A DNA stretch of 64,000 bases. It comes from Candidatus Levyibacteriota bacterium. GTDB taxonomy: Bacteria; Patescibacteriota; Microgenomatia; Levybacterales; UBA12049. Made by a program: the position numbers and the translations under genes. The DNA is taken from positions 685 through 64,684 of the forward strand of contig JBBSGT010000002.1 of the NCBI GenBank assembly GCA_038253825.1, in the 5' to 3' direction. Every line of letters begins with the position of its first letter. Position 1 is the first letter of the stretch. Of the stretch, positions 1 through 64,000 are shown one piece after another. Below the pieces are notes generated by a model. That model did not search any database and was not told where the DNA came from. It worked only from the letters and a program-made list of their open reading frames with translations.

Positions 1-482
1 GTAATCATTCGTATTCTCATCCTTCTTTTTCTGGTTTTTGCTATGGACTTGAGCCATTACCTAAAAATGGTGAGAATGATGAAATAGCAAAAACCCAGTC
101 GTTACTTTTTAATTTGACGAAAAAACAAAATACCTTATTTAGATTTCCAGGAGGATGCTATTCGCAAAATGATATTACTCTCTTGCATAAGAAAGGAATT
201 ATCGGGATTCAGTGGGATGTGGTTGGTGATGATGGTTTTAATAATAATGTTGACATAATTAAAAATAATATCTTTAATAATGTTCAGAATGGTTCAATTA
301 TTGTTATGCATATGAATGGTGCTCCTAATGATCCAGTAACAGATGAAGTTTTGCCTAATATAATTTCAACTCTCAAGCAAAGAGGATATGAATTTGAGAC
401 AGTTTCTGAATTACTCGCTCCCCCGCCGAAGAAAGAAATTGTTTCACTTCGTACCCTTTATCCCTTAGGAAATCTTTTATAA
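1..482 (+). CDS. Polysaccharide deacetylase (NodB family), 3' fragment. The gene starts upstream of the window; the reading frame is open from position 3.
   Basis: The frame-0 translation from nt 3 reads NHSYSHPSF..., carrying the NodB motif H-S-x-x-H-P. The C-terminal region (MHMNGAPNDPVTDEVLPNIISTLKQRGYEFETVSELL) is typical of the family. The track's Met at 114 is internal. Confidence 0.7.
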   Translation, partial: NHSYSHPSFSGFCYGLEPLPKNGENDEIAKTQSLLFNLTKKQNTLFRFPGGCYSQNDITLLHKKGIIGIQWDVVGDDGFNNNVDIIKNNIFNNVQNGSIIVMHMNGAPNDPVTDEVLPNIISTLKQRGYEFETVSELLAPPPKKEIVSLRTLYPLGNLL

Positions 483-540
483 TTTGGAAAATACTGGCTA
501 ATTGCCATTTTGCTCTGAACATGCTATGATACTTATAGGT

Positions 541-568
541 CACCCCGCAGTGCGGGGTTATTTATTGA
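541..568 (+). terminator. Rho-independent terminator hairpin (CCCCGCA-GT-GCGGGG followed by a T-rich tail).
   Basis: GC stem CCCCGC/GCGGGG with a short loop, followed by TTATTTATT, 60 nt downstream of the deacetylase stop. Confidence 0.55.
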
Positions 569-574
569 AAAATT

Positions 575-2392
575 ATGAACAATATCAGAAATGTCGGAAT
601 TATTGCACACGTCGATCATGGCAAAACCACGCTGGTGGATGCATTGTTGCGTCAATCTAAAACGAAACTCAACAAAGAAGTTGCTGAATCTGATCTGATC
701 ATGGATAGCAATGAATTGGAAAGAGAACGTGGCATTACTATTTTTTCCAAAAACGCATCAGTCCAATGGAACGAAACAAAAATTAATATTATCGATACTC
801 CAGGACATGCTGACTTTGGCGGTGAAGTTGAACGTGTTCTCACCATGGCCGATGGATGTTTGCTGCTGATCGATGCAAAAGAAGGTCCAATGCCACAAAC
901 ACGATTTGTTCTCAAAAAAGCATTGGAGAAGAAATTAAAGATTATTGTTGTCGTAAACAAAATTGACAAATCTGATGCTCGCATTCATCATGTCCTTGAT
1001 AAAACCCTTGATTTATTTTTAGAACTCGGAGCGGATGATGATACTGCGGACTTCCCTATTGTCTATGCATCAGCAAAATCAGGTCTTGCAGGACTTGAGC
1101 CAAATTTGGAATCCATGACTGATATATCACCAATTTTTGATATGATCCTTAAAGAAGTTCCCTCCTTTTCTGGAGATCCTGAAGCCCCCTTGCAATTATT
1201 GATGACAACACTCGGACGTGATGACCATAAAGGACGAATTGCCATCGGAAGAGTCTACAATGGAAAAGTTACTGCCGGACAAGAAGTTATGCATATCAAC
1301 CGTGATGGTGTCATGAAAAAGAATCGCTTGACATCACTCATGACTTTTGAAGGTTTAGGGAGAATGGACGCACAAGAAGTAAGTGCAGGTGATATTGTTG
1401 CTATTTCTGGAATTTCTGACATTACTATCGGTGAAACAATCGCTGATCCTGAAAACCCTGTTGCCCTCCCGCTACTGGCAATTGAAGAACCGACTGTTAA
1501 GATGGCATTTAGTGTCAACGACTCCCCTTTTGCAGGCCTTGAAGGCGAATTTAAAACATCCCGCCAAATTCGTGAACGATTGATGAAAGAGCTTGAAACT
1601 GATACGGCACTTCGTGTTGAAGATACGGATGATGGGAAATGGATGGTCAGCGGACGTGGTGAACTACATTTAGCTATTCTTATCGAACGCATGCGCCGTG
1701 AAGGATACGAATTTCAAGTTGCGCGACCACAAGTAATTTTGAAAAATGTCGATGGAAAGAAGTTAGCACCATTTGAACGGGTATTTCTTGAAGCGCCACA
1801 GGATTATTCAGGAATTGTAATGCAAAAAATGGGTATTCGTAAAGCTAACCTTGAAGATATGACAACAGATGCTAATGGTATTGCATATTTTGAATTTGTG
1901 ATGCCAACGAGTGCACTTTTTGGGTACCGAAGTGAATTTATTACTGACACCCGCGGATTAGGAATTATTAATACCAACTTTGATCGATATGATGTTGATA
2001 GTGGTGAAACTATTAAGCGAGAGCGCGGTTCTCTAACTGCAAGTGAAAACGGCCAATCTAATTTGTACGGTCTAACAAACATTCAAGAACGTGGCACACT
2101 CTTTATCGGTCCAGGTGTTCAAGTATACAAAGGCCAGGTGGTAGGTGAAAATTCACGCTCTGAAGATATGTCTGTCAACGTCACAAAGGCAAAAGCTCTC
2201 TCCAACATGCGTTCAAAGGGCGATGGTGGTATGGAACACTTTAATGTACCACGAGTTATGGATCTTGAAGAATCGTTGGAATTTGTGAACGATGATGAGT
2301 TGGTAGAAGTTACACCGAAGAATATTCGAATCAGAAAGAAGATCCTGGATGAAGCAGTTGCTCGGAGAATGAAGTCACAAGGATTACTCTAA
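575..2392 (+). CDS. typA: Translational GTPase TypA/BipA.
   Basis: N-terminal G-domain motifs (GIIAHVDHGKTTLVD, DTPGHADF, NKIDK) and full EF-G-like length of 605 aa. Confidence 0.93.
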   Translation: MNNIRNVGIIAHVDHGKTTLVDALLRQSKTKLNKEVAESDLIMDSNELERERGITIFSKNASVQWNETKINIIDTPGHADFGGEVERVLTMADGCLLLIDAKEGPMPQTRFVLKKALEKKLKIIVVVNKIDKSDARIHHVLDKTLDLFLELGADDDTADFPIVYASAKSGLAGLEPNLESMTDISPIFDMILKEVPSFSGDPEAPLQLLMTTLGRDDHKGRIAIGRVYNGKVTAGQEVMHINRDGVMKKNRLTSLMTFEGLGRMDAQEVSAGDIVAISGISDITIGETIADPENPVALPLLAIEEPTVKMAFSVNDSPFAGLEGEFKTSRQIRERLMKELETDTALRVEDTDDGKWMVSGRGELHLAILIERMRREGYEFQVARPQVILKNVDGKKLAPFERVFLEAPQDYSGIVMQKMGIRKANLEDMTTDANGIAYFEFVMPTSALFGYRSEFITDTRGLGIINTNFDRYDVDSGETIKRERGSLTASENGQSNLYGLTNIQERGTLFIGPGVQVYKGQVVGENSRSEDMSVNVTKAKALSNMRSKGDGGMEHFNVPRVMDLEESLEFVNDDELVEVTPKNIRIRKKILDEAVARRMKSQGLL

Positions 2393-2394
2393 CT

Positions 2395-3021
2395 TCAATG
2401 GTCCACGTATAAATCCCAGAGTAGTGTTCCTTCACATTCGTGTGGACGTGAGGGGCATTCGTGTCTGCCAAAGAGAATAAGGCGGGACGGCCAATCAATC
2501 CACATATCTTTTGGTACAATTTCTATCAGATCTTTTTCAATTTTTACTGGATCTTTTTGGGTTGTGAGACCAAGTTTGTTGGACATTCTGATCATATGGG
2601 TATCGATCACAATGCCTTCAGCTTTATGAAATGCTTGTCCGAGAACAACATTTGCGGTTTTTCTTGCAACACCTGGAAGGGCGTCTAGTTCTTCCATTGT
2701 ATTCGGGACTTTACCTCCGTATTTTTCAACAATAATTTGTGCTGCAGCTTTAATATTTTTGGCTTTATTGCCTGAGAAGTTAACTTTACTGATAAGTGCT
2801 TGGATATCCTCAACATTTGCCTGCGCATAATCTTTTGCTGTTTTATATTTTTTGAAAAGCGCCGGTGTTAATGTATTTACAAGTTTATCGGTTGTTTGTG
2901 CGGACATAATTGTGGCGACAAGAAGTTCGAGCGGAGTCGTAAAATCAAGTGCGATTTTCGGATGCGGATAGACTTTGACTAATCTTTTATGTATTTCGAG
3001 TACTTTTTCTTCTTTGATCAT
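2395..3021 (-). CDS. nth: Endonuclease III-like HhH-GPD DNA glycosylase with a degenerate [4Fe-4S] ligand set.
   Basis: Helix-hairpin-helix GPD region (LDALPGVARKTANVVL) with the catalytic K and D context. The C-terminus reads C-x6-C-x2-T-x5-Y where the family normally has C-x6-C-x2-C-x5-C. Confidence 0.75.
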   Translation of the reverse strand: MIKEEKVLEIHKRLVKVYPHPKIALDFTTPLELLVATIMSAQTTDKLVNTLTPALFKKYKTAKDYAQANVEDIQALISKVNFSGNKAKNIKAAAQIIVEKYGGKVPNTMEELDALPGVARKTANVVLGQAFHKAEGIVIDTHMIRMSNKLGLTTQKDPVKIEKDLIEIVPKDMWIDWPSRLILFGRHECPSRPHECEGTLLWDLYVDH

Positions 3022-3101
3022 AAAAGTAGTATACCATAATTCTTAATTCAAAAATTTTCCTACTTGCATTTAGGTCATCTACTTCTGTATAGTAAGTAAT
3101 T

Positions 3102-3587
3102 ATGACACAGATTGGTGATGAACAAGTAATCGAGGGCGAAGTGGCTGAGGATGCTGAATCTAGCGAAGAGCTTGATGTAGCAGTTTCTGAAGCAGGAACA
3201 GATCAAGCGTCTGGGCTGCTTAATCTCGAAGAACTGATAAAAAACCACATCGATAGTATCGACAAACTCAAACTCGAACTCAAAGATCAACGCGAAATGT
3301 ACGAGGATTCATTTAACAACAATCCTACATATCGTGAGCATGATGAAAAAGTAAAGGAAGTCAGTAAAGCAAAAAACGGCGTCCGGCAGGAAATTTCCAA
3401 ACAACCATCTGTCGCGATGCTGGCACAAAAAGTAAAAGATATTAGGTTTGATATCAGTGAACAAGGCAAAACACTTTCTGATCTGCTCCAAGATTATCGT
3501 GAGCAGACAGGTGCTACATCGATCGAAACTCGTGACGGAAAAGTTTTGGAAATTGTTAGTACTGCCCGGCTTGTCAAAAGATCATAA
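3102..3587 (+). CDS. Hypothetical protein with an acidic N-terminus and predicted coiled-coil.
   Basis: Intact 161 aa ORF with coding-like composition and a Glu/Asp-rich N-terminus; no recognisable motif. Confidence 0.4.
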   Translation: MTQIGDEQVIEGEVAEDAESSEELDVAVSEAGTDQASGLLNLEELIKNHIDSIDKLKLELKDQREMYEDSFNNNPTYREHDEKVKEVSKAKNGVRQEISKQPSVAMLAQKVKDIRFDISEQGKTLSDLLQDYREQTGATSIETRDGKVLEIVSTARLVKRS

Positions 3588-3645
3588 ATCCTCAAGTGAT
3601 AAATTGTAAATTGGAAATTTCTCAGCTATACTTACAACTATTCTC

Positions 3646-5163
3646 ATGAAAAAGATGAAGCGATTATTTAATTCGTTTCTGCCTATTATTCCCTACGCAA
3701 TCGTTTTTGTATTCTCTTTGTATGTTCCATCTGATCCTGATTTGGGATGGCATTTGAAATATGGAGAGTATTTTTGGCAGCATGGACAAGTGCTGCGGGA
3801 TAATACCTTTTCAACGATGATGCCAAATTATCATTGGGGAAATACTTCTTGGTTTACTGATGTTATTTCATATACTGCTTATCATCTGGGCGGTTTTGCT
3901 GGGGTAATTCTTCTCGGAGCTGCAGTAGTTACCGCGACATTTTATTTTTTTGCAAAAGCTTCCCAACTAAATATTTGGGAAGAAACATTTATTTTCCCTG
4001 TACTCCTTTATCTGGAAGAACCGATTAATGCTGTTTCTTTCCGGGGACAACAGCTTACTTTACTTTTGGTTGGGGTAATGTTCTACCTTATTTCTTTCTA
4101 TAAAGAAAAACCCAAAACGCTATGGTTTGCAGTACCTCTCTTTTTTTTGTGGGCCAATGTTCATGGTGAATTTGTCCTAGGATTTGTCGTTTTTGGTATG
4201 TGGTTGGTTATCTATTTAGCGCAAAAATTACTCCATAACACATTACAGTTCCAGGGAGATAAATCGAGATGGCAATCATTTCTAAGTAGGCTAAAAGTAA
4301 ATTATCATGTAACCAGAAAGGAAATTTTAACGCTCACAGCTATAGTGTTAGCAAGTATTCTGGTAACTTTTATAAATCCTTTTGGTTATGTACTTCATCA
4401 TGATGCCATTTCACATATTGGAAGTCCGCTTTTGAAGGATATCGCAGAGTATTTGCCATTTGATATGTACTCTACGGTTTGGTGGGCTGAGATTTTCACA
4501 GGCATGTTTGCTGCGGTCGGAATGGCTGTCCTTTATTTTAATGGCAAACTTAGAGATAAATTGCCACTTTTGGGGGGCGGATTATTGTTATTTATTCTTT
4601 CACTGAGTGTCAGACGTTATGCATGGCCGGCATATTATTTATTGATGCCACTTTTCCCCTTAGTCGCCGTCTATTTCAAACCGGACAGCAAAAAGTTCAC
4701 TAACCTGGCAACAATCATATTAGCAATAGGACTGGTGGTTGTTGCTGTTTGGTGGCGGTGGCCGATAAAGAGAGCTGCAACTTTTACTTGGACCGATTAT
4801 TGCAACAATGAAGTTTTGAAATGCAGCCCGAAGTCAGCCGAATTCTTGATCGATCACCATCTCACTCATGATCTCCTTACTCTGTATGGTTGGGGTGGAT
4901 GGTTAATCTGGAACTATCCGCAAATTAAACCTTCCATTGATGGCCGTATGCATCTTTGGTCTGAGCATGGATATAGCGCTTTTACTGATTATTATTCATT
5001 GGAACAGGATATGAAAGATGTAGATAAATCAAAATACAATGTGGTTTATATGTCCACAGACAAACCTGTCTATAATCGTTTGGTAACATTAACAAAGCAA
5101 AATAAATGGGCTGAGGTTTATCAGGATAATGATGCAGCAATCTTTGTCAGAGAAGATCGGTAG
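3646..5163 (+). CDS. Polytopic integral membrane protein, possibly a GT-C-type glycosyltransferase or Wzy/ligase-like; family uncertain.
   Basis: 505 aa with at least 10 hydrophobic helices and aromatic-rich loops (DLGWHLKYGEY, WANVHGEF). Confidence 0.55.
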   Translation: MKKMKRLFNSFLPIIPYAIVFVFSLYVPSDPDLGWHLKYGEYFWQHGQVLRDNTFSTMMPNYHWGNTSWFTDVISYTAYHLGGFAGVILLGAAVVTATFYFFAKASQLNIWEETFIFPVLLYLEEPINAVSFRGQQLTLLLVGVMFYLISFYKEKPKTLWFAVPLFFLWANVHGEFVLGFVVFGMWLVIYLAQKLLHNTLQFQGDKSRWQSFLSRLKVNYHVTRKEILTLTAIVLASILVTFINPFGYVLHHDAISHIGSPLLKDIAEYLPFDMYSTVWWAEIFTGMFAAVGMAVLYFNGKLRDKLPLLGGGLLLFILSLSVRRYAWPAYYLLMPLFPLVAVYFKPDSKKFTNLATIILAIGLVVVAVWWRWPIKRAATFTWTDYCNNEVLKCSPKSAEFLIDHHLTHDLLTLYGWGGWLIWNYPQIKPSIDGRMHLWSEHGYSAFTDYYSLEQDMKDVDKSKYNVVYMSTDKPVYNRLVTLTKQNKWAEVYQDNDAAIFVREDR

Positions 5164-5280
5164 TTTTTCTCTTTACTTGTACCGAGCTTTATGCTATTTT
5201 AAGGGAATGTTTATAAAATATAATTCAGTTTGTTGTAACGCAACTCCTTCGTAGCGAGGTTGCGTTTTTGTGTTTTATGT

Positions 5281-5310
5281 AACCCCGCAAAGTCGGGGTT
5301 TTTTTTATGG
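5281..5310 (+). terminator. Rho-independent terminator (CCCCG-CAAAGT-CGGGG followed by T8).
   Basis: GC hairpin followed by eight T residues, 118 nt after the 3646..5163 stop. It lies inside the track's over-extended N-terminus of the next ORF. Confidence 0.6.
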
Positions 5311-5316
5311 AAAAAT

Positions 5317-6054
5317 ATGAAAGAATTTGCAAGAAGACAAAAAGTTATTAGAGAAGATAGACGCAATTGGGATCAAGCTGTCTTAATTGGTGGACATACC
5401 GATGATGATGCCATGTTTCGTTTAACTAATACACTTGCTAGACAAAAAATTGGTGTAACAATCTTAACTTTAACAAATAGTGATGCTCGCAATTTGCCAA
5501 ATTATGAACCTGAACAATTAGCCAAAGTACGCTGGGAAGAGGCAAGTGCTTCTGGAGTAGTTGCTGGGATAACGGAAGTACGACGTATTGAAATTCCTGA
5601 TGGTAGACTTTATCAGTTTCCAAGACAAGCAAGAGATTTCGTAGGCAATGCAATTGATGAGATAAGACCCATTGCAATCGTTACGCTTCATCCTAGGGAT
5701 CCTCATACAGATCATAGAGCAACATATAGAGTTGGAGCCGAAATAGCAGGTAAAGGATTAGCGCATTATACAACTGATACAATCACGGGTTTGGATCTTA
5801 ATGGTAAACCTTTACAACCTGATTTATATATTCCATTAACCGAAGAAATAGAAGCGATAGAAGAAAAATCCTATATGGCAAATAGCAGCCAAGTTGAAGA
5901 TCTCCCTCCTGAAGAAATAGTGGACGTAATCAATGTTATATCTATGACTGCAAGAAGAGGAAAAGATAAAGGCATACCTTATGCCGCAGTTCTCTTTAGA
6001 GCAAATAATACTCCTCATGCACCATTAGAATCAATCCTCCCGTTAGCAAGTTAA
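5317..6054 (+). CDS. PIG-L/LmbE family N-acetylglucosaminyl deacetylase.
   Basis: GGHTDDD and HPRDPHTDHRATYR motifs match the PIG-L zinc-binding signature. The start was moved to the ATG at 5317 (MKEFARRQ) because the track start at 5260 runs through the upstream terminator. Confidence 0.7.
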   Translation: MKEFARRQKVIREDRRNWDQAVLIGGHTDDDAMFRLTNTLARQKIGVTILTLTNSDARNLPNYEPEQLAKVRWEEASASGVVAGITEVRRIEIPDGRLYQFPRQARDFVGNAIDEIRPIAIVTLHPRDPHTDHRATYRVGAEIAGKGLAHYTTDTITGLDLNGKPLQPDLYIPLTEEIEAIEEKSYMANSSQVEDLPPEEIVDVINVISMTARRGKDKGIPYAAVLFRANNTPHAPLESILPLAS

Positions 6055-6193
6055 AAGAACTCTGGATGGATAAAGCCAGTGAGGGCTGAATTTGTTGGTT
6101 TTAAAAACAATGTCATTTGCTATCCCAAGTTTGTATCCTTTGTTAATCAGCTCCATAGTTTTGAGGGGACAATCATTCGAGTTGAACTTCCTA

Positions 6194-6862
6194 TTATTTT
6201 GAAGAATTCTTGAGTGCGTCATCAATTTTCGCTTTGAAATCATTGTAGGATAACCCGCCTTCTTGCATGACACCATTAATGAAAAAGGTTGGTGTTGCCT
6301 GAACATTGAGTGCATTTCCATCATCAATATCTTGTTGAATTTTCGCTGCGTATTTACTGCTCGCTACATCACTTTTAAATTTATCTGTGTCAAGTTTGAG
6401 TTCTTTAGCGTATTGCATATAGTAATCCATGGCGTTATTTGTCTCTCCCCACTTACCTTGATTGGAATAAAGTAAGTTATACATCTCAAAGAACTTTCCT
6501 TGTGTTCCGGCTGCTTCAGCTGCTTCAGCTGCGCCTTTTGCATTTGGATGCATAGGAAGTGGGAAGTTGCGGAACACAAAAGTAAGTTGGCCTTTGTAAG
6601 TAGCGCGAAGTTGTTCTATAGTTGGATACGCAGTTCCACATGCTGGACATTGGAAGTCACCAAATTCTACTAATGTTACGGCATTTTTCGCAGTGCCTCT
6701 TATAATATGACTATCTTTACGAAAAAGCGCTTGTGTGTTCTTGACCGGTTGAGTATTTGATGCTGAAGAAGTAGATTTGCCACCAAAAATAAGTGCTGCA
6801 CCGACAACTAATACTAACGTAACTACACTAATTCCGATAAGTACTTTTGTTTCACTTGACAT
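6194..6862 (-). CDS. Membrane-anchored DsbA/BdbD-like thiol:disulfide oxidoreductase.
   Basis: Thioredoxin-fold CxxC motif (FGDFQCPACG) with an N-terminal transmembrane helix. Confidence 0.8.
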   Translation of the reverse strand: MSSETKVLIGISVVTLVLVVGAALIFGGKSTSSASNTQPVKNTQALFRKDSHIIRGTAKNAVTLVEFGDFQCPACGTAYPTIEQLRATYKGQLTFVFRNFPLPMHPNAKGAAEAAEAAGTQGKFFEMYNLLYSNQGKWGETNNAMDYYMQYAKELKLDTDKFKSDVASSKYAAKIQQDIDDGNALNVQATPTFFINGVMQEGGLSYNDFKAKIDDALKNSSK

Positions 6863-6863
6863 A

Positions 6864-7295
6864 TTATTTATCTTTTTTTATCTTCTTCGCATATAATAAC
6901 ATAGTCGCTGTAATAAGTGCAAAAGCAATCATGGATCCGAAAGGAATAGTGATAAAACCAAAAAACTCAATTTGCTTGGATGTGCAGGAAATGCCTTGGA
7001 CACATGGCGCAATACTTTCGGGCAAAATATGAAAATATAAAAGATTATGATAAATCGAGATCAATAACCCCAAAATACTTAAAGGCAAGATATAGGTATG
7101 TAAATCTTTTTGCTTTCGAAGAATACTTACCGCACTAATGAAAACCAATGGGTACATACATATGCGTTGATACCAACAGAGAACGCATGGAGTTAGTTTG
7201 AAAATTTCACTAAATGAAAGACTTGCCAACGTTGAAATCAGCGCAAGCATGAAAGCTACATACGGTAAATATTTAACGTAATTTTTCATAAACAT
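6864..7295 (-). CDS. DsbB/BdbC-like disulfide bond formation protein B.
   Basis: The LTPCVLCWYQRICMYP motif with a second Cys pair, four transmembrane helices, and a 1-nt gap to the downstream DsbA-like gene. Confidence 0.8.
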   Translation of the reverse strand: MFMKNYVKYLPYVAFMLALISTLASLSFSEIFKLTPCVLCWYQRICMYPLVFISAVSILRKQKDLHTYILPLSILGLLISIYHNLLYFHILPESIAPCVQGISCTSKQIEFFGFITIPFGSMIAFALITATMLLYAKKIKKDK

Positions 7296-7310
7296 GAGTA
7301 TTATAACAGA

Positions 7311-7538
7311 TTATTTTTTCCTTTTTTGCATCATCTGCATTAAGCGAAAGACATTAAAGATCCCACCAAGAAATCCGATGATAACTCCCCCTATTGTAAA
7401 AAGTCTTCCTGTGTGGAAAAATGAATCTAAAAATATACCGAGAAAAAGTAAAATAATTACTGGCGTTGCAAGGAGCAAAGCAGTACTCATCCCAATCAGA
7501 ATGAAAAAGGTTGTTTTTGATTTAGGTTGCTCCTTCAT
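7311..7538 (-). CDS. Small two-helix membrane protein, AtpZ/AtpI-like.
   Basis: 75 aa ending in a KRKK tail and carrying GxxxG-type helices (IGGVIIGFLGGIF); same strand and operon as dsbB/dsbA. The overlapping plus-strand ORF 7294..7545 was judged less likely. Confidence 0.45.
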   Translation of the reverse strand: MKEQPKSKTTFFILIGMSTALLLATPVIILLFLGIFLDSFFHTGRLFTIGGVIIGFLGGIFNVFRLMQMMQKRKK

Positions 7539-7598
7539 ACTTTAAATATTATAAAATATCTTGTCTAATAAACAAGATTGTAAACTGTCATTCTGGCG

Positions 7599-8894
7599 TT
7601 AGTAAAGTACGCGAAAACGTATGGTGTGTGGTATTTGCTTTAGTTTTTCTAATACAGTATTGTCATATTCTTTATCAACATCCGTAATGACATATCCTAT
7701 TGCAGAAGTGGTCCTCAGATATTGACTGATGATATTTATTTTATGTTTTGCCATAACTGAATTAATCTGTGCCAAAATCCCCGGTTCATTCTTATGAATA
7801 TGCAAGAGTCGATGTGTCTTTTGATGTTTGGGGAGATTAATACTTGGGAGGGTGAGATTTTTATACGTATCGCCTGTATTAATAAAATTAATTATTCTTT
7901 TGGTTACGCTACTATCTTGAAATGCAGCAATCCCCTTCTCACGAAAGAATAACGGCAAGCTTTCCGAAGGTGACATCTTTGTAATACCAACTACTAGTAA
8001 TCGTTGTGCATTCGTCAATACTTCTTCTGATAACTGGTCCAAACTTTCAACATACAGAATCGAGGCTTGTTTCATTTCCTGAATATGAGACGCATCTGAG
8101 ATTGTTTCTTTGAGCTCTTTTATTTGATACTGTTCTTTCCTTAACATTTTTTTTGTTTCCTCAGAAAGCTGCGGCAAAGCAAAAACTCTAATTCTACTTT
8201 TGGGATATGAAAGCGAGCGAGGTAAATTGTTTACATATAAGAATTCATCAAAGGTTGATGCGATTTCATCAGCTTTTTTTACAATAGGTTCGCGAGAGAT
8301 ATTTTCAGTAAATGCTATAAATTTTTTGGCAAGACCGAGCTTCTTTAACTCATAATCAGTGTAGCCATCCCCTATCATGTATAAATCCCCTTTGAGTTTT
8401 AACGATTTGACAACATTCACTTTCCCTTTATCTTGGCTCATAAGATTTTTCGTATCAATTCCCGTAATATCGTCCTTTTGGTCATAGACGAATGTATTGG
8501 CGAAAATATGATCTGATCGAATACCAAACTGTTTTATTACCGGATAAATAAATTCCTTGAAGCCACCTGAAATAATATAAATATGATCTTTATGTTGTAA
8601 AAAGAAGTTTTTATTGTGCAAGATAGAAAGTGAAATTTTTTGTTTGAGCAGATTACCTACCTCTCTCACTTGGGTTTTACTTCCTGAAAGTAAAGCAATA
8701 CGCTTTTGTAAACTTTCTCCAAATGAGATCTTCCCTTCCATCGCTTGGTTGGTAAGCGATGTTATTTTTTCGAGAAGTTCATTTTTATTTTTCTTATCTT
8801 GCAACACAATTTCAGCAAAGATTTCAAGTCCCTCGCCGGTTATGAACGTACTATCAAAATCGATAAGAAAATATGTTTGTTTTGTTTTTTTCAT
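7599..8894 (-). CDS. HAD-family phosphatase (phosphoserine-phosphatase-like) with a C-terminal ACT domain.
   Basis: HAD motif I FLIDFDSTF (DxD), a later GDGxxD motif (IGDGYTDYE), and an ACT-like C-terminus (ILAQINSVMAKHKINIISQY). The likely start is MKKTKQ at 8894; the track start at 8954 is probably over-extended. Confidence 0.6.
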   Translation of the reverse strand: MKKTKQTYFLIDFDSTFITGEGLEIFAEIVLQDKKNKNELLEKITSLTNQAMEGKISFGESLQKRIALLSGSKTQVREVGNLLKQKISLSILHNKNFFLQHKDHIYIISGGFKEFIYPVIKQFGIRSDHIFANTFVYDQKDDITGIDTKNLMSQDKGKVNVVKSLKLKGDLYMIGDGYTDYELKKLGLAKKFIAFTENISREPIVKKADEIASTFDEFLYVNNLPRSLSYPKSRIRVFALPQLSEETKKMLRKEQYQIKELKETISDASHIQEMKQASILYVESLDQLSEEVLTNAQRLLVVGITKMSPSESLPLFFREKGIAAFQDSSVTKRIINFINTGDTYKNLTLPSINLPKHQKTHRLLHIHKNEPGILAQINSVMAKHKINIISQYLRTTSAIGYVITDVDKEYDNTVLEKLKQIPHTIRFRVLY

Positions 8895-9003
8895 CAGAAG
8901 AACATTATAAACTAGCTTCCATAGGATATTCAATTGCAAATTGTCTATTGACACAGTAAAAATGCTTTGTTAATATCCAAACATTCCTGCTCGCTCTTTT
9001 AAT

Positions 9004-9714
9004 TTGAATATGTCACAACTTTCATCAAATTCAACATTTGCGATGTCAGACTTTTCTCAAACAGGATCTTTCAGTTCCGGCTCCAGACTCGGTTCATCTT
9101 CTTCAGTGGGTGGCATGTCTCCAAAAGGCTTTAAGCGCTATTTCAAAAAATCACCGTTCATTCCATTTATAATTATTATGATTGTCGTTTTTGGTATAGC
9201 TATCTTTGCTATCTCTAATGTTATCAGTCGATCAACAAATAATGCTATCCCAAGTTTGGCAAGCACCAATAAACAAGTAAATGTTTCAAAACCGGTTGCG
9301 CAAGAGACTTTGAACAGGTCTTTTGATTTTCCTTTAAAAGATGCCAGCGGAAAAGTTGTAAGTAAGTTGCATTATGTTATTCAAAGTGCAGAGCTGGACA
9401 ATCAAATCATCATTAAAGGACAACAAGCAACAGCAGTACAAGGACGAACATTCTTGGTTCTTAATTTACAAATTACCAATAGTTATGATAAGTCTGTGCA
9501 ATTAAATACACGTGACTATGTTCGTCTGATTGCAAGTAGTTCAACGGAAAAATTAGCAGCTGATATTCACAACGATCCAGTGGAAGTCCAAGCAATCTCT
9601 ACTAAATATACTCGCCTTGGCTTCCCTATCTCTACAGCTGATGCAAGCAATTTAACCTTACAGGTTGGCGAAATTCAAGGCGCGAAACAATCTATAAAAC
9701 TCGACTTGAAATAA
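9004..9714 (+). CDS. Type II membrane-anchored protein with a Ser-rich cytoplasmic N-terminus and an extracellular DUF4352-like beta domain.
   Basis: Ser-rich N-terminus, a single transmembrane helix (FIPFIIIMIVVFGIAIFAI), and a C-terminal beta-rich domain (TFLVLNLQITNSYDKSVQL). Confidence 0.45.
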   Translation: MNMSQLSSNSTFAMSDFSQTGSFSSGSRLGSSSSVGGMSPKGFKRYFKKSPFIPFIIIMIVVFGIAIFAISNVISRSTNNAIPSLASTNKQVNVSKPVAQETLNRSFDFPLKDASGKVVSKLHYVIQSAELDNQIIIKGQQATAVQGRTFLVLNLQITNSYDKSVQLNTRDYVRLIASSSTEKLAADIHNDPVEVQAISTKYTRLGFPISTADASNLTLQVGEIQGAKQSIKLDLK

Positions 9715-9718
9715 GTTT

Positions 9719-9904
9719 ATGAATGATTATTCTACCAAAGAAGCAAGTACAGAGCTACTTGCAGAAATTGCTGAAGCACTAAAAAACATCCGTGGCTGGG
9801 GCAGTGTAGAGATATTTGTACAAGATAATAAAGTAGTACAAATAGTTGAACGAAACATCAAGAAAACCAATCAAATACAAAGTGTCATGAAAACTAGGTC
9901 TTGA
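9719..9904 (+). CDS. YezD/DUF2292 family small protein.
   Basis: 61 aa with the pattern LxxIxEALKNIRxGSVEIxVQDxKVVQIExxxKxx, characteristic of DUF2292. Confidence 0.6.
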   Translation: MNDYSTKEASTELLAEIAEALKNIRGWGSVEIFVQDNKVVQIVERNIKKTNQIQSVMKTRS

Positions 9905-10143
9905 CAACATGATACTGTTTAATATATATTGTTATTAATAACAATGATTAGGTAGGTAAATTTATCAAGTAAACCTAATTGCTGACCGCACACGGAGGCA
10001 TCGTTTTGTTAATAGAATTTTTCTATTAAGAGAAGGATGTCTTTTTTTGTTGGCATAATATATACAAAGTTTATATTTACTATTAATACAGTATAAAAAC
10101 TTATATATGAATAAAAAATACTACAAAAGGGAAATGAAATATC

Positions 10144-10200
10144 GTCAAAACGGAGTTTTCTTCACCTAATTTAATTAGATGAAGTGACCTCCGTTTTTTT
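10144..10200 (+). terminator. Long imperfect hairpin followed by a T-run; terminator or attenuator-like.
   Basis: CAAAACGGAG ... CTCCGTTTTTTT flanking an internal near-palindrome, in the 373-nt leader before the repeat-protein gene. Confidence 0.35.
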
Positions 10201-10277
10201 CTGCTTGCAGAAGAGGACGGAATGAAGTGTTCTCGTCAAAGAGAAACTCTTTATATGAGAGGGGGTGAAAAGAAATT

Positions 10278-11519
10278 ATGACTTTTAATAAACGAATTAC
10301 AACAGCAATCGCAACAGGAGCAGTCTTAGTTAACGCTTTGGCTCCAGTCGCATTTGCGAACACACTTACTGTTTCAGGCAATGGCGCAACATCAAACAGT
10401 GCAGTCAATGTCACAAACAGTTCAAACGCAGTTGTTAATCAAACTAACAACGCAAACATTACTAATAATGTTTCATCAAATGCAACTACAGGTGATAACA
10501 GTTCAAACTTTAACACCGGTGGAAACACTACGATCAGAACAGGTAATGCAAATAACACCGTTAATGTCACAAACGCAGCGAACTTGAATCAAGCTTCTCT
10601 GTCAAATTGTGCATCATGCAACGGCGGAGCAACTAACGTTACTGTTTCAGGTAACGGAGCATTCAGTGATAACGATGGAAGTGTCAATAACACAAGCAAC
10701 GTTTTCCTGAATCAAAATAATGCAGCAAACTTCGACAACAATGTTACGGCTAACTCTACAACTGGTGCAAACGATGCATCGTACAACACAGGTGGAGATA
10801 GTGTTATCTTAACTGGAAACGCAAGAAACACTGTCGGTGTAAGTAACGAAGCTAACGCTAACGTTGCTCAACTCGGCGGCTCTAATGGTACTGCTGGATC
10901 AGCCAGTCTTATCATCAAAGACAACGGTGCATTCAGTGATAACAGTGTAGCTTTGAATCATAACTCAGCAGTTGTGCTGGGTCAAAGTAACGATGCTACT
11001 ATCAGTAACGATGTCGATGCAAATGCTAAAACCGGAAATAACTCATCACAATTCAACACAGGTGGATTCACTGGAATCTCAACTGGAAATGCTACAGACA
11101 AAGTTAACGTAGATAATATGGCTAACTTTAATGCAGCATCACTCGATTGTGGATGTGTTCTAGATGGAACTAACGTTAAAGTAGCAGGAAATGGTGCTGA
11201 ATCTGAGAATTCTGTAGATGCAGCAGCAAACAATGCTGTTTTTAACGATCAAGCTAATAGTGCTGACCTTGGAAACAATGTAAATGGTGATGCTAAAACG
11301 GGTTCTAACGACCTCGGATTTAGTACAGGAGATGTTACAGGTGACCCAGTCATCTACACAGGTGTTTCTAATTCAACCACCGGTGTAAACAACTCAGGTA
11401 ACGTCAATGTCTTAGGCAATGGCGGAACCACTATGCACCTTCCTTGGAACAATACTGAAGTAGGGACTTCATTTGACCTTTCAGGTCTTTGGACTCTTCT
11501 TCACGGCTGGATGGCATAA
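10278..11519 (+). CDS. Secreted N/T/S/G-rich repeat protein, beta-solenoid-like, with about four ~100 aa repeats.
   Basis: Signal peptide (AVLVNALAPVAFA), repeated units (VSGNGAxS ... TGxNxSxFNTGG ... TGNAxNTVNVxNxAN), and a strong RBS (GGGGGTGAAAAG). Confidence 0.7.
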   Translation: MTFNKRITTAIATGAVLVNALAPVAFANTLTVSGNGATSNSAVNVTNSSNAVVNQTNNANITNNVSSNATTGDNSSNFNTGGNTTIRTGNANNTVNVTNAANLNQASLSNCASCNGGATNVTVSGNGAFSDNDGSVNNTSNVFLNQNNAANFDNNVTANSTTGANDASYNTGGDSVILTGNARNTVGVSNEANANVAQLGGSNGTAGSASLIIKDNGAFSDNSVALNHNSAVVLGQSNDATISNDVDANAKTGNNSSQFNTGGFTGISTGNATDKVNVDNMANFNAASLDCGCVLDGTNVKVAGNGAESENSVDAAANNAVFNDQANSADLGNNVNGDAKTGSNDLGFSTGDVTGDPVIYTGVSNSTTGVNNSGNVNVLGNGGTTMHLPWNNTEVGTSFDLSGLWTLLHGWMA

Positions 11520-11593
11520 TAATTTGTTCGGTAGTGGTGCTTTGCTAGCACTTCAGTAAGGCACCCTACCAACAAAGAAAATAAGAATAGAGA

Positions 11594-13888
11594 ATGAGGA
11601 ATGAAGAAAAACAATCTAACTATAACACAATTAATAAACATATGAAAAATTTACTTAAAAAATACATTGCAATAATCACAATCACAGCTGTACTTTTCTT
11701 ACAGGTAAGTCCTGCATTGGTACGGGCGGATGATGTATCTCCAGCACCAACTGTTTCTACAACACCTCCTATAGAACCAACAGCGCCGATTGCACCGACC
11801 GCTCCTGCAGCACCTGATCAAACATCTGGTAATACTGCAAATATCATACCAACTCCTACGCCTGATGCTGTGGCTGTTGCTCGAGATGCACAAAAAGCTG
11901 CAGCAAAAGCAGCATGGGAAGCAGCTTATTATGCTACCCCAACTCCTACTCCAGCAGGGGGCAATACAGGAGTCACTTCAAATGGAAATAACGGAAATAC
12001 AGCAATAAGTACAGGAATTGCAAACAATAATGGTTCAACTGTCACGACAGCGAACACAAATGGAGCAACCGTGCTGGGTGGAACAGGAAAAGGTTCAGGA
12101 TCATCAGCAGTTGTAAATAATGGCAATGGTGTAGGATCAAATAATAATGGTTCTTCGGCTTCAATTGTAAATAGTGACACTAATCAGAACAACAGTGCGC
12201 AGGTGGGTAATGTTTTAAATCAATCATCAACAACTGGATCAAATAATTCCTCAATAAATGTTGGTAATACAAGTATCAACTCCGGTAACTCGAACACTTC
12301 AGGAACAGCAGTTACAGCTGTTAATACGAATATGGCAGGGGTGCAAGTCTCTCAATTTGATGTCAATAATGATACAACGGGAGATCTCGTTCTTACACCA
12401 GAGATGTTTGCAGCCAATTGTGTCTCAAATTGTGGAGGAACAGGCAAGGTCTCCAATACAGGCAACGGGGCAAATTCAAATAATACGGCAGATGCGACAC
12501 AACAAATAAATGGTACGACATTTCAAAACAACGACGCAGCTGTCGGCAATAATATGACTTTGTCCGCAAATTCAGGTAATAACGCTACTTCCTATAACAC
12601 TGGTGGTGACAATACAATTACTACCGGGAATGCCAATGTTTCAGCAAATTCACTCGTATTTGCCAACAACAATATCGCAGGAAATGTTACTTACGGCGTC
12701 GTCAACCTCTACGGCAATCTTACCGGTGATATCGTTATTCCAGATTTTACGAATGGACCGGTCACCGGGACTGGTACTGGTACAACAACAGCAAATACTA
12801 ATAATGGAGCCGGTTCTACGAATAATACTGGTTCTGATAATATCGCTAACTCAAATACCTCCCAGAACAACGACGCAACCATTAACAATAATTTAATTAT
12901 CAATGGCACCACGGGTGGTAATAGTGCAAACGGAACAACAGATGGCAACACTACTCTCGTCACAGGAAGCACTAAGGTTGATGCAAATGTTCTTAATGTT
13001 GCAAATAATAACGTGGACGGTGGTAATATGTGGCTTGTTCTCGTCAACGATGCCGGGAATTGGGTAGGTCAGTTACTCGGTGCACCTGCAGGAGCTAATG
13101 CTGCTGCATCAGCAGGAACAACACTTTCTTATGGGCCTGACGGACAAATTACTGCCTCAAATGGTAGCAATGGAGCTGGCTCTACGAACAATACAAATGT
13201 GTCTAGTTCCACCAATAGTACAAACGGACAAAACAATAACGGAGTCATTAATAATACATTGAACTTATCCGCAAATACTGGCAATAATCAAGCAAATTAC
13301 AATACCGGTGGAAACAACACTATCAAAACCGGTAATGCAAACGTCGTTGCAAATATGGTCAACTTCGTCAACAATAACATCACAGGTACAGGTCATCTCT
13401 ATGTTGTTGTCGTGAATGTGTTCCATGATTGGCTGGGCAATTTAGTAACTCCAGGACAAACTGATCCAAATGATCCTGCCAAGGCAAAAAGCAACACGAC
13501 ACAAAGCGCACAAGCACTACAACCTACAGCAGCACCAACGAATAATACGACAACAACAACTGGACAGACAACTACTGACAGTGTCACACCTTCTGATGCT
13601 CCAGCTGGTACTGAGATAGCAACAAACAGTGGATCATCAACAATTTACTCTTCATCACATAACCGTGCAATAGTACATGGTGGTACAACCGGGAATTTAT
13701 CAAATGCTAAAGTAGCTGGTGCTAGTACCGACAATCCGAATGACAGTCACAATGCAGCTACAGTCCTGGGTGCACAAGATAGTAAAAAGATATTGACTAT
13801 TAACTTAGCATGGCTCTTACTCATTGTTCCGGTTATGCTCTTTGGATTACTTGGAAAGAAGCTACTCGTAAAACGCTTCGCAAAATAA
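11594..13888 (+). CDS. Large surface repeat protein of the same family, with a Pro/Thr/Ala linker and a C-terminal transmembrane anchor.
   Basis: Signal peptide or anchor, the same NTGG/TGNA repeats, a T/N-rich stretch, and a C-terminal hydrophobic helix followed by a basic tail (LLIVPVMLFGLLGKKLLVKRFAK). Confidence 0.7.
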   Translation: MRNEEKQSNYNTINKHMKNLLKKYIAIITITAVLFLQVSPALVRADDVSPAPTVSTTPPIEPTAPIAPTAPAAPDQTSGNTANIIPTPTPDAVAVARDAQKAAAKAAWEAAYYATPTPTPAGGNTGVTSNGNNGNTAISTGIANNNGSTVTTANTNGATVLGGTGKGSGSSAVVNNGNGVGSNNNGSSASIVNSDTNQNNSAQVGNVLNQSSTTGSNNSSINVGNTSINSGNSNTSGTAVTAVNTNMAGVQVSQFDVNNDTTGDLVLTPEMFAANCVSNCGGTGKVSNTGNGANSNNTADATQQINGTTFQNNDAAVGNNMTLSANSGNNATSYNTGGDNTITTGNANVSANSLVFANNNIAGNVTYGVVNLYGNLTGDIVIPDFTNGPVTGTGTGTTTANTNNGAGSTNNTGSDNIANSNTSQNNDATINNNLIINGTTGGNSANGTTDGNTTLVTGSTKVDANVLNVANNNVDGGNMWLVLVNDAGNWVGQLLGAPAGANAAASAGTTLSYGPDGQITASNGSNGAGSTNNTNVSSSTNSTNGQNNNGVINNTLNLSANTGNNQANYNTGGNNTIKTGNANVVANMVNFVNNNITGTGHLYVVVVNVFHDWLGNLVTPGQTDPNDPAKAKSNTTQSAQALQPTAAPTNNTTTTTGQTTTDSVTPSDAPAGTEIATNSGSSTIYSSSHNRAIVHGGTTGNLSNAKVAGASTDNPNDSHNAATVLGAQDSKKILTINLAWLLLIVPVMLFGLLGKKLLVKRFAK

Positions 13889-14257
13889 TGTTGTCCCCAT
13901 TGTAGAAGTTTATTTTTTAGAAGACATTGCCTTTTTAGGAAAGTTGTTGGTATAAAGTACTGTTGCAAACCAACCCCAATTCTTATCATTGTAACTCTTT
14001 GACATCCTGCCAATAGCCACTTTTATTATACGTTTTTGTATATACTTCCGTTGCAATGTCATTTGATACTTTTGGATCTTATGACGCAAACACCATCATA
14101 GCAGCCGTATCATTACTCAGTGAATCATAGTCTACTGCTTTTTTACCAACTAGTAGATAAACCGGACAAAGATCACACAAAACAATGAGTTATATTACAA
14201 ATAGAATTTAAGTTAATAAATATCGTTATATGACGTTTGTAGGATAAATAAATAGTG

Positions 14258-15859
14258 CTAGTTTATTCGTTTAAATATGAGGATATCTTGGGAGGTGTAG
14301 ACTTTCTTAAAATATTTATAAAGATCACCTTGAATTTTTGAGTTATTGTAAATTGCAGACCAAACTGCATCATTCTTTTGCATGACAATCCAGGTTGCAT
14401 ATTTTTCGGGATGTTTTAGCGATTCATCCCAATATGGTTTGTTTCCTACATAAATTACCTTTTGCATAGGAATTGTGCTTTGGGTAATACTTATCGTCCG
14501 AGCATAATCGTCAATGAGTACGAATCCCCCATCGTAATGTTCGTTAATAAATTGCTCTACGTTGGTCGGAACTTTATTGGCTGAAAGGCCATGTGTACCA
14601 TCAGCAAGCGTTATGACAGGGGTATCGCCCATAAAGAAAAGTGCTGTTTGTAATATAAGTAACATGATAAGCACAAGTTTCAAACTCTTATGTACTCTTG
14701 CAACAAGATAGCCAAAGAATACAGCCATAAAAGGAATTATCATAACACCATAGCGAACATTGAATAAATGATAATCAAAATGCTGTGGTGTCAAACCAGG
14801 AATAAAGATAACTGCCTGACCCAAAAAGAGTGAGACTACGTTAAAAACAAAAGGAACAAATAAGACCAAGAGTGTTCCAATTCTTGCTTTAGCAGAATTA
14901 CTTGCCAGAAAAACTATCGACCCAACAAGAGAAATAACGAAAATAAAGAATCCAGTGTTTGCTAGTGCTGTGTAGACATAATAAATAATTGATAAGAGCA
15001 GGTTATGATATGCAGGTAATTCACCTTTTGCCATCCAAGCGAGTTGTTGAGATTTTGCAGAATAAATACTATCAGTAAAATATAAAGGATCACCCAAAAT
15101 TAAACCGCCCCAAACGAACCAGCAAAGGATACCAAATCCGGCCAGGGTCACAAACAAAATCATATCTCCTTTTTGTCTGACAAAAAGTTTACGATTAAAA
15201 ATACCAGGAGAGATAACAATAAGTGTTTCGAAAAGAACGAGAAACCAACCATCATATCGTGTTAAAGATGCACCGAAAGCAAAAAGACCTGCAAGTATCA
15301 GCGAGGATAAAACGTGATTTCCATGAAGGTATTTAACAAAATAATAAGATGACAAGATGAAGAAAGCAATAAGGGGTATTTCAGTCATTGGGGTTGATTG
15401 CAAATATAAAATATTAAGATTCGTGGCAAAAATGGTAAATGCAATAAAAGATGCAAAGTTATGTTGTGTGATGAGTCTTGTGAGTTTAAAGATATAAATA
15501 CAAGCAATGACATAAAAAATACCTGAGATCAGTGAACCTGCAAGACCTGTACGCCATAAAGGATCTGCTATAACAAATGGCAGCATTAAAATATGCGTCA
15601 TCGGTAACCAAATGCCACCGAGTTGCGCAAACCCAGGTGTTAAACCGTTCACTACTTTTTTAGCGATATTGATATGTGATTCAGCGTCGCCGTAAGCAAG
15701 TATCCAGTGATTGATATACGAAATATACGTAGCAATAAACGCAGCACATATCGACAGGAGAAAAATCATTTTTTCCATATTTGTCGAAAAGAAAAGTTTT
15801 ATCTTTTTATTGAAACTCTCCATAAATGTTTGTTGTCTGGTGATAATAAAACTTTGCAT
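14258..15859 (-). CDS. Polytopic membrane protein, family A paralog 1; putative GT-C-like glycosyltransferase.
   Basis: Carries the motif YGDAESHINIAKKVVNGLTPGFAQLGGIWLPMTHILMLPF shared with 27182, 48397 and 50008, about 11 transmembrane helices, and a soluble C-terminal domain. Confidence 0.65.
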   Translation of the reverse strand: MQSFIITRQQTFMESFNKKIKLFFSTNMEKMIFLLSICAAFIATYISYINHWILAYGDAESHINIAKKVVNGLTPGFAQLGGIWLPMTHILMLPFVIADPLWRTGLAGSLISGIFYVIACIYIFKLTRLITQHNFASFIAFTIFATNLNILYLQSTPMTEIPLIAFFILSSYYFVKYLHGNHVLSSLILAGLFAFGASLTRYDGWFLVLFETLIVISPGIFNRKLFVRQKGDMILFVTLAGFGILCWFVWGGLILGDPLYFTDSIYSAKSQQLAWMAKGELPAYHNLLLSIIYYVYTALANTGFFIFVISLVGSIVFLASNSAKARIGTLLVLFVPFVFNVVSLFLGQAVIFIPGLTPQHFDYHLFNVRYGVMIIPFMAVFFGYLVARVHKSLKLVLIMLLILQTALFFMGDTPVITLADGTHGLSANKVPTNVEQFINEHYDGGFVLIDDYARTISITQSTIPMQKVIYVGNKPYWDESLKHPEKYATWIVMQKNDAVWSAIYNNSKIQGDLYKYFKKVYTSQDILIFKRIN

Positions 15860-15863
15860 ACTT

Positions 15864-18080
15864 TTAAATACCTACCATATTTTTCGTTGCCAATTCTTTC
15901 TTTACTACTTGTTTCACTTGATCACTTGTTTCTTTAAGTTTAAGATGCAAACCGTGTTTTGTTTTTGACCAATGATGGGGTTTTACAATAAGTTGATATA
16001 AAGCAATCCATGATGCAATACTCATTGTTAGCCAGTAAAGTGGAACCAGAAAGACATACTGTATAAGATCGTAATGACCATGTTTTGCACAACCGATCAT
16101 GTAGTAATAAAGATATAAGAAATTACCCACTACCAATGAAAATACACCCATATAAAGAACAGGTGCTGGGAAAAAGGATTCAATAAAATCACCGACAAAA
16201 GGACGGAAAATAAAATAAGTCAACGTAATAAACCACATTAACGGATTGATAAAAAGTGAAAGTACTTTTCCACCTATTACCAGTTGGAATGTAATAAGAT
16301 GTACACGTTTATTACTTGGCAAAAAAGTTTTCAGATTTCTGGTATGAACGAGGTATGTTTGCATGTATCCCTTAATCCATCGTGAACGTTGTGCAAACCA
16401 GTTCATAAGGCTGCTATTTGCTTCTTCCAGTGTCTCTGAATCAACAATGGCTGTCGTATAACCTTCTTTAACCAACCGAATTCCAAGATCAGCATCTTCT
16501 GTCACATTAAAACTATCCCATCCTTTGAGTTTGTGTAAGTCTTTGGTTCTAAAATGGTTTGAAGTTCCACCAAGAGGAATTGGGGCTCCAATAGATTGCA
16601 ACCCCGTTAAAACAAGATCAAACCAAAGTGAATATTCAGCGGTAAAGACTCGAGTTAAGAAATTTTGTTGGGGATTATAGAAATTTAATTTGGCTTGGAC
16701 ACAAATCGTATTTCTTCGAGCTTTCGCAAAAGCTATGACTGATTTTTTTAGCTGCAATGGATCAGGTGCATCTTCAGCATCATAAATTACTGCATACTCT
16801 CCTGTCGCTTTGGTCAAACCATAATTACAAGCTTTTGGCTTGGTTTTTGGATAAGAGTGAGGAACAATAACAACTTCAAAATAAGAAGGCAAGTTAAATT
16901 TTGCGACTTGATCAATCGTCTCTTTATCATTTGCTTCCAACAGCAACATAACTTGTAATTTATCTTTGGGATAAATAAGTTTACTCATAGAGTTAACGAA
17001 TTGCGGGATCACCTGCCATTCCTTATAAAGTGGGCAAAAGACTGTGTAGCTAGGCCAAATGTGGTCAGGAATAGCTTGAATTTCTTCGATGGATACTTTA
17101 ATTTCTGCCGGTTTTACAAAGCTTCTGGTAATCAAATAAAGATTAAATAAGAGATCTATAAAATAAAGAAATGTTAAGACTGCGATAAATATAATAATAG
17201 TAGTGTGCCAGTTAATAATAAGTCCGGTCAGAAGTATAAGCAATGTGACAATTATATAGACTCCTTGTTGAAAGGTAATTCTCTGAAAAGCTGTCTCTGC
17301 TGGCTTTAATAATGAATAGTGAATGAATTCTTTTCCGTTATAGTGAAATCCATTTCCTTTTACTTTCCTTGTGTTGCGATGAAATGGGATAATTTCTTTT
17401 CCTTGAAATTTCATTTTTATGGCATTAATGCCGATTTCCCAACTCGATTTTAGTAAATGAATTTTTGTTTCACCTGAGGTGCGTTTTGCTAGTCGCATAT
17501 TTATGGTATCGATTTTGTAACCAGCATCTAAACTTTTTTTCAGAAATTCTAAATCAAATGTCCAAGGTGAAGGATAAATATGCAGTCGTTCTATAATTTC
17601 TTTCTTAAATATTTTTAAGCCTGACTGAATATCGAAGTTCAGTCCATGGAGAATTTTACCAAAAATATAAAGAAAGCTGCGGCTAAAAAAATTACGAATG
17701 AAAGTAGTATTACTGAGAATACGATTCGCTACAACGACATCAGCCCCTCGATTAATTTTATCAAGCATTTCAGGAATTGATTCAGGTTGATACTGCAAAT
17801 CACCGTCGATCATACAAAGAAGATCATATTGAGCATAACTAAATCCTTCAAGAAGCGACTGGGCCTTGCCTGGGATTCCTTGTTTAAGATATAGACGGAC
17901 AGGAAAACGCTGAGCAAAGTGTTTGACGACTGATTGTGTTTTGTCGCTTGAATGATCATCGACCACAATGATCTCGTAAGATATATTTTTGTGGTAAAGC
18001 GTATTATTAATACGCTCAATAAGATGTCCTATATTCCCTACTTCGTTCCAAGTAGGAATGATAATTGAAAGGCTTTGCAT
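15864..18080 (-). CDS. Bifunctional glycosyltransferase: N-terminal DPM1/ArnC-like GT2 fused through transmembrane helices to a processive synthase-like GT2.
   Basis: N-terminal IIIPTWNE...VVDDHSSD...DGDLQY, and a C-terminal D, D, QRSRW (QxxRW) set with YDAEDAPD. Confidence 0.8.
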   Translation of the reverse strand: MQSLSIIIPTWNEVGNIGHLIERINNTLYHKNISYEIIVVDDHSSDKTQSVVKHFAQRFPVRLYLKQGIPGKAQSLLEGFSYAQYDLLCMIDGDLQYQPESIPEMLDKINRGADVVVANRILSNTTFIRNFFSRSFLYIFGKILHGLNFDIQSGLKIFKKEIIERLHIYPSPWTFDLEFLKKSLDAGYKIDTINMRLAKRTSGETKIHLLKSSWEIGINAIKMKFQGKEIIPFHRNTRKVKGNGFHYNGKEFIHYSLLKPAETAFQRITFQQGVYIIVTLLILLTGLIINWHTTIIIFIAVLTFLYFIDLLFNLYLITRSFVKPAEIKVSIEEIQAIPDHIWPSYTVFCPLYKEWQVIPQFVNSMSKLIYPKDKLQVMLLLEANDKETIDQVAKFNLPSYFEVVIVPHSYPKTKPKACNYGLTKATGEYAVIYDAEDAPDPLQLKKSVIAFAKARRNTICVQAKLNFYNPQQNFLTRVFTAEYSLWFDLVLTGLQSIGAPIPLGGTSNHFRTKDLHKLKGWDSFNVTEDADLGIRLVKEGYTTAIVDSETLEEANSSLMNWFAQRSRWIKGYMQTYLVHTRNLKTFLPSNKRVHLITFQLVIGGKVLSLFINPLMWFITLTYFIFRPFVGDFIESFFPAPVLYMGVFSLVVGNFLYLYYYMIGCAKHGHYDLIQYVFLVPLYWLTMSIASWIALYQLIVKPHHWSKTKHGLHLKLKETSDQVKQVVKKELATKNMVGI

Positions 18081-18582
18081 ATTGTATTTACTTGTGAAAA
18101 CAAGATAGAGTTAGTCATAGTAGGCAGTAGAAACGATTATTTCGTTAAGCAAAAGTATATAGTATTTCTCCCAATAAAGCAAGCCTATAGCAAAATGTAG
18201 TAATTTTTTACAATAATATTAGTAAGTTCAATAATGAAAATAGGTATAACTTTCTGTTAGCTACTGAGGATAGAGAGCTTGTATTTTTTTAAAAAACTTT
18301 AATTTTACTTTATCAACTTAGAGTAATTAATATAATGTTTATATTTTTCACAGAGAAATTTCCACGCAAAATATCATACTATCAGATATTTGTCATAATT
18401 CCTTATTGACATGAGGTAAAACTTTCTGTTATCTTATGTACTAAGACTGCCCCAAAAATAGGAGAATTTTAATTTACTACTTTACTATAAGACGGTTATA
18501 GTGTATAATACTCAAAATTAGGATTGGATAATTGCTGATGAAGCTAAAAAAATAATTAGCTTGTAAAAAATCCAGTCCTTTT

Positions 18583-21500
18583 ATGATAATTTATCAGCTC
18601 ATAGTATCATACATTGCAAAATATATGTCAAATAAAATAAAATTATTCAGTGTTATTATACCTGTCTATAACGAAATTGGTAATATAGCGCAGTTTCATC
18701 AACACTTACTAAAAACACTTACCTCGTATAAAAAACGTTTCGAAATCATCTATATCGATGATAATTCGACAGATGGCACGTATGAATGGTTACAAAGTAT
18801 TTCCCTCGCGCCTACTATTAAGGTAATTTTAAAAAATGGCATTAAAGGTAAAGCATATTCACTCATCCAAGGTTTTGATGTAGCTAAAGGAGATGCTTTT
18901 GTCATGATTGACGGTGATCTTCAGTACCCACCGGAAAAAATTCCAGAGATGATTGATGCGCTACAAATATCTGATATTGTGGTAGCGGAACGAAAGAAAT
19001 ATAAAGATAGCACATTACGCAAATTTCTTAGTAAAGGATTCAAGACAGTATTTGGGAAAATGATGTTTGGTCTGAATACTGATATTCAATCGGGTCTGAA
19101 AGCCTTTACAAAAGAAGTCTATCAAACAATTCAGTTTCAGCCTGTTTCTCCATGGACATTCGATCTTGAATTCCTCTACCGTTCACAACAAGCAGGATTT
19201 AGTATTAAAAATGTATCAATCATCTTTGCTCCACGTTTGAGTGGCGAATCAAAAGTGAATGCTCTTAATCAATCATGGGAAATTGGAACCAACGCACTTT
19301 CAATAAAAATGAAAAGAAAGCTTTATTTGCCAATTAAGGCAGTAAAGGGTTCGATGCGTGGTGCAGGTATTGGATATAAAAAGAAAAAATATATTACCCA
19401 TACGACTTTACCTGCTTCCCTGTCTGCTATCGAAACCTTCTCTCTGTCACAGAAAATATTTTTTCTTGGATTTCCAGTTTTGTTAATCCTTGCTCTTTTT
19501 ATGTTCCCATTGCCTGCGGCAAGAACGATCGTAGGGGTTTTGAGTATGCTCTACTTCATTGATGCCCTCTTTAACGTATTTGTGGTAACTCGCAGTTTGC
19601 AAAAAGATCATGACATTAAAGTAAGTGATGATGAACTTTCACTCCTCGATGAAAGCAAATTGCCACTCTATTCTATTCTTTGTCCTTTATATAAAGAAGC
19701 GCACGTTGTACCACAATTTTTGGAAGGTATCGCAAAGCTTGACTATCCAAAAGATAAATTAGATGTGATGTTTCTTCTTGAAGAGGATGATCTAGAAACT
19801 ATTGCAGCCTTTGGTCAGATGACACTTCCTTACTATGCCCGTACAGTTATTGTTCCTGATTCACAACCAAAAACGAAACCCAAAGCTTGTAACTACGGAT
19901 TGTCTTATGCAAAGGGTAAATATCTTGTTATTTTCGATGCAGAAGATTTGCCAGATCCCCTACAACTGAAAAAGGCAGTTATCGGATTCAAAAAAGTTCC
20001 GGCAGATATTAAATGTTTACAAGCAAAGTTGAGTTATTATAACTCACGTCAGAATTTGCTTACTCGCTTCTTTACTGCAGAGTATGCTTTATGGTTTGAT
20101 GTCACACTGCCAGGTTTGCAATCGCTTAACTCAGCATTGCCGTTGGGTGGTACGAGTAACCATTTCGAGACAGCAAACTTACGCGAACTTGAAGGATGGG
20201 ATCCATTTAACGTAACAGAAGATGCTGATTTGGGTGTCCGGTTGTTCAAACATGGGTACCGTACCGCAATTATCGATTCAACAACCTACGAAGAAGCTAC
20301 AAGTGTGACAAAAAACTGGTTACGACAACGCTCCCGATGGCTTAAAGGTTACATGCAAACGTATTTAGTGCAAATGCGCAACATTAACTCATTTGTAAAG
20401 AATAAAGGTGTCTGGCATACCATAATCTTCCAATTGACAGTTGGTGGCAAGATCCTTTTCGTTCTTTTGAATCCATTTATGTGGATTATCACTATTTTGT
20501 ATTTCAGTGCGTATTCTATTTTTGGTCCGGTGATGCAGGAGATCTATCAACCTCCACTTTCCTATTTCGCAGTCTTTTCGTGGATATTTGGCAACTTTAT
20601 GTTCTTATATTGTTACATGATTGCCGTAGGAAAACGTGGTCAATGGGATCTTGCAAAGTATGTTTTGTTAATTCCGTTTTACTGGGTCCTTATGAGTACA
20701 GCTGCTATGGTTGGTTTGTATCAGCTTATCCTGAAACCTCATTATTGGGAAAAGACAATTCATGGATTCCATTTGACCAAAAAGAATCTACCGGTACCAG
20801 CGGTCAAACCGGTTGGACAGCCAATTGCACAACCTGTGTATGTTGCTGCAGCAACACCAGTAAATAAAATTAAAGATACCCCTTTTGTGCTTACAATGCC
20901 TTCACAAATAAATGTTTCAACATTTATCTTACGATGGTTACCACTCTTTGCGATATTAAACACCGATTTGGTCTTGGCACGGTTTTTCTTACCATATGAA
21001 GATGCACAACTTTATATTGTTCTTTCGTTATTTGGCAAAGCTGTTTTCATACTCAGTCAATTCCTTTCCAACGTCTTAACAGCAGCAACTTCTAAAAAGA
21101 GAGTCAGTAAAGGATATTTATATCGATTACTTTTCTTTACGTTCTTATTCAACTGGATCGGATTTGTGGTATTTGGGTTGGAAGGTTCATATACTATTCC
21201 AGCATTGCTTGGAAATACCTATACAGGCATTATTCCATACATGGGCTATTATCTTTTTGGACTTACTTGTTTGGGCTTGACGAATCGTCTTACAACCTTT
21301 AATCTCTACAAGAAAAAATATTCATATACGATGTTATCGGTAGCGATCATCTTGTTACAAGTACCCTTCATTATTCTGCACCATGAAACAGTTTATAACT
21401 TCGTACGCATCTTTGCGTACTTTGGTTCTATTAATCTTTTCGTCCTCGTTGTCCTTCAGATGAGCGTTGTTAAAAACCTCATTATGGAGAACAACTTTAT

Positions 21501-22713
21501 CAGCATATTTAAATTATTTGATAAGCAAGCAAGCAAAAAAGCATGGAATCAAAACAACATGCGTATTCTAATCTTTAACTGGAGAGATACAAAACACATA
21601 TATGCCGGGGGCGCTGAAGTGTATATTCATGAGTTAGCACAACGTTGGGTAAAAAACGGCAATAAAGTAACACTCTTTTCAGGAAATGACAACAATAATT
21701 CTGATTATGAAATAGTGGATGGTGTTGAAATATTTAGACGAGGTGGCACATATACTATCTATATATTTGCATTCCTCTATTACCTGCTCAAATTCCGTGG
21801 CAAATATGATGTCATAATCGATTGTGAGAATGGAATTCCTTTCTTCACACCTTTGTACGCGAAAGAACAAGTTATCTTGCTCGTTCATCATGTCCACCAA
21901 GAAATATTCCGTAACTTCTTGCGCTTTCCATTGAGCATAATTGCTGAACTTTTGGAAGGTAAGATGATGCCACTTGTTTATCAAAACAAAAACGTTGTCA
22001 CAGTCTCAGCTTCTTCACAGAAGGATATCTTTAAGCTCGGATTTACCAATGCGGGTAATATTGAAATTATTCCAAATGGTGTTTCTTCCGGCTTATTTGT
22101 TGACTATCCTAAAACCGATAACCCATCATTTGTCTATTTAGGCAGACTGAAAGAGTATAAAAATATTGATGTCGCCATTAAAGCTTTCGCAAAAGTGTTG
22201 CGTATTCACAAGAAAGCTACACTGGCAATTGTTGGTTCTGGAGAAAGTTTCCCCGTTTTAGCAGATCTGGTTACTGATTTAAATATCCATCACGCAATTA
22301 AATTCTATGGTCGTGTAAGTGAAGCTGAAAAGGCAAAATTATTAGCAAAAAGTTGGGCTGCAATTCAGCCTTCCCAAATTGAAGGCTGGGGAATAACCGT
22401 TATCGAAGCAAATGCAGCAGGTACACCTGTGATTGCCTCCAATGTTAATGGGTTGCAAGACTCAGTTGTCGATGGGCAAACAGGATTACTTGTTCAAGCT
22501 GGAAATGTAACACAATTTGCAAATGCTATGATGAAGATAGCAGAAGATGATGATGTTCGAATTTCACTTTCACAAGAAGCTCAATTATGGGCAAAGAAGT
22601 TCGATTGGGATTCAAGTGCTACAGCTTTTTATGGTCTCATCGGTAAGAACTTGGGTCAAGGTGCAATCCAGCCTTCATATACAGAAGTTGCTTTTACTTC
22701 ATCAGAAAAATAA
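18583..22713 (+). CDS. 1376 aa multi-domain glycosyltransferase: DPM1-like GT2, processive GT2 (QxxRW), an ~8-helix polytopic membrane module, and a C-terminal GT4.
   Basis: IIPVYNE...DDNSTDGT...DGDLQY; YDAEDLPD...QRSRWLKGY; C-terminal GT4 motif EGWGITVIEANAAGTPVIAS (EX7E). Confidence 0.8.
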   Translation: MIIYQLIVSYIAKYMSNKIKLFSVIIPVYNEIGNIAQFHQHLLKTLTSYKKRFEIIYIDDNSTDGTYEWLQSISLAPTIKVILKNGIKGKAYSLIQGFDVAKGDAFVMIDGDLQYPPEKIPEMIDALQISDIVVAERKKYKDSTLRKFLSKGFKTVFGKMMFGLNTDIQSGLKAFTKEVYQTIQFQPVSPWTFDLEFLYRSQQAGFSIKNVSIIFAPRLSGESKVNALNQSWEIGTNALSIKMKRKLYLPIKAVKGSMRGAGIGYKKKKYITHTTLPASLSAIETFSLSQKIFFLGFPVLLILALFMFPLPAARTIVGVLSMLYFIDALFNVFVVTRSLQKDHDIKVSDDELSLLDESKLPLYSILCPLYKEAHVVPQFLEGIAKLDYPKDKLDVMFLLEEDDLETIAAFGQMTLPYYARTVIVPDSQPKTKPKACNYGLSYAKGKYLVIFDAEDLPDPLQLKKAVIGFKKVPADIKCLQAKLSYYNSRQNLLTRFFTAEYALWFDVTLPGLQSLNSALPLGGTSNHFETANLRELEGWDPFNVTEDADLGVRLFKHGYRTAIIDSTTYEEATSVTKNWLRQRSRWLKGYMQTYLVQMRNINSFVKNKGVWHTIIFQLTVGGKILFVLLNPFMWIITILYFSAYSIFGPVMQEIYQPPLSYFAVFSWIFGNFMFLYCYMIAVGKRGQWDLAKYVLLIPFYWVLMSTAAMVGLYQLILKPHYWEKTIHGFHLTKKNLPVPAVKPVGQPIAQPVYVAAATPVNKIKDTPFVLTMPSQINVSTFILRWLPLFAILNTDLVLARFFLPYEDAQLYIVLSLFGKAVFILSQFLSNVLTAATSKKRVSKGYLYRLLFFTFLFNWIGFVVFGLEGSYTIPALLGNTYTGIIPYMGYYLFGLTCLGLTNRLTTFNLYKKKYSYTMLSVAIILLQVPFIILHHETVYNFVRIFAYFGSINLFVLVVLQMSVVKNLIMENNFISIFKLFDKQASKKAWNQNNMRILIFNWRDTKHIYAGGAEVYIHELAQRWVKNGNKVTLFSGNDNNNSDYEIVDGVEIFRRGGTYTIYIFAFLYYLLKFRGKYDVIIDCENGIPFFTPLYAKEQVILLVHHVHQEIFRNFLRFPLSIIAELLEGKMMPLVYQNKNVVTVSASSQKDIFKLGFTNAGNIEIIPNGVSSGLFVDYPKTDNPSFVYLGRLKEYKNIDVAIKAFAKVLRIHKKATLAIVGSGESFPVLADLVTDLNIHHAIKFYGRVSEAEKAKLLAKSWAAIQPSQIEGWGITVIEANAAGTPVIASNVNGLQDSVVDGQTGLLVQAGNVTQFANAMMKIAEDDDVRISLSQEAQLWAKKFDWDSSATAFYGLIGKNLGQGAIQPSYTEVAFTSSEK

Positions 22714-22725
22714 TTATAAAGATTT

Positions 22726-23616
22726 ATGAAACATCTACCTAGTATCTCAATTGGTATCCCGGCTTATAACGAAGCAAGAAATATTAAAAAACTTCTTAAG
22801 TCGCTCCTCGCGCAAAAGGAAGTTGGTTTCCGTTTAGAATCTATTATTGTCGTTTCTGATGGAAGTTTTGATACAACAGGAATCCAAGTAAAGTCTCTCA
22901 AAGACAAACGTATTAAACTCTGGGATGACCATAAGCGACTTGGAAAATCAGCTCGGCTTAATCAACTTTTTCGCAAAAATTCAGCTGATGTATTAATACT
23001 CGCAGACGCGGATATCAAAATTGCCGATCCTAACCTTTTAAGTACCATAATAAATGATAGCGATTTTAAACATGAAGGTATTGTCGCCGTAAATGCCACA
23101 CCAACAAGGGGAAAAACATTTATCGAAAATTCACTCAATGCCGGGGCTTTTGCTGTTAAACAAATGTCGGAAGACTGGAGAAACGGTAATAACTATTTAT
23201 CCTTCAAAGGTTGTTTTCTGGCTTTGGATAAAAATTTAGTGAAGAAAATTTCTATACCTGCAACTCTTGTTAATAATGACGCATTTCTTTACTTTTCAGC
23301 GCTTGCGTATAATTACACACCTGCCTACAGAAAAAATTGCGTCGTTTATTATCGTTCACCTGCAACACTGGATGATCATATTAAACAATCATCAAGATTT
23401 AAAAGCTCAAGTGAAGAATTAAAACAATATTTCAAACTGGATTTAGAAAAAGAATATAAAACACCCATTGCAATTATGCTTAGTAGCATACTACAATCAT
23501 TAATAAAGAGACCGGTCTTTTTCCTTGCTTATCTCGGCATTAATAGTATTTCTCAAATCAAAAAGCAAACCAATATTAAGAGTACATGGAGTATTGCTTC
23601 TTCAACAAAACAGTAA
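22726..23616 (+). CDS. Family 2 glycosyltransferase, DPM1-like.
   Basis: N-terminal ISIGIPAYNEARNI motif, with DGS/DAD aspartates. Confidence 0.7.
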   Translation: MKHLPSISIGIPAYNEARNIKKLLKSLLAQKEVGFRLESIIVVSDGSFDTTGIQVKSLKDKRIKLWDDHKRLGKSARLNQLFRKNSADVLILADADIKIADPNLLSTIINDSDFKHEGIVAVNATPTRGKTFIENSLNAGAFAVKQMSEDWRNGNNYLSFKGCFLALDKNLVKKISIPATLVNNDAFLYFSALAYNYTPAYRKNCVVYYRSPATLDDHIKQSSRFKSSSEELKQYFKLDLEKEYKTPIAIMLSSILQSLIKRPVFFLAYLGINSISQIKKQTNIKSTWSIASSTKQ

Positions 23617-23641
23617 ATATCGCGTTTGACTCTTCTTATCC

Positions 23642-24733
23642 ATGAAAACCGACAAATATCAAAAATTACCATTATTTCATTTTTCTTCAGAGTTGAAGAG
23701 ACGTCATATAAAGAAAAACCTTAAGTGCGTTATCTTTGGCAATTTCGGCGCAATGAATTTAGGGGATGAAGCGATCCTCGCAGGTGAAATACAAGAGTTG
23801 CAAAAACTGCCAAATATAGCAATTACCGTTGTAGCTCGTTACCCTGAAGAAATTAAACGCTTACATCAGGTTCAAAGCATTTCACTTTATAATCTGCGTG
23901 AAATTAGACGGGCTGTAAAGAAATCTGATTTTGTCATAGTTGGTGGCGGTGGTCTTATTAATAAAGTAGAGAGAAGTTTTATTGGATTTGGATATCAGCT
24001 GTATATGTTATTTACGTTCTTTTTTCTCCCGCGTTTTTATAAACGGAAATTATATATCTTTGGTGTCGGAATTTACAGCAACGCAAATTCTCTGATCTTA
24101 CATCTTGCTTATCCATTAATTAAATACGCAAGCATAGTTACTGTTCGTGACCATCATTCTTATGCCTTTTTAAAAAGTAAAAACATTCACGCAATGCTTT
24201 ATAAAGATAATAGTTTTCTTATGGATTTAGCACCAATGGATGTTGTTATGAAAGAGGAAATATTCAAAAAAGAATATAGAAAAGATCGAGATAATATCGG
24301 TATTTCACTTGTAAAACCAGATAGTCCGGCTGAAGAAAAGCGATTGATAAATGAAATCTCAGCCTTTATACTCGATAATCATAAATATTCGGATTTTTGG
24401 TTCTATCCAGCTGATTATAATCCCGAATACGAGGGTGATCATAAACTTATGGAACGTGTTCTTATCAAGGCAAAAAAACAAACAAAAGATCCAATCATAC
24501 TTCATACAGTACCTATGAAAGCAACTCCCCAAGTTTTTTTCGGATCAATTAAATTAATGAATCGTTTTATTGCGATGCGTTTTCATGCAGCTGTTTTTGC
24601 TTATCGCAATAAAGTTCGCTTTACAGGTATATCTTATGATAAAAAAGTAGCGAGTTTTCTGGAAGCAGTCGGAAAAACTTCTTTAAGCCTCAAAACCTTC
24701 AAGGCAAAAGATATCGAAAATAGTATCTTATAG
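23642..24733 (+). CDS. Polysaccharide pyruvyl transferase family protein (CsaB/WcaK-like).
   Basis: FGNFGAMNLGDEAIL N-terminal signature followed by a GGGG loop. Confidence 0.65.
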   Translation: MKTDKYQKLPLFHFSSELKRRHIKKNLKCVIFGNFGAMNLGDEAILAGEIQELQKLPNIAITVVARYPEEIKRLHQVQSISLYNLREIRRAVKKSDFVIVGGGGLINKVERSFIGFGYQLYMLFTFFFLPRFYKRKLYIFGVGIYSNANSLILHLAYPLIKYASIVTVRDHHSYAFLKSKNIHAMLYKDNSFLMDLAPMDVVMKEEIFKKEYRKDRDNIGISLVKPDSPAEEKRLINEISAFILDNHKYSDFWFYPADYNPEYEGDHKLMERVLIKAKKQTKDPIILHTVPMKATPQVFFGSIKLMNRFIAMRFHAAVFAYRNKVRFTGISYDKKVASFLEAVGKTSLSLKTFKAKDIENSIL

Positions 24734-24754
24734 TTTGCATTTCCTGAGTATTTA

Positions 24755-25609
24755 GTGTATAATGCCAGAACCTATAATCTAGGTAAGACTTTGAGTATGT
24801 ATTTATTATTTAAAATAGTAACAAGTATCAGAAAAATGGTATATCAAATACTCGGTTCACTAGACCAATTTGTTTTCCATATGAAAAATCCTGTTGTTAT
24901 CCTCTCGTATCATAGTGTTTCAAATGATGATTGGCGTTTTAGTGTAAGCGAAAAATCACTCAAAAAACAAATCGCTTATCTCAAAAAACATTTTGAGATT
25001 ATTACCCTCAAAAAACTTAGTGACCACCTTTCTGGAAAAAAGAAATTAACCCGTCCCGCCGTTGTACTTACTTTTGATGATGGGTATAAAGATATTTTGA
25101 AAATGGAAGCATATTTTAAGAAAAATAAAATTAAACCTGCATTATTTGTCCTCGCAAATAGTAAAAATCCAAATAGACAAGAATTGGGAAATAAAAAATC
25201 TTTCTTAAGTAAAAAAGAAATTCAATATTTGCACAATTCGGGTTGGGAAATTGGTTGTCACAGCGCAACACACGCAAACCTCGCAAGACTTTCTCAAAAA
25301 GAGCTTGATAAAGAAATTATGCAAGCCAAGCACAAAATGGAAAAGCAATTAGGATTTTCTATCCCCTATTTTGCTTATCCTCGTGGTAAATATAATGCAA
25401 ACGTAGTACGCTTAGTAAAAGTTGCGAACTTTTTAATGGGCTTTACTATGGATGATGGTATTATCAAACCAAATCGTGATGTATATACAATCCCACGGGT
25501 AGGAATTGATAGCACGCATACTTTTAGTGAATTCATTAATACTTTTTCTCCTTCAGTTGTCCGTTTTCGAGGTTTAATAAAGCGAAGTTCTGTGGGGAGG
25601 TATTTATGA
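24755..25609 (+). CDS. Polysaccharide deacetylase (NodB family).
   Basis: VVLTFDDGYKD (TFDDG motif) and HSATH. The true start may be the internal Met near 24881. Confidence 0.7.
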   Translation: MYNARTYNLGKTLSMYLLFKIVTSIRKMVYQILGSLDQFVFHMKNPVVILSYHSVSNDDWRFSVSEKSLKKQIAYLKKHFEIITLKKLSDHLSGKKKLTRPAVVLTFDDGYKDILKMEAYFKKNKIKPALFVLANSKNPNRQELGNKKSFLSKKEIQYLHNSGWEIGCHSATHANLARLSQKELDKEIMQAKHKMEKQLGFSIPYFAYPRGKYNANVVRLVKVANFLMGFTMDDGIIKPNRDVYTIPRVGIDSTHTFSEFINTFSPSVVRFRGLIKRSSVGRYL

Positions 25610-27192
25610 ACAAGTGGTTAGCAAATAAAAAAATTAAAATCTTAGGATATGTTCTGTTCACGTTTTTCTGCGCTTTAGTTTTGACATTATCAGTTCGTGG
25701 ACTTCCGGGCAATCCTGACACGAGTCAACTTAACAGATTAACCTGGAAAGATAACGGACCCCTAGAATTATCACCAGAACGTGGCCGTTACGCGTTGACA
25801 TACGCTATTGCAGAGACACATAAATTCAGTTTTTCACCTGATTTAGCGCGTTTTGCTGCGCCGGACGTGGGCTTTCTCAATGGACAATATGTCTCTCTGT
25901 TCGCGCCTACTGTATCATTTATTATTCTTCCCGGGTATTTGCTAGGAAAAGCAGTTGGGTTTGCACAAGTGGGAAGTTTTGCTGTGATTGCTTTATTTGC
26001 TTTGTTTAATGTCTATCTTATTCGTTCGATTTCCATAAAATTGGGCGCACACCCATTAGCTGGATTGATTGCTGGATTAGTATTCCTTTTTGCGACGCCT
26101 GCTTTTGCCTATGCCGTCACACTGTACCAACACCACATCTCAACATTTATCATTTTATCTGGTATTTATCTGTTAATTAGCTTTGACTCAGTGTGGGCGC
26201 TTATTGGTATTTGGATGCTTTGTGCTTTATCAATTTCGGTTGATTACCCGAATTTCTTTATGATGTTACCTATCGGCATCGGTGCGTTAGGTCGAACCAT
26301 CATAGCTAAAAAGCAACAGTATGGTTACGTTGTTAAAATCCCTGTTATGCGGGTTCTTGCGTTACTTACCATGATTATTCCATTGGCTTTCTTCTTATGG
26401 TTTAACAATGCTTCTTACGGAAGTCCTTTCCAATTATCAGGTACTGTAGATCGTTCGGTCCAAATTAATCCAAATGGTTCTCCTGTTTTGGAAAGTGAAC
26501 AGGTTAAAGCCCGGTTAAAATCAGCCGGCCAGCCTGCAGTAATTCCGCAAAAAAGTGCGTTAGGAGCATTTAATAGTCGGCTTATTATGCAAGGATTTTA
26601 TATTTATTTCTTCAGTCCAGATCGTGGAATAATTGTTTATACGCCTGTTATGCTTTTTGGATTTGCCGGTTTATTCCTAGCGCTCAAACAGAAACTGAAA
26701 TATACATGGTTATTGGTAGCAGTCATTGGATTTAATATTTTATTATACTCTATGTGGGATGATCCATATGGGGGTTGGGCATTTGGTTCACGTTATTTAA
26801 TCCCCTCATATGGAGTCCTGTCAATTTTCTTAGCGTATATATTGACCAGACTTTCAAAATATAATCTCTTTTTACTTTTCTTCTTCGCGATATATGTGTA
26901 TTCAGTAAGTGTCAATACACTTGGAGCACTTACCTCAAACAGAAATCCGCCCCAAGTCGAAGCTGTTGCTCTCTCTAAAGTAACGGGGCATGATGAACCA
27001 TATACCTACATCCGAAATCTGAATATTCTAAACTCAAATGAATCTAAATCAATCGTGTTTGATACGTATGCCACAAATTATATGAGTGCATGGAATTATT
27101 ATAGTTATGTAATGGTTCTTATTATTGTTGTCTCAGCGTTTTTACTGATGACATTGAAGTCGGTAACGAAAGGAGTTAAACATGCACTTTAA
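25606..27192 (+). CDS. Polytopic membrane protein; putative GT-C-type (ArnT/PMT-like) glycosyltransferase.
   Basis: 528 aa with at least 11 transmembrane helices and a large first extracytoplasmic loop with conserved acidic/aromatic residues; its start overlaps the upstream stop. Confidence 0.5.
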   Translation: MNKWLANKKIKILGYVLFTFFCALVLTLSVRGLPGNPDTSQLNRLTWKDNGPLELSPERGRYALTYAIAETHKFSFSPDLARFAAPDVGFLNGQYVSLFAPTVSFIILPGYLLGKAVGFAQVGSFAVIALFALFNVYLIRSISIKLGAHPLAGLIAGLVFLFATPAFAYAVTLYQHHISTFIILSGIYLLISFDSVWALIGIWMLCALSISVDYPNFFMMLPIGIGALGRTIIAKKQQYGYVVKIPVMRVLALLTMIIPLAFFLWFNNASYGSPFQLSGTVDRSVQINPNGSPVLESEQVKARLKSAGQPAVIPQKSALGAFNSRLIMQGFYIYFFSPDRGIIVYTPVMLFGFAGLFLALKQKLKYTWLLVAVIGFNILLYSMWDDPYGGWAFGSRYLIPSYGVLSIFLAYILTRLSKYNLFLLFFFAIYVYSVSVNTLGALTSNRNPPQVEAVALSKVTGHDEPYTYIRNLNILNSNESKSIVFDTYATNYMSAWNYYSYVMVLIIVVSAFLLMTLKSVTKGVKHAL

Positions 27193-28810
27193 TATCAGAA
27201 CATTTTCATTACAATTTTCAATCAACAATAAACCCGTAGAGGCAGCAAAAAAGTTATTTGAAAATCATGCAACAGTCATCCTCTTTTTCATGTTGAGTAT
27301 GATTTCTATTGCGAGCTTCTTATACTTTCTTTCAAATCATTTAGGTGTTGCATACAATGATGCCAGGTCACATTTGGATATTGCCCGTCGTGTTGTCGAA
27401 AATCTTAAACCCGGATTTGCTCAGCTAGGGAGTGTTTGGTTACCGCTTCCTCATTTACTTGCTACGTTGACAGTTTGGAATGACACGATGTGGCATACAG
27501 GACTGGCTGGCGCATTACAATCAATGATTTCGTATGTTGCCACAGGTATTCTTATTTACCGCATTTTGCAAGCACTGGGCGTTACTCTTTATGGTCGATT
27601 AGTAGGTGTTATTGTCTTTGCTTTGAATTTGAATATTATTTACATGCAATCTACAGCGATGACGGAGTTACTGCTTCTCGGTACGATGACTGCCGGCGTC
27701 TATGAATTAATCCAGTGGCACAAAGAAGAAAAAATGACACGACTTCTTATGTCAGGATTGTGGATTATGCTTTCAACGATGATTCGTTATGATGGTTGGT
27801 TTCTCCTTTTCTTTGCCACCATATTGATTATCATTCAGACCATGCGAAAACATAATTATAAAACTACAGAGGGTGTCGTGGTAATCTTCGGAACCTTGGC
27901 TGGATTTGGTATATTCCTCTGGTTTTTCTGGAATTTGATAATTTTTAAAGATCCACTTTACTTTATCTTAGGACCTTATGCAGCGGGAACACAACAACAA
28001 CAGTTGGCTGATGCTGGTGTTCTTGCAACCAAGCATAACCTGCCATTCTCACTCCAAACTTATATCTACGCTATCTTTTATAACAGTGGCGTCTTCACAA
28101 CGATTTTGGCATTTATAGGGGTTATTTTATTCTGGTTTGATAAAAAAATTAGTAAAGAGTTACGATATGCTGCAACTGCACTTTTAGCGCCATTTATATT
28201 CAATGTCCTTTCGCTTTACTTAGGACAATCAGTACTCTTTGTTCAAGGGTTACATGGAAATTCTTGGTTTAACGTCCGTTATGGTTTAATGATGATACCT
28301 TCAATTGCTGTATTTGTCGGTTATCTGACACAGCGAGTAAAACCAGTACGCTATGTCATTTTAGCGTTATTACTTTTTGTGACTTTTTTCAGTTATGTTA
28401 ATCGTGATGCCGTGACTATTGATGATGCTGTATTTGGTGCAAGTGGTAAAAATGTATCACAAGTTAGTAGCTGGCTGAATCAACATGTACCTAACAAGCC
28501 GGGATTTGTCTTAATATCAGTTGCTTCCCATGATGCTATTATTTTCTCTTCAGGTTTACCGATGAGCCGATTTATTCATGAAGGAACTGGTTTGTATTGG
28601 AATGCGGCTATAGCTCACCCTGTGCATTGGGCTCGCTGGATTATTTTGCGCACTGGTGATGCAAACGATCAAACATATAGATTATTGCATAATAATCGAG
28701 AATTCAAGAATGATTATACATTAACAGACCATTATCCTTTTGCTGACATTTATGAAATTAAGCCGCAATACGTGAAAGATCTTCACATCAAACCTTCCCT
28801 GGAACTCTAA
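27182..28810 (+). CDS. Family A membrane protein, paralog 2.
   Basis: Carries the family motif YNDARSHLDIARRVVENLKPGFAQLGSVWLPLPHLL. Confidence 0.65.
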   Translation: MHFNIRTFSLQFSINNKPVEAAKKLFENHATVILFFMLSMISIASFLYFLSNHLGVAYNDARSHLDIARRVVENLKPGFAQLGSVWLPLPHLLATLTVWNDTMWHTGLAGALQSMISYVATGILIYRILQALGVTLYGRLVGVIVFALNLNIIYMQSTAMTELLLLGTMTAGVYELIQWHKEEKMTRLLMSGLWIMLSTMIRYDGWFLLFFATILIIIQTMRKHNYKTTEGVVVIFGTLAGFGIFLWFFWNLIIFKDPLYFILGPYAAGTQQQQLADAGVLATKHNLPFSLQTYIYAIFYNSGVFTTILAFIGVILFWFDKKISKELRYAATALLAPFIFNVLSLYLGQSVLFVQGLHGNSWFNVRYGLMMIPSIAVFVGYLTQRVKPVRYVILALLLFVTFFSYVNRDAVTIDDAVFGASGKNVSQVSSWLNQHVPNKPGFVLISVASHDAIIFSSGLPMSRFIHEGTGLYWNAAIAHPVHWARWIILRTGDANDQTYRLLHNNREFKNDYTLTDHYPFADIYEIKPQYVKDLHIKPSLEL

Positions 28811-28833
28811 TTATTTTCGGGTATAATAAATAT

Positions 28834-29832
28834 ATGACCTTTACCCGGGGAGAAAAAATTTATATTTTCGTTACCTTTCTCGTTGGCATGAGTATTTTTT
28901 CCTTACTTATTTTGCCTAGCCAAAATAACAAACTCCATATGAAACAGACACAATGGCAAATACAATCAATTGATACTATGAAATATTCTCGTGATATGGC
29001 GAAATATAATGCGAGCAATGTGAAATATACTACTGAGGTCAAAAAACAAGTTGCAGATATTGCGAATACAGGCGCAAATTATATTGCGATTGATACGCCT
29101 TATGATGACGAATTTCTTCCGGTATTGAATTTATGGGTATACACAGCAAGAGAACATGGGTTACATATATGGTTCAGGGGAAACTGGTCAGGTTGGGAAG
29201 GTTGGTTTGGGTATAATCGCATTGATGAGCAAACACATCTAGCAAAAACAAAGCAATTTATTAAAGAAAATAAAGATCTTTTTCAAGATGGAGATATATT
29301 TAGCTCCTGTCCGGAATGTGAAAATGGTGATGCGAAGCTCAATTTAGCTAATCAGCAGTCAGTTGCTGCCTATCGACAATTTCTTATTGAAGAATATCAG
29401 GCAACCAAAGATGCATTTGTAGATATCCATAAAAATGTCGCCAGTAACTATTTTTCAATGAATACAGACGTTGCCCGAGAGATCATGGATAGAGAAACAA
29501 CTATTCAGCTTGATGGACTTGTTGTCATTGACCACTATGTTTTAACGCCTGAGCAATTGGCAAATGATGTTTCATTAATTGCTCTGCAAAGTGGCGGAAA
29601 TATTATGTTGGGAGAAATGGGTGCACCAATTCCCAGTATTCATGGCGCAATGACTGATGAACAACAAAGGCAATGGCTTGAGCAATCTTTACACGAGCTC
29701 TCTCAAATAGGTAAATTAAACGGCATAAACTACTGGGTTAATAAAGGTGGTTCGACCGCATTATGGAGACCAGATGGTTCTCCCAAGCCCGCCGTAGCCG
29801 TCATAAAATCCTATTTCACCAAAAACCAATAA
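28834..29832 (+). CDS. Secreted family B protein; putative clan GH-A-like glycoside hydrolase.
   Basis: Signal-anchor helix, the motifs WQIQSIDTMK, GANYIAIDTPYD and WFRGNWSGWEGWF, and candidate catalytic glutamates in CPECENG and GEMGAPIP. Confidence 0.55.
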   Translation: MTFTRGEKIYIFVTFLVGMSIFSLLILPSQNNKLHMKQTQWQIQSIDTMKYSRDMAKYNASNVKYTTEVKKQVADIANTGANYIAIDTPYDDEFLPVLNLWVYTAREHGLHIWFRGNWSGWEGWFGYNRIDEQTHLAKTKQFIKENKDLFQDGDIFSSCPECENGDAKLNLANQQSVAAYRQFLIEEYQATKDAFVDIHKNVASNYFSMNTDVAREIMDRETTIQLDGLVVIDHYVLTPEQLANDVSLIALQSGGNIMLGEMGAPIPSIHGAMTDEQQRQWLEQSLHELSQIGKLNGINYWVNKGGSTALWRPDGSPKPAVAVIKSYFTKNQ

Positions 29833-29936
29833 ATCTTATAAGACTTCTTTAGGCATCTCTATTCTTTGTACAAACCCATGTTATTTCTGGCTAAAGCTTT
29901 ACATTCTATGTACAATAAGTAATATAGTAATTCCCT

Positions 29937-29965
29937 ATTGACAATTATATATTACTCTGTTACAA
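29937..29965 (+). promoter_or_regulatory. Near-consensus sigma70-type promoter (TTGACA-17-TACAAT).
   Basis: TTGACA at 29937-29942, a 17-nt spacer and TACAAT at 29960-29965, about 60 nt upstream of the sortase-substrate gene. Confidence 0.5.
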
Positions 29966-30026
29966 TCCTCTTTACTAAACATATAGGTTTATTAAATTAT
30001 ATATAATCTATCTGTTAGAGAATACT

Positions 30027-30683
30027 ATGTATAAAAAAATATTATTAATGACACCAATCGCTGCGACACTCTTTATGAGTGCAGCTCTTCCTGTGTACGC
30101 AAATCCTATTCCACAATTCGGATCATGTGTTAATCCACAATGGGCACAAACTCAAGTTAATTATGGAGATAGTCATGGTGTCGTTGGTGTCAATAAATTT
30201 CCTGGTGTAGACAGTATTTATTCTTCAAATGGAAATACGATGCAATGCCTCTGTACGAATACAGGTGAAGGTTACCAAACAAATTGGTTAAAAGCCTCAA
30301 ACTATTCTCATGATCAAATTGAATCCTTGCAAGCACAAGGTTGGATCTATATATCGGAAGCAGAAGCTAAGGATAGCTGGGGTTTGGAATCAGGTCCTTA
30401 TCTTGCGAAAAATGAGACCTATGCATGCACAGCTTGTACACCAACTCCTACCGTAACACCCACAGGTACGCTTACTCCTACACCAACAGTGACAACACCC
30501 GGACCAACAGCAACACCAGGACCCGGCGCTACTGCAACGCCTGAAACAAAAGTACAAGGTGCCTCTGCAAACAACAATAATGTCTTGGCTTCCACAGGAA
30601 ATGCTTTAGTTATCTACGTTTCACTCCTTGCCGGAGCAGTATCCTTGATCTTGGGATTGTTCCTGAAAAAGTTTGGTAAATAA
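30027..30683 (+). CDS. Secreted Cys-containing surface protein with a Thr/Pro linker and a C-terminal LASTG (LAXTG-type) cell-wall sorting signal.
   Basis: Signal peptide (AATLFMSAALPVYA), six Cys residues, a TPTPTVTPTG linker, then LASTG followed by a hydrophobic helix and a KKFGK tail. Confidence 0.7.
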   Translation: MYKKILLMTPIAATLFMSAALPVYANPIPQFGSCVNPQWAQTQVNYGDSHGVVGVNKFPGVDSIYSSNGNTMQCLCTNTGEGYQTNWLKASNYSHDQIESLQAQGWIYISEAEAKDSWGLESGPYLAKNETYACTACTPTPTVTPTGTLTPTPTVTTPGPTATPGPGATATPETKVQGASANNNNVLASTGNALVIYVSLLAGAVSLILGLFLKKFGK

Positions 30684-31224
30684 AAGTATGAAACTGCTTG
30701 CCCGTCTCTTCATCATCGCTGGAATTTTTTTGTATGCTTTTGCTGTCTATCAAATTGCTTTGCGGGAAAATCCAAAACGTTTAGCGTTTGACAATTATAT
30801 CTACGGTCAAAACCACAGTGTTAATGATAAAAATCTTCCTACAGAAATTACTATAAAAGACCTCGATATTGATATTCCAGTGTATCCATCAATGGTAACA
30901 AACAATCAGTGGCAGACAACTAATGCCGGCGCATCTTATCTGACTTCTTCTCCTTTACCTGGGGCAAAAGGAAACAGTATTGTTTATGCTCATAATTGGC
31001 GAAGCCTTTTTGGTAATTTAGTTAACGCACACATTGGAGAACAAGTTAGCGTAACCTATCCAAATAAAACGAAGAAAATATTTGTTATTGCTTATACATC
31101 CGTTGTGTCACCTGACCAATCGACAATACTTGCTCCTTCAAATGACAAACGCATAACTCTTTATACCTGCACAGGTATTCTTGATTCGAAACGATTTGTC
31201 GCTGTCGCAATCCTCAAAAGTTGA
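30673..31224 (+). CDS. Sortase; the LAXTG preference of its neighbour suggests class E-like.
   Basis: Catalytic His context (VYAHNW), TLxTC active-site motif (ITLYTCTG), an N-terminal transmembrane anchor, and an 11-nt overlap with the substrate gene. Confidence 0.75.
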   Translation: MVNKSMKLLARLFIIAGIFLYAFAVYQIALRENPKRLAFDNYIYGQNHSVNDKNLPTEITIKDLDIDIPVYPSMVTNNQWQTTNAGASYLTSSPLPGAKGNSIVYAHNWRSLFGNLVNAHIGEQVSVTYPNKTKKIFVIAYTSVVSPDQSTILAPSNDKRITLYTCTGILDSKRFVAVAILKS

Positions 31225-31286
31225 AGCCCTACTCTCGTCAGAGCAAGGCTTCATAAATTCCTAGGAAAAAGATACGCTACTAGCTA

Positions 31287-31889
31287 TTAGTAAAGCGTAT
31301 TTGATGAACCATTAACATGGACAGTTACGTTAGATGTAACGTTTCCTGTACCAACTCCTGTTGTACCACCCGTGTTAAAACTTGAAGAATTACCTCCAGT
31401 CTTTGAGTGTGATGTGACACTTGTCCAGATGTAACTCAAATTTTGTTGAGCAACACTGACCCAGTTGTGATTAGATACGTTTACCTTGTTTGTAGATAAC
31501 GCACCATTGTGTGAAACAGTAACGTGAGTAGTGTTATCAGCTGGTGTCGGGACTATTGCAGTATTTGATGAACCACCAACAGTAACATTGACAGTACTGT
31601 TAGCATCTCCTGTGCCTATAATGGTACTTCCGCCGGTATTAAAATCAGCATTATTACCGCCAGTGTTTGCATGTGAGCTGACATCGGTTAAAACGGTGGA
31701 GTCATTATTTTGGGCAACAGTTGTATTGGTAGTATTACGTACCTGGACTGATGTGTCAGATAAAGCTCCATTATGAGAAACAGTTACATTCGTATTTGCA
31801 AAAGCTGCCGGAGAGACTGCCCCGAGAACAATTGCAGCAGTAGCAACTGCTGTTGTTAATTTAGCATTAAAATTGATCATTCTTTTCAC
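31287..31889 (-). CDS. Secreted N/T/G-rich repeat protein, a short paralog of 10278 and 11594.
   Basis: Signal peptide, the repeats VSHNGALS ... NTGGxxxDFNTGG ... TGDANSTVNVTV, and the same GGAGGTGAAAAGA RBS context as 10278. Confidence 0.65.
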   Translation of the reverse strand: MKRMINFNAKLTTAVATAAIVLGAVSPAAFANTNVTVSHNGALSDTSVQVRNTTNTTVAQNNDSTVLTDVSSHANTGGNNADFNTGGSTIIGTGDANSTVNVTVGGSSNTAIVPTPADNTTHVTVSHNGALSTNKVNVSNHNWVSVAQQNLSYIWTSVTSHSKTGGNSSSFNTGGTTGVGTGNVTSNVTVHVNGSSNTLY

Positions 31890-32263
31890 CTCCTTTCATT
31901 AGAATTTACTTCAAAGATTTTCGATTAGTTAGTATGCTTTTCAAAAAAAATAATTTGTCCTGTGTGTATTGAACCTATGAGCACTTATGAGAAATTTCTT
32001 GGCTCAATCTTCAAAGTGCAATACTATAAAAACAGAACAAACTCAGAGACAAAAGAGGCTGAGTTCCGCACTTCACAGAACCCAGCCTCAAGCACAAAAA
32101 AGCTTTTGAATTCCCCCAAAAACAGAACTCAAAAGCTTAAATAATTTCTACTTGGGCAGTTAATCATTTTGGTAAGTTTAGAATAAATTAATTGCTCTGC
32201 TTTGTCAATTGATGCAAATGTAATACAACTGTATCAAAGTATAATTTCTTGATAATCTTTGGC

Positions 32264-33094
32264 TTATTTGTTAACCTGAAGTATACAATGTAATCCATTA
32301 TGGTCAGAAAGATAGCTTTTTTTGCCACCAGCAAATCTCACAGGCTCGGTCAAAACCTGTGCATTTTTTGTAATTGTTAATTTTTTCGAAACTGTTTTCA
32401 GGAACATATAATCAATCACGGTGGAAGTGTGCGCTGTATAAAGATATTTGAAACGGTTAAAATAATATGTCACGGCTTCTTCTTTTGCGAAAATATCTTT
32501 TGCCTGCGTTGTCGATAAAAACGATTTATAAAGTTCAGAATATTTTCCTATGTTAAAATCACCCATGACAATAACTGCTGGTGATTTTTGAGAGTATTTA
32601 TTCATTTGTCTTGCCGCTTCTTCTGACTGACTTCGTATAAGCTTATAAAGCTTGTTTTTTGATGTTAAATCATGCTCAAGATCAGAGCTAAGATGTGTGG
32701 TGCATAACTTCAGCGCAAAGTCCTTTACGGTAGCAGAAAGCATGCCATTCTGCGCAATTTTTGTATAAAAAGGAATAGTTGCATTTGCTGGGTGAGTATA
32801 GGTAAAAAATTCTTGTTCGGATAACTGATATTTTGAAAAAATTGCCAAACCCCCACGAGGCCCCAAAATATTTTTGTGATATGCCACGTAAGGGAAACTG
32901 GATAATCTCTTTTTAAATAAATAAAAATTATAGTAACTGAAAAGCTCTTGTAAACAAACAATATCATATGATCCATGATTTATTTCTTGGGCAATATATT
33001 TGTAACGCTTTGTTATATCCGGAGCAAAAAAAGGCACTCCAAATGTATTAAGAGTAAGCAAAGAAAGTTGTGTTTTAGCTTCCATAGATGGCAT
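32264..33094 (-). CDS. Endonuclease/exonuclease/phosphatase (EEP) family protein.
   Basis: The motifs LTLNTFG, IVCLQE and GDFN and a C-terminal SDHNGL. Confidence 0.7.
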   Translation of the reverse strand: MPSMEAKTQLSLLTLNTFGVPFFAPDITKRYKYIAQEINHGSYDIVCLQELFSYYNFYLFKKRLSSFPYVAYHKNILGPRGGLAIFSKYQLSEQEFFTYTHPANATIPFYTKIAQNGMLSATVKDFALKLCTTHLSSDLEHDLTSKNKLYKLIRSQSEEAARQMNKYSQKSPAVIVMGDFNIGKYSELYKSFLSTTQAKDIFAKEEAVTYYFNRFKYLYTAHTSTVIDYMFLKTVSKKLTITKNAQVLTEPVRFAGGKKSYLSDHNGLHCILQVNK

Positions 33095-33160
33095 AGACTT
33101 GAAATTGATACGATAAAATTATACCATAGTGTTTTATGAGAAATTAGTGCACTGCGTTTT

Positions 33161-34135
33161 ATGAAAAAATTCTTTGGTTATTTTTTTGGCATCCTCACAC
33201 TAACACTTCTTCTGTCGGGAAGTGCATTGTGGTATTTATATGGAGCAGAGCTGCATAAATCATTTTCCGCTCTCTCTCCGGTTCCTGATTTTCTAATGCT
33301 TAGCAAAAATAACCAGGCAACACTCCTGGACCTTTGGTTTCCTGGTGTCCAGACAGTCCACGGAAATGGTGATGTCTCAGATCTTACAGCGCAGTCGGTT
33401 CTCATGTATGATCTGACCACTGATAAAATTTTATATGAGAAAGATCCAAAGCAACGACGACCAATGGCTTCACTTACCAAAATAATGACAGCAACTATAG
33501 CGATAGAAAATAAAAAGCCAGATGATAAATATCTTGTAACCAAAGACGATATTGTGGGAGAAGACAGTATGGGAGTAAGCTCAGGAGAGATATTATCCTT
33601 TGATGATTTGATTCATGGTCTGCTACTCCCTTCGGGTAATGATGCCGCAGAAGTATTTGCCCACAACTTCCCCACTGGCAGAAATGGATTTGTACAGGCA
33701 ATGAATAATAAAGCCCAAGCACTTGGCTTGAAAGATACACATTTCACTAATCCCTCAGGACTACAAGGAGATGGCAATCAGTACACAACGACTTACGACC
33801 TCCTTGTCATGACACGTTACGCTTTAGAACAATACCCGGATTTTTCCAATACTGTTGCCACAGCAACATATGATATTGCAGCGTCAAATAATCACAAAGA
33901 ATTTAACCTGGTAAATGAGACAAATCTTCTTACGACATATCCAGGTGTGAAAGGAGTAAAGACAGGTTATACGCCTGAGGCAGGTCTTTGTCTAGTTACC
34001 TATCTTGATTTTGAGGGACACCGAATTATTGGTATTATTTTAAATAGTCAGAACCGTCGAGGTGAAATGAAGGAATTACTTGATTATTCTTTACAAACTG
34101 TCGGAGTAACGCCACCTCCGTATCAGGATAATTAA
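33161..34135 (+). CDS. D-alanyl-D-alanine carboxypeptidase (S11 peptidase, PBP5-like).
   Basis: SxxK (ASLTK), SGN (LPSGND) and KTG (KTGYT) motifs with a signal-anchor helix. Confidence 0.8.
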   Translation: MKKFFGYFFGILTLTLLLSGSALWYLYGAELHKSFSALSPVPDFLMLSKNNQATLLDLWFPGVQTVHGNGDVSDLTAQSVLMYDLTTDKILYEKDPKQRRPMASLTKIMTATIAIENKKPDDKYLVTKDDIVGEDSMGVSSGEILSFDDLIHGLLLPSGNDAAEVFAHNFPTGRNGFVQAMNNKAQALGLKDTHFTNPSGLQGDGNQYTTTYDLLVMTRYALEQYPDFSNTVATATYDIAASNNHKEFNLVNETNLLTTYPGVKGVKTGYTPEAGLCLVTYLDFEGHRIIGIILNSQNRRGEMKELLDYSLQTVGVTPPPYQDN

Positions 34136-34169
34136 GATTCAGTATAGTACATGAATATATTTACCCTCC

Positions 34170-34823
34170 GTGCTATACTGGAGTTATATGACAGCCGCGC
34201 TTATTTCTTTTATTGATAAACTGCAAGACTTTTTAGCCAATTTTTTAGTAAGCCAAATTTATCTTGCACCGATTTTCATTTTAGTACTTGAAGAAATGGG
34301 TATTCCGCTTCCCTTTGCAGATGTCGTGATCGCATATACGGGTTATCAAGTTGCAATAGGACGTATTCCCTATTTTGTTGCTTATCTTGTCTTACTTGTT
34401 TCAGATATTTTGGGAGCAACTATTCTCTATCTTATTGCAAGACATTATGGAAGAAAAGTAATTGATAAATTTGGGAAATATATTGATCTTGATCAGAAAA
34501 AATTTACCGCTGTGGAAGAAAAGTTTCGTAAATATGGTCCAGTTGTGATTATTATCGGAAGACATATTATTGGTTTTAAAATCCCTATCACCCTCTTTTC
34601 CGGTATCTCGAAAATGCGTTATCGTACTTTTGCAATAAGTGTCCTGATCTCAGATAGTTTTTGGATTCCTTTCTATCTTTCACTTGGTGAAAAACTTGGA
34701 CCCAAGACACTTCATTTACTCCATGATCATCACTGGTATGTATTACTCTTCCTCTTTCCTATTATTGTCGCGATTATGCCGTTCTTCCTTATGCGCAAGA
34801 ATAAGCATTTTAATTTATTTTAG
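34170..34823 (+). CDS. DedA/SNARE-associated family membrane protein.
   Basis: DedA signature EEMGIPLPFADVV ... ARHYGRKVIDKFG. Confidence 0.7.
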   Translation: MLYWSYMTAALISFIDKLQDFLANFLVSQIYLAPIFILVLEEMGIPLPFADVVIAYTGYQVAIGRIPYFVAYLVLLVSDILGATILYLIARHYGRKVIDKFGKYIDLDQKKFTAVEEKFRKYGPVVIIIGRHIIGFKIPITLFSGISKMRYRTFAISVLISDSFWIPFYLSLGEKLGPKTLHLLHDHHWYVLLFLFPIIVAIMPFFLMRKNKHFNLF

Positions 34824-35061
34824 ATTTTACAAACTCACTTTTACTCATTAATAATTAAATTTCTATGAAAATTATCATCAGCTGACATTTGCGATGGAGA
34901 CAAATTTTAAAGAAATATCATGTCAAGGCCACTGTTTATATCATTACAGTATTTACAGATGGATTTGATTTCAGGAATCAAGCACAAGTGGCTACATCAG
35001 GATACATTTAAGGCGTAGTAAAATTGCTTAGAATGAAAGTAAATTACAAAAAGTAAAAAGT

Positions 35062-35070
35062 ATGCTATAA
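35062..35070 (+). promoter_or_regulatory. Extended -10 promoter element (TGcTATAAT).
   Basis: TG-n-TATAAT directly upstream of a Met-less zinc-ribbon reading frame. Confidence 0.35.
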
Positions 35071-35080
35071 TAGAGATATT

Positions 35081-35332
35081 ATTACGAAAGATTTAACTCA
35101 AAAGTGTTTTCAATGCGGTTCGCCTCTAATTCTGGTCAGTAAGACGACTAGTCAGGTAGAGGGTGTCCGTTATCCACAAACAACAACAATATACCGTTGC
35201 TCGAATACCTCATGTCAGGAAGAAAAAGATAAAGAGACAGCAAAAAGGATCAAACTTCGAGATGATAAAATAAAATCGGATAAAGTTCGCGCCGACAAAA
35301 AACTTGAAGACAAATTAGCGGCAGCTAAATAA
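35081..35332 (+). other. Possible small zinc-ribbon protein reading frame (about 83 codons) with no canonical start codon.
   Basis: Open frame ITKDLTQKCFQCGSPL...YRCSNTSCQEEKDKE...LAAAK* with CxxC...CxxxxC and a Lys/Asp-rich tail. There is no ATG, GTG or TTG in frame after the upstream stop at 35054. Confidence 0.25.
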
Positions 35333-35459
35333 TTAGACAAAAATAATAACGATCATAATAATCCCCAATACTGTAAATAATCCCACACTTACTTTTTTTA
35401 ATTCTTGACATAGGTGATAAATATTGCTTGAATTAAAAAAGGAAGAGTTTTCCCAGTAT

Positions 35460-36455
35460 ATGGCAAAGAAAACAAACAAGAATCAATTATTAAATAAAAA
35501 GAATGTTTATATTGCAGTAGCACTGTTTGCGCTTGGTTTACCTATTGCTATAGTTGCAAGCCAGCAAACGACGGTTACACAACAACACGCGTCACAGTTC
35601 AATGACCTCAATACGTCTACGGCTATTACACAAACAAATAATACTGATGGCACCATGGGATCTGTCGATTCAAGGGGGAATTTTTCAAATACATTTCCTG
35701 ATGTCTATTTAGGTAACCTGAGTTTTCTTGTAACAGATCCTCCTCAAGCGCCACATTATAGTGGAAATGGTAACACCTTTGGTCTTTCCCATAATCCAAC
35801 TTTAACATTGACTCCTGCTCCTACTATAGTTTTACCCACACAAGCCCAAGGGCAAATAAATCAAGGACACGACAGTAACGCTTCGACTTCTCCAGTACAT
35901 GGACAAAATACCTATGTAACGGATTCTGCAAATGGCCACAATGGGGGTCCTCAGGCAGTAACCTCTCTCCAAGTAATCGTGACAAAGGTTGAAGTACATC
36001 TAGCCCATATTGGTTTGCCTGGTGCAAAAAATCAAGCTTACGCATCACCTACTCCTGAAAAGCATTATGGAAAACCAGTCCGTACTTCCAATCAAGAAGT
36101 AGACAAGTGGGAAACATTACAAATTGGCGCTCCTCAATCACTTGATCTGGTACAACTCGCCAATGCACATCTATCAACTTTATTATGCAATACAAAATTG
36201 GTTAATGGGAGATATACAGAAATTCGACTCTATATAAGCAAGGCTTCTGCAACTCTAAAGGATGGCACAAAAGTAGACGTGGTTATTCCTGGAAAAGGTA
36301 ATATTGTGCGGGTTGTGCATCCATTTGTTATCGATTCAAGTAAAACAACATCTATAACTATGGACTTTGATGCACAAAATTCAGTTATCCAAGCTGGAAC
36401 GAAGTACATTCTCAAACCTGTGATCGCAAAAATGGTAGAAAAAGACGTAAATTAG
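35460..36455 (+). CDS. Hypothetical membrane-anchored secreted protein.
   Basis: N-terminal transmembrane helix (VYIAVALFALGLPIAIVA) and a T/N/Q-rich exported domain. The start is taken as MAKKTNK at 35460, which is tentative; the track start is 35424. Confidence 0.5.
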   Translation: MAKKTNKNQLLNKKNVYIAVALFALGLPIAIVASQQTTVTQQHASQFNDLNTSTAITQTNNTDGTMGSVDSRGNFSNTFPDVYLGNLSFLVTDPPQAPHYSGNGNTFGLSHNPTLTLTPAPTIVLPTQAQGQINQGHDSNASTSPVHGQNTYVTDSANGHNGGPQAVTSLQVIVTKVEVHLAHIGLPGAKNQAYASPTPEKHYGKPVRTSNQEVDKWETLQIGAPQSLDLVQLANAHLSTLLCNTKLVNGRYTEIRLYISKASATLKDGTKVDVVIPGKGNIVRVVHPFVIDSSKTTSITMDFDAQNSVIQAGTKYILKPVIAKMVEKDVN

Positions 36456-36526
36456 ACAAACCTCTCTTTAAAAGCTAAAAGTTCGCCAGCTTATCCAAAC
36501 TCTCTAGGCCAGGAATTTGTTATAAT

Positions 36527-37084
36527 TTGTTCGTGAGAGATGAAATTGAAAATTTAATTGCTTCAGTTGCTCCTTATGACAAAATGGAACAAGAACACAT
36601 AACTAATACTCTCCTATGGATCAGAAGTAAAGCTGAGATATTTAGATTGAAAAAACCTGACACACCGCCAAAACATTTAGTCTCCTATTTCGTTTTAGTA
36701 GATAAAAAAAAGAGAAAACTACTTTTAATAAATCATATAAAAACGGGTTTGTGGTTACCTCCCGGAGGACATGTTGAAAACAACGAACATCCTGCGGATA
36801 CTGTTAAACGTGAGATTCAAGAAGAACTAGGGATAAAAGCACTATTTATATTCGATGACCCTTTTTTCATTACGGTAACTAAGACTGTAAATATTGATGC
36901 CGGGCATACTGATGTGAGTCTTTGGTATCTTCTCAAAGGTGATATGTTAAAAAAATTAGAATATGACAAAAGTGAAATGAACGGTTATCGATGGTTTTCA
37001 TTTGAAGAAATATTACAACTAGCAATGAATAAATGTGATCCACATATGCATCGCTTTACAAACAAATTACTAAATTCTGTTTAG
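36527..37084 (+). CDS. NUDIX hydrolase.
   Basis: Nudix box GGHVENNEHPADTVKREIQEELGI (Gx5Ex7REUxEExGU). Confidence 0.8.
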   Translation: MFVRDEIENLIASVAPYDKMEQEHITNTLLWIRSKAEIFRLKKPDTPPKHLVSYFVLVDKKKRKLLLINHIKTGLWLPPGGHVENNEHPADTVKREIQEELGIKALFIFDDPFFITVTKTVNIDAGHTDVSLWYLLKGDMLKKLEYDKSEMNGYRWFSFEEILQLAMNKCDPHMHRFTNKLLNSV

Positions 37085-37200
37085 CTATACTTTTTAGTAC
37101 AATATGTACGTTATTTTAACTTGTCGGTGGTAATTTAAGATGTGAAACAATAATCATGGTTCATATTGCTTATATTTCCTCATTCTGATAAATTTAGAGT

Positions 37201-37866
37201 ATGATAGATGGAGGAGAGGATACGGGTCCTTCGCAAGCAGAAGTAGGCTCAAATAAGGAAAAAAAGCCTGGATTAAGATTATCAAGATGGGTTCGTGGAT
37301 TGAGAGGAAATGTAGATCGGCAGGCTGCTCCGGTTACACCTGTTGTTCCATCAGAGCCTTCTCCTCTTTCAGTTGAATCCCCTGCGGCGCCATGGCTACA
37401 ATTACCACGAGCTGGCGTTTCTTCAGGTGAGCTACTTGAAACACCAGAGAATCAAGCTAGCCCTTTTGTAGTTGTAGGATTAACTGATATGGAAGATTTT
37501 TCTCTCGAAGGTTTCTCTAAAAAGATCGATGAAAATAACCTCATTGATCTAGATGATGCTATGGGAAGTAATATGAAATATATAGTTATACGTCAAGAGA
37601 ATGAAGATCAACCTCCTGCTGATGCTTTATTTGTCTTTTCTGAAGGCGTACAGCACGATAGATTCTTAGAACAATTAACATCAATTGGTTATACGGGAGA
37701 AGCGCAATCAGCCGGATTTTTAGGCCTTACAACTGGTGCCACTCCTTCTCTGTTACTTTCTTCTTCTTCCAGTTCGCTGGATGATAAAGGAGTTCTCTCA
37801 AATTCAGCGTCAAACACTTATAAAATCAATAATCTGGCAAAAAAGTTGGATGCAGATTTGGTTTAA
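37201..37866 (+). CDS. Hypothetical acidic protein.
   Basis: 221 aa intact ORF with a Pro/Ser-rich N-terminus and an acidic core; no recognisable motif. Confidence 0.4.
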   Translation: MIDGGEDTGPSQAEVGSNKEKKPGLRLSRWVRGLRGNVDRQAAPVTPVVPSEPSPLSVESPAAPWLQLPRAGVSSGELLETPENQASPFVVVGLTDMEDFSLEGFSKKIDENNLIDLDDAMGSNMKYIVIRQENEDQPPADALFVFSEGVQHDRFLEQLTSIGYTGEAQSAGFLGLTTGATPSLLLSSSSSSLDDKGVLSNSASNTYKINNLAKKLDADLV

Positions 37867-38238
37867 ATTTGCTTTTGCACTTATTTCTGAAAATAAATGG
37901 TTAGAATAAAATGGGAATAAATTCACTTTTAGTTAACTGATCCACATATTGATAAACTATGCACAATGTACATATCATTGACAATGGGATTACATAAAGA
38001 ATGAATTTGAAACAGAAAAAGTTTTCAAGACTTTCTTACAATTATTTACCTCAGTTAATGAAAGCAACGTTTGTTTGTAAAGAGAATTATTCTTGAACTC
38101 AAACCAATCTATCCCTGGTAACTAGTCGGAATAGTGTACGATTTCAGGAACTAGTAGCATGATATTCCGCAGCTCTATCTAATACGAATTGTTCGAATCA
38201 AGGCTCTCCAGCAAATAGGTTAGTCATAATTTACGAAA

Positions 38239-39403
38239 GTGGCTAAGCAAGCCGGAAAGAGAATAGCAATTTTGTTATATGAGGGTGCAAGCCTCAGTTG
38301 CGGAATAGATAGAAATAACCTAGAATACTATTCTGCTATTATGATTCCAAGAAAACGAACAGAAACTAGTATACCTCAGGCACTTACTGAATTTGGTGCA
38401 CAATTTCAAATTCCTGAAATACAACGCGTTGTTCCCTATGGGAAAGGGAGTATCAATGAAACATTTTTGGTCAAAACAAGTGGTTCACCTTTTATATTAC
38501 AACAGTTACGCCCAGCATATGACTACGGAAGTTTAGAAGACTACGAGGCTATCACTCAATGTGTTGATCGCGCAGGCATCATAACACCTCGTATCGTTCC
38601 AACAAAAACTGGCTTACTTGGTACAATAAAGGACAATCGTTTGTGGCGAATGACTTCGTTTGTGCCCGGTGTAACGCTAAAGCGAAGTCCCACATCTTCT
38701 CAAGTAAAGAGTGCTGCAGCATTACTAGGAAGATGGCATGAGGGGTTGAGTACGCTTGATTATGACTTTCACTTCAAGTTACCTGACTTTCATGATACTC
38801 CTAAAAAAATGATGGATTTACAAGCTGCACTAACAGCGACATGAAGGTACAGAAAAATACGAACAGCTTGCACCACTTGCCGAAGAAGTATTAACAGCTT
38901 ATGCTTCGCTAGGAGCTACAACTATACATTTACCTCGTCGCATTACCCATGGTGATCCAAACATTCATAATGTACGTTTTACAAATGATGGAGATAAAGC
39001 TATAAGTCTCTTAGATTTAGATACCCTAGGACATAATTCAGTGATTATCGATATTGCTGATGCTGTGAGAAGTTTGGCTCAGATAAAAGATAAGCACGCT
39101 CCTCACGATGCTCGATTCGATAGTGCTCTTTTCCAGCTTATACTTGATGGCTATAGAAACACTGCACATTTTTTGACACCTGACGAGCTTTATGCAATTC
39201 CAGATGGTGTTGAGCAATTAACACTTGAATTGTCAGCCAGGTATATTACCGATGCATTCGAGGAAATGTATTTCAGGCATGATCCGATGCAATATCCAAA
39301 TTTATTCGAACAAAACAAAGTAGATGCACTTATTCAACTCAATTTTTATCGTAGTTTTATAACGCAAAGAGCGGGCGTGGAAAGTATGATTATGCAATAT
39401 TGA
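38239..39403 (+). pseudogene. APH/choline-kinase/homoserine-kinase-II-like phosphotransferase interrupted by a single-nucleotide frameshift between about 38813 and 38838.
   Basis: Track ORFs 38239..38844 (frame 1) and 39041..39403 (frame 2) are joined by a stop-free frame-2 stretch 38834..39040 encoding ...ITHGDPNIHNVRF...LLDLDTLG. These are the Brenner HGDxxxxN and DxD motifs of the APH fold. Confidence 0.65.
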
Positions 39404-39706
39404 AGGTACGAGTGCATGTTTATAACAAGTACATTATTTTACCGCATCAAATACTTTATGTATCTCAACTCTTTGTTTGCGGCTTGCGATATGGAAAATT
39501 GTCATTAGGAAGTTTCGCATACCAACGAACTTAATCATTCCACAACATTGTGAAAATATCATATAATATTATTTCGATAAAAAATTCCAAAATTGTCAAG
39601 GCTCTCCAGCAAAAGAATTTTTCTTTAGATTAGCTTCAAAAATAGCACCAATTCTTATAAAAAAGCTCTGGATTCGAAGTATGAGCAAAAATTCTGATAT
39701 AATTTT

Positions 39707-40321
39707 TTGGATATGGAAATAATAATAATCGCTGGAGGTTCTGGATCCGGAAAGTCTGCTCTCGCATATACATTAGAAGATCATTATCCAAATGTGTTTG
39801 AAGTAATGAACTTGGACGATTACCACAAGCTGAAAACTTCTATTGGATTGCCAATGCTAGAGAATAAGATTAATTGGGATCATCCTGGTGTCATACAATG
39901 GGATAAGCTAATAAAAGACATTGCACTACTTCAAAATGGAAAGCCAGTTACCATTAATTCATGGAGTCATCGTTCTAATCGAGATTACTTTAAACATGGG
40001 AAAATGATACCTCGAACAATGGTTCCCAAAAAGGCACTCATCATTGAAGGAAATATGGTTCTTTGGAATAAACAAATCAAGGATTTAAGTAGTAGATCAT
40101 ATTTTTTAAATCTCGATGACGAAACTCGAATGAGGCGTAGAAATAAATTTATCGATCCTGATTATGATAGTAAAGTTCTTCAACCTATGCATAAAATGTA
40201 TGTAGTTCCAACGATGTCCTACGCAGATATAATACTTAATGTTACAAAAATGAATCAAGCAGAAGTTTACTTTAATATTGAACACGATTTAAAAGAAACT
40301 TACACATTTCTTCAAGCATAA
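39707..40321 (+). CDS. Uridine kinase/phosphoribulokinase-family P-loop kinase.
   Basis: P-loop IIAGGSGSGKSALA and the NWDHPGVIQWDKL ... NGKPVTINSWSHRSNRD pattern, which matches Udk-like NFDHPDAFD ... GKxVxxPxYxFxxHxR. Confidence 0.65.
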   Translation: MDMEIIIIAGGSGSGKSALAYTLEDHYPNVFEVMNLDDYHKLKTSIGLPMLENKINWDHPGVIQWDKLIKDIALLQNGKPVTINSWSHRSNRDYFKHGKMIPRTMVPKKALIIEGNMVLWNKQIKDLSSRSYFLNLDDETRMRRRNKFIDPDYDSKVLQPMHKMYVVPTMSYADIILNVTKMNQAEVYFNIEHDLKETYTFLQA

Positions 40322-40735
40322 AAAGCTCCAAGCTCGTCAAGGCTTGCCTGCAAACGGCCGCAGGTATATATATTCTACTTTGTTTGCTATACCTCAGAAG
40401 TGAACGATTTAGTATTCAGTTACTATCGCGATTCAATTTATGAATAAGTATAGGTACCTCATAATATAGCTTTAGAAGAAGCAGATGCTTTTGCGAAGAG
40501 TGGTTCTTGGGACGAAGACCTGAATAATATTCAAACAGTTTATCTAAGTGATGGTGTATTTTTAATAGGACCAGTGGGAATTTGCATAGTAGCTATGGGC
40601 GCAATTAGGAAACTTTCTGAAACCATTTGGGAAATTAAACGAATGAGAGCATGAACTACTATTTGGAAAATCCCTATGATATTCCGCAGCTTTTTCTCAA
40701 ATGATAAGTTCAAATCAAGGCTCTCAGCCACCGTT

Positions 40736-41887
40736 TTATTTAGCACTTTCTTTAAAAAGAACTATGTATTTTTTATATTCATATGACTGACCATACTTTT
40801 CATCCTGATTTCTTGGTGTAAGAATATCCATTTCAATAAATCGGTCTATCACACGTTGCGCTCCTGCTCGAGTATATCCTGTCCATTTTATAATGGTGGC
40901 CACATTGACAATGGGTTGTACATATAATTTCGGTAAAATTATTGCGGCGTTTTCAGATGCTCGAGTTCCAAGCTTTTGTATTTTCTGCATATCGTTCTCG
41001 CGCAATACAGTAATTTTACCAACAATATCTATTGCTTCATTTGCAATTTCAATGACACCATCTAAAAAGAACTCTACCCATTCAGAAACGTTACCATTAT
41101 GATATCTATAGAGTTTTTCATAATAAATTTCTTGAAATTTTTTAAAATATGAAGACAAAAATAGAACAGGCTTTTCTAAAAACTCTTCTTTCCAAAGATA
41201 AAATGTTATTAGCATTCTCCCTGTCCTCCCATTACCATCAAGAAATGGGTGGATTGTTTCGAACTGTGCATGAATGAGTGCTGCTTTTATAAGTGTAAGT
41301 GTTGTTCCATTTTCATATATATACTTTTCAAGATCACTAAGAGCACTTTTCATCTCTTCAATAGGTGGTGGAACAAAACGCGCATTATCTGGTTTTGTTC
41401 CACCAATCCAGTCTTGACTTTTCCTGAATTCACCTGGGCCAGAAAAGTGTGTTGCTCTTGCTTGCTCCATTAATTTTTTATGTAGTTCTCTTATGAATCG
41501 AAGAGATACGGGGAAATTATTACTTGCAACTCTTGTCATGCCATAATCGAGTGCCTTTATATAATGGAGAATATCGTCTACGTCTTCAGGTAAATTTGTA
41601 TTAATATTTGCATCTGCTTCTATTGCATCAATCATCGTCGCTCGGGTCCCTTCAATCTGGCTTGATGAAGCTGCATCTTTTCTGAGATACATAAGTAGGA
41701 AAAAATCAGCGTCAGGTAAGAGTTTAGTTATACCATCTAGCTTTCCAAGCAGTCTTGATGCCTGTTCATTTTTTTTCAAAATCTTTGCATCAAAAAAGAA
41801 TCCTTCTTTAGGCGGGAAGGGTTCGGGAATAAAAGCTTTAAAGCCGCCTGGTTGTTCTTTATTTGCTCCTATTTTTATATTTTTCAT
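40736..41887 (-). CDS. Fic family protein (AMPylase/adenylyltransferase-like) with an N-terminal inhibitory helix.
   Basis: Fic motif HPFLDGNGRTGR and an upstream SxxxEG inhibitory motif (SSQIEG), i.e. class II Fic architecture. Confidence 0.85.
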   Translation of the reverse strand: MKNIKIGANKEQPGGFKAFIPEPFPPKEGFFFDAKILKKNEQASRLLGKLDGITKLLPDADFFLLMYLRKDAASSSQIEGTRATMIDAIEADANINTNLPEDVDDILHYIKALDYGMTRVASNNFPVSLRFIRELHKKLMEQARATHFSGPGEFRKSQDWIGGTKPDNARFVPPPIEEMKSALSDLEKYIYENGTTLTLIKAALIHAQFETIHPFLDGNGRTGRMLITFYLWKEEFLEKPVLFLSSYFKKFQEIYYEKLYRYHNGNVSEWVEFFLDGVIEIANEAIDIVGKITVLRENDMQKIQKLGTRASENAAIILPKLYVQPIVNVATIIKWTGYTRAGAQRVIDRFIEMDILTPRNQDEKYGQSYEYKKYIVLFKESAK

Positions 41888-41927
41888 AGTTTATATCCTT
41901 TCAATAATGCATACAAAGTATATAGTT

Positions 41928-41958
41928 TTGTATCTATTAAGTCAATTGATAGATACAA
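41928..41958. promoter_or_regulatory. Perfect 10-bp inverted repeat (TTGTATCTAT-N11-ATAGATACAA) upstream of fic.
   Basis: The two arms are exact reverse complements; the repeat lies 40-70 nt upstream of the Fic start codon and is operator-like. Confidence 0.4.
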
Positions 41959-42392
41959 ACTTGCAAAACGTGAAAAGTAGTTTTATATTCGGTGGACTGA
42001 TACTTATGGAGGAGCTTGTGATTCACAAGGTACCGGAACTATATGTTTAGGGTACAACACAGTAAATGTCTGTCGTCAATATAATGTAAAAGGAAAGGAC
42101 GCTGAAACGTGGTCGATTAATGAAGAATTAAACAAAAACACACATATTGGACTATTCATAAATGCGGTTGCAAATAATCCTGCCAGTATAAACAGGCAAA
42201 CTATTTTATCAATGATTTCCTCTTTTAAGTTTCTCAGTCAAATACCTAAAAAGTAATTGTTTTATATAAAATGGTATATAAAAAGTTACACTGTTTCTTA
42301 AGGCTCTAGCCAATCAAAAATTCTAAAATCTTCTTTGATGTCCTGCAAAATAAGTAAATTCAAATAAAATTGAGCTCAAACCTGTCAACTTG

Positions 42393-42466
42393 TCGGGGAC
42401 AGAGGACTCGAACCTCCGACCTCACGGTCCCAAACCGCGCGCTCTAGCCAACTGAGCTAGTCCCCG
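42393..42466 (-). tRNA. tRNA-Pro (anticodon TGG).
   Basis: Reverse-complement cloverleaf: acceptor CGGGGAC/GTCCCCG, D-arm GCTCAGTTGGCTAGAGC, anticodon loop TTTGGGA, T-loop TTCGAGT; no encoded CCA. Confidence 0.85.
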
Positions 42467-42516
42467 TTATCGTTGAATTATAACATTTTCGTAAATCTTT
42501 GGCAAAAGCTGAAAAG

Positions 42517-43248
42517 CTACCTATTAGGTCCTACAAATAATTTTCGATGATGTGTAACGCTTTTTACCCAGGTTTTTAATCGCCAAACATGTTTTTTTGT
42601 GTTCTCAAGAAAAGCTCTAGTCGATATTCCTGCAATAAGATCTCGATCAAAGAGTATAATACCATACTGAGAGATATGTAACGCTAGATCGACATCTTCA
42701 TGTACTTTGTAACTATCATGACAAACATCGTTTTTTACTTTTTGCCATGCATGCTTTGTGATAACCATATTTGAACCAAATAATGTTTCATGACCGAGCA
42801 TGATTTTGCTTACTGCGAAGAAACCATAACGTGAAGTGATATCACTCGTTATTTTTCTTAGAGTGCTATCCTGAACAGCGTAAAAATATTGTGGGCCTGA
42901 GACTCCAACAATATCTTGGGCTCTGTTATCAAGTATTCTATGGACTTTCTCAACCCAGTCAATTGGTATACGAGTGTCTGCATCAATTCGTGCTAACAAG
43001 TCCCCCTTTGCAGCATTAAAACCAGCATCACGAGCTGGAATCATCCCTTGTTCGGTTTCATTTATAAGAGTAACGAATGGAAAAGTTTTGGCTATTTCTG
43101 CTGTTTTATCAGTAGAATTATTGTTGACGACAATGACTTCATCAGGGGGAAAGGTTTGTTGTTGTATTGCTTCCATGCATGATCCAATGTACTCCTCTTC
43201 ATTGTATGCAATGACGATAAGAGACAATGCGGGTATATAATGTCGCAT
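42517..43248 (-). CDS. Family 2 glycosyltransferase.
   Basis: [14 protein letters not shown] and DAD/DxD motifs. The track N-terminus (to 43329) runs through tRNA-Leu, so the start was moved to the Met at 43248 ([10 protein letters not shown]). Confidence 0.7.
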
Positions 43249-43260
43249 GGTATACACGAG

Positions 43261-43343
43261 TGCCGCGAGCGAGAGTCGAACTCGCACGCCCTTGCGGACG
43301 GGGGCTCTTAAGGCCCCTGTGTCTGCCATTCCACCACCGCGGC
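43261..43343 (-). tRNA. tRNA-Leu (anticodon TAA), type II with a long variable arm.
   Basis: Reverse complement GCCGCGGTGGTGGAATGGCAGACACAGGGGCCTTAAGAGCCCC..., with anticodon loop CTTAAGA, a long variable arm and T-arm GCGAGTTCGACTCTCGC. Confidence 0.85.
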
Positions 43344-43408
43344 AAAGTGCTATGCTATTTTAACTCAAACGCATGTGATTATTCAAGCCACAAGCAGTAT
43401 TTGATCTA

Positions 43409-43912
43409 TTATTTACTTATTGATTGAGAATTTCTATATTTAATTACTTTAGCAGGGACGCCCCCGACTATCGCATAAGGAGGAACGTTTTTAGTGACTA
43501 CCGCTCCGGCTCCTATTATGGCACCTTTACCTATTGTTAAACCGGGTAAAATAACTGCTTTTGTTCCTATCCAGACATCGTCCTCAATGACAACTTTCTT
43601 TTTTTTTGTAGACTGATGATATATCGGTATTTTTAAATCTTCATGTTCATGTGTTTCGGAAGTTATAAAAACATAAGGGCCGACTAAAACATAATTACCT
43701 ATTTTTATTCCGCCGTTTCCTCCAAAGTCACAACTATGGTTAATGTAGACATGATTTCCTATTTCAATCTTTTTTGGATAATAGAAATGACAGTTATACT
43801 GAATAAAAACAGGGAATCCTATTTTCTTAAAGAGAGGTTTTAAAAAGAGTGATCGAATAAATCCAAAGGCAATATAAATTTTTATGTGAGGAAATATGAG
43901 ATAATTAAACAT
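43409..43912 (-). CDS. Hexapeptide-repeat (LbH) sugar O-acetyltransferase.
   Basis: Left-handed beta-helix hexapeptide repeats ([28 protein letters not shown]). Confidence 0.75.
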
Positions 43913-44251
43913 AATATTTATACTACCATATTAATCATAAATATAGGTTCATTCTTTACAGACCTTGCGCTTTACATAGATGTTTCTTATCTAAGGAAAC
44001 ATTTAGGTTTAGTATACTGCTAAATATATATCGTAGGGCGTATCCTAAACTTATAATGTATATAAGCTAATTAAGTTGAGGTTTACAAGTTTAAAGAACA
44101 TTAGCTTTTTCAGCGTAAGGAGATTATTACGTACGTCTTATTAAAATCGTGCCTAAATCTGATGGGAATACTTATGGCAGAGCTTGCTTACATATGCTAT
44201 AGTTTGTATGCTAAGTTCTCCTACTGAGCTTTAAAAATAAAATCTGTCCGA

Positions 44252-45841
44252 ATGACACAATCTAATTCACGCACGTCCAATAAAATTGTACCCTTTGACG
44301 ATGAAACAGAACGAAAACTAGGCAAAGGGTTCCACCATAAAGGCATTCAATATGTTCATCATTCTCGTCTGCATCCTCATCAAACTGCATTTTTTAGACT
44401 ATCAACATTTCAAAAATATTTTCTTCTCTTCCTTCTACTTCTAGCTGCATGTTGTTTGGCTCTCAATTGGCATTTATCCATTACTATCGCAGTAGCAGTA
44501 CTTATTTTTTTATATTTTGCCGATCTTCTTTTTAATCTATTCCTTATCTATCGAAGTTTTACGAAACGTCCTGAAATCAACGTGACAAACGAAGAACTTA
44601 ACGCAGTTGGTGACAATGAATGGCCTGTTTACACGATCCTCTGTCCACTTTATAAAGAATGGCAAGTTGTACCCCAATTCGCAAAAGCTTTAAGCAATAT
44701 GGATTACCCAAAAGATAAATTACAAGCGATTCTGTTGCTGGAAGAGGATGATCATGAAACGATCAAAAAAGTACAAGAACTGCATTTGCCTCCTTATTTT
44801 GAAACAGTTGTTGTCCCCGACTCAAAACCAAAAACAAAACCTAAAGCCAGCAATTATGGTTTGAAATTCGCCCGTGGAGAATATACTGTTATATATGATG
44901 CAGAAGATGTTCCTGATCCATTACAGTTAAAAAAAGCAATCATTGCTTTTAAAAAAGCAGGTTCGAAAGTTATCTGTATTCAAGCAAAACTGAATTTTTA
45001 TAACCCTCATCAAAATCTATTGACAAGGGTTTTTACAGCGGAATACTCGTTATGGTTTGATTTAGTCTTAACAGGATTGCAATCCATTCATGCGCCAATT
45101 CCTTTGGGCGGCACTTCCAATCATTTCCATACACAAGATCTACACAAGCTGAAAGGTTGGGATTCTTTCAACGTTACAGAGGATGCAGATCTTGGGATGC
45201 GCTTGGTCAAACACGGTTATCGTACCGCTGTTATTGAATCAATAACACTTGAAGAAGCGAATAGTAGCTTGAAAAATTGGTTTGGTCAGCGTTCTCGCTG
45301 GATTAAGGGCTATATTCAGACTTACTTCGTCCATATGCGTAATCCAAGTGAATTTATCAGAACCTGGAACGAGCCTCATTATATTACATTTCAGCTGGTA
45401 ATCGGTGGCAAAGTCATGTCTATGTTTATTAATCCAATGCTTTGGTTAATTACGATTTGTTATTTTGTCTTTCGAGCAAAAATAGGGAGTTTTATTGATT
45501 CATTCTTCCCAGCGCCTGTCCTTTATATGGGAGTTATTTCTTTATTACTTGGTAACTTTTTATACGCATACTATTATATGGTCGGATGTGTCAAACATGG
45601 CCATGATGAATTAGTGAAATATATCTTTCTCGTACCTTTTTATTGGCTTGCAATGAGTATTGCCGCATGGATAGCTGTTTATCGCTTTATTGTTGCTCCC
45701 CATTATTGGTCCAAAACTAAACACGGATTGCATCTGGACAACAAAAAATTTATAACACAGACAGAGGTTCTTCAAGATAAACAAACAAAAGTAATAAGAA
45801 GAGGATTTAAACAATCTACTTCGCGATCTGTAATAGCTTAA
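44252..45841 (+). CDS. Processive synthase-like GT2 (QxxRW); a close paralog of the C-terminal two-thirds of 15864..18080.
   Basis: YDAEDVPD and QRSRWIKGY. Long stretches are nearly identical to the 15864 protein (LNFYNPxQNxLTRVFTAEYSLWFDLVLTGLQSI...GGTSNHF). Confidence 0.8.
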   Translation: MTQSNSRTSNKIVPFDDETERKLGKGFHHKGIQYVHHSRLHPHQTAFFRLSTFQKYFLLFLLLLAACCLALNWHLSITIAVAVLIFLYFADLLFNLFLIYRSFTKRPEINVTNEELNAVGDNEWPVYTILCPLYKEWQVVPQFAKALSNMDYPKDKLQAILLLEEDDHETIKKVQELHLPPYFETVVVPDSKPKTKPKASNYGLKFARGEYTVIYDAEDVPDPLQLKKAIIAFKKAGSKVICIQAKLNFYNPHQNLLTRVFTAEYSLWFDLVLTGLQSIHAPIPLGGTSNHFHTQDLHKLKGWDSFNVTEDADLGMRLVKHGYRTAVIESITLEEANSSLKNWFGQRSRWIKGYIQTYFVHMRNPSEFIRTWNEPHYITFQLVIGGKVMSMFINPMLWLITICYFVFRAKIGSFIDSFFPAPVLYMGVISLLLGNFLYAYYYMVGCVKHGHDELVKYIFLVPFYWLAMSIAAWIAVYRFIVAPHYWSKTKHGLHLDNKKFITQTEVLQDKQTKVIRRGFKQSTSRSVIA

Positions 45842-45846
45842 GGAAT

Positions 45847-46767
45847 ATGAAAAAGAAGCAAAAAAGATTATCAGTATCAATTTGCATCCCAGCATATAAT
45901 GAAGGGAAAAATATCAAAAAGTTACTGCATGCTTTAAGTATGCAAGTAACAAAATATGTTGAAATAAAGAAGATTATTGTTGTGTGTTCGGGTTGTACAG
46001 ATAAAACAGAAAATTGTGTAAAAGCATTTGCTAAAGCCAATAAAAAAATCATTTTAATCACCGAAAAGCAACGAAACGGAAAAGCCTCTGCGATAAATCG
46101 TTTTCTTAAAATCGCACATGAAGAAATAGTTGTCATTGAAAGCGCAGATACTATTCCAGAGAAAGACACGATAGAAAAATTGTGTATACCATTTCTGAAA
46201 GATAAATCTATTGGGATGACAGGGGGCGCACCCATCCCAGTTAATGACCCGAACACATTTTTGGGTTACATTATTCACTCATGGTGGTGGTTTCATCGTA
46301 ACATTCCACGATTTGGAGAAATAATTGCCTATCGAAACATCCTCCCGCAAATCTCAATGAAGACAGCTGTTGATGAAGCATATATTCAGGCAAAACTTGT
46401 TAAGAAAGGTTATAAACCTGTTCACATCGATGAAGCAAGAGTCAAAAATAAAGGTCCGGAAACAGTTGCAGATCTTATCAAACAACGAAGAAGAATTTAT
46501 AATGGCCATGCGCGACTGCATGCCCAAGAGCATGTGAAGATTGATAACATGACTAAATCAAGCGTTTATTTGATTTTATACAAATATAAAATTCACAATA
46601 TCAAACAACTCTTTTGGCTTATTGGTGGCATAGGCTTAGAATTATACGCACGCTTCCTTGGCTTTTACGACACTGTCATAAAGCATAAAAATCCTTATAT
46701 CTGGGATACAGCCAAAACAACCAAACGTTTGGATATAGGTTTGAAAGGTGGTAAGGTTAAAAAATGA
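45847..46767 (+). CDS. Family 2 glycosyltransferase, DPM1-like; a paralog of 22726..23616.
   Basis: VSICIPAYNEGKNIKKLL and DxD context. Confidence 0.7.
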   Translation: MKKKQKRLSVSICIPAYNEGKNIKKLLHALSMQVTKYVEIKKIIVVCSGCTDKTENCVKAFAKANKKIILITEKQRNGKASAINRFLKIAHEEIVVIESADTIPEKDTIEKLCIPFLKDKSIGMTGGAPIPVNDPNTFLGYIIHSWWWFHRNIPRFGEIIAYRNILPQISMKTAVDEAYIQAKLVKKGYKPVHIDEARVKNKGPETVADLIKQRRRIYNGHARLHAQEHVKIDNMTKSSVYLILYKYKIHNIKQLFWLIGGIGLELYARFLGFYDTVIKHKNPYIWDTAKTTKRLDIGLKGGKVKK

Positions 46768-47882
46768 TACTATTCCTGAACTTCGCACCAATAAACTTTA
46801 TGGGCGGGTCTGAAAAATTGGTATTGGAATTAGCAAATGCTACTTCAAAAAAAGAAGATGTCGTTTTAATGGATGTATCAGCGAATATTGCAAATATTTA
46901 TGGTCGGATTTTTCTAAAAAGAACTTTTGATAATCATATAAAAGATCATAACATTGAAAATAACCTTAAACACATATCACTTACCTTCTCAAGTTTTATG
47001 CCATTTACAAAGGATTGGCATTTAATAAGAAATGATTTTCAATCTGCTCGACTTCTGTATGTTCGATACGAATTGCTCGAAATATTAATATGTTTGTATT
47101 TTGGAGGTTTACGTATTTTTGAAAAAATTATAGCAGGTTTAATACTTACACCATTTTACGATTCGCCTCGAGGATTATTAGATCACTTTCATAATTTATT
47201 TTATGGCTCCTTCATCTACAAATATTTGCTTAGGTCAGTTTGTAAAATTCAAGTTCTTAATAAAAGAGAAAAGAAATTGCTTAATGAATATTATAAGGTA
47301 AATAATGTCTATTTTTTACCTGTGGGCATTAATATAAATTCATTAAAAATGAGCAAATATATAAGAAAAGCAGATCAATTAAATATTATCTATGTTGGTG
47401 AACTTTCTACAAGAAAAGGAGTCGATACTCTTTTGGAAATAATAAGTAATTCACCAAAGCATTTTTTATTTCATATTGTAGGAGATGGACCATTAAAAGA
47501 AAGTATTGAAAATTTAGAAAAAGTTAATACCTGTTATTTTTATAAATATGTAAGTAGTGAGAAATTAAATTCTTTATTTAATAAATGTGATGTTTTAGTT
47601 TTTCCTTCTCGATCTGAAGCATTTGGAATAGTGATGGCTGAAGCAATGAGATACGGATTAAAGATAGTAAATTCTGCTGAAGTATCACTTGATTTGCCAA
47701 AAAATATTGAAACTTCTCTAAAAACCCGAGATAAGAATGAGTATATTAAAGCTCTTGAAAATATTTATAAACAAAAAAAACATCATTCTGATGAAAGGGA
47801 AATAATTCAAAAATATGCTATAGATAATTATTCGGATGAAAATATAAATAAAAGGTTCTTAACAAGTATTTTAGAAATATGA
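46764..47882 (+). CDS. GT4 (glycosyltransferase family 1) protein.
   Basis: EX7E motif SEAFGIVMAEAMRYG and a Rossmann-like C-terminal half. Confidence 0.7.
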   Translation: MILFLNFAPINFMGGSEKLVLELANATSKKEDVVLMDVSANIANIYGRIFLKRTFDNHIKDHNIENNLKHISLTFSSFMPFTKDWHLIRNDFQSARLLYVRYELLEILICLYFGGLRIFEKIIAGLILTPFYDSPRGLLDHFHNLFYGSFIYKYLLRSVCKIQVLNKREKKLLNEYYKVNNVYFLPVGININSLKMSKYIRKADQLNIIYVGELSTRKGVDTLLEIISNSPKHFLFHIVGDGPLKESIENLEKVNTCYFYKYVSSEKLNSLFNKCDVLVFPSRSEAFGIVMAEAMRYGLKIVNSAEVSLDLPKNIETSLKTRDKNEYIKALENIYKQKKHHSDEREIIQKYAIDNYSDENINKRFLTSILEI

Positions 47883-48400
47883 ATAAAAGAGTTAAACTGC
47901 ATTTCGGTTGTGGCAATAAATATCTTAAGGGTTTTATTAATTGTGATATTTCGAAGACAGTGAAAACTGATAAGATTTTTGATATGGATATTTCCCCATA
48001 CCCCTTTAAGGCAAATTTCGCGGATGAAATTTAAATGGATATGATTCTTGAACATATTGATAATGTTGTAGACGTAATGGAAGAGCTCTATCGGATCCTA
48101 AAAAATGATGAAATTGTTAGAATATACGCTCCCTATTCCAAAAGTGAATGGGATGTACAAGATCCGACCCATAAACATTTTTTTAATGAAAAAAGTATGG
48201 ATTATTTTATTGACGATTATAGATATAATTATTATACAAATATTAGGTTTAAGAAAATTCATGCTTATTTATATACAAGTGATGAAACGCTTTTGAGTAA
48301 GCTAAGAAACTTAATACCATTTAGAAATGTATTAACATATTTTCTTTTTAATATGTATGATGGAATCTATTTTGAGTTAAAGGCTATAAAAGATTTATGA
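47879..48400 (+). pseudogene. Class I SAM-dependent methyltransferase interrupted by an in-frame TAA at 48032-48034. It is either a split gene or a pseudogene.
   Basis: The N-terminal part (MNKRVKLHFGCGNKYLKGFINCDI..FADEI*) carries motif I. The downstream ORF (MDMILEHIDNVVDVMEELYRILKNDEIVRIYAP) carries the LEH and post-II motifs in the same frame. ATGA overlap with the upstream GT4 stop. Confidence 0.6.
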
Positions 48401-49980
48401 AACTCTTAACCAACATACTTATAAAACATCAGTATAAACTAATTTTATTATTTCTCTTCATTGTTAGTGCATTAGCAATTGAATATTTTTTTCTGTTGGG
48501 GCAACTCACTCTTTATGCTGACACTATGTCCCGCCTGGATATTGCTAGAAAAATCATTGATAATATAACACCAGGATTTGCTCAGGTCGGAAATGTTTGG
48601 CTACCGCTTCCTCAAATACTCATGCTACCTTTTATCTGGAATAGTTATCTATGGCATTCTGGCCTTGCTGGATCTTTCATGTCAATGTTTATGTTTATTA
48701 TTGGTGGCTATTTTGTCTATAAATCCGTATATCTCTTATCACAGTCGCCTTTGAGATCATTCTTATCCTTATTAATTTATTCTCTTAATATAAATTTATT
48801 ATATCTTCAGTCGACAGCGATGTCAGAAACAGCACTGATATGTACAATATCAGCCACGATATATTATTTTCTTGTTTGGACTAAAACCAAAAATAAAATG
48901 GACTTAATTCCTGCTGGGATCGCTGTCAGCTTGATGACGCTGACAAGATATGAAGGATTAGCTATTTTATTTGCTTCAATTCCAATGGTATTTATGATGG
49001 GGTTATTTATGTATAAGAACAGAATAAAATCAGAATCAGCGACTATTATCTATACTGTTTTAGCTATAACTGGGTTTTCTGCATGGACATTGTATTTAGC
49101 TTTAATTTTTGGTGATCCATTTTATTGGATTAATTATTATGCAACTCCCCAAGCGGTAGGTGAATCTCATATAAAATTATATACACAACATAAGTCATTT
49201 ACTGTTGCATCTATACAATATCTTACAGCAATGATTTGGACTATTGGATTGATTCCAATAATTATGTCTATTTTAGGTTCTGTCATACTTATTTATCAGT
49301 CATTTAAAAAGAAAACTCTCTATTTATTTCCTTTATTTCTTCCCCTTGCTATATTTTTGTTCATGGTGCTATCACTACAGCGAAATACACCTATAGGTCA
49401 ACCCGACCTAACAATAACAAACATTTTGTCTGGCAAAACAAGTCATATGGTGGGTTTTAATATCAGATATGGAATAATATTGATACCATGGGTTGCGGTA
49501 ATGTCTTCATTTTTATTCTCAATGAGAAATAGTATAGTAAAATTATTAATCTTTTCTGTTTTCTTTCTACAGATTTATTCATACTTTTTTCCAAAATATA
49601 CCGTGATCTATCAAATTCCCTTACAAATTCATGGTGGAAGAGAGCTTACTCCGTTTGGTGTTTGGTTGAGAAAAAATTATGATGGTGGCAAAATTTTGAT
49701 TAGTGCTATGGATCATGAAGATACAATGTTTGAAATGGGATTTAACTATAGTACATATATTCATGAAGGAAATCAACATTTTTGGAAGGATTCACTTAAA
49801 CATCCAGCTAGATACGCTTCATGGATAGTACTTGACTACGGAACCGGGATATCTAAGGATCCAAAAGTTAAATCACTGATGCATTCACCGGACTTAAAAA
49901 AAGATTATAAATTAGTTTATGTCGAGAATGGACTGCGTATATATAAGATTAAACATAAACCATATCTTGAAATTAAATGA
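48397..49980 (+). CDS. Family A membrane protein, paralog 3.
   Basis: Carries LYADTMSRLDIARKIIDNITPGFAQVGNVWLPLPQILMLPF. Confidence 0.65.
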   Translation: MKLLTNILIKHQYKLILLFLFIVSALAIEYFFLLGQLTLYADTMSRLDIARKIIDNITPGFAQVGNVWLPLPQILMLPFIWNSYLWHSGLAGSFMSMFMFIIGGYFVYKSVYLLSQSPLRSFLSLLIYSLNINLLYLQSTAMSETALICTISATIYYFLVWTKTKNKMDLIPAGIAVSLMTLTRYEGLAILFASIPMVFMMGLFMYKNRIKSESATIIYTVLAITGFSAWTLYLALIFGDPFYWINYYATPQAVGESHIKLYTQHKSFTVASIQYLTAMIWTIGLIPIIMSILGSVILIYQSFKKKTLYLFPLFLPLAIFLFMVLSLQRNTPIGQPDLTITNILSGKTSHMVGFNIRYGIILIPWVAVMSSFLFSMRNSIVKLLIFSVFFLQIYSYFFPKYTVIYQIPLQIHGGRELTPFGVWLRKNYDGGKILISAMDHEDTMFEMGFNYSTYIHEGNQHFWKDSLKHPARYASWIVLDYGTGISKDPKVKSLMHSPDLKKDYKLVYVENGLRIYKIKHKPYLEIK

Positions 49981-50007
49981 TGAGGAAAAATGTAATAACA
50001 AATTATT

Positions 50008-51513
50008 ATGAATAATTCGAATATAATGAATAAGCTAATATTGTTTATCGCAACAATAGTATCGTTGACTTCATTATACTTCTCATTCAATCTTCACTAC
50101 ATCCTCACTTATAATGACGCTGCTTCGCACTTAAATATTGCTCGACGAATGGTGGATAGTCTTACGCCTGGAGTTGCTCAGATTGGGACGGTTTGGTTAC
50201 CTTTACCTCATTTACTTATGTTGCCCTTTGCAATGAACGATTTTCTTTGGCATACCGGGCTTGCGGGAAGTATTGTATCAATAATTGCCTTTATTGCTGG
50301 AGTGTCCTTTCTTTATAAACTTCTGTATATTCTCACCGAAAATATATGGGGTTCTGTAATTGGGACTCTTATTTTTGCTTTAAATCCCAACTTACTATAT
50401 ATGCAAACAACCCCTATGACAGAGACGCTTCTTATTACAGCCATAGTTATATCAATTTATTATCTCGCAAAGTTTTCAAAAACTTATGACATAAATGACC
50501 TAATTCTGTGCAGTGCCTTTGTGTCCGCTGCCACTCTCATTCGTTATGATGGTTGGTTTCTTTTTGCTTGTTTGAGTATATTACTGCCTATCTGGCTTTC
50601 TGTCGTAAGGGGAAGAAGAAGGGCTGAAAGTTCATTTATTTTGTTTGTTGCTTCGGGCGGGTTTGGCATTTATCTCTGGTTTCTATGGAATTATTTTATT
50701 TTTGGAGATGCGTTGTATTTTATAACCGGTCCTTATTCAGCCGCCGCCCAACAGAAAGTGTTACAACAAGTTGGACAACTACCAACCCAACATAACATCT
50801 ATCTCGCCGGATTGTATTATATATGGGCTGTCATTAATAACAACGGTATGTTGCTTACCATAGCGGGCTTTATAGGTATATGCATTGTGCCATTTATTCT
50901 TAGAAAGAAAAGCCAATTACTTGTATTATTTGCTATCATTTCACCTATTATCTTTAATATCATTGCCTTATTTTTAGGTCAATCTGCAATGAATGTTCCA
51001 CAAGCACCCACAAATCCTGGTATGTTTAATATCCGATATGGTATGATGGCATTACCCGCAATTGCTGTGGTGCTTGGTATTGTTGCTTCCAACAAATATG
51101 CTAGGATAATCGTACTTTTCCTACTGATAGCGCAAAGCTATCTCTTTGTTATACAAGGTGTCCCAGTCACATTGGCAGATGGATTACATGGGTTACAGGA
51201 GACATACTATACTATTGAAGCAAGCAAATGGTTGGCAGAGCATTATAAAGGAGGTCTGATTTTGACAAGTCTTGCATCCCATGACGCATTTGTTGCCAGA
51301 GCAGGGATACCCATGAAAAATTACATTCATGAAGGCACTCGTAATCACTGGACAGATGCTTTAAGAGAGCCTTCAAAAAGCGTGCAATATATTGCTGTTC
51401 TTAGCTACCCGCCAGACAGCGTCTATCGAATACTATATAATAATCCCGATTTTTTAGAGAATTATGAAATTATACATACCTACAAGAAATTTGATATATA
51501 TGAGAAGAAGTAG
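50008..51513 (+). CDS. Family A membrane protein, paralog 4.
   Basis: Carries LTYNDAASHLNIARRMVDSLTPGVAQIGTVWLPLPHLLMLPF. Confidence 0.65.
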   Translation: MNNSNIMNKLILFIATIVSLTSLYFSFNLHYILTYNDAASHLNIARRMVDSLTPGVAQIGTVWLPLPHLLMLPFAMNDFLWHTGLAGSIVSIIAFIAGVSFLYKLLYILTENIWGSVIGTLIFALNPNLLYMQTTPMTETLLITAIVISIYYLAKFSKTYDINDLILCSAFVSAATLIRYDGWFLFACLSILLPIWLSVVRGRRRAESSFILFVASGGFGIYLWFLWNYFIFGDALYFITGPYSAAAQQKVLQQVGQLPTQHNIYLAGLYYIWAVINNNGMLLTIAGFIGICIVPFILRKKSQLLVLFAIISPIIFNIIALFLGQSAMNVPQAPTNPGMFNIRYGMMALPAIAVVLGIVASNKYARIIVLFLLIAQSYLFVIQGVPVTLADGLHGLQETYYTIEASKWLAEHYKGGLILTSLASHDAFVARAGIPMKNYIHEGTRNHWTDALREPSKSVQYIAVLSYPPDSVYRILYNNPDFLENYEIIHTYKKFDIYEKK

Positions 51514-52774
51514 ATTAAAAATATTTTCAGGAATATTCGTCTGTGTTTTTCTTTTTGGTATTTTTGCTTTTATTCCACGCGTTTTCCCCGAGGGATCGAC
51601 AGTTCCAGACAAGCTTTGGAAAATTCAATCAATCGATACTATGAAGACCTCGAGAGATAAAGCCAGACAAGAACTCAACAATACGGATTATGATACTAAT
51701 ATCAAAACAGAACTTGGGTTAATAAAGGATACAGGCGCGAACTATGTCGCTATAGATACCCCGTATGATAATGAATTTAAGCCTTACTTAAAACGTTGGG
51801 TAAAGTATGCTCGTGACGCAGGTTTGCATGTTTGGTTCAGGGGTAATTGGTCAGCTTGGGAAGGATGGTTTGATTACCCTAAAAATCTTACGCCAGAAGA
51901 GCATATTGCGAAAACGAGTGAATTTATCAAAAATAATCCAGACCTTTTTGCCGACAAAGATATTTTTGATGCTTGCCCGGAATGTGAAAACGCGCATTAT
52001 TGGCCGCAACCGGCAAAGAATGAAGAATATCTTGCCTTTTTAAGAAAGCAGCAAGCGTCAGATCAAGCAGCTTTCGCTACCATCCATAAAAATGTACATA
52101 CGAATATTGCTTCTGTTATTGGTGGAAGAGCAAAAGAAGTAATGGATCAGGATACAATCAATGCCTATGAAAATGTAGTCTCAATAGACCACTATGTAAA
52201 AAACACTCGGTCTATGTCAGATTATCTCCATTATTTTCCTACAAAACTTAACTCAAAGGTAGTTATAAGTGAATTCGGTGCGCCAATTCCTGATATTAAT
52301 GGAGACATGAGCGAAGATCAGCAAGCAAATTTTATCAATGCAATTTTTGCGACCTTTTATCAAAATAAAGATACTATTCTGGGTGTCAATTATTTCGTCC
52401 TGATGGATGGTACAACTAAACTACTTAACGATGATTATTCTCTACGCAAAGCTTATCAAATTGTAAAGAATTATTATTCTCCGGGAATTATTAAGGGGCA
52501 AGTAACTAACTCACATGGTGATCCACTAGCAAATGTACCTATAAAATCTCCAGAAGGGTTGGTAAATGTTCGAACAGATGAAAATGGTAATTATAGTTTT
52601 GCTATGCCGCCTGGATCAATAACACTTATTGCCGGCGGAGGAAAATATACAATAAAAAACAAAGAAGCGATGATAGCAACGAGTGCTACTGAAGTAACAC
52701 AAAATTTTCAACTTGACCCAATTAACCCTGATATTTTTTACAAAATTAGCGATTATTTACATAAAATAATTTGA
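51500..52774 (+). CDS. Secreted family B (GH-A-like) protein with a C-terminal carboxypeptidase-regulatory-like beta-sandwich.
   Basis: WKIQSIDTMK, GANYVAIDTPYD, WFRGNWSAWEGWF, CPECEN and EFGAPIP, with C-terminal IKGQVTNSHGDPLANVPI...DENGNYSF. The start is probably the Met at 51500. Confidence 0.55.
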   Translation: MRRSRLKIFSGIFVCVFLFGIFAFIPRVFPEGSTVPDKLWKIQSIDTMKTSRDKARQELNNTDYDTNIKTELGLIKDTGANYVAIDTPYDNEFKPYLKRWVKYARDAGLHVWFRGNWSAWEGWFDYPKNLTPEEHIAKTSEFIKNNPDLFADKDIFDACPECENAHYWPQPAKNEEYLAFLRKQQASDQAAFATIHKNVHTNIASVIGGRAKEVMDQDTINAYENVVSIDHYVKNTRSMSDYLHYFPTKLNSKVVISEFGAPIPDINGDMSEDQQANFINAIFATFYQNKDTILGVNYFVLMDGTTKLLNDDYSLRKAYQIVKNYYSPGIIKGQVTNSHGDPLANVPIKSPEGLVNVRTDENGNYSFAMPPGSITLIAGGGKYTIKNKEAMIATSATEVTQNFQLDPINPDIFYKISDYLHKII

Positions 52775-52934
52775 GTAGACTCCATCAATTATTTAGTTTA
52801 AATACGAAGATACCATCTACATATCTTTCCAAACAAAGGAATATAAAATAAGACTTAAACCGAAAGATCAACGCTTGATCTGAAGAATTGGACAAATTGT
52901 TCAAACTCGTTTATAGTGATCAAACATGTAAAAT

Positions 52935-54215
52935 ATGAAAAAAACAATAACTAATCATATAGCATCATCTCTATATAGTATTGCTGTTATCCTGACGCTT
53001 ATGGCGGTTATAGAACCGCAACAAGTTCATGCACAAGACCGAACGAATTTCTGGAAATATCAATGTATCGATACGATGAAAGAATCGCGTGATAATGCAC
53101 GTGCCTCTCTGGATGATCCAACACTGGACAAAAATATTGTTTGGGAAATGAAAACCATTAAATCCTTGGGCGCTAATTGTGTGGCAATTGATACACCATA
53201 CGACGCTGAATTTCTCCCTGTTCTGAATAAATGGGTAGCAGGTGCGCGTGCGGAGGATCTCCATATCTGGTTTCGCGGCAATTTTTCGGGATGGGAAGGA
53301 TGGTTTGGTTACCCAAAAATTACATCTTCTCAAGATGAACTCACTCGGTTAAGTACGTTTATTAAAGCTAACCCTCAAGTATTCCAAGATGGTGATATTT
53401 TCACCGGAACTCCAGAAGCTGAAAATGGTGGTCCGTTAGTTCCTGTAAACCCTGCACATTATCCTGATTATCGCCAATTTTTGATCGATGAATATGCTAC
53501 TGAGAAAGATGCTTTTTCTAGTATTAACAAAAATATAACTCTTAATTGGTTCTCCATGAATGGAGATATTGCTAAACAGATATATGATCAGGTTACTTTG
53601 GATAAAATCGGCAACGTAGTTACAGTTGATCACTATATCAAAGATGCAAATGAAATGGGAGATATTATTAAATATTTTAACACTACTTATGGGAGTAAAT
53701 TTATGCTTGGTGAATTTGGTGCTCCTATCCCCGACATCAATGGTAATATGACTGAGGATCAACAGGCTACTTTCGTCGATCAGGTATTTCAGCAGCTTTA
53801 TCAACAGCGTGAAAAAGTCCTAGGAATAAATTATTGGGATCTTACTGATGGGTCTACGGCACTCATGAACGATGACAAAACTCCTCGTAAGGTTACTGAG
53901 GTCATTAAAAAATATTTCAATCCTCCGGTAGTGAAAGGTAAAGTTACAACTATCGATCATTTCCCACTGGCAGATTTGGATATCTCTACTAATGACAGTA
54001 GTATAATGGTAAAAACAGATAAAGACGGTATGTATTCCTTCCCTACTACAGCGACTGATATCGAACTGCAAGTGAATTATCAAGATAAAGTTGCAACCGC
54101 CTCAGTAAGTCATTTGCAGCCTGATAAAACTTATATTAAAAATTTTATGATTGGTACTATGCAAAAAAGTCTTGTTGAACAACTTCAAGAATTTATCAAA
54201 AAGTGTCTTCAGTAA
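52935..54215 (+). CDS. Secreted family B (GH-A-like) protein, the third paralog, with a C-terminal beta-sandwich.
   Basis: WKYQCIDTMK, GANCVAIDTPYD, WFRGNFSGWEGWF and GEFGAPIPD, with C-terminal VKGKVTTIDHFPLADL...DKDGMYSF. Confidence 0.55.
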   Translation: MKKTITNHIASSLYSIAVILTLMAVIEPQQVHAQDRTNFWKYQCIDTMKESRDNARASLDDPTLDKNIVWEMKTIKSLGANCVAIDTPYDAEFLPVLNKWVAGARAEDLHIWFRGNFSGWEGWFGYPKITSSQDELTRLSTFIKANPQVFQDGDIFTGTPEAENGGPLVPVNPAHYPDYRQFLIDEYATEKDAFSSINKNITLNWFSMNGDIAKQIYDQVTLDKIGNVVTVDHYIKDANEMGDIIKYFNTTYGSKFMLGEFGAPIPDINGNMTEDQQATFVDQVFQQLYQQREKVLGINYWDLTDGSTALMNDDKTPRKVTEVIKKYFNPPVVKGKVTTIDHFPLADLDISTNDSSIMVKTDKDGMYSFPTTATDIELQVNYQDKVATASVSHLQPDKTYIKNFMIGTMQKSLVEQLQEFIKKCLQ

Positions 54216-55109
54216 TTATTTATTTGTTCCGAGTGAAGACATCGTTTTTCCGAAATTAGCAAAGCAAAAAGCCATATCAGCGAAAGCTTTACCCGTATAT
54301 TTGTCAAAGATATCTATAAATGGCTTGTATTTAAGTAAGAAAGTCACAATTACTTTAAAAGGCCATTCAATCATAGTTATAACTGTATCTATAATATATT
54401 TTACCCAGATAGTAAAAGCAATCAATATCGACCAACACCAAGAAAGTATGTCCTGGATGACTGAAACAAAGAAGTGATAAATATTGGCGAAAACAAATGT
54501 TAGAGTTTTCGTGAGCATAACAACTCCCCAGCTAACACTTTTCCATATACTCATTGCAATCATACTTACCCCATGAAAGAACCTAAACAAACCGCTTCCA
54601 GTGTTCAGTATAGCTACTTGCATTGCATGAGAAGTTATTGCAATTGAATCTACGACAGACTGAAAACCAAAGATAAATATTGAAGCAATGTAGGTCACAG
54701 ATGAAGAAAAAGCTTGGTTCATTAAAACAAGTAATGGCTGAAGATTAAGTAATTGAACACTTTGTGTGAGCACACTTGCTGCGGTTCGTAATGCGTATAT
54801 CAGGATGCTTCCAGCGGTCATAAAACTGTTCATCATCACGTCATATCCATACACAATTAACCCTCCGCATAATGTCAAAAAACTGAGTGGGTTTTGCAAT
54901 GAAATCCAAGACAAGTCAAAGCTAAATTGGATCGAAGTTAATGGATTTCGGAAGGGCGAACTTACAACAAATGTTGCCATAAAGACAATTAACATTATGA
55001 AAATCGGAAGCATGCCGTAAAACGATTTAGTAAAGGAAAGCGAGGAATCTTGCTCAGTTTTTTTGGTGTACTTTCTCTTCGGACGATTTTTTATGACGAA
55101 CTTTCTCAT
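54216..55109 (-). CDS. Hypothetical polytopic membrane protein.
   Basis: 297 aa with a basic N-terminus and at least seven hydrophobic helices. Confidence 0.45.
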   Translation of the reverse strand: MRKFVIKNRPKRKYTKKTEQDSSLSFTKSFYGMLPIFIMLIVFMATFVVSSPFRNPLTSIQFSFDLSWISLQNPLSFLTLCGGLIVYGYDVMMNSFMTAGSILIYALRTAASVLTQSVQLLNLQPLLVLMNQAFSSSVTYIASIFIFGFQSVVDSIAITSHAMQVAILNTGSGLFRFFHGVSMIAMSIWKSVSWGVVMLTKTLTFVFANIYHFFVSVIQDILSWCWSILIAFTIWVKYIIDTVITMIEWPFKVIVTFLLKYKPFIDIFDKYTGKAFADMAFCFANFGKTMSSLGTNK

Positions 55110-55210
55110 CGTTGTCGAGCAGTGCCAACATTATACACCATATTCTTTGACTTTGCATAAAGCCATCATGCTTGAGCAAATATCGATTTTTTGCTATACT
55201 CTTAGCATCA

Positions 55211-55281
55211 GCGGGTGTAGTTCAATGGTAGAACAGCAGATTTCCAATCTGCATACGAGAGTCCGATTCTCTTCACCCGCT
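55211..55281 (+). tRNA. tRNA-Gly (anticodon TCC).
   Basis: GCGGGTG acceptor, D-arm TAGTTCAATGGTAGAAC, anticodon stem-loop GCAGA-TTTCCAA-TCTGC, and discriminator T. Confidence 0.8.
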
Positions 55282-55426
55282 CAACCTAATTTAATTTTTT
55301 GACCTGGACAATTCTATTTTCTCCTTTCCTTCTTTTATGCTTGTAACACTTCTTTTAAACTGTTAAAATGAGAATATACTGAGCAATTTGAATTTCTGAT
55401 TGATTTGAATCTTCTGCTCATTCTTT

Positions 55427-56014
55427 ATGGAGACCACTACAAATCTAGCCAAACATACTACGCAGAATCCATTAAGTAAATTTTTCTTAGATAATTTTAA
55501 AAGTCTTTTGCTTGTCCAGGTAAAAGCTCTTCGACCTGAATCAATTCTAGATGTTGGTGCTGGTGAAGGATTTACTTTGGAAATGTTTCGTAAAAATAAT
55601 ATTGGGAAGAAATTGGAAGGAATCGAATATATGGATGAGGCGTTAGTATTTGCTAGACAACTTCACCCACATGTGACGATCAAAAAAGGAGACATTTACA
55701 AACTTCCTTACAAAGATAATGCGTTTGATCTTATTATTTGTACTGAAGTAATGGAACATCTTGATGATCCAGGAAAAGCATTGGAAGAAATAAAGCGAGT
55801 TGCAAAAAAATTCGCCATCCTTTCAGTTCCGAATGAACCATTATTTACGATTCAAAGATTTCTACGAGGTAAAAATATGCTCAAACTTGGAGGTCATCCT
55901 GAACACATTCAGCATTGGAGTTCAGGGCAGTTTGAAAAGTTTGTACGAGAACATATGCTGATAAAAGATGTAAAAACTCCCCTCCCCTGGACAATGATTA
56001 CTGCGAAGAAATAA
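55427..56014 (+). CDS. Class I SAM-dependent methyltransferase (Methyltransf_11-like).
   Basis: Motif I ILDVGAGEG, FDLIICTEVMEHL and LKLGG. Confidence 0.75.
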   Translation: METTTNLAKHTTQNPLSKFFLDNFKSLLLVQVKALRPESILDVGAGEGFTLEMFRKNNIGKKLEGIEYMDEALVFARQLHPHVTIKKGDIYKLPYKDNAFDLIICTEVMEHLDDPGKALEEIKRVAKKFAILSVPNEPLFTIQRFLRGKNMLKLGGHPEHIQHWSSGQFEKFVREHMLIKDVKTPLPWTMITAKK

Positions 56015-56017
56015 AAC

Positions 56018-57007
56018 CTATTTTTGTGCTTCGAGACTTCGATAAATAACAAGGATAAATGAAATAAAAGGAATTGAAAGTAAAGCGCCGACGATACCCA
56101 TCAGATTTGCTCCTACAGTAACGCCAATAATGACCGCGACAGGATTGAGGCCTACTGCCCGTTCCATAATCTTTGGCACCAGCAATTGATTCTCGAGCGC
56201 CTGAATCAGGATATACGTAATCACTACTACTATTGCGAGCGCAGGTGATATCGTCAGTGCTACAATAACTGCCGGAATAGCTGCCAGTGTGGGTCCAAAG
56301 GTAGGCAAGATTTCCAGTACGCCTGCAAGTAACCCCAGCGGAATGGCAAAGGGTACACCCAACACCGTTAACGATATCCAGGTAATAAAACCAATTGAAG
56401 CGCTTAAAATCATTTGACCTTGCAGCCATGCGCCGAGTTTTTCATTGACCTGATCGATTATGGTGAGAACTTTGTCATGTGTATGATGATGAAAAAGGTG
56501 AGCAAATTTCTTCTTAAAGATATCATTATAAAGCAACAGATAAAGACTGACGATAAAAATAGTAATAGCGGTAAAGATACCTCCAAACACTTGTGTCGTT
56601 ACAGTAAGTGCACTTGAACTAAGGTTGGCAAGTTGATTGTTGAAGTATCCTTGTAGCTCATGTGGATTAATTCTCAAACCGACAAATTTAGCAGATTGAT
56701 CCAGTGATTTCGGGAACCCAAGGAAGAGAGATTCTATTTGTGAAACCACAAAAGGAATTAAAGGGATAATAAGTAAGAACAATAAAATAACAATACCAAA
56801 ATATGGAATTAAGACGGATAGTAATTTCGGCACTCTTTTTTTACGAAGAAACTGTGTTATTGGCAAAATAGCGGCCATAATAATATACGAAAGAAATAGA
56901 GAAAAAAGAATCTCCCTGATTTGAAAAAGAAACCATGCAGAAAAAATGATAAAGAGGGCAAAAAGAACCTGATTCTTTGAAAGATAATCAAAAAAGCGCT
57001 GTAACAT
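56018..57007 (-). CDS. AI-2E family transporter (PerM/UPF0118).
   Basis: Eight-helix topology with the C-terminal family signature VGLNPVAVIIGVTVGANLMGIVGALLSIP. Confidence 0.7.
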   Translation of the reverse strand: MLQRFFDYLSKNQVLFALFIIFSAWFLFQIREILFSLFLSYIIMAAILPITQFLRKKRVPKLLSVLIPYFGIVILLFLLIIPLIPFVVSQIESLFLGFPKSLDQSAKFVGLRINPHELQGYFNNQLANLSSSALTVTTQVFGGIFTAITIFIVSLYLLLYNDIFKKKFAHLFHHHTHDKVLTIIDQVNEKLGAWLQGQMILSASIGFITWISLTVLGVPFAIPLGLLAGVLEILPTFGPTLAAIPAVIVALTISPALAIVVVITYILIQALENQLLVPKIMERAVGLNPVAVIIGVTVGANLMGIVGALLSIPFISFILVIYRSLEAQK

Positions 57008-57168
57008 ACTTTACTTAACTATATGAGAAATCGTTCAGCTTGTCAATGAAGCTAGAAGACAATTCAGAAAAAATTTATATCCTTTGAACTGAAAATTAGG
57101 GAAAGATAATAATACAAGTATACGTAATTTCTGAAGGAACTATGTGCTCACTACTATTCAAGTCTTTT

Positions 57169-57840
57169 TTAATCTCCCGCATTCTCACCGTTTGTTCCTG
57201 GTGTTCCAGTGGCTCCCGTTCCACCGGTTGTACTACTTCCTCCATTTGTGCTGGTTACACCATTTATACTATTACCTCCACTTGTACTAGTACTTCCGTT
57301 TACTCCATTTATTCCCGGCAATCCATTTATACTGGTTCCAGAAGTCCCACTGCCACCTAATCCGCCATTTATTCCTGTTCCTCCTCCCAGTCCGGGAGCA
57401 CTGATTGGTCCAATACCATTCTTAAATCTGCCTCCACCGATACCTTTGCCTATACCAGGATTCGTCTTACCTCCAATAAGCGACTGGAGCAAATTAATAA
57501 GCATAGCTATAATATTTTGTTGGCCGCCCATCGTAGGTGCTTGTCCTCCTTGACCCTGTTGTCCTATACCGGAAGGTACTGGTAAACTATTTCCATTTAT
57601 CGGTCCTGGCGCTTGAACCTTTGGGTTCGTTGGTGCAATTGTCGGACAGGAACCCATACATGCCGGAGAAGGGACGGTGGCTGCTTCTTGGCGGAGGTCT
57701 TGGGGCTGCTGGAGGGAAATAATTGTCAAGAAAAGAACGACTACGAGGGAAAGAACGATAATTAAATTTTTAGGAGCAGACTTCCTTTTGGTCTGAGAGA
57801 TAGAAGTTTTTTTAGCTTTTTTTCTCGTTACTGTTTTCAT
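57169..57840 (-). CDS. Membrane-anchored Gly/Pro/Thr/Asn-rich low-complexity protein.
   Basis: Basic N-terminus, one transmembrane helix (LIIVLSLVVVLFLTIISL), then long GxGxG/NGxxG-rich tracts. The start is taken at MKTVTRKK (57840). Confidence 0.45.
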   Translation of the reverse strand: MKTVTRKKAKKTSISQTKRKSAPKNLIIVLSLVVVLFLTIISLQQPQDLRQEAATVPSPACMGSCPTIAPTNPKVQAPGPINGNSLPVPSGIGQQGQGGQAPTMGGQQNIIAMLINLLQSLIGGKTNPGIGKGIGGGRFKNGIGPISAPGLGGGTGINGGLGGSGTSGTSINGLPGINGVNGSTSTSGGNSINGVTSTNGGSSTTGGTGATGTPGTNGENAGD

Positions 57841-58041
57841 AGCCTTTGATGAAAAAATTGTATATATACAGCTTATTGTTTTACTCATGTGTATGTCAAT
57901 AAGCAAAAAAAAAGTATTGGCAAAATAGATTAGAAAAGCATTTTCTTATTTATCTAGCAAGTGATCTACGAATAAGGTAAATCGTCCGAAGCTAAAAAAT
58001 TGCAACTTTGAGGCTTACTTGCTACAATACATGTATAAAAT

Positions 58042-58118
58042 GCGCCCATAGCTCAGCTGGATAGAGCACGTCGGTTCTAACGACATGGTCGGGGGTTCGA
58101 ATCCCTCTGGGCGTACCA
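58042..58118 (+). tRNA. tRNA-Arg (anticodon TCT) with encoded CCA.
   Basis: GCGCCCA acceptor, D-arm GCTCAGCTGGATAGAGC, anticodon loop GTTCTAA, T-loop TTCGAAT and 3' ACCA; it resembles argU-type tRNAs. Confidence 0.8.
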
Positions 58119-58709
58119 TATATCATTTTTTGAATATAATTCAAGTTTAGCCTGATATGACGATCCGATTGTAGATTCGAGCCGGGCTTTTTCCGCATTT
58201 ACCCGTTTTGCTGCTTCTTTATATTTAAAATACAAATATTGAGGCTGAAACTGCAATTTTTGATCTAGTAAGATCAGGTTGAGTCAAATCATTTTGACAA
58301 TAACCTTTTGATCTTCTGGAATATTATTATCAAATATTTTACGGGCACGTAGACCCAAATCAAATGTATCTCGTGCTATTTGTCCCCAATCATCGCCGTT
58401 TGCATCATCAGAAACGATCTGCAATAACTCCCAAAGAACCGTTTTCAGGAGAAACAATGTTGATTGAAACAAGCATCCAGAAAAAACTATGCGAGGGAGT
58501 ATATATAGCCAGTAGTATATGAAGAGAAAGTAACGATTAAAAAAGAAAGCATTGTTGCTAAAAGTAATGATGAAAAAAGGCAAGAAGGCAAACTATCGAG
58601 GGTGTTTCCAGAGAATAAAAAGCTTAAATAATTTGTAGGCGCCCGTACCTACGATAATTTGCTTATTTTGAGCTTAATTGAGAAGAAAACACTGCCTACT
58701 ATATCTCTA

Positions 58710-58738
58710 TTGACAAATTTTATGAAGCTTAGTAAGAT
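58710..58738 (+). promoter_or_regulatory. Sigma70-type promoter of the cop operon (TTGACA-17-TAAGAT).
   Basis: TTGACA at 58710-58715, a 17-nt spacer and TAAGAT at 58733-58738, directly upstream of the operator. Confidence 0.5.
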
Positions 58739-58757
58739 ATCCCCTACAGGGGGATAT
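58737..58757. promoter_or_regulatory. CsoR-type operator: GC-core inverted repeat ATATCCCC-TACAG-GGGGATAT abutting the csoR start codon.
   Basis: 8-nt perfect arms with a 5-nt spacer overlapping the -10 element. It resembles the ATACCC-N-GGGTAT class of CsoR operators. Confidence 0.6.
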
Positions 58758-59033
58758 ATGGCATACCGACCAAAGGATACACAAGATCGAATTCTTCATC
58801 GCCTCAAAATAGCTCGTGGACATCTGGATAAAGTCATTACAATGCTGGAAGAGGATACATATTGTATTGATGTATTACATCAGCTGAATGCAGTTAAAAG
58901 TGGGCTTGACGAAACAGGAAATGTATTGCTTGAACATCATCTAAAAACTTGCGCCGCTGATGCCATTAGTAGAGGCAAGAAAGACGAAGCGATTGCAGAG
59001 ATCATGCAAGTGTTTAAGAGGAAAACTTCATGA
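58758..59033 (+). CDS. csoR: CsoR/RcnR family metal-sensing transcriptional repressor.
   Basis: DUF156 signature RLKIARGHLDKVITMLEEDTYCIDVLHQLNAVKSGLDETGNVLLEHHLKTC, with ligand Cys in YCID and an HxxxC. The start is the internal Met at 58758. Confidence 0.8.
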   Translation: MAYRPKDTQDRILHRLKIARGHLDKVITMLEEDTYCIDVLHQLNAVKSGLDETGNVLLEHHLKTCAADAISRGKKDEAIAEIMQVFKRKTS

Positions 59034-59185
59034 TGGGATATGGAAATATGCAACGTATGATGAACGAAGTGAAAGGAGGAATCTAGGGTTTTGGTTTCCT
59101 AGGGCTTATCACCTGGATCCTTATCTTTATTGTTTTGGTGCTTTTGGTTATAGTTCTCTGGAAACAAATTTAAAAAAAATAATAT

Positions 59186-59545
59186 ATGTCGATGAATAAA
59201 CTTATAGTTACTCTTCTTGACCTATTCGCAATGGGATTTGTTTACTGGTTTTTTCTTATGAAAAACGAAAATGCAACAGAAGTTGGGGATTCAGTAGATA
59301 TTATTGTAGAAGGTGGCTATTCACCTGCAACGGTTGCTATTCAAAAAGGGAAAACAACTAAAATTAATTTTATTCGTAAAGATCCAAGTAGCTGTTTAGA
59401 AGAGGTTGTTATTGGTGATTTCAAAACGCGCAAATTTTTACCTCTAAATAAAAAAGTAACTGTAGAAGTAAAACCCCAAGAAGCAGGAGAAGTAGACTTT
59501 GCTTGTGGTATGAATATGTATCATGGAAAGATTATAGTCAAATAA
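59186..59545 (+). CDS. Membrane-anchored cupredoxin-like copper-binding protein.
   Basis: N-terminal transmembrane helix and a beta-rich domain ending in FACGMNMYHGKIIV (a C...H/M copper-site-like motif). Confidence 0.55.
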   Translation: MSMNKLIVTLLDLFAMGFVYWFFLMKNENATEVGDSVDIIVEGGYSPATVAIQKGKTTKINFIRKDPSSCLEEVVIGDFKTRKFLPLNKKVTVEVKPQEAGEVDFACGMNMYHGKIIVK

Positions 59546-59547
59546 TT

Positions 59548-60084
59548 ATGAAGCATCTGAGAAATTACTTAGCATTTTATATCCCAATCGTAATAATACT
59601 GGTCATTATTATCTTCTTCTTGTGGTATTTATTGACTAGTGCCTCAAATCAAAATATTTCAAATAAATCATTGATGGGACAAGCGGTGAAAGTTTTAAGT
59701 CGCGATCACGTTCCAGACAGAACGAAAATCCAATACAATTCAAATCCACCAGCAGCAGGTGCGCACTATGCACAACCTCAAGATGCTGGAATATATACCG
59801 TCCCACCTGCTGATGGTCATCTTGTTCACAGCTTAGAGCACGGAGCAATTATCCTCTGGTATAACCCAAATGAGCTTTCAAAAGAACAAATTACACAACT
59901 TGAAAATATCTTCAAAAGTATCTCTTTAGATAAGAAAATAATGACACCACTTATAAATTTAGATGTACCTATTGCGCTTACTTCATGGGGAAGGATAATA
60001 AAATTAAAAAGTATTGATGAAAAGCAGATAAAATCATTCTTCGAAACAAATTACGATAGAGGGCCTGAACAAGCACCAATATAG
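59548..60084 (+). CDS. DUF3105 domain membrane protein.
   Basis: The [11 protein letters not shown] and [14 protein letters not shown] patterns typical of DUF3105. The start is at 59548 (MKHLRNY), 2 nt after the cupredoxin stop. Confidence 0.55.
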
Positions 60085-60085
60085 T

Positions 60086-62314
60086 ATGGAAGAAATAAAA
60101 AAAACATACCCAGTAAAAGGCATGCATTGTGCCTCTTGTGTACGGGTCATTGAACGAGCAGTTAAAAGAATTGATGGTGTTGTTGCTTGTAATGTCAATC
60201 TTGCTACAGAACAAGCAACAGTTACCTTTGACAAGAGTAAAGTAACCAAGGATCATATCGCATCAGCTGTGAAAAATGTCGGGTATCGAGCTCTTGTTGA
60301 CGAAGAAATATTGTCAGAAGAAGAACAAAAAAAGCAAAAACATAAAGAGCTCAATGAACTGAGAAATAAAGTGATATTTAGCTTATTTTTTGGTGGCTTA
60401 ATCCTTTGGGGAAGTTTCCCAGGTATTATGGAAACTGCACCTCAAATACTCAAAGACCCCCTTTTACAATTTATGTTTGCGACTCCAGTGCAGCTATGGG
60501 CTGGCTGGGAATTTTATCGTGCAGCCTTTGCTTCACTTCGCCATCGAACCGCAAATATGGATACACTCGTTGCTATCGGTACAACTATTGCCTATGGTTA
60601 TTCTGTTATTGTTACCTTCTTTCCACAACTCTTTAAAGAGCTAGGTATTATGCCTATGCCTTTTTTTGATACCTCAACGATCATTATTGGATTGATATTA
60701 CTTGGTCGTTTTTTTGAAGCACGAGCAAAATCTAGTACATCTGACGCTATTAAAAAACTTGCTGGACTCCAAGCAAAAACTGCGAGAGTAGTAAAAGCTG
60801 GGCAAGAGATAGATATTCCAATAGAACAAGTGGAAATTGGCGATATAATTCGTGTCAGACCTGGAGAGAAAGTACCAACTGATGGCGAGATTACTGAGGG
60901 CGATTCTACACTTGATGAGTCTATGATAACCGGTGAAAGTATTCCGGTTGAGAAATCAAAAGGCGACAGCGTTGTTGGGGCAACCTTAAATAAATCAGGA
61001 ACTTTCCTCTACAAAGCGACAAAAGTTGGGAGTGATACCATGCTTTCACAAATTATTAAACTTGTCCAAGAAGCACAAGGATCTAAAGCTCCGATTCAAC
61101 GAATCGCCGATCTTATTTCTTCCTACTTTGTCCCAATTGTCCTGATGCTTGCTCTTTTGACCTTTGTTGTTTGGTATGATTTTGGTACACAACCAGCTTT
61201 ACTCTTTGCGATATTAAATACAGTAGCAGTCCTTATTATTGCCTGTCCTTGTGCAATGGGACTGGCAACCCCGACTGCAATAATGGTAGGAACAGGAAAA
61301 GGAGCTGAGAATGGCATCCTCATCAAAGATGCAGAAAGCCTTGAAACAGCACATAAAATACAAACGATTATCTTTGATAAAACTGGAACTCTCACAAATG
61401 GAAAGCCTGTGGTGACAGATATTATTACTAGTAATCATATAAATGGAGATGAAATTCTCAAACTTGCAGCCTCTTTAGAAAAAGGTTCAGAACATTCACT
61501 CGCTGAGGCAATAGTAAAAGAAGCAGAAAGCAAACATGTTGTTCTTTTACCAGTTGAAAAATTCCACGCAATTCCCGGACATGGAGTGAAAGGTGTCGTT
61601 GATGGGAAATTGATTCATTTTGGTAATAGAAGGTTTATGGAAAGTAAACAAATTGCCCTAACTGATGTTGAAGAACATGTGAGCAAACTTGAGACAGAGG
61701 GAAAAACAGTTATGCTACTAACTGTTGATAACCGGCTATCAGCACTCATTGCTGTTGCTGACACAGTTAAGGAATCTGCAAAAGAAGGTGTTGAAAAACT
61801 ACAAAAAATGGGTATAGAGGTAGTTATGATAACTGGAGATAACAAACGGACAGCTGAAGCAATTGCAAAGCAAGTAGGTATTACCAGAGTGCTTGCCGAA
61901 GTATTGCCAGAAGAAAAAGAAGCAGAACTGAGAAAAATTCAAGCAGAAGGGAAAAAAGTCGCCATGGTTGGAGATGGTATTAATGATGCCCCAGCACTTG
62001 CCGCAGCTGACTTAGGAATCGCAATGGGAACGGGAACGGATGTGGCAATTGAAGCAGCGGATATAACACTTGTGAATAAAAATTTAAGCTCAGTTGCTTC
62101 TGCTATCACTCTTTCAAAAAAGACCATGCGAACAATTAAAATAAATTTATTTTGGGCATTTGGCTACAATATAATTTTAATTCCTGTCGCAGCAGGAGTT
62201 CTCTACCCCTTTTTCCATTTACTCATGCCTCCAGTTCTTGCCTCAGCTGCAATGGCAATGTCTAGTATTTCTGTTGTATCGAATTCTCTACTTTTGAAGA
62301 AAAGTAAAATTTAG
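60086..62314 (+). CDS. copA: Copper-translocating P1B-type ATPase.
   Basis: HMA domain GMHCASC, CPC motif ([11 protein letters not shown]), DKTGTLT, TGDN and GDGINDAP. Confidence 0.92.
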
Positions 62315-62322
62315 CACAGAAT

Positions 62323-62601
62323 ATGACAGAAAGAGTTGAACGAACAGCAACTGTTTATAACGAAATTGCTTCGAAGTATGCTAAAAACAAAGCGGATAAA
62401 TATTCTGATAGAGCAATATGGACATTTACTGATTTACTCTCTCCAGGCTCTCGAATAATAAGTATTGGCTGTGGTCATGGAAGAGATGAAGCGCTCTTTA
62501 AGCAAAGAGGTTTTGCGCCAGTCGGTGTTGATGTTTCCAAATATTTGTTGCAAATAGCAAGTCAGCAAAATCCTGATATACCATTTGTCATATTGTTATA
62601 G
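62323..62601 (+). pseudogene. Truncated class I SAM-methyltransferase N-terminal fragment.
   Basis: It carries only motif I (IISIGCGHGRD, VGVDVS) and stops after 92 aa. The downstream frame (62604..62726) is Met-less and could be a further gene remnant. Confidence 0.4.
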
Positions 62602-62764
62602 AAGATTGTGATCTTGAAGAGAGTATCAAAATAGTAAAGAAAGTAAAAGAGGAACTTAATCAAAGATATCATATTCAACATGCCACAACTGAAACTGAGC
62701 TAATAGAATACCCACAAATTAAATAGCGTTGTAGAGAGAATATGTACCTGCTACAATATGTCGT

Positions 62765-63145
62765 ATGAAGACAGCAACACTTGGAGAATTAGAACAGCAA
62801 ATAATGGATATTTTTTGGGAGGCTAACACATCTACTGCTAGAGAGATTCTTACCAAACTTGAAAAGACTCGGAAGATTGCATATACGACTGTAACCACAA
62901 TTCTGCAAAGACTCTGTGAAAAAGAGCTTCTCAAAAGAGTAGAAGGTAAATCAGGGTATATTTACTCTCCCAAAGTATCAAAAGAATCGTATAGTAAAAA
63001 TATTGCTCAAACTTTCCTTAAGAAATTTATCAATTCTTTTGGAGATACAGCTATTGCCTCTTTTGCTGAAAGTATTGATTCGCTACCCGTAAAAAGGAAA
63101 GAATATTTTATCAAATTGCTTGAAGACCATGATAAGAGTAAATAA
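62765..63145 (+). CDS. BlaI/MecI/CopY family transcriptional repressor.
   Basis: Winged-helix N-terminus (LGELEQQIMDIFWEANTSTAREILTKL...AYTTVTTILQRLCEKELLKR); it lacks the CopY C-terminal Cys box. Confidence 0.75.
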   Translation: MKTATLGELEQQIMDIFWEANTSTAREILTKLEKTRKIAYTTVTTILQRLCEKELLKRVEGKSGYIYSPKVSKESYSKNIAQTFLKKFINSFGDTAIASFAESIDSLPVKRKEYFIKLLEDHDKSK

Positions 63146-64000
63146 GAAACTTTGTATTTTTTTAGGTTTATTTATTGTATTAGGAACGTCAACTCTCCTT
63201 GCACTACAACGCCTTCTTCCACTTATAAATCATACTGTCTATTATTGCCAATCTATTATGAATTCACTTTCTCTCCCCTTACCTAACTATTTGGGTCTAA
63301 TTCCATTTTTCATATTTTTTGCATTCATAATGATAGCATTTATAAAACTTATTATTCTTTATACAAAAGTTCAGTTATCAAAAAAACAGCTCCTAAAAAA
63401 TTCTCAGCAAAATACTGAATTACTAACGCTTCTTAAAAAAACGTACTTACAAAATAAAACATTCCTTATTCACTCTGAAAAATATTTTGCCTTTTGTTTG
63501 GGGTTTAGAAATCCAAAGATTTATATATCAACTTCATTAGTCAATAGCCTATCGCATAAAGAAATAGAAGCAGTCTTGTATCATGAGCGATATCATCTAA
63601 AAAATAAAGACACGGTAACAATGCTTATTGCCTCTGTAGGTGAATCACTTCTTCCATTTTTTCCACTGTTTTCGGATTTCCTGCGAAACTTCCGTATTGA
63701 AAAAGAGATCAATGCCGATAATGAAGCAATCAAAGAACTTGGTAGTCCAGAGCCGCTTATTTCAGCTCTAAGAAAGTTCCTCTCAATACCTTCAGTTACA
63801 ATAGCTACTGCATCAGCTATTGCAGATTATGATACTCTCGAACCACGAATCAATTCTTTACTTGAAAAAAAAGAAACAATCAAAATATATAAATTGAGAC
63901 ATATTCTTATAAGTATCTTTTCACTTCTCGCTATGAGTATTATCACAATTACTCCGGTTCAAGCTATGGAATTTCATAATAAAGGCGAAGATGCTATGAT
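63129..64000 (+). CDS. BlaR1/MecR1-like M56 family membrane metallopeptidase sensor, 5' partial; it continues beyond the window.
   Basis: Frame 63129..64000 is open with no stop. It begins MIRVNKKLCIFLGLFIVLGT, has several transmembrane helices, and carries HExxH (LYHERYHLKNKD). It overlaps blaI by 17 nt. Confidence 0.7.
   Translation, partial: MIRVNKKLCIFLGLFIVLGTSTLLALQRLLPLINHTVYYCQSIMNSLSLPLPNYLGLIPFFIFFAFIMIAFIKLIILYTKVQLSKKQLLKNSQQNTELLTLLKKTYLQNKTFLIHSEKYFAFCLGFRNPKIYISTSLVNSLSHKEIEAVLYHERYHLKNKDTVTMLIASVGESLLPFFPLFSDFLRNFRIEKEINADNEAIKELGSPEPLISALRKFLSIPSVTIATASAIADYDTLEPRINSLLEKKETIKIYKLRHILISIFSLLAMSIITITPVQAMEFHNKGEDAM

Follow-up and report, generated by a model that had tools for sequence, protein, structure and literature searches.

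A family of exported β-repeat proteins in a conserved gene cluster of Microgenomates bacteria, a probable building block of their cell coat

The proteins A413, B764 and C200, encoded in a 64,000-nucleotide stretch of Levybacteria DNA (the window), belong to an uncharacterised family of exported all-β proteins that is probably a building block of the cell coat of ultra-small Microgenomates bacteria. A role in the coat is proposed because the genes of the family lie in a conserved envelope cluster together with membrane-anchored and sortase-anchored relatives. To the more specific reading, in which the free proteins A and C assemble on membrane- and wall-tethered paralogs, we assign a probability of about 0.5; its co-assembly step, the abundance of A and the coat as the product are what we infer.

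The CPR (Patescibacteria) account for much of bacterial diversity, and the composition of their cell surface, the meeting place with hosts, phages and minerals, is almost unexplored; the S-layers seen on CPR cells are tied to no gene in the literature searched. The present family occurs in nearly all of the species-level genomes recovered, whose named records come almost without exception from Microgenomates; it is strictly organised and sortase-linked. This strict organisation, together with the absence of a domain model and of a structural relative, makes it a concrete, testable candidate for an envelope coat. The conserved elements in its leader are a starting point for work on gene regulation and mRNA architecture in organisms that have yet to be grown.

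Three exported repeat paralogs

The initial annotation had described three secreted, signal peptide-bearing paralogs with repeats of ~100 residues, and the ORFs, the signal peptides and the homology were all confirmed, the third ORF lying on the minus strand (Table 1). As read from the sequence, each N-terminus has a basic n-region and then a hydrophobic core, closed by a predicted A-x-A-type site that reads ...ALAPVAFA/N in A413, ...AVSPAAFA/N in C200 and ...SPALVRA/DD in B764. Translation of C200 almost certainly starts at the ATG at 31880, as the resulting 197-aa product is identical to NCBI protein MGI8419909.1. For B764, Met17 is the more likely start.

Table 1. Positions of the family genes, their neighbours and the leader elements in the window
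Feature	Position	Strand	Description
U236	9004..9714	+	Cluster gene 1; 236 aa
DUF2292 (YezD-like) gene	9719..9904	+	Cluster gene 2; 61 aa; Pfam PF10055, E 5e-8
Sigma-70-like promoter match	9901..9930	+	TTGACA-18-TATATT, 11/12; consensus scan; putative; upstream of leader motif
Leader motif	9981..9999	+	GCTGACCG-CACA-CGGAGGC; single copy in window
First hairpin and T-run	9997..10048	+	GGCATC...GATGTC then T7; RNAfold of 9975-10280; terminator-like; directly 3' of motif
Second sigma-70-like promoter match	10050..10077	+	TTGGCA-16-TATATT, 10/12; consensus scan; putative
Hairpin P1	10147..10200	+	AAAACGGAG...CTCCGTTTTTTT; long stem-loop, conserved base, followed by U-run; 78 nt before ATG
5'-UTR box	10224..10230	+	GAAGTGT (consensus GAAGUGY); complementary to loop of hairpin after stop codon
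Small variable hairpin	10230..10245	+	Right after 5'-UTR box
Shine-Dalgarno sequence	10261..10268	+	GGGGGTGA; family consensus GGAGGTGA; 9 nt before A413 ATG
A413	10278-11519	+	Exported 4-repeat protein; signal peptide residues 1-27
A413 repeats	10365-10637, 10638-10907, 10908-11177, 11178-11423	+	Repeat HMM
Conserved A413-B764 hairpin	11523..11577	+	No U-run; apical loop GCACTTC at 11548-11554
B764	11594-13888	+	Membrane-anchored paralog; probable true start Met17 at 11642
Sortase gene and probable substrate	30027..31224	+	Sortase 30673-31224, substrate 30027-30683; convergent to C200
C200	31287-31880	-	Exported 2-repeat paralog; 197 aa from ATG at 31880

A repeat HMM located four units in A413 (residues 30-120, 121-210, 211-300 and 301-382), two in C200 and four in B764 (residues 173-253, 286-369, 400-482 and 523-604), and matched none of the other ORFs of the window. 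The earlier length figure is approximate: units measure ~85-90 aa overall, ~90 aa in A413 and C200, and ~115-120 aa in B764, where an extra ~40-aa hydrophobic extension accounts for the difference. Composition-corrected BLASTP linked A413 to C200 at 2e-31, A413 to B764 at 1e-8 and B764 to C200 at 5e-7, and 10 columns are invariant across all 10 repeats of the window. These matches, the invariant columns and the retention of ortholog length across dozens of species contradict an origin in low-complexity compositional bias only, and by sequence comparison the three proteins are true paralogs rather than low-complexity artefacts.

Mature A413 is a 38-kDa acidic protein (pI 4.05) with just seven Lys and Arg residues, two conserved Cys pairs and the C-terminal tail LPWNN...FDLSGLWTLLHGWMA. 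In B764 the signal peptide is followed by a Pro-rich linker (about residues 47-125), a partial unit with the four extended repeats (residues 173-604, nt 12110-13405), a Pro/Thr stalk, an (I/V)NLAW transmembrane segment (about nt 13799-13855) and a basic tail. The Pro/Thr linker and C-terminal membrane anchor ascribed to B764 at the outset are thus both present, the Pro-rich linker being N-terminal and the Pro/Thr-rich stalk C-terminal, and the (I/V)NLAW-TM-basic terminus is conserved among B-type proteins. None of the three proteins carries an LPXTG-like sortase signal; of its elements, only the transmembrane segment and basic tail occur, in B764.

The initial failure to recognise the family was borne out. 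These exported β-rich repeat proteins, one of them membrane-anchored, matched no Pfam family at E≤1, the repeat unit matched no Pfam or NCBIfam model, and a PDB sequence search with both family profiles returned chance matches only. A literature search found no paper on the repeat family or on DUF2292 function, and the NCBI name of A413 is only 'beta strand repeat-containing protein'. Close homologs numbered 240 (A), 328 (B) and 119 (C), with lengths clustering around 410, 750 and 198 aa; A-type proteins are about 390-485 aa long among the 120 matches listed, nearly all of them 400-430. At E≤1e-3 the family spans 2,849 representative 50%-identity clusters (527 at E≤1e-30), and the named genome records with the family belong almost exclusively to Microgenomates lineages.

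The envelope gene cluster and the coat model

The order U236-DUF2292-A (four repeats, free)-B (TM-anchored) is kept in ~75 of 79 species-level genomes, with named examples from Levy-, Gottesman-, Ames-, Davies-, Roizman- and Woesebacteria. U236 has an S/G-rich N-terminus, one transmembrane segment and an extracytoplasmic β-rich domain without a Pfam match, and tblastn placed a homolog immediately before the A-type gene in 76 of 80 related loci. The DUF2292 gene, whose product had no solved relative in a PDB sequence search, also precedes the A-type gene in most related loci. Nearly every locus contains a single A-type ORF in the ~9 kb examined, and this ORF is syntenic and of fixed length. A therefore has the appearance, in sequence and gene order, of a core structural component and not of a rapidly evolving adhesin.

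In at least 48 of 84 loci B is followed by a further paralog, X, with three repeats and an LPATG, LPVTG or LPITG sequence. Like LPXTG sortase substrates, X proteins of related genomes carry this motif, here at the end of a Pro/Gly stalk, followed by a hydrophobic stretch and basic residues; where neighbouring genes were read, a sortase gene was adjacent to X (in loci L082 and L083), and several family loci in genomes other than that of the window have a sortase gene alongside. The window differs from this pattern in that X is absent from its cluster, no window protein has LPXTG and B uses the (I/V)NLAW anchor, so that a scheme of three anchoring states is incomplete in this genome within the 64 kb. 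A sortase gene is present elsewhere in the window (Pfam Sortase, E 1e-18), and its probable substrate ends in LASTG, a hydrophobic segment and KK.

The organisms that carry the family are held to be without an outer membrane. In the proposed coat, the conserved cluster would supply the same repeat module in different attachment states: a free, acidic state (A with four units, C with two), a membrane state (B on Pro-rich stalks with a C-terminal transmembrane segment) and, in most relatives, a wall state (X with three units, a Pro/Gly stalk and LPXTG, often with a neighbouring sortase gene). Free subunits would dock on the membrane- and wall-tethered paralogs by like-with-like contacts between β-modules, and the product would be a protein coat, S-layer-like or fibrillar, with A as its bulk component. 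A resembles Gram-positive S-layer proteins in being acidic and exported, with a mass of ~40 kDa, a single gene per locus and few basic residues; a review reports S-layers on some CPR cells. A departs from such proteins in that no SLH or other known wall-binding domain was found by Pfam or NCBIfam in A413, B764 or C200, and attachment would therefore have to go through the homologous anchored paralogs.

The organisation, and only the organisation, is analogous to that of the Streptomyces chaplins (ChpA-H). Long chaplins, in which a sortase signal is joined to the shared domain, are wall-bound, and short ones are secreted free and assemble on the surface; the LPXTG-type X, TM-anchored B and free A and C form a comparable paralog set. 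Unlike chaplins, A413, B764 and C200 have no chaplin/DUF320 Pfam match, their unit is ~90 rather than ~40 aa long and Asn/Thr/Gly-rich rather than hydrophobic, one member is membrane-anchored, and the hosts are not aerial-hypha formers.

The same anchors and stalks, on exported, repeat-built and Asn/Thr-rich proteins, are also features of Gram-positive adhesins, and according to a review attachment to hosts is widely taken to be the CPR way of life. The paralogs could on this basis be independent adhesins or host-recognition proteins of an episymbiotic cell, each an alternative display format, with no co-assembly. Adhesins usually vary in both repeat number and sequence, and their distribution is patchy, whereas the length, repeat number and gene order of A, B and X are constant across class-level diversity. 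Moreover, A and C are anchorless and would be lost unless bound to something on the cell. Surface proteins of fixed length may also serve as receptors or adhesins, and we regard the adhesin explanation as unlikely but as one to be taken seriously.

Fold of the repeat and the question of glycosylation

The repeats had been proposed to form a parallel β-solenoid, a fold that the structural and coevolutionary analyses do not support. AlphaFold modelled A413 with low confidence (pLDDT 52.8) and the B764 core as all-β modules with pLDDT 69.2 and pTM 0.67; 136 residues of B764 reached pLDDT ≥90, and its best 10-residue blocks (pLDDT 84-96) lie in the second half of each repeat. Confidence was poor for the first half of every repeat, including the first half of the long strand. 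DSSP assigned to each repeat of both models one strand of 31-33 residues along with strands of 4-19 residues, and neither model contains the regular short rungs (coils of about 18-25 aa) of a solenoid. Foldseek returned no β-helix or other structure at E<0.01 (TM about 0.05) and no significant PDB or viral match; for the B764 model nothing had an E-value below 3.

Coevolution was evaluated by per-class coupling analysis of 1,840 repeat instances, a repeat-level procedure to which contacts between whole repeats or subunits are invisible; in a pooled mean-field analysis over all instances, most of the signal had come from gap columns, invariant columns and differences between subfamilies. The top coupled pairs within the repeat were 8-49, 47-55, 38/40-64, 33-69 and 32-70, of which the last four are antiparallel (i+j about 102) and centred on the NTGG turn. 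The signal is modest, with a handful of pairs at z>3. No consistent ladder was seen at the ~22-residue solenoid offset, and weak couplings occurred at offsets 23-26 (31-56, 33-56, 25-49). The models indicate, and coevolution agrees, that the unit of ~85-90 aa would centre on a long antiparallel β-hairpin turning at the invariant NTGG.

These results also bear on a functional amyloid or β-solenoid fibre, in which an anchored nucleator would serve as template for the free subunits, on the pattern of curli CsgA/CsgB or the chaplins. The family shares with these systems the logic of free and anchored homologs, and with CsgA/CsgB and FapC a major subunit with a homologous surface-bound partner and imperfect Asn/Gln/Gly-rich repeats, with ladders of these residues and strands of alternating polar and apolar character. 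The top non-significant Foldseek matches of the A413 model were curli CsgA and FapC, but at E 0.03 and TM about 0.05 they carry no weight, and FapC matched the B764 model only at E 3.4. Neither Curlin (PF07012, E≤1) nor chaplin Pfam matches were found, and no CsgG- or CsgE/F-type secretion genes are involved. The predicted hairpins, with 31-33-residue strands and antiparallel couplings, differ from the 19-23-aa strand-turn-strand rungs of curli and show no parallel stacking at ~22 residues, although cross-β stacking of whole units lies outside a repeat-level analysis. An amyloid-like fibre is thus quite improbable.

The abundance of N-x-S/T sequons (22 in A413, 34 in B764 and 13 in C200) and the presence of large GT2/GT4 genes at 15864-23616 had raised the idea that these are β-solenoid surface proteins glycosylated by the products of neighbouring genes. 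Compared with 5,000 composition-matched shuffles, the sequons gave z-scores of 1.36 (A413), 1.19 (B764) and 1.97 (C200), an enrichment that is not significant and for C200 marginal (p 0.04); the counts are thus those expected from composition. No STT3/PglB-type oligosaccharyltransferase was detected among the neighbouring genes scanned (9004-9714 and 14258-34823). In the one other locus inspected the glycosyltransferase genes are not adjacent, and among 80 related loci none has a homolog of the putative GT-C gene that neighbours B764. With the solenoid fold also unsupported, we consider this form of glycosylation highly improbable. O-glycosylation of the Thr/Pro stalks is possible.

RNA elements around the A-type gene

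The similarity of ribosome-binding sites noted initially was reproduced, with GGGGGTGAAAAGAAATTATG at 10261-10280 for A413 and GGAGGTGAAAAGAATG before C200. The 10-mer GGTGAAAAGA occurs at just these two places in the window (0.17 expected; 2 of 100 shuffles reach 2). What the two genes have in common is the consensus Shine-Dalgarno sequence with an A-rich spacer, which is the same in A orthologs of other lineages, and the remainder of their upstream regions could not be aligned; the case for a duplicated expression cassette is therefore weak. Conservation of the 5' leader lies instead in a leader motif, a hairpin and a 5'-UTR box.

The leader motif has the general form GCUGACCG-N4-CGGAGGC. 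The pattern CCG-N4-CGGA[AG]GC was found exactly once per locus in 63 of 79 related loci analysed as well as in the window, always on the coding strand and upstream of the A-type gene. It co-occurs with the DUF2292 gene: both are present in 62 loci, neither in 13 and one only in 6. One exact-word scan also placed the motif in CPR-like contigs before genes for TasA-like (SipW-signal) proteins, for a subtilisin and for further secreted repeat proteins. The leader motif is thus common to the family and to TasA-like proteins, which differ in that the window proteins gave no NCBIfam match to a SipW-type signal (TIGR04088). Rfam 15 gave no leader match at gathering thresholds in the window and chance-level matches at E≤10 in 9880-10300.

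RNAfold of 9975-10280 showed the A413 leader to be long and structured (z -4.7). The arrangement of the first hairpin recurs in the closest clade (L001-L007). The pattern of the second, P1 (ACGGAG...CTCCGTTTT), is present in 47 related loci and in the window. Within the loci it is confined to the coding strand and to the region before the A-type ATG; in the window the opposite strand is matched as well, through the palindromic base. RNAalifold of 20 loci gave 23 pairs, 14 of them with compensatory changes; P1 is a covarying 23-bp terminator-like hairpin. Several S-layer genes have a long structured 5' leader and a strong Shine-Dalgarno sequence, as A does. The near-perfect Shine-Dalgarno sequence, structured leader, A-B hairpin and exoprotein leader motif of A fit the expectation for a major exoprotein.

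The hairpin between the A and B genes was strong in 71 of 71 loci tested (median MFE -29.7 kcal/mol over 80 nt, median z -6). Complementarity between its loop and the 7-nt 5'-UTR box, which in nearly all loci is followed by a hairpin of varying sequence, is kept with compensatory changes, and U-G pairs occur in 11 loci, which fits RNA pairing and not DNA identity. That GAAGTGC/GCACTTC act at the DNA level, as inverted repeats recognised by a binding protein or an invertase, is less likely, 7 nt being very short for a recombinase site. Pairing between the 5'- and 3'-UTRs is found in bacterial mRNAs such as S. aureus icaR and B. subtilis hbs. As there, a few conserved nucleotides of the 5'-UTR are the complement of a 3' element in their own mRNA, and compensatory changes are seen; here the 5' partner is not the Shine-Dalgarno sequence, and on the 3' side the partner lies in the apical loop of a hairpin between the two genes of an operon-like A-B pair.

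A fuller proposal is that A, B, X and C are surface-layer components of the Microgenomates (OP11) with a β-hairpin repeat fold without solved relative, expressed under CPR-specific RNA elements, the leader motif perhaps being read by the DUF2292 protein and the pairing of the 5'-UTR with the 3' hairpin loop closing the A mRNA. As a whole we hold this to be rather unlikely.

Two further readings of the leader were set aside. Extended pairing of the 5' flank of the motif (GACCGC) with a downstream GCGG was dropped because covariation is absent, and the idea of a leader peptide encoded just behind the motif's GGAGG was rejected for this locus because no conserved ORF follows the motif before A-type genes. 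Before TasA-like and C-type genes, the motif is followed by short ORFs of 11-18 codons that end at a terminator.

The repeat family and its gene neighbourhood

The repeat family forms an envelope protein system that spans the lineage and has no structural match, and its RNA features are unusual and supported by covariation; both merit experimental follow-up. The window, 36% G+C, is part of a Candidatus Levyibacteriota MAG. An HMM of the A413 repeats detected four, four and two units in the ORFs A413, B764 and C200 (types A, B and C), confirming the three repeat genes of the initial annotation, and matched no further window ORF; the coordinate given for the third gene was correct, and its strand is minus. 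A413 and C200 correspond to NCBI proteins MGI8419896.1 and MGI8419909.1 (100% identity), and composition-corrected BLASTP relates A to C (2e-31) and A to B (1e-8). The unit consensus is V.V.GNGA.S.N.V.V.N..N....QNN.A.I.NNV...A.TG.N...FNTGG.T.I.TGNAN..VNV.N.AN.N.A, with 10 invariant columns in the alignment; every B unit carries a hydrophobic extension of ∼40 aa, NNN(I/V).G......VVN..G.W.G.LV.P. The C-terminus of B-type proteins is a conserved (I/V)NLAW-TM-basic segment, and these proteins carry no LPXTG; A-type proteins end in LPGNW...FDLSGLW..L, which is too short for a membrane span. Conserved Cys pairs (C-x2-C and C-x-C in A-type, C-x3-C in B-type proteins), together with DsbA- and DsbB-like genes just upstream of the cluster both here and in the related locus L001, suggest that A- and B-type proteins may be disulfide-bonded exoproteins.

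Coordinates of features in the window and in two related loci
Feature	Sequence	Position	Strand	Remarks
DsbA- and DsbB-like genes	window	6194-7295	-	just upstream of cluster
Leader motif	window	9981-9999	+	upstream of A gene; GCTGACCG-N4-CGGAGGC (also GCUGACCG-N4-CGGAGGC)
Additional hairpin and T-run	window	9997-10048		right after leader motif
Hairpin P1	window	10147-10200	+	base AAACGGAGG/CCUCCGUUU, then U-run; terminator-like
Box GAAGUGY	window	10224-10230	+	5'-UTR of A413
A413	window	10278-11519	+	repeat ORF
Apical loop GCACUUC	window	11548-11554	+	post-stop hairpin; exact complement of box, ∼1.3 kb off
B764	window	11594-13888	+	repeat ORF; true start likely Met17
∼530-aa ORF	window	14258-15859	-	multi-span hydrophobic; YGDAESH near N-terminus; convergent to B764
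∼530-aa ORFs	window	25606-28810	+	
218-aa secreted Cys-rich protein	window	30027-30683	+	Pro/Thr linker; ends VLASTG, hydrophobic segment, KK
Sortase	window	30673-31224		adjoins C200; different substrate (LASTG)
C200	window	31287-31880	-	repeat ORF; 197 aa counted from ATG
Box GAAGUGC	window	32068-32074	-	upstream of C200
X-type gene	L082	6186-7328	-	three repeats and LPXTG
X-type gene	L083	7139-8245	-	three repeats and LPXTG

Neither Pfam nor NCBIfam matched the window repeat proteins, and a PDB sequence search with the family profiles returned no match. The earlier description of the family as exported, β-rich, repetitive and unrecognised holds. The sole NCBI name for A413 is 'beta strand repeat-containing protein'. 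Close homologs number 240 for A (nearly all 400–430 aa; 389–485 among the 120 matches listed), 328 for B (most ∼700–800 aa) and 119 for C (most ∼195–205 aa). Of 1.84 billion representative clusters, 2,849 matched the repeat profile (527 at E≤1e-30), and the architectures seen comprise 2, 3, 4, 5 or as many as 10 units.

Scanning one genome per species yielded 79 loci, whose named records are Levy-, Gottesman-, Ames-, Davies-, Roizman- and Woesebacteria. The order U236 (a membrane protein), DUF2292, A, B is found in ∼75 of the 79. Many cluster-bearing genome records have the title 'uncultured Gammaproteobacteria bacterium' (binchicken/SRP co-assemblies), which seems to be either a placeholder or a taxonomic misassignment. 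A paralog of ∼390 aa, X, comes after B in at least 48 of 84 loci; it has three repeats and a C-terminal region made up of a Pro/Gly stalk, LPATG, LPVTG or LPITG, a hydrophobic segment and basic residues. A sortase gene directly follows X in both loci whose neighbours were read (L082 and L083), and a C-type gene adjoins the sortase. No X gene follows B764 in the window. The gene for the 218-aa Cys-rich protein overlaps the start of the window sortase gene and its product has a VLASTG-type ending, so that this protein is likely an LAxTG-type sortase substrate. The segment ahead of its anchor, KVQGAS..., is similar to KVAGAS... in B764.

The initial annotation had further proposed that the repeat proteins are glycosylation targets, which the present data do not support. 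A413, B764 and C200 contain 22, 34 and 13 N-glycosylation sequons, as expected from composition (z = 1.36, 1.19 and 1.97), no oligosaccharyltransferase-like gene was detected among the neighbouring genes scanned, and in the single further locus examined the glycosyltransferase block did not adjoin the cluster. Several ORFs of ∼530 aa in the window had no Pfam match; the one convergent to B764 looks GT-C-like from its hydrophobic spans and YGDAESH, and tblastn detected no homolog of it in 80 related loci.

Fold of the repeat unit and proposed surface function

The AlphaFold model of A413 (33 sequences) was weak (pLDDT 52.8), and that of the B764 core (121 sequences) reached pLDDT 69.2 and pTM 0.67, with 136 residues at pLDDT ≥90, mostly in the second half of each unit. 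Both models are all-β, each repeat forming one very long strand, a loop with TG.N...NTGG and two or three more strands. Coupling analysis run per class on 1,840 repeat instances gave coevolving pairs 47-55, 38/40-64, 33-69 and 32-70 and an additional 8-49 contact. The repeat unit is thus modelled as containing an antiparallel hairpin with its turn at NTGG, consistent with the confident portion of the AlphaFold model. Among the couplings there was no consistent ∼22-residue parallel ladder, only a few weak ones at offsets 23–26, and Foldseek against PDB and BFVD returned nothing at E<0.01 (TM scores ∼0.05); the β-solenoid fold suggested earlier is therefore unsupported. Curli and FapC entries that topped one Foldseek list were rejected as noise-level. 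An amyloid or solenoid fibre is improbable.

One module comes in three forms: free in A and C, tethered to the membrane on Pro-rich stalks in B, and tethered to the wall through sortase in X. Because copy number, length and gene order are constant across a whole class, A, B, C and X look more like components of a single surface structure than like variable adhesins, and we regard a set of independent adhesins as a rather unlikely explanation. Mature A (38 kDa, pI 4.05, only seven Lys plus Arg) has an S-layer-like composition; some CPR cells are reported to bear S-layers, with no gene assigned to them in the literature found. A and the small C would assemble on B and X by like-with-like β-module contacts to form a coat, an organisation like that of chaplins or CsgA/CsgB, to which there is no sequence relation. 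We infer co-assembly, abundance and lattice formation alike, and assign this coat model a probability of about 0.5.

RNA elements flanking the A-type gene

As a sequence string the shared RBS noted initially is real: the window has two copies of GGTGAAAAGA, where 0.17 would be expected. It is no more than the family-wide Shine-Dalgarno sequence GGAGGTGA plus an A-rich spacer. Beyond this string the two upstream regions do not align, and a duplicated expression cassette is not supported. Other elements around the A-type gene are far more strongly conserved.

Box GAAGUGY, which precedes a variable hairpin, lies ∼45–90 nt before the A-type ATG. Directly after the A stop codon a strong hairpin was found in 71 of 71 loci tested (median z -6), and its apical loop is complementary to the box. 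Among 81 distinct loci, both elements were present in 60, neither in 13 and one in 8. By the program's count the 7-bp helix is 96.2% paired, a percentage inflated by locating box and loop by consensus match. The compensatory changes are not accounted for in this way: double changes are seen at four pairs, and the outer pair is CG in 47 cases, UG in 11, UA in 5 and AU in 1. Pairing occurred in 465 of 483 cells versus 452.7 ± 1.7 after shuffling (0 of 5,000 shuffles reached the observed value), and the covariation score was higher than in any of 500 shuffles or any slid control. Complementarity, co-occurrence and compensatory changes together suggest that the 5' and 3' elements of the A mRNA interact. 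The 3' hairpin of C200 lacks a GCACUUC loop, and the long-range pairing therefore seems specific to A-type genes. A GAAGUGC box with a hairpin after it is present 192 nt upstream of C200.

Hairpin P1 is located ∼100–190 nt ahead of the A-type ATG across Microgenomates, with an invariant base and a covarying upper stem; its 23 pairs include 14 with compensatory changes (20 sequences). The clade of the window has an additional hairpin and T-run right after the leader motif. At several loci the P1 U-run overlaps promoter-like spacing, TTGTTT-17-TAAAAT. No Rfam family matched the motif, P1 or the box and loop elements.

A single copy of the leader motif is present in each of 63 loci, out of 79 analysed, and in the window, invariably upstream of the A gene. 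It is found together with DUF2292 in 62 loci; 13 have neither and six only one. An exact-word metagenome scan for CTGACCGCAAACGGAGG gave 122 instances, of which 67 were upstream of repeat-family genes, 14 at contig ends and 41 elsewhere. Many of the 41 have GC-rich surroundings, are followed by no hairpin or T-run and look like chance matches. About 10 instances in AT-rich, CPR-like sequence are upstream of genes for other secreted proteins, namely TasA-like proteins with SipW-type signal peptides, a subtilisin and distant repeat-family relatives, from which the motif seems to mark an exoprotein regulon. Before TasA-like genes and one C-type gene, its GGAGG can serve as the Shine-Dalgarno sequence of an ORF of 11–18 codons ending at a terminator. 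The motif could act by attenuation, protein binding (perhaps by DUF2292) or mRNA stabilisation. Six loci (L016, L037, L042, L053, L057 and L068) lack DUF2292, the motif and P1; the short intergenic stretch upstream of their A-type genes instead holds several copies of an (A/C)TCTTAC box, which may represent another kind of promoter or regulator site.

Follow-up and report, generated by a model that had tools for sequence, protein, structure and literature searches.

Several described pathways resemble parts of the locus reported here. The lipid A aminoarabinose pathway is composed of ArnC, ArnD, ArnE/F and ArnT, and the LgmA/B/C pathway of Bordetella is similar to it. In the biosynthesis of mycobacterial and corynebacterial LM/LAM and of eukaryotic GPI, a GT4 (PimA/PIG-A), a deacetylase (PIG-L) and GT-C mannosyltransferases (PimE, MptA/B, PIG-M) work together and are fed by Ppm1/DPM1. 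Extracytoplasmic systems of three components, a GT2, a flippase and a GT-C, are an established precedent, with O-antigen glucosylation by GtrB/GtrA/GtrX, LTA glycosylation by CsbB/GtcA/YfhO, GacI/GacK/GacL and PPPRS/MATE/GT136 as examples (PMC11127046, PMC7389260). The Pgf system of S. mutans (PgfS, PgfM1, PgfE and PgfM2) and the streptococcal GtrB/PgtC2 system are responsible for protein O-glycosylation (bioRxiv 10.1101/2024.05.05.592596).

The locus compared with these systems lies in a window of 64,000 nucleotides, the whole stretch of DNA that was analysed. It is a genuine cluster of genes with strong conservation, and the bacterium is an ultra-small one of the CPR/Levyibacteria type. The span up to position 31224 probably serves Microgenomates-type CPR as a conserved assembly line for an envelope glycan and performs polyprenyl-phosphate-dependent, GT-C-mediated extracytoplasmic glycosylation. 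Its product most likely arises from lipid-linked sugars synthesized inside the cell and becomes attached to a cell-surface glycan or protein outside.

Gene content and conservation of the locus

The open reading frames claimed in an earlier note on this DNA were located exactly where it had placed them. The features are as follows, in window coordinates:

14258..15859, minus strand: polytopic family A paralog, 533 aa, of a predicted GT-C fold family (621 bits against the A1 profile)
15864..18080, minus strand: two-domain GT2 protein, 738 aa (Pfam Glycos_transf_2, Glyco_tranf_2_3 and Glyco_trans_2_3)
17361-18080, minus strand: N-terminal DPMS/GtrB/ArnC-like polyprenyl-phosphate glycosyltransferase domain of the 738-aa protein, aa 1-240
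18583..22713, plus strand: four-module protein, 1376 aa (Pfam; 49% identity to the 738-aa protein over 714 aa)
18649-19332, plus strand: its module 1, a DPM1-like GT2
19669-20508, plus strand: its module 2, a BcsA-like GT2
~20905-21537, plus strand: its module 3, a MOP/Wzx-like multi-TM segment, aa ~775-985
21607-22632, plus strand: its module 4, a GT4 domain
22726..23616, plus strand: generic soluble GT2 (GT-A), 296 aa (Pfam Glycos_transf_2, 60.6 bits)
23642..24733, plus strand: polysaccharide pyruvyl transferase (PF04230 PS_pyruv_trans, 102.6 bits against a cut-off of 25.3)
24755..25609, plus strand: NodB-type (CE4) deacetylase (PF01522 Polysacc_deac_1, 82 bits against a cut-off of 23.1)
25606..27192, plus strand: family B protein, 528 aa, polytopic, unannotated, GT-C-like as judged by hhalign against A and gene context
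27182..28810, plus strand: family A protein, 542 aa, predicted GT-C fold, with a C-terminal soluble domain of ~130 aa
28834..29832, plus strand: predicted clan GH-A (β/α)8 protein, 332 aa, anchored by a single TM helix
30027..30683, plus strand: small surface protein, 218 aa (from its sequence and homologs)
30673..31224, plus strand: sortase (PF04203, 67.8 bits against a cut-off of 26.6)
44252..54215, plus strand: paralogous "block II" (blastp paralogy, Pfam, A1/A2 profile scores)

The cluster had been taken to end at 29832, but the functional unit reaches 31224 and thereby gains the LAxTG protein and the sortase. Across related CPR genomes B→A→GH is a nearly invariant order that commonly continues into the small LAxTG surface protein and the sortase. 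The proposed linkage proved tight and not scattered: B is located next to A in 61 of 62 loci, a GH gene lies inside 5.5 kb in 38 of 44, the LAxTG gene follows in 28 of 44 and a sortase comes after it in 24 of 44; about one third of the loci lack the two genes. GT4 (49/53) and the MOP-like module (40/53) are frequent, the deacetylase occurs in 22/53, and the pyruvyl transferase, with 3/53, is a lineage-specific accessory gene. The conserved core is thus B-A-GH, while the cytoplasmic glycosyltransferase and tailoring set differs from genome to genome (PIG-L, FemAB-like, DegT and epimerase genes in loci L001, L002 and L004), which suggests lineage-specific glycan structures built on a common transfer machine.

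Family A also occurs in simpler settings. The 14258 gene is immediately downstream of the gene for the 738-aa GT2 protein, and this pair is referred to as the two-gene "module 2". Block II comprises a BcsA-like GT2 (44252), a GT2, a GT4, a 121-aa orphan, two family A genes (48397 and 50008) and two GH-like genes (51464 and 52935). Distant family A paralogs in other genomes are directly 3' of DPM1-BcsA-like fusions and 5' of GH genes. In all these paralogous modules a BcsA-like GT2 is always present, a GH usually, and the LAxTG gene never; the sortase is likewise missing from them. Paralog E-values in the window range from 1e-64 to 1e-105 and the gene order is kept in dozens of genomes, so the pattern is not due to chance.

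Physical fusions link the same partners. B is fused to A (P0242), to NodB deacetylases (n=5, including P0241, P0243 and P0251), to PIG-L deacetylases (n=4), to GT4 (n=4), to a GT2 homologous to the 22726 product (P0252) and to GH (L073), and A is fused to a GH5 β-mannanase in L060, L075, L077 and L080. Together with the predicted GT-C fold of family A and the synteny, these fusions support the extracytoplasmic glycosylation reading of the earlier note.

Families A and B and their predicted outer-face partners

Two family A polytopic membrane proteins had been proposed, and both are real: the 14258 and 27182 products share 36% identity over ~500 aa (E 2e-101). Neither has a Pfam match, and the 14258 product has no NCBIfam match; the block II paralogs 48397 and 50008 score 19.7 and 23.1 bits on Pfam PMT_2, below its cut-off of 26.1, and NF047440 gives 26.9 bits for family A against a cut-off of 200. 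Accordingly, the family A proteins of the window reach no Pfam or NCBIfam threshold for existing curated GT-C families (PMT_2, PMT, GT22 and others), and sequence-profile searches of the PDB returned no matches for family A, family B or the GH-like family.

Structure prediction gave a model of family A with a pLDDT of 85 and a pTM of 0.84. A Foldseek comparison with GT-C folds, which the earlier note had put forward, returned GT-C-fold proteins for all of the best 47 matches, including STT3, ALG12, DPY19, AglB, Pmt4, ArnT, the Emb and Aft families and PIG-U, with the highest TM-score of 0.57 to ArnT; the first transporter in the list was GLUT3 with a probability of 0.12. At the level of the predicted model, family A is therefore shown to have a GT-C glycosyltransferase fold. 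Asp60 of the 27182 product, in the motif A-Y-N-D-A-R-S-H after TM1, is the same in all of 40 sequences compared, among them paralogs with 30-38% identity, and the 14258 product carries a conserved AYGDAESH motif after TM1. In the model D60 is placed between helix 16-51 and helix 59-74, and the conserved acidic residue is thus predicted to lie in the first extracytoplasmic loop after TM1, as in the GT-C superfamily. Based on the genomic linkage of family A to DPM1-like GT2 domains, a polyprenyl-phosphate-linked sugar is its putative donor.

The further membrane protein proposed at 25606 is polytopic by TM scan and has no Pfam match. Its family B, with 1048 cluster representatives at E<1e-3, aligned to family A by hhalign with a probability of 68.5% (E 4.6e-5, 284 columns). 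Sub-threshold GT-C matches were found for PMT_2 in 4 of 52 members (best 7e-9) and for PMT and Glyco_transf_22 in one each, and NF047440 gave 2.8e-6. Family B thus appears to be distantly related to A and GT-C-like, by a weaker link than that of A itself.

The 28834 product had been described as a secreted GH-A-like protein; the GH-A-like barrel was confirmed, but the protein is membrane-anchored and not demonstrably secreted. Its family displays a (β/α)8 barrel with a Glu after β4 and a Glu on β7, the canonical clan GH-A pair, and the 28834 product is a putative retaining β-glycosidase or transglycosylase. It has no Pfam match, and the GH-like paralogs score 20.2 and 17.9 bits on PF11790, under the cut-off of 21; by Pfam and the PDB profile search the family belongs to no existing GH sequence family. 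The hhalign probability against the GH5 domain fused to A is 0.2%. Since no nucleotide-sugar genes occur within the window, the only clue to the sugar comes from GH neighbours, which hint at a β-mannoside, and the set is at most a candidate for the complete pathway that the earlier note described.

The 30027 product consists of a signal peptide, a Cys-containing domain, a Pro/Thr-rich linker, LASTG, a TM helix and a basic tail (KKFGK). All 39 homologs at the same place in related loci have a low-complexity Ser/Thr/Pro/Gly-rich linker followed by L-A-x-T-G, a TM helix and a basic tail, and the protein is a conserved downstream partner and a candidate acceptor or anchor. The adjacent sortase scored under cut-off for all NCBIfam sortase classes.

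These neighbours raise the question of whether A and B form a dedicated protein O-glycosylation system of the Pgf/PMT type, in which they would modify the Ser/Thr/Pro-rich LAxTG stalk, and perhaps other surface proteins, using Pren-P-sugars before or after sortase anchoring. The frequent retention of both genes directly downstream and the linker common to all homologs are in line with this. So is the S. mutans Pgf cluster, which combines a GT-A enzyme and two GT-C enzymes with the adhesins modified by them, and PgfS is the second-best NCBIfam match (2.9e-26) of the N-terminal GT2 domain. However, that match is far under its cut-off (92 versus 500 bits), no YfhO-family match was found, and the MIR domain of PMTs is absent. 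Moreover, the paralogous A modules dispense with the LAxTG gene yet keep the BcsA-like GT2 and usually the GH, and protein modification leaves the BcsA-like domain, the many variable glycosyltransferases and the GH-A partner with its fusions unexplained. This explanation is considered unlikely.

Fused glycosyltransferases, tailoring enzymes and the proposed pathway

Two proteins had been read as fused DPM1-like and QxxRW GT2 synthases. Both domains were confirmed in each, but the MOP-flippase-like segment and the GT4 of the 1376-aa protein had been missed. The 738-aa protein consists, by TM scan, of the N-terminal GT2, two TM helices, the BcsA-like GT2 (aa ~340-630) and about four C-terminal TM helices. 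Searches of the N-terminal domain against the PDB matched DPMS (5mlz, 4e-25, residues 3-207, with DGD aligned on DAD), GtrB (4e-19) and ArnC (3e-14), and the domain matched TIGR04182 AglJ over its full length at 1e-24; no NCBIfam equivalog cut-off was reached. The C-terminal domain matched E. coli BcsA at 8e-16, with DAED, VTEDADLG and QRSRW aligned; it carries the D, DxD, TED and QxxRW motifs of processive synthases and is flanked by TM helices.

The BcsA similarity and the full set of processivity motifs would suit an ordinary synthase-dependent exopolysaccharide locus of the cellulose, PNAG or chitin type, in which the BcsA-like GT2 makes and exports the polymer, the NodB enzyme deacetylates it, the GH cleaves it (cf. 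BcsZ, PgaB and PslG), and A and B are accessory scaffolds or non-catalytic. PgaB and IcaB are indeed the best NCBIfam matches of the deacetylase, and non-catalytic GT-C folds are known, such as PIG-U. Nevertheless, all the relevant scores stay far under the equivalog cut-offs, with PgaC_IcaA at 99 bits versus 422, PgaB at 69 versus 322, IcaB at 63 versus 248 and CelA likewise for the BcsA-like domain. Pfam scans revealed no PilZ, BcsB or other known BcsA co-subunit. The deacetylase has no clear signal peptide or TM helix by TM scan and is present in less than half of the loci, acidic and basic residues are invariant in A and B where catalytic GT-Cs would be expected to have them, and neither the MOP module nor the fused DPM1-like domain would have a role. 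Such an ordinary locus is very improbable.

The mid segment of the 1376-aa protein, ~250 aa with multiple TM helices, appears to correspond by homology to the C-terminal half of a MOP/Wzx-type flippase. It matched stand-alone MOP-like proteins of 430-490 aa by phmmer with 46-98 bits, one of which reaches 27.3 against the 28.2 cut-off on Polysacc_synt, while another has PF13440. The segment itself has no Pfam match and ~6 TM helices versus the 12-14 expected of a MOP flippase, corresponding to about half a flippase. Many CPR genomes encode corresponding fusions of 1550-1620 aa in which the MOP is full-length, and no recognisable flippase was found in the two-gene module 2 (15864/14258). The pathway model does not explain what a BcsA-like, presumably self-translocating synthase does beside a flippase.

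Among the remaining cytoplasmic genes, the 22726 product had been called a DPM1-like GT2; it is a GT2 with no TM helix by TM scan, but its likeness to DPM1 is weak: PDB 5mlz matches its N-terminal half alone, at 6e-6. The pyruvyl transferase and the NodB deacetylase hold as proposed, both scoring well above their Pfam cut-offs. The former is closest to CsaB (TIGR03609, 135 bits, under the cut-off of 213), and the deacetylase gene shares its last 4 nt with the beginning of the family B gene.

Lipid-linked SCWP precursors are the substrates of CsaB-type enzymes, which is consistent with an en-bloc transfer or polymerisation. A glycan would be built on polyprenyl monophosphate with AglJ/DPM1-like initiation as in haloarchaeal N-glycosylation. 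The GT4, GT2 and BcsA-like activities would lengthen it, pyruvylation and deacetylation would modify it and MOP would flip it, after which B and A would polymerise the block or ligate it whole to the wall, to a lipid anchor or to a protein, giving a secondary cell-wall polymer or an LM/GPI-like lipoglycan. The full-length AglJ match agrees with this, as does the MOP flippase joined to a GT4 or the megasynthase in most genomes. Like repeat-unit loci, these loci differ in how many glycosyltransferases and which tailoring enzymes they have, and the fusions of B to two unrelated cytoplasmic-type deacetylase families and to GT4 recall the PIG-A, PIG-L, PIG-M and PimA, PimE orders. Contrarily, neither an initiating phosphoglycosyltransferase nor a Wzy- or WaaL-like protein was found. 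The WWDxG-type motif of the known en-bloc GT-Cs, the oligosaccharyltransferases of GT66 (STT3/AglB/PglB), is absent from the four A paralogs and B, where a regular-expression search detected no WWD or W[WYF]Dx[GS]. In addition, sequons in the flanking proteins are not enriched above composition expectation, and the simple two-gene modules of a DPM1-BcsA fusion and A are left unexplained. Block transfer is accordingly rated as quite unlikely.

For the favoured polyprenyl-phosphate-dependent assembly line, the logic from DPM1 to GT-C is supported here by the co-localisation of the genes and by a flippase-like module. The DPM1-like domains would put a sugar on polyprenyl phosphate at the cytoplasmic face, and the BcsA-like, GT4 and soluble GT2 activities may assemble or lengthen a glycan that the pyruvyl transferase and the signal-peptide-less deacetylase tailor. 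The MOP-like module would flip the lipid-linked sugar or glycan, followed by transfer to an envelope acceptor by B and A at the outer face, where the growing glycan chain, the Ser/Thr/Pro-rich stalk of the neighbouring LAxTG protein, or both may serve as acceptor. The membrane-anchored GH-A enzyme could trim, release or transglycosylate the product, in which β-mannoside-type linkages are probable, and the LAxTG protein would be fixed to the wall by the sortase. A bolder extension, put forward tentatively, is that A and B are two new catalytic GT-C families which, with the dedicated clan GH-A enzyme, form a CPR-specific outer-face "build-and-splice" machine in which lipid-linked glycosyl transfer is coupled with the cleavage or transglycosylation of glycans. 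A four-in-one megasynthase without precedent (Pren-P-sugar synthase, BcsA-like synthase, MOP flippase and GT4) would feed this machine, which would make a β-mannan-type wall polymer or a glycosylated stalk tying the sortase-anchored protein to the envelope.

The CPR/Patescibacteria account for much of bacterial diversity, and hardly anything is known of the biochemistry of their envelopes. The analysis provides model- and sequence-based fold-level assignments for two "hypothetical" families of more than 2000 proteins each, family A as GT-C and the GH-like family as GH-A, and a weaker profile-level GT-C link for family B. The three families are placed in a defined pathway context with conserved gene order, a candidate acceptor and a sugar hint. 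If correct, new GT-C and GH families would be added, with A and B as candidate new CAZy families, a donor synthase, a polymer synthase, a flippase and a GT4 would be documented in an unusual fusion, and the GT-C::GH fusions would be the first found, as far as the literature searched shows. The surface glycan and the sortase substrate would offer handles on how episymbionts build their host-contacting surface.

Comparison with known systems

LM/LAM and GPI synthesis include no BcsA-like domain, GH-A partner, LAxTG protein or sortase, and nothing in the locus pointed to phosphatidylinositol or another lipid as acceptor. The Arn pathway shares with the locus an ArnC-like GT2, a NodB-family enzyme without signal peptide and a GT-C, ArnT, that is the closest to family A in fold, and the deacetylase-to-GT-C fusions in related genomes mirror the ArnD-to-ArnT order. 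In contrast, the envelope context here is of Gram-positive type with a sortase, lipid A would not be expected, the deacetylase is accessory, and many more glycosyltransferases, a BcsA-like domain and a GH partner are involved.

Processive GT2 synthases (BcsA, hyaluronan synthase, chitin synthase/NodC and PgaC) and their partner hydrolases (BcsZ, PslG and PgaB) are matched in the motif set, in the TM helices on both sides of the catalytic domain and in a co-encoded GH of the clan of PslG. The locus differs from them in the N-terminal fusion to a polyprenyl-phosphate glycosyltransferase as well as in the missing PilZ and BcsB, and the association of a BcsA-like synthase with GT-C proteins is undescribed as far as the literature searched shows. 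As in Pgf and GtrB/PgtC2, a GT-A donor synthase and two GT-C or GT-C-like membrane proteins stand beside sortase-anchored proteins with Ser/Thr-rich disordered regions; unlike here, the Pgf GT-Cs belong to the YfhO family, and Pgf has no BcsA-like, MOP, GT4 or GH component.

The three-component systems likewise combine a DPM1/GtrB-type cytoplasmic GT2, a flippase, represented here by a MOP-superfamily-like module, and a polytopic GT-C with a C-terminal extracytoplasmic domain, all in one glycan locus. The small GtrA-type flippase is absent here, and the donor synthase is fused to a BcsA-like synthase, often also with flippase and GT4 in one polypeptide. Two distinct GT-C or GT-C-like families, A and B, stand in tandem, neither in a curated family, and they are accompanied by an obligatory clan GH-A partner that is at times fused to the GT-C.

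Gene layout of the cluster and its surroundings

The cluster lies in a window with a G+C content of about 36% and comprises nine open reading frames between 14258 and 29832, whose boundaries were exactly those stated by the earlier note, followed by an LAxTG protein and a sortase.

Main features of the cluster and of the second glycosylation block (window coordinates)
14258-15859, family A polytopic membrane protein
15864-18080, minus strand, 738-aa two-domain GT2
18583-22713, plus strand, 1376-aa fusion protein with a C-terminal GT4 domain (PF00534, 134 bits)
20905-21537, MOP-flippase-like multi-TM segment of about 250 aa within the 1376-aa protein, with stand-alone CPR homologs 430-490 aa long
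22726-23616, plus strand, 296-aa GT2
25606 (start), plus strand, family B membrane protein, 528 aa
27182 (start), plus strand, family A polytopic membrane protein, 542 aa
28834-29832, plus strand, GH-like protein, 332 aa
30027-30683, LAxTG protein
30673-31224, sortase
42517-54215, second glycosylation block, with the paralogous block II from 44252 onwards: GT2, hexapeptide O-acetyltransferase (WbbJ/WcaF-like), BcsA-like GT2 (44252), GT2, GT4, 121-aa orphan, two family A and two GH-like genes

The seven genes from 18583 to 29832 are all located on the plus strand with spacings of 12-25 nt or overlaps of 4-11 nt, and 15864-18080 and 14258-15859, 4 nt apart, are divergent to them. Pfam agreed with the earlier note on the double GT2 domains of the 738-aa and 1376-aa proteins and on the PS_pyruv_trans and Polysacc_deac_1 domains, and gave no match for the three membrane proteins (14258, 25606, and 27182) or the 332-aa protein. 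All-against-all BLASTP showed the paralogy within the window to be genuine: the four family A genes (14258, 27182, 48397, and 50008) share 30-38% identity (E 1e-64 to 1e-105), accompanied by three GH-like paralogs (28834, 51464, and 52935) and three BcsA-like GT2 paralogs (15864, 18583, and 44252). The BcsA-like GT2 of block II carries no DPM1 domain and is 65% identical to the 738-aa protein, and one block II GH-like gene includes a CarboxypepD_reg domain. The products of 27182 and 28834 were 100% identical to NCBI proteins (P0121 for 28834), with P0002 and P0122 as neighbours at 86-92% identity, labelled Candidatus Levyibacteriota like P0121. The contig is therefore assigned to a CPR/Patescibacteria bacterium of Microgenomates type.

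Outside the cluster, the window encodes housekeeping functions including BipA, an endonuclease III-like protein, DsbA/DsbB, a D-Ala-D-Ala carboxypeptidase, and a P-type ATPase, and no nucleotide-sugar biosynthesis genes were found within it. A 505-aa polytopic membrane protein (3646-5163, plus strand) matching neither Pfam or NCBIfam models nor the A or B profiles is directly followed by a PIG-L family de-N-acetylase (5260-6054, plus strand), and this deacetylase beside a large membrane protein repeats a theme common to the cluster. Between the two glycosylation blocks, the minus strand encodes a Fic_N-containing member of the Fic/DOC family (40736-41887).

Three paralogous secreted Asn/Gly/Thr/Ser-rich proteins, each with a signal peptide, flank the cluster (10278-11519 and 11594-13888 on the plus strand, 31287-31889 on the minus strand). 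They contain repeats resembling N-T-G-G-x-x-x-I-x-T-G-N-A and have no Pfam match; the 764-aa member additionally displays stretches rich in Pro/Thr and, towards its C-terminus, a TM helix with a basic tail. A role as surface proteins of fibrous or S-layer type may be considered for all three, as may one as acceptors of glycan. N-glycosylation of these repeat proteins was unsupported, as N-x-S/T sequons were only in slight excess over the composition-based expectation (22 versus 17.5, 34 versus 28.9, and 13 versus 8.3).

Membrane protein families A and B, GT2 modules, and the GH-like protein

Family A comprises more than 2191 homologs, all lacking annotation, and falls by sequence outside all curated models. 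Searching PDB sequences with members of families A, B, and GH, or with a profile of each family, gave nothing meaningful, which made a comparison of folds necessary. Foldseek placed 47 GT-C-fold matches in a row at probability 1.0 (ArnT at TM 0.57), with the first transporter at probability 0.12, so that the modelled fold of family A is shown to be GT-C, as the earlier note had suspected; a transporter fold was thereby ruled out. An oligosaccharyltransferase reading was also ruled out by the absence of the WWDxG motif. Across 40 aligned members, the four window paralogs among them, D60, R202, Y203, G205, N364, R366, Y367, and G368 were invariant. D60 sits in A-Y-N-D-A-R-S-H directly after TM1, and its membrane orientation was inferred from the order of secondary structures and the positive-inside N-terminus.

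Family B counts 1048 cluster representatives at E<1e-3. Profile-profile comparison aligned B with A over 284 columns (E 4.6e-5), placing W-A-F-G-x-R-Y-L-I-P of B on W-F-N-V-R-Y-G of A, and PMT_2 was reached by 4 of 52 family B members (best 7e-9), the window protein itself having no Pfam match. These sequence comparisons support, short of proof, a GT-C-like assignment of family B.

In the 738-aa protein, the N-terminal domain matched three solved polyprenyl-phosphate glycosyltransferases, namely Pyrococcus Dol-P-Man synthase 5mlz (4e-25, with the DxD aligned), Synechocystis GtrB (4e-19), and ArnC (3e-14). The C-terminal domain of the protein matched E. coli BcsA (8e-16) with aligned DxD, TED, and Q-R-S-R-W motifs, and is preceded by two TM helices and followed by about four. 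The same DPM1-like/BcsA-like pair recurs in the 1376-aa protein at 49% identity. The earlier note had recognized both GT2 types of these fusions but overlooked two further modules of the longer one, the GT4 domain and the MOP-like segment. Direct Pfam detection of the latter failed, and its homology was therefore established through stand-alone relatives, one scoring 27.3 bits on Polysacc_synt (cut-off 28.2) and another recorded with PF13440 Polysacc_synt_3. In most related genomes the fusion spans 1550-1620 aa with a full-length MOP-like module, or this module is fused to GT4 alone; the module in the window is about half length with about six TM helices, a short form shared with a few relatives (L008, L009, and L025). 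The 296-aa protein, described earlier as DPM1-like, is a GT2 by Pfam but a generic one, its similarity to DPMS (6e-6) covering only the nucleotide-binding half. Equivalog assignments to PNAG/Ica, cellulose, CsaB, PgfS, and AglJ were dropped because every score fell far under the curated cut-off.

The product of 28834 was modelled as a (β/α)8 barrel (pLDDT 92.9), which upheld the clan-A character proposed earlier; it is N-terminally anchored in the model, and secretion as such is not evident. Listed with the model were an exo-β-1,4-mannosidase (22.2), a GH164 β-mannosidase (22.0), a tomato endo-β-mannanase (21.2), a GH113 β-mannanase (21.0), and PslG (20.1). The invariant residues of the family include E161/E163-N164 just past β4 and E261, with which β7 ends; in the model, they are placed as the acid/base and the nucleophile canonically are in retaining enzymes of clan A. 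No existing GH sequence family was matched in Pfam, PDB sequence, and profile searches. A nearly invariant C-P-E-C (CxxC) in residues 159-164 surrounds one of the two glutamates that are acid/base candidates, and the window encodes DsbA/DsbB at 6194-7295; the active site may therefore have a redox feature or a disulfide.

Conserved gene order and fusions

Of all the functional evidence, conserved order and fusions, read from related genomes, carry the most weight. One genome per GTDB species was scanned by pattern, and at least 591 family A loci were detected. Among the 80 loci listed, informative titles named Levy-, Gottesman-, Ames-, Woese-, Roizman-, and Moraniibacteria, WWE3, Saccharimonadales, and similar groups. 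Many public MAG records with a CPR-type locus (L008, L009, L011, L013, L014, L020, L072, and others) bear titles such as Gammaproteobacteria, Pseudomonadales, Weeksellaceae, Sulfotelmatobacter, or Methylomirabilota; such titles conflict with the locus carried, and the source records are probably mislabelled taxonomically. Eighty-four loci were annotated using the A, B, and GH profiles and the other window domains.

Neighbours of 27182 orthologs (n=68; denominators are loci with sufficient flanking sequence)
B directly upstream of A: 61/62
GH directly downstream of A: 41/64
GH within 5.5 kb: 38/44
Homolog of the 30027 protein, downstream: 28/44
Sortase, downstream: 24/44
GT4, upstream: 49/53
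MOP-like module, upstream: 40/53
BcsA-like GT2, upstream: at least 34/53 (lower bound, since it often runs off the flank)
Deacetylase: 22/53
Pyruvyl transferase: 3/53

The linkage of family A with GH-like genes anticipated by the earlier note was thus borne out in related genomes (38/44), with B adjoining A almost throughout (61/62). Distant A paralogs directly follow DPM1-BcsA-like fusions and usually precede a GH (L065, L075, L076, L079, L080, and L082-L084), the same arrangement as the 15864/14258 pair and block II. A glycan acceptor is favoured by this constant association of family A with BcsA-like synthases and GHs.

B and A are fused in a single 1065-aa protein (P0242), B and GH in L073, and further B fusions read kinase-like + NodB + B, NodB + B, GT2 + B, GT4 + B, and B + B. 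The partners in 27 fused B representatives were GT2 (6), NodB (5), APH-like (5), GT4 (4), PIG-L (4), and FemAB-like (2) domains. A second acceptor candidate, a lipoglycan or a lipid-linked oligo- or polysaccharide, is favoured by the variability of the GT sets, by the fusions of the MOP-like module, and by the GT4/PIG-L links. An APH/choline-kinase-like phosphotransferase domain precedes NodB + B in several CPR genomes (P0241, P0243, and three more B fusion representatives), and a separate APH-like gene occurs in the window (38239-38844); the APH-like fusions hint that some pathway versions phosphorylate an intermediate, either a sugar or a lipid.

Family A carries a C-terminal bona fide GH5 domain (PF00150, 55 bits) in L060, L075, L077, and L080, for which all 16 PDB sequence matches were β-1,4-mannanases or mannosidases (best 5.7e-50). 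The window GH family as a divergent GH5 was ruled out (hhalign probability 0.2% against the A-fused domain): the two have the fold alone in common and are unrelated in sequence, and two different clan-A families are therefore associated with these GT-Cs.

The product of 30027-30683 begins with a signal peptide and a Cys-containing domain of about 110 aa, continues through a Pro/Thr-rich linker to LASTG, and finishes with a hydrophobic helix and a KKFGK tail; the sortase is the next gene. In all 39 homologs that occupy this genomic position, the C-terminal end is formed by L-A-x-T-G followed by a TM helix and a basic tail, with a linker rich in Ser/Thr/Pro/Gly/Asn ahead of the motif. The functional unit therefore runs to 31224. 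The LAxTG neighbour speaks for a third possibility, a Pgf-like system with a protein acceptor; each of the three acceptor candidates accounts for part of the data. The best sigma-70-like match of the region (TTGACA-17-TACAAT with a TG extension, 29938-29966, plus strand) falls within the 194 nt that precede the LAxTG gene. It suggests that the pair has a promoter of its own, in a promoter/terminator scan whose promoter-like sites were no more numerous than in shuffled controls.

Proposed pathway and comparison with known systems

The data show the folds of A and of the GH, the domain identities of the GT2, GT4, NodB, and pyruvyl-transferase proteins, conserved residues of catalytic type, and the conserved order and fusions. 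On the basis of what is established for the families named, a pathway can be proposed in which the DPM1/GtrB/ArnC-type domains would supply polyprenyl-phosphate sugars, while cytoplasmic glycosyltransferases would build a glycan tailored by the deacetylase, which has no signal peptide, and the CsaB-like enzyme. The lipid-linked species would then be flipped by the MOP-like module and used by B and A on the outer face, and the GH-A enzyme would process a β-linked, mannoside-type glycan. The β-mannoside type is suggested solely by the hydrolase neighbours. We consider this general glycosylation model reasonably probable, and its specific variants were ranked lower.

The Arn pathway and three-component glycosylation systems (PMC11127046, PMC7389260) follow the same logic as that proposed for this cluster. 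Literature searches found no description of such a system in CPR; the principle is already known, and its implementation here appears new to the searchable literature. Its elements are the unannotated GT-C family A in tandem with the GT-C-like family B, a donor synthase in one fusion with a BcsA-like synthase, a flippase-like module, and GT4, a GH-A partner that is obligatory and at times fused to the GT-C, and the linkage to an LAxTG protein and sortase throughout a branch of the CPR superphylum.

Follow-up and report, generated by a model that had tools for sequence, protein, structure and literature searches.

The window analysed here, a 64,000-nucleotide stretch of a Candidatus Levyibacteriota contig, carries on its forward strand an ORF at 18583..22713 that spans 1376 codons counted from the first ATG and is free of stops or interruptions. 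The true start is likely the ATG at 18625 (Met15), which would give a protein of 1362 aa, because a 100% identical NCBI protein (P0001) has this length and homologues begin at the equivalent methionine. From N to C terminus, the protein comprises two GT2 modules (GT2a and GT2b), a linker, a partial MOP flippase module (half-MOP) and a GT4 domain. Its Pfam domains (PF00535, PF13641/PF13632, PF13439 and PF00534) all score above their gathering cut-offs, in agreement with the original prediction of three glycosyltransferase domains on one chain. Matches to NCBIfam equivalog profiles are without exception far below the respective cut-offs. The AF2 model of the whole protein has a pTM of 0.58, and the arrangement of the modules relative to each other is not reliably predicted.

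More than 100 full-length homologues with the full architecture (50-81% identity) were found in an NCBI protein search. They are collinear with the window protein and derive from independent samples, assemblers and contigs, some of them 1.0-1.6 Mb long. In species-representative genomes, a scan located related sequences at 586 loci or more, and the majority of the 80 best are full length; the fusion is present across many CPR lineages, and synteny around the gene is conserved between genomes. The original statement that such enzymes are normally separate thus applies to studied bacteria but not within CPR/Patescibacteria, where the fusion is common. An assembly or annotation artefact, i.e., a misjoined chimera of adjacent genes, would accord with the split architectures that exist in other organisms and with at least one homologue (P0122) that sits behind an apparently interrupted GT2b gene. 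However, the uninterrupted frame, the identical NCBI protein and the recurrence of the same fusion in so many independent, collinear and syntenic homologues effectively refute this reading, which we regard as extremely improbable.

Paralogues and neighbouring genes

Two further genes of the window encode parts of the fusion. The divergently transcribed gene at 15864..18080 (reverse strand; p738, 738 aa) consists of GT2a and GT2b only and shares 49% identity with the fusion over aa 23-734 of the latter, while the gene at 44252..45841 (forward strand; p529, 529 aa) is restricted to the GT2b core and is 52% identical over aa 260-734. Pfam bears out the domain content originally assigned to both genes. 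As their identity marks them as true paralogues that differ in domain content, domain shuffling is indeed visible within the window. The divergent pair of a GT2a-GT2b gene and a fusion gene also occurs at loci L001 and L089 of other genomes. The p529 gene is followed downstream by a separate GT2, a GT4 and two GT-C-like genes.

A polytopic membrane protein of 533 aa is encoded at 14258..15859 (reverse strand) and is paralogous to the products of 27182..28810, 48397..49980 and 50008..51513, with 30-38% identity among them. We tentatively regard these proteins as GT-C-like. Two of them have weak PMT_2 matches below the cut-off and an Asp in the first loop is invariant among them; a search against the PDB gave no match. 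In L001 and L089, the position of 14258..15859 is filled by PMT-like/GH8 fusions.

Directly downstream of the fusion gene and on the same strand, Pfam identifies a set of tailoring genes (22726..25609) that encode a GT2 (22726-23616), a polysaccharide pyruvyl transferase (23642-24733) and a NodB-type polysaccharide deacetylase (24755-25609). Their order is the same in L001; other genomes have different tailoring enzymes at this place. The next forward-strand genes (25606..29832) encode two polytopic membrane proteins (528 and 542 aa) and a membrane-anchored or secreted protein of 332 aa. These partner genes are present downstream of all half-MOP (L001), full-MOP (L003) and MOP-less (L088, L089) forms that were examined, and no polytopic partner pair was found among the gene calls downstream of a form that lacks GT2a (P0042). 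They are followed at 30027..31224 (forward strand) by a gene for a 218-aa T/P-rich surface protein with a sorting signal (LASTG, a TM helix and KKFGK) and by a sortase gene. A gene for a protein of about 190-205 aa, matched by size and not by sequence, likewise precedes a sortase gene downstream of the fusion in L001, L003 and L089.

Modules of the fusion protein

GT2a (aa 15-255; 18625..19347, forward strand like all modules below) is a GT-A domain with a PF00535 match at aa 23-175 and the motifs DDNST (aa 59-63) and DGD (aa 110-112). Judged by sequence, it is most like polyprenyl-phosphate sugar synthases. Its best solved relatives in a comparison with PDB sequences are Pyrococcus DPMS (5mlz, 7.6e-25), GtrB (5eke, 1e-19) and ArnC (1e-16), in keeping with its original designation as DPM1-like, and its best NCBIfam matches are PgfS, ArnC and AglJ. 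All three solved relatives and most of these NCBIfam matches belong to the polyprenyl-phosphate glycosyltransferase group, and GT2a has a DxD-containing GT-A domain in common with DPM1/DPMS, GtrB, ArnC, PgfS/GacI and AglJ. Yet GT2a scores far below the equivalog cut-offs, and use of a lipid-phosphate acceptor is a prediction. What sets GT2a apart from this group is that no TM or juxtamembrane helix can clearly be ascribed to it; GT2b serves as its tether, because TM1-TM2 stay in homologues without GT2a.

GT2b begins with a conserved cytoplasmic beta-hairpin, GAGIGYKKKKYITHTT, that is followed by a TM1-TM2 hairpin (aa 256-340; 19348..19602), as delineated by AF2 secondary structure, hydropathy and K+R counts. 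This segment is kept in homologues that lack GT2a (P0042, P0076 and p529) and hence belongs to GT2b. The catalytic domain (aa 341-609; 19603..20409), with PF13641/PF13632 matches within aa 363-642, contains the motifs EEDD (aa 400-403), DAED (aa 452-455), TED (aa 545-547) and, on an interface helix, QRSRW (aa 582-586), which are invariant across 120 aligned sequences. The C-terminal helices (aa 610-731; 20410..20775) were assigned from the AF2 model, the alignment with BcsA and charge counts. The counterpart of TM3 in this alignment is the TM helix after the QxxRW helix of BcsA, and TM4 is next. A third hydrophobic helix (aa 688-717), flanked by K/R-rich loops on either side, is probably an interface helix, and an invariant KPHYWEKTxHGFH motif then closes the module. 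The C-terminal end of GT2b must be cytoplasmic, because MOP-less orthologues join it to GT4 by a soluble linker of about 45-95 aa.

The sequence of aa 256-731 as a whole identifies a BcsA-like membrane-embedded GT2. In a profile search, E. coli BcsA (7lby, 1.1e-19) was the best solved relative and aligned with all motifs, from DxD through TED and QxxRW to the next TM helix, followed by HAS1; the earlier label of a processive QxxRW enzyme therefore fits. GT2b resembles BcsA in its D, DxD-type, TED and QxxRW motifs, in the position of QxxRW on an interface helix and in the TM helix thereafter. It differs from the known membrane-embedded processive GT2 synthases BcsA, HAS, PgaC/IcaA and NodC in its family-specific hairpin and C-terminal motif and in being fused to other enzymes at both ends, and its scores against the NCBIfam CelA and PgaC profiles are far short of the cut-offs. 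The BcsA structure has eight TM helices. GT2b, in contrast, has only four and lacks a PilZ domain and a BcsB-like partner. The low helix number may count against a translocation channel, itself a predicted feature, being formed by GT2b alone.

A Pro-rich linker (aa 732-774; 20776..20904) with pLDDT below 50 across aa 730-773 of the AF2 model and a mean pairwise identity of 29% separates GT2b from the half-MOP module (aa 775-985; 20905..21537), which consists of six TM helices and a C-terminal amphipathic helix. What had been described as a single intervening module of about eight helices is thus really three helices of GT2b, a disordered linker and these seven helices. Nor is the extra polytopic segment the channel or polymerase that was originally envisaged; homology and Foldseek identify it as the C-terminal lobe (TM7-12) of a Wzx/MurJ-type MOP flippase. 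It aligns solely with the C-terminal half of the full MOP module in homologues of about 1570 aa, one of which (P0086) matches PF13440 at 53.5 bits (cut-off 23), and, in a phmmer search of 1.8 billion proteins, with residues ~220-420 of stand-alone MOP proteins of about 420-470 aa (E-values down to 9e-19). Its AF2 model (pLDDT 93.9) has MurJ, WzxE and MATE as top Foldseek matches, with TM-scores of 0.61-0.65 when normalised by the query and about 0.3 by the target. While aa 775-985 are homologous to TM7-12 of stand-alone members of the MOP superfamily, to which the flippases Wzx/WzxE and MurJ belong (Pfam Polysacc_synt and Polysacc_synt_3), the fusion has one lobe of two, with six TM helices instead of 12-14, embedded in mid-chain among enzymes. 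No homologue of the MOP N-lobe was found elsewhere in the window.

The C-terminal GT4 domain (aa 990-1357; 21550..22653) is a retaining GT-B glycosyltransferase. PF13439 and PF00534 together match across aa 1009-1334, above their cut-offs, and the domain contains the motifs GGAE (aa 1009-1012) and EX7E (E1267 and E1275). Foldseek retrieved MshA (3c4q; TM-score 0.79, target-normalised), followed by BshA and PimA. GT4 shares the GT-B fold (target-normalised TM-scores of 0.78-0.79) and EX7E with these enzymes but, unlike them, forms the C-terminal end of a membrane protein, has only 15-22% identity to them and falls far short of the MshA and BshA equivalog cut-offs.

All three catalytic domains are placed in the cytoplasm by the charge distribution (3-5 K+R in each predicted cytoplasmic loop, 0-1 in each predicted external loop), the even number of TM helices (2 + 2 + 6) and the MOP-less orthologues.

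Architecture variants and fate of the flippase lobe

The 120 top homologues, classified by module with weak cross-matches between GT2a and GT2b disregarded, comprise about 65 half-MOP forms, 41 full-MOP forms, in which a length of about 1,570 aa accommodates a complete 12-helix flippase, eight forms without GT2a and six without MOP. GT2a-GT2b and MOP-GT4 genes also exist apart, the latter accounting for 26 cluster representatives among the phmmer matches, and lie end to end in one locus (L091), where the GT2b C-terminus stops and a MOP-GT4 gene (P0124) begins 1 nt on. The existence of full-MOP, MOP-less and split forms shows that adjacent GT2a-GT2b and MOP-GT4 genes fused into the long form, from which deletion of the MOP N-lobe produced the form of about 1370 aa found in the window; other lineages lost the entire MOP module.

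The remaining lobe is probably vestigial, as judged from its sequence evolution and from the orthologues that lack the module. Pairwise identity within the lobe averages 0.35 among short forms versus 0.45 among long forms, as opposed to 0.70 versus 0.69 for GT2b and 0.65 versus 0.58 for GT4, neither of which is less conserved in the short forms. The half-MOP thus changes more quickly than the same lobe within a complete module, suggesting that it is a relic. However, the invariance of two charged intramembrane residues, D795 and K819, in 65 sequences and the very confident AF2 model indicate that selection still acts on the lobe and that it may be more than a relic. The same two features, together with the small number of GT2b helices and the constant place of the lobe directly after GT2b, could also mean that the half-MOP was recruited to complete the pore of a minimal four-TM GT2b and to form a hybrid synthase-flippase channel. 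We consider this quite improbable: the intervening 43 residues are disordered and poorly conserved, the model shows no confident interface between GT2b and the lobe, and MOP-less orthologues as well as the stand-alone p738 and p529 share the GT2b core without extra helices.

Possible roles in cell-surface glycan assembly

The neighbouring polytopic GT-C-like proteins, variable tailoring enzymes and sortase with its substrate point to cell-surface glycan assembly. Precedents are systems composed of a GT-A Pren-P-sugar synthase, a flippase, in some cases of the Wzx type, and a GT-C enzyme, such as the Gram-positive transmembrane glycosylation systems GacI/J-GacK-GacL, CsbB-GtcA-YfhO and GtlA-GtlB, in some of which the GT-C contains PMT_2 (PMC8035078). 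GT2a, the MOP module and the GT-C-like neighbours make up a similar parts list, and the T/P-rich sortase substrate of the window is a possible acceptor in this comparison. The actinobacterial Ppm1/Pmt protein O-mannosylation system has a comparable parts list. In these known systems the parts are separate proteins. Here, by contrast, a processive synthase and a GT4 share one chain with two of them, only half of the flippase is present, and the neighbours are no more than tentatively GT-C.

The modules could also operate as a single lipid-linked assembly line with archaeal AglJ-type or Wzx-type logic. GT2a would prime polyprenyl phosphate with a first sugar, and the lipid-linked glycan would be extended and modified on the cytoplasmic side by GT2b and GT4 together with the neighbouring GT2 and the tailoring enzymes. 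The MOP module would flip it; in the short form, two half-MOP lobes would dimerise for this purpose or the lobe would act together with GT2b helices. On the outer side of the membrane, the GT-C-like neighbours would transfer the glycan or polymerise it. Modules joined in one chain usually carry out successive reactions, lipid-linked glycans are the cargo of MOP flippases, and fusions to cytoplasmic GT4 or GT2 domains recur within this MOP subfamily. The NCBIfam matches of GT2a and its paralogue include AglJ, tailoring genes vary between genomes as in Wzx/Wzy loci, and D795 and K819 are invariant. Furthermore, a Pfam scan of 40 proteins of the window, which cover all but six of the ORFs of at least 150 aa (these six being shorter than 250 aa), found no polyprenyl-phosphate sugar-1-phosphate transferase. 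Yet MOP-less orthologues retain GT2a, GT2b, GT4 and the partner genes, and no separate MOP gene lies near them, so flipping by the MOP module cannot be essential. The weaker constraint on the half-MOP than on the full module and the full signature of self-translocating synthases in GT2b likewise speak against this scheme. We know of no functional 6-TM MOP protein, nor did a literature search find one. Overall, we deem the assembly line unlikely, if less so than the hybrid channel.

We lean towards the reading that the fusion is a real multi-module enzyme, conserved in CPR/Patescibacteria, that unites most of a cell-surface glycan pathway and in which the half-MOP is largely a relic. Briefly, GT2a, as a cytoplasmic DPM1/GtrB/ArnC-type enzyme, would load a sugar onto polyprenyl phosphate, while GT2b would polymerise a beta-linked backbone and move it across the membrane. 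The retaining GT4 would make a primer or side branch in the cytoplasm, and the mostly relic half-MOP may act as a membrane tether or scaffold. With the main polymer exported through GT2b, the lipid-linked sugar made by GT2a would be used outside the membrane by the GT-C-like neighbours, which may decorate either the polymer or the downstream gene product, the T/P-rich protein anchored by sortase.

A recurrent fusion of three glycosyltransferases

The fusion gene at 18583..22713 (+) is an open frame without interruption, with 1376 residues counted from the first ATG. NCBI lists an identical protein of a Candidatus Levyibacteriota MAG, with no annotation beyond 'glycosyltransferase'; it has 1362 aa, and the N-termini of homologues correspond to Met15 of the window ORF; nt 18625 is therefore the likelier start. 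Pfam domains were found above gathering scores at aa 23-175 (PF00535), 363-642 (PF13641/PF13632) and 1009-1334 (PF13439 and PF00534). The original prediction had pointed to two relatives in the window, and identity values bear it out that both are true paralogues: p738 (738 aa, 15864..18080, -) shares 49% identity with aa 23-734 of the fusion, and p529 (529 aa, 44252..45841, +) shares 52% identity with aa 260-734. Misassembly, the concern raised with that prediction, is rejected. More than 100 proteins share the collinear architecture (50-81% identity, 97-99% coverage), they derive from independent NCBI, JGI, ENA and Logan assemblies, some on contigs of 1.0-1.6 Mb, and the gene order around the fusion is kept across the loci compared.

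A scan of a single genome for each GTDB species yielded at least 586 related loci, and among the 80 best of them the majority span aa ~15-1355. These loci belong to Levy-, Woese-, Ames-, Gottesman-, Roizman- and Daviesbacteria and also to Moran- and Doudnabacteria. Many loci with the full-length fusion are TPA assemblies labelled 'uncultured Gammaproteobacteria', 'Pseudomonadales' or 'Bdellovibrionales' (e.g., L009, L014, and L023), which, given their CPR-type gene content, are probably automatic mis-assignments. Automatic annotations read only 'glycosyltransferase', 'XagB' or 'cellulose synthase/PNAG synthase-like', and we found no description of the four-module fusion in the literature. All of the modules can be assigned to known superfamilies, and in NCBIfam each stays below the curated equivalog thresholds.

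The N-terminal module, GT2a (aa 15-255), is a GT-A domain with the motifs DDNST and DGD (the DxD, aa 110-112) and scores 128 bits against PF00535 (cut-off 23.3). Its three best PDB relatives are all polyprenyl-phosphate sugar synthases, namely Pyrococcus DPMS (E = 7.6e-25), GtrB (1e-19), and ArnC (1e-16), and the next match is heparosan synthase at 1.6e-4; its nearest characterised relatives are Pren-P glycosyltransferases and not other GT2 enzymes. The best NCBIfam matches are of the same kind and stay far below their equivalog cut-offs (PgfS, 87.4 vs 500; ArnC, 75.6 vs 529; AglJ, 57.9 vs 325).

The second module, GT2b (aa 256-731), carries the D, DxD, TED (or ED), and QxxRW motifs of processive GT2 enzymes of the BcsA/HAS/PgaC type (EEDD 400-403, DAED 452-455, TED 545-547, QRSRW 582-586), which are invariant in 120 sequences. 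Profile matches include BcsA of E. coli (1.1e-19) and Rhodobacter (4e-10) and HAS1 (2.6e-6), and the BcsA alignment covers every GT2b motif and extends into the first TM helix past QxxRW. According to the AlphaFold2 model and hydropathy, TM helices lie on either side of the catalytic domain: TM1-TM2 precede it, and an amphipathic interface helix with the QxxRW motif (576-598), TM3, and TM4 follow. TM1-TM2 come after GT2a, yet they remain in homologues without GT2a and are therefore part of GT2b. GT2b nevertheless differs from BcsA proper. It has only four TM helices, the window paralogues score 69.9-71.7 bits with the CelA equivalog (cut-off 699), and the best 25 NCBIfam matches listed for the fusion do not include CelA. 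Pfam found no PilZ domain, a C-terminal feature of BcsA, in the fusion, and its neighbours in the window include no partner resembling BcsB, another BcsA feature.

The C-terminal module, GT4 (aa 990-1357), has a GT-B fold, scores above the cut-offs of PF00534 and PF13439 (134 and 61 bits), and contains a GGAE motif and an invariant EX7E motif (E1267-x7-E1275). Its model superposes on MshA, BshA, and PimA with TM-scores (target) of ~0.78 (MshA 0.79).

A composite membrane segment with one MOP lobe

The original prediction placed a single membrane module between the catalytic domains. The segment is indeed polytopic, but the AlphaFold2 model of aa 255-1376 (1122 residues, mean pLDDT 87.9) and the homologues reveal a composite. 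A conserved beta-hairpin, the TM1-TM2 hairpin, the GT2b catalytic domain, and the QxxRW interface helix are followed by three hydrophobic helices (aa 610-642, 659-684, and 688-717), a disordered Pro-rich linker (aa 730-773), and six long helices with an additional amphipathic one (aa 775-977), after which GT4 begins. All Foldseek matches of the 1122-residue model were to GT4, and the membrane parts were therefore analyzed by sequence profile and with a separate model.

Homologues of ~1570 aa have ~200 additional residues exactly at the position of the six helices, and together this insert and the six helices form a full MOP-type flippase domain. PF13440 matches the long form P0086 with 53.5 bits (cut-off 23) and PF01943 is matched by four homologues; the window fusion itself has no Pfam MOP match. 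Its six helices align solely with the C-terminal half of the long-form MOP domain. A phmmer search with aa 770-985 against 1.84 billion representatives gave 220 matches to residues ~220-420 of stand-alone proteins of ~420-470 aa, with E-values down to 9e-19; by sequence, the matched region is the C-lobe (TM7-12) of MOP proteins of ordinary size. A separate model of the six-helix segment (pLDDT 93.9, pTM 0.88) has the MOP lobe fold: its nine best PDB matches in Foldseek all belong to the MOP superfamily, with weak E-values (0.03-1) and query TM-scores of 0.64-0.65 for MurJ, 0.61 for WzxE, and 0.61 for MATE. TM-scores over the target were ~0.3, as expected for half a protein. The alignment, phmmer, and Foldseek results thus identify the six-helix module as a half-MOP. 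In place of the two pseudo-symmetric lobes of six TM helices each (12-14 in all) that define MOP flippases and surround the substrate cavity, aa 775-985 form one lobe with six, and no homologue of the MOP N-lobe was found elsewhere in the window. Half-sized MOP proteins were not found described in the literature.

GT2a, GT2b, and GT4 should all be cytoplasmic because they need nucleotide sugars. If all three hydrophobic helices after the GT2b catalytic domain are counted as TM passes, GT4 would lie outside the cell. This topology is rejected by the distribution of charges and by six orthologues without any MOP, in which a short soluble linker joins the end of GT2b to GT4, so that the GT2b C-terminus must be cytoplasmic. 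All predicted cytoplasmic loops contain 3-5 K+R and all predicted external loops 0-1, and helix 688-717, with K/R-rich loops flanking both of its ends, most plausibly lies at the membrane interface instead of spanning the membrane. The predicted membrane crossings are thus 2 + 2 + 6, with all catalytic domains inside the cell.

Architectures and history of the fusion

We classed the best 120 homologues with module HMMs, disregarding weak cross-matches between GT2a and GT2b. About 65 of the 120 have the window architecture (GT2a-GT2b-halfMOP-GT4) and 41 the long form with a full MOP domain, while eight lack GT2a (GT2b-halfMOP-GT4) and six lack the MOP domain (GT2a-GT2b-GT4). Among the representatives retrieved with the half-MOP query were ~80 stand-alone MOP proteins, 26 MOP-GT4 fusions (~800-860 aa), and 11 MOP-GT2 fusions. 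The figure of 26 is what remained as genuine MOP-GT4 after the ~840-aa proteins had been reclassified with module HMMs; that all of them are MOP-GT4 is rejected, since P0122 is a short-form fragment behind an interrupted GT2b. In its locus, L090, a stop codon lies inside GT2b (1-639, ...HFKIQALRGLK*) and P0122 (817-3333, 838 aa) is the C-terminal remainder; this interrupted homologue is a pseudogene unless the stop is an error of sequencing. The same MOP subfamily is also fused to APH-type kinase-like domains, GrpB, and, at either end, GT2 (P0128, P0134, P0140, P0146, P0136, and P0148), and is evidently often fused with cytoplasmic enzymes in these organisms.

A split version of the long form is present at locus L091, where a gene (2-244) ends in the GT2b C-terminus (...KPHYWEKTVHGLHL...stop) and the MOP-GT4 gene of P0124 (246-2771) begins 1 nt past it. 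The lengths add up as well: 738 aa for a GT2a-GT2b protein as in the window and about 835 aa for MOP-GT4 give about 1570 aa. In the most economical history, the long form would have arisen by fusion of adjacent GT2a-GT2b and MOP-GT4 genes, the window form by deletion of the N-lobe from the long form, and some lineages would have lost the whole MOP domain. Among short forms, the half-MOP has a mean pairwise identity of 0.35; in long forms, this lobe reaches 0.45. GT2b (0.70 in short forms, 0.69 in long forms) and GT4 (0.65 and 0.58) show no such drop. The pattern indicates that constraint on the lobe relaxed after the putative N-lobe deletion. D795 and K819 of the half-MOP remain invariant.

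Gene neighbourhood and proposed function

The loci L001 (half-MOP), L003 (full-MOP), and L088 and L089 (both MOP-less) share a pair of polytopic proteins (~500-545 aa) and a membrane-anchored protein of 330-420 aa, and three of these four loci also encode a ~200-aa protein followed by a sortase. The polytopic pair was not called downstream of the GT2a-less form P0042. Tailoring genes 3' of the fusion vary among genomes: the window encodes a GT2, a pyruvyl transferase, and a NodB-type deacetylase, and other genomes have GT4s, a DegT aminotransferase, PIG-L, or an enzyme resembling FemAB in this place. The window also encodes a 218-aa, T/P-rich protein (30027-30683, +) with a signal peptide and a C-terminal LASTG, hydrophobic helix, and KKFGK, directly followed by a sortase (30673-31224, +); other genomes likewise have a small gene and then a sortase downstream of their fusion gene. 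The tail is an LAxTG-type sorting signal, and the protein is a possible O-glycosylation target.

Four polytopic window proteins are paralogues with 30-38% identity (14258-15859, -; 27182-28810, 48397-49980, and 50008-51513, all +). They have at least 7-10 TM helices by hydropathy threshold and share an invariant first-loop Asp, and two of them have PMT_2 matches below threshold (E 1e-4 to 1e-3), which suggests that they may be GT-C enzymes. PDB sequence and profile searches with the polytopic and secreted neighbours returned no relative. Beside the GT2a-GT2b paralogue at L001 (4737-7376, -) and L089 (5078-7654, -), a PMT-like polytopic domain is fused to GH8, the family of the cellulose-synthase partner BcsZ. 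The window protein at the same position, the 533-aa paralogue at 14258-15859 (-), is without a GH8 domain; the L089 proteins at the equivalent position have strong PMT and PMT_2 matches, and direct comparison of the 533-aa protein with the L089 PMT-GH8 protein gave marginal similarity. Secreted proteins at 28834-29832, 51464-52774, and 52935-54215 (all +) are also paralogues (39-47% identity), with weak Glyco_hydro_cc and CarboxypepD_reg matches. The window contains three paralogous sets, each with a GT2b-core gene near GT-C-like polytopic and secreted paralogues, which suggests three parallel glycan systems in one genome.

No c-di-GMP or other riboswitch was found upstream of the fusion, Rfam matches in the window were four tRNAs only, and promoter and terminator scans did not rise above shuffled background. 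One tRNA (43261-43343, -) overlaps the 5' end of a mechanically listed GT2 ORF (42517..43329, -). The Pfam domain of this GT2 starts only at aa 36, and its true start must therefore lie further downstream. A membrane protein of the VTT/DedA family, which has been linked to undecaprenyl-phosphate recycling, is encoded downstream of the glycan locus at a distance of a few kb (34170-34823, +). A 505-aa protein (3646-5163, +) with a hydrophobic N-terminus (MKKMKRLFNSFLPIIPYAIVFVFSLY) and no Pfam match is followed by a PIG-L-type deacetylase (5260-6054, +), and the two may form another small glycoconjugate module.

GT2b would most likely polymerise and export a beta-linked backbone. GT2a would supply a polyprenyl-phosphate sugar that the GT-C-like partners transfer outside the cytoplasm, GT4 would add a primer or branch, and the half-MOP would mainly be a tether or relic. 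In the leading alternative, one lipid-linked line primes, extends, flips, and transfers the glycan. Repeated fusion of the MOP subfamily to cytoplasmic glycosyltransferases speaks for such a line, and the orthologues without MOP, which retain everything else, speak against it. It is improbable, in our judgement, that the half-MOP is a working transporter, with the lobes of two chains rebuilding a Wzx-like flippase or with the lobe completing the 4-TM synthase pore. If it were, no half-sized MOP protein would have been seen to function before it, and it would serve as an extant model for the 6-TM ancestor from which the MOP superfamily arose; the fusion would then be one polypeptide that primes, extends, and flips for the CPR cell surface.

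Very little is known about the surface chemistry of CPR/Patescibacteria, a group of tiny episymbionts most of which are uncultured. Conservation across many Microgenomates and related lineages makes the locus, with its four-module fusion, GT-C-like partners, variable tailoring enzymes, and sortase with substrate, a strong candidate for the central machinery behind a major surface glycan. By physically linking enzymes that are separate elsewhere, the fusion tells which activities belong together, and its compactness makes it a good target for heterologous expression. The series of split, full-MOP, half-MOP, and no-MOP forms is a natural experiment on whether a Wzx-type flippase is needed beside a cellulose-synthase-like enzyme. 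We regard the fusion as a conserved, compact, and testable surface-glycan machine of CPR bacteria, with a small chance that its half-MOP is functional.
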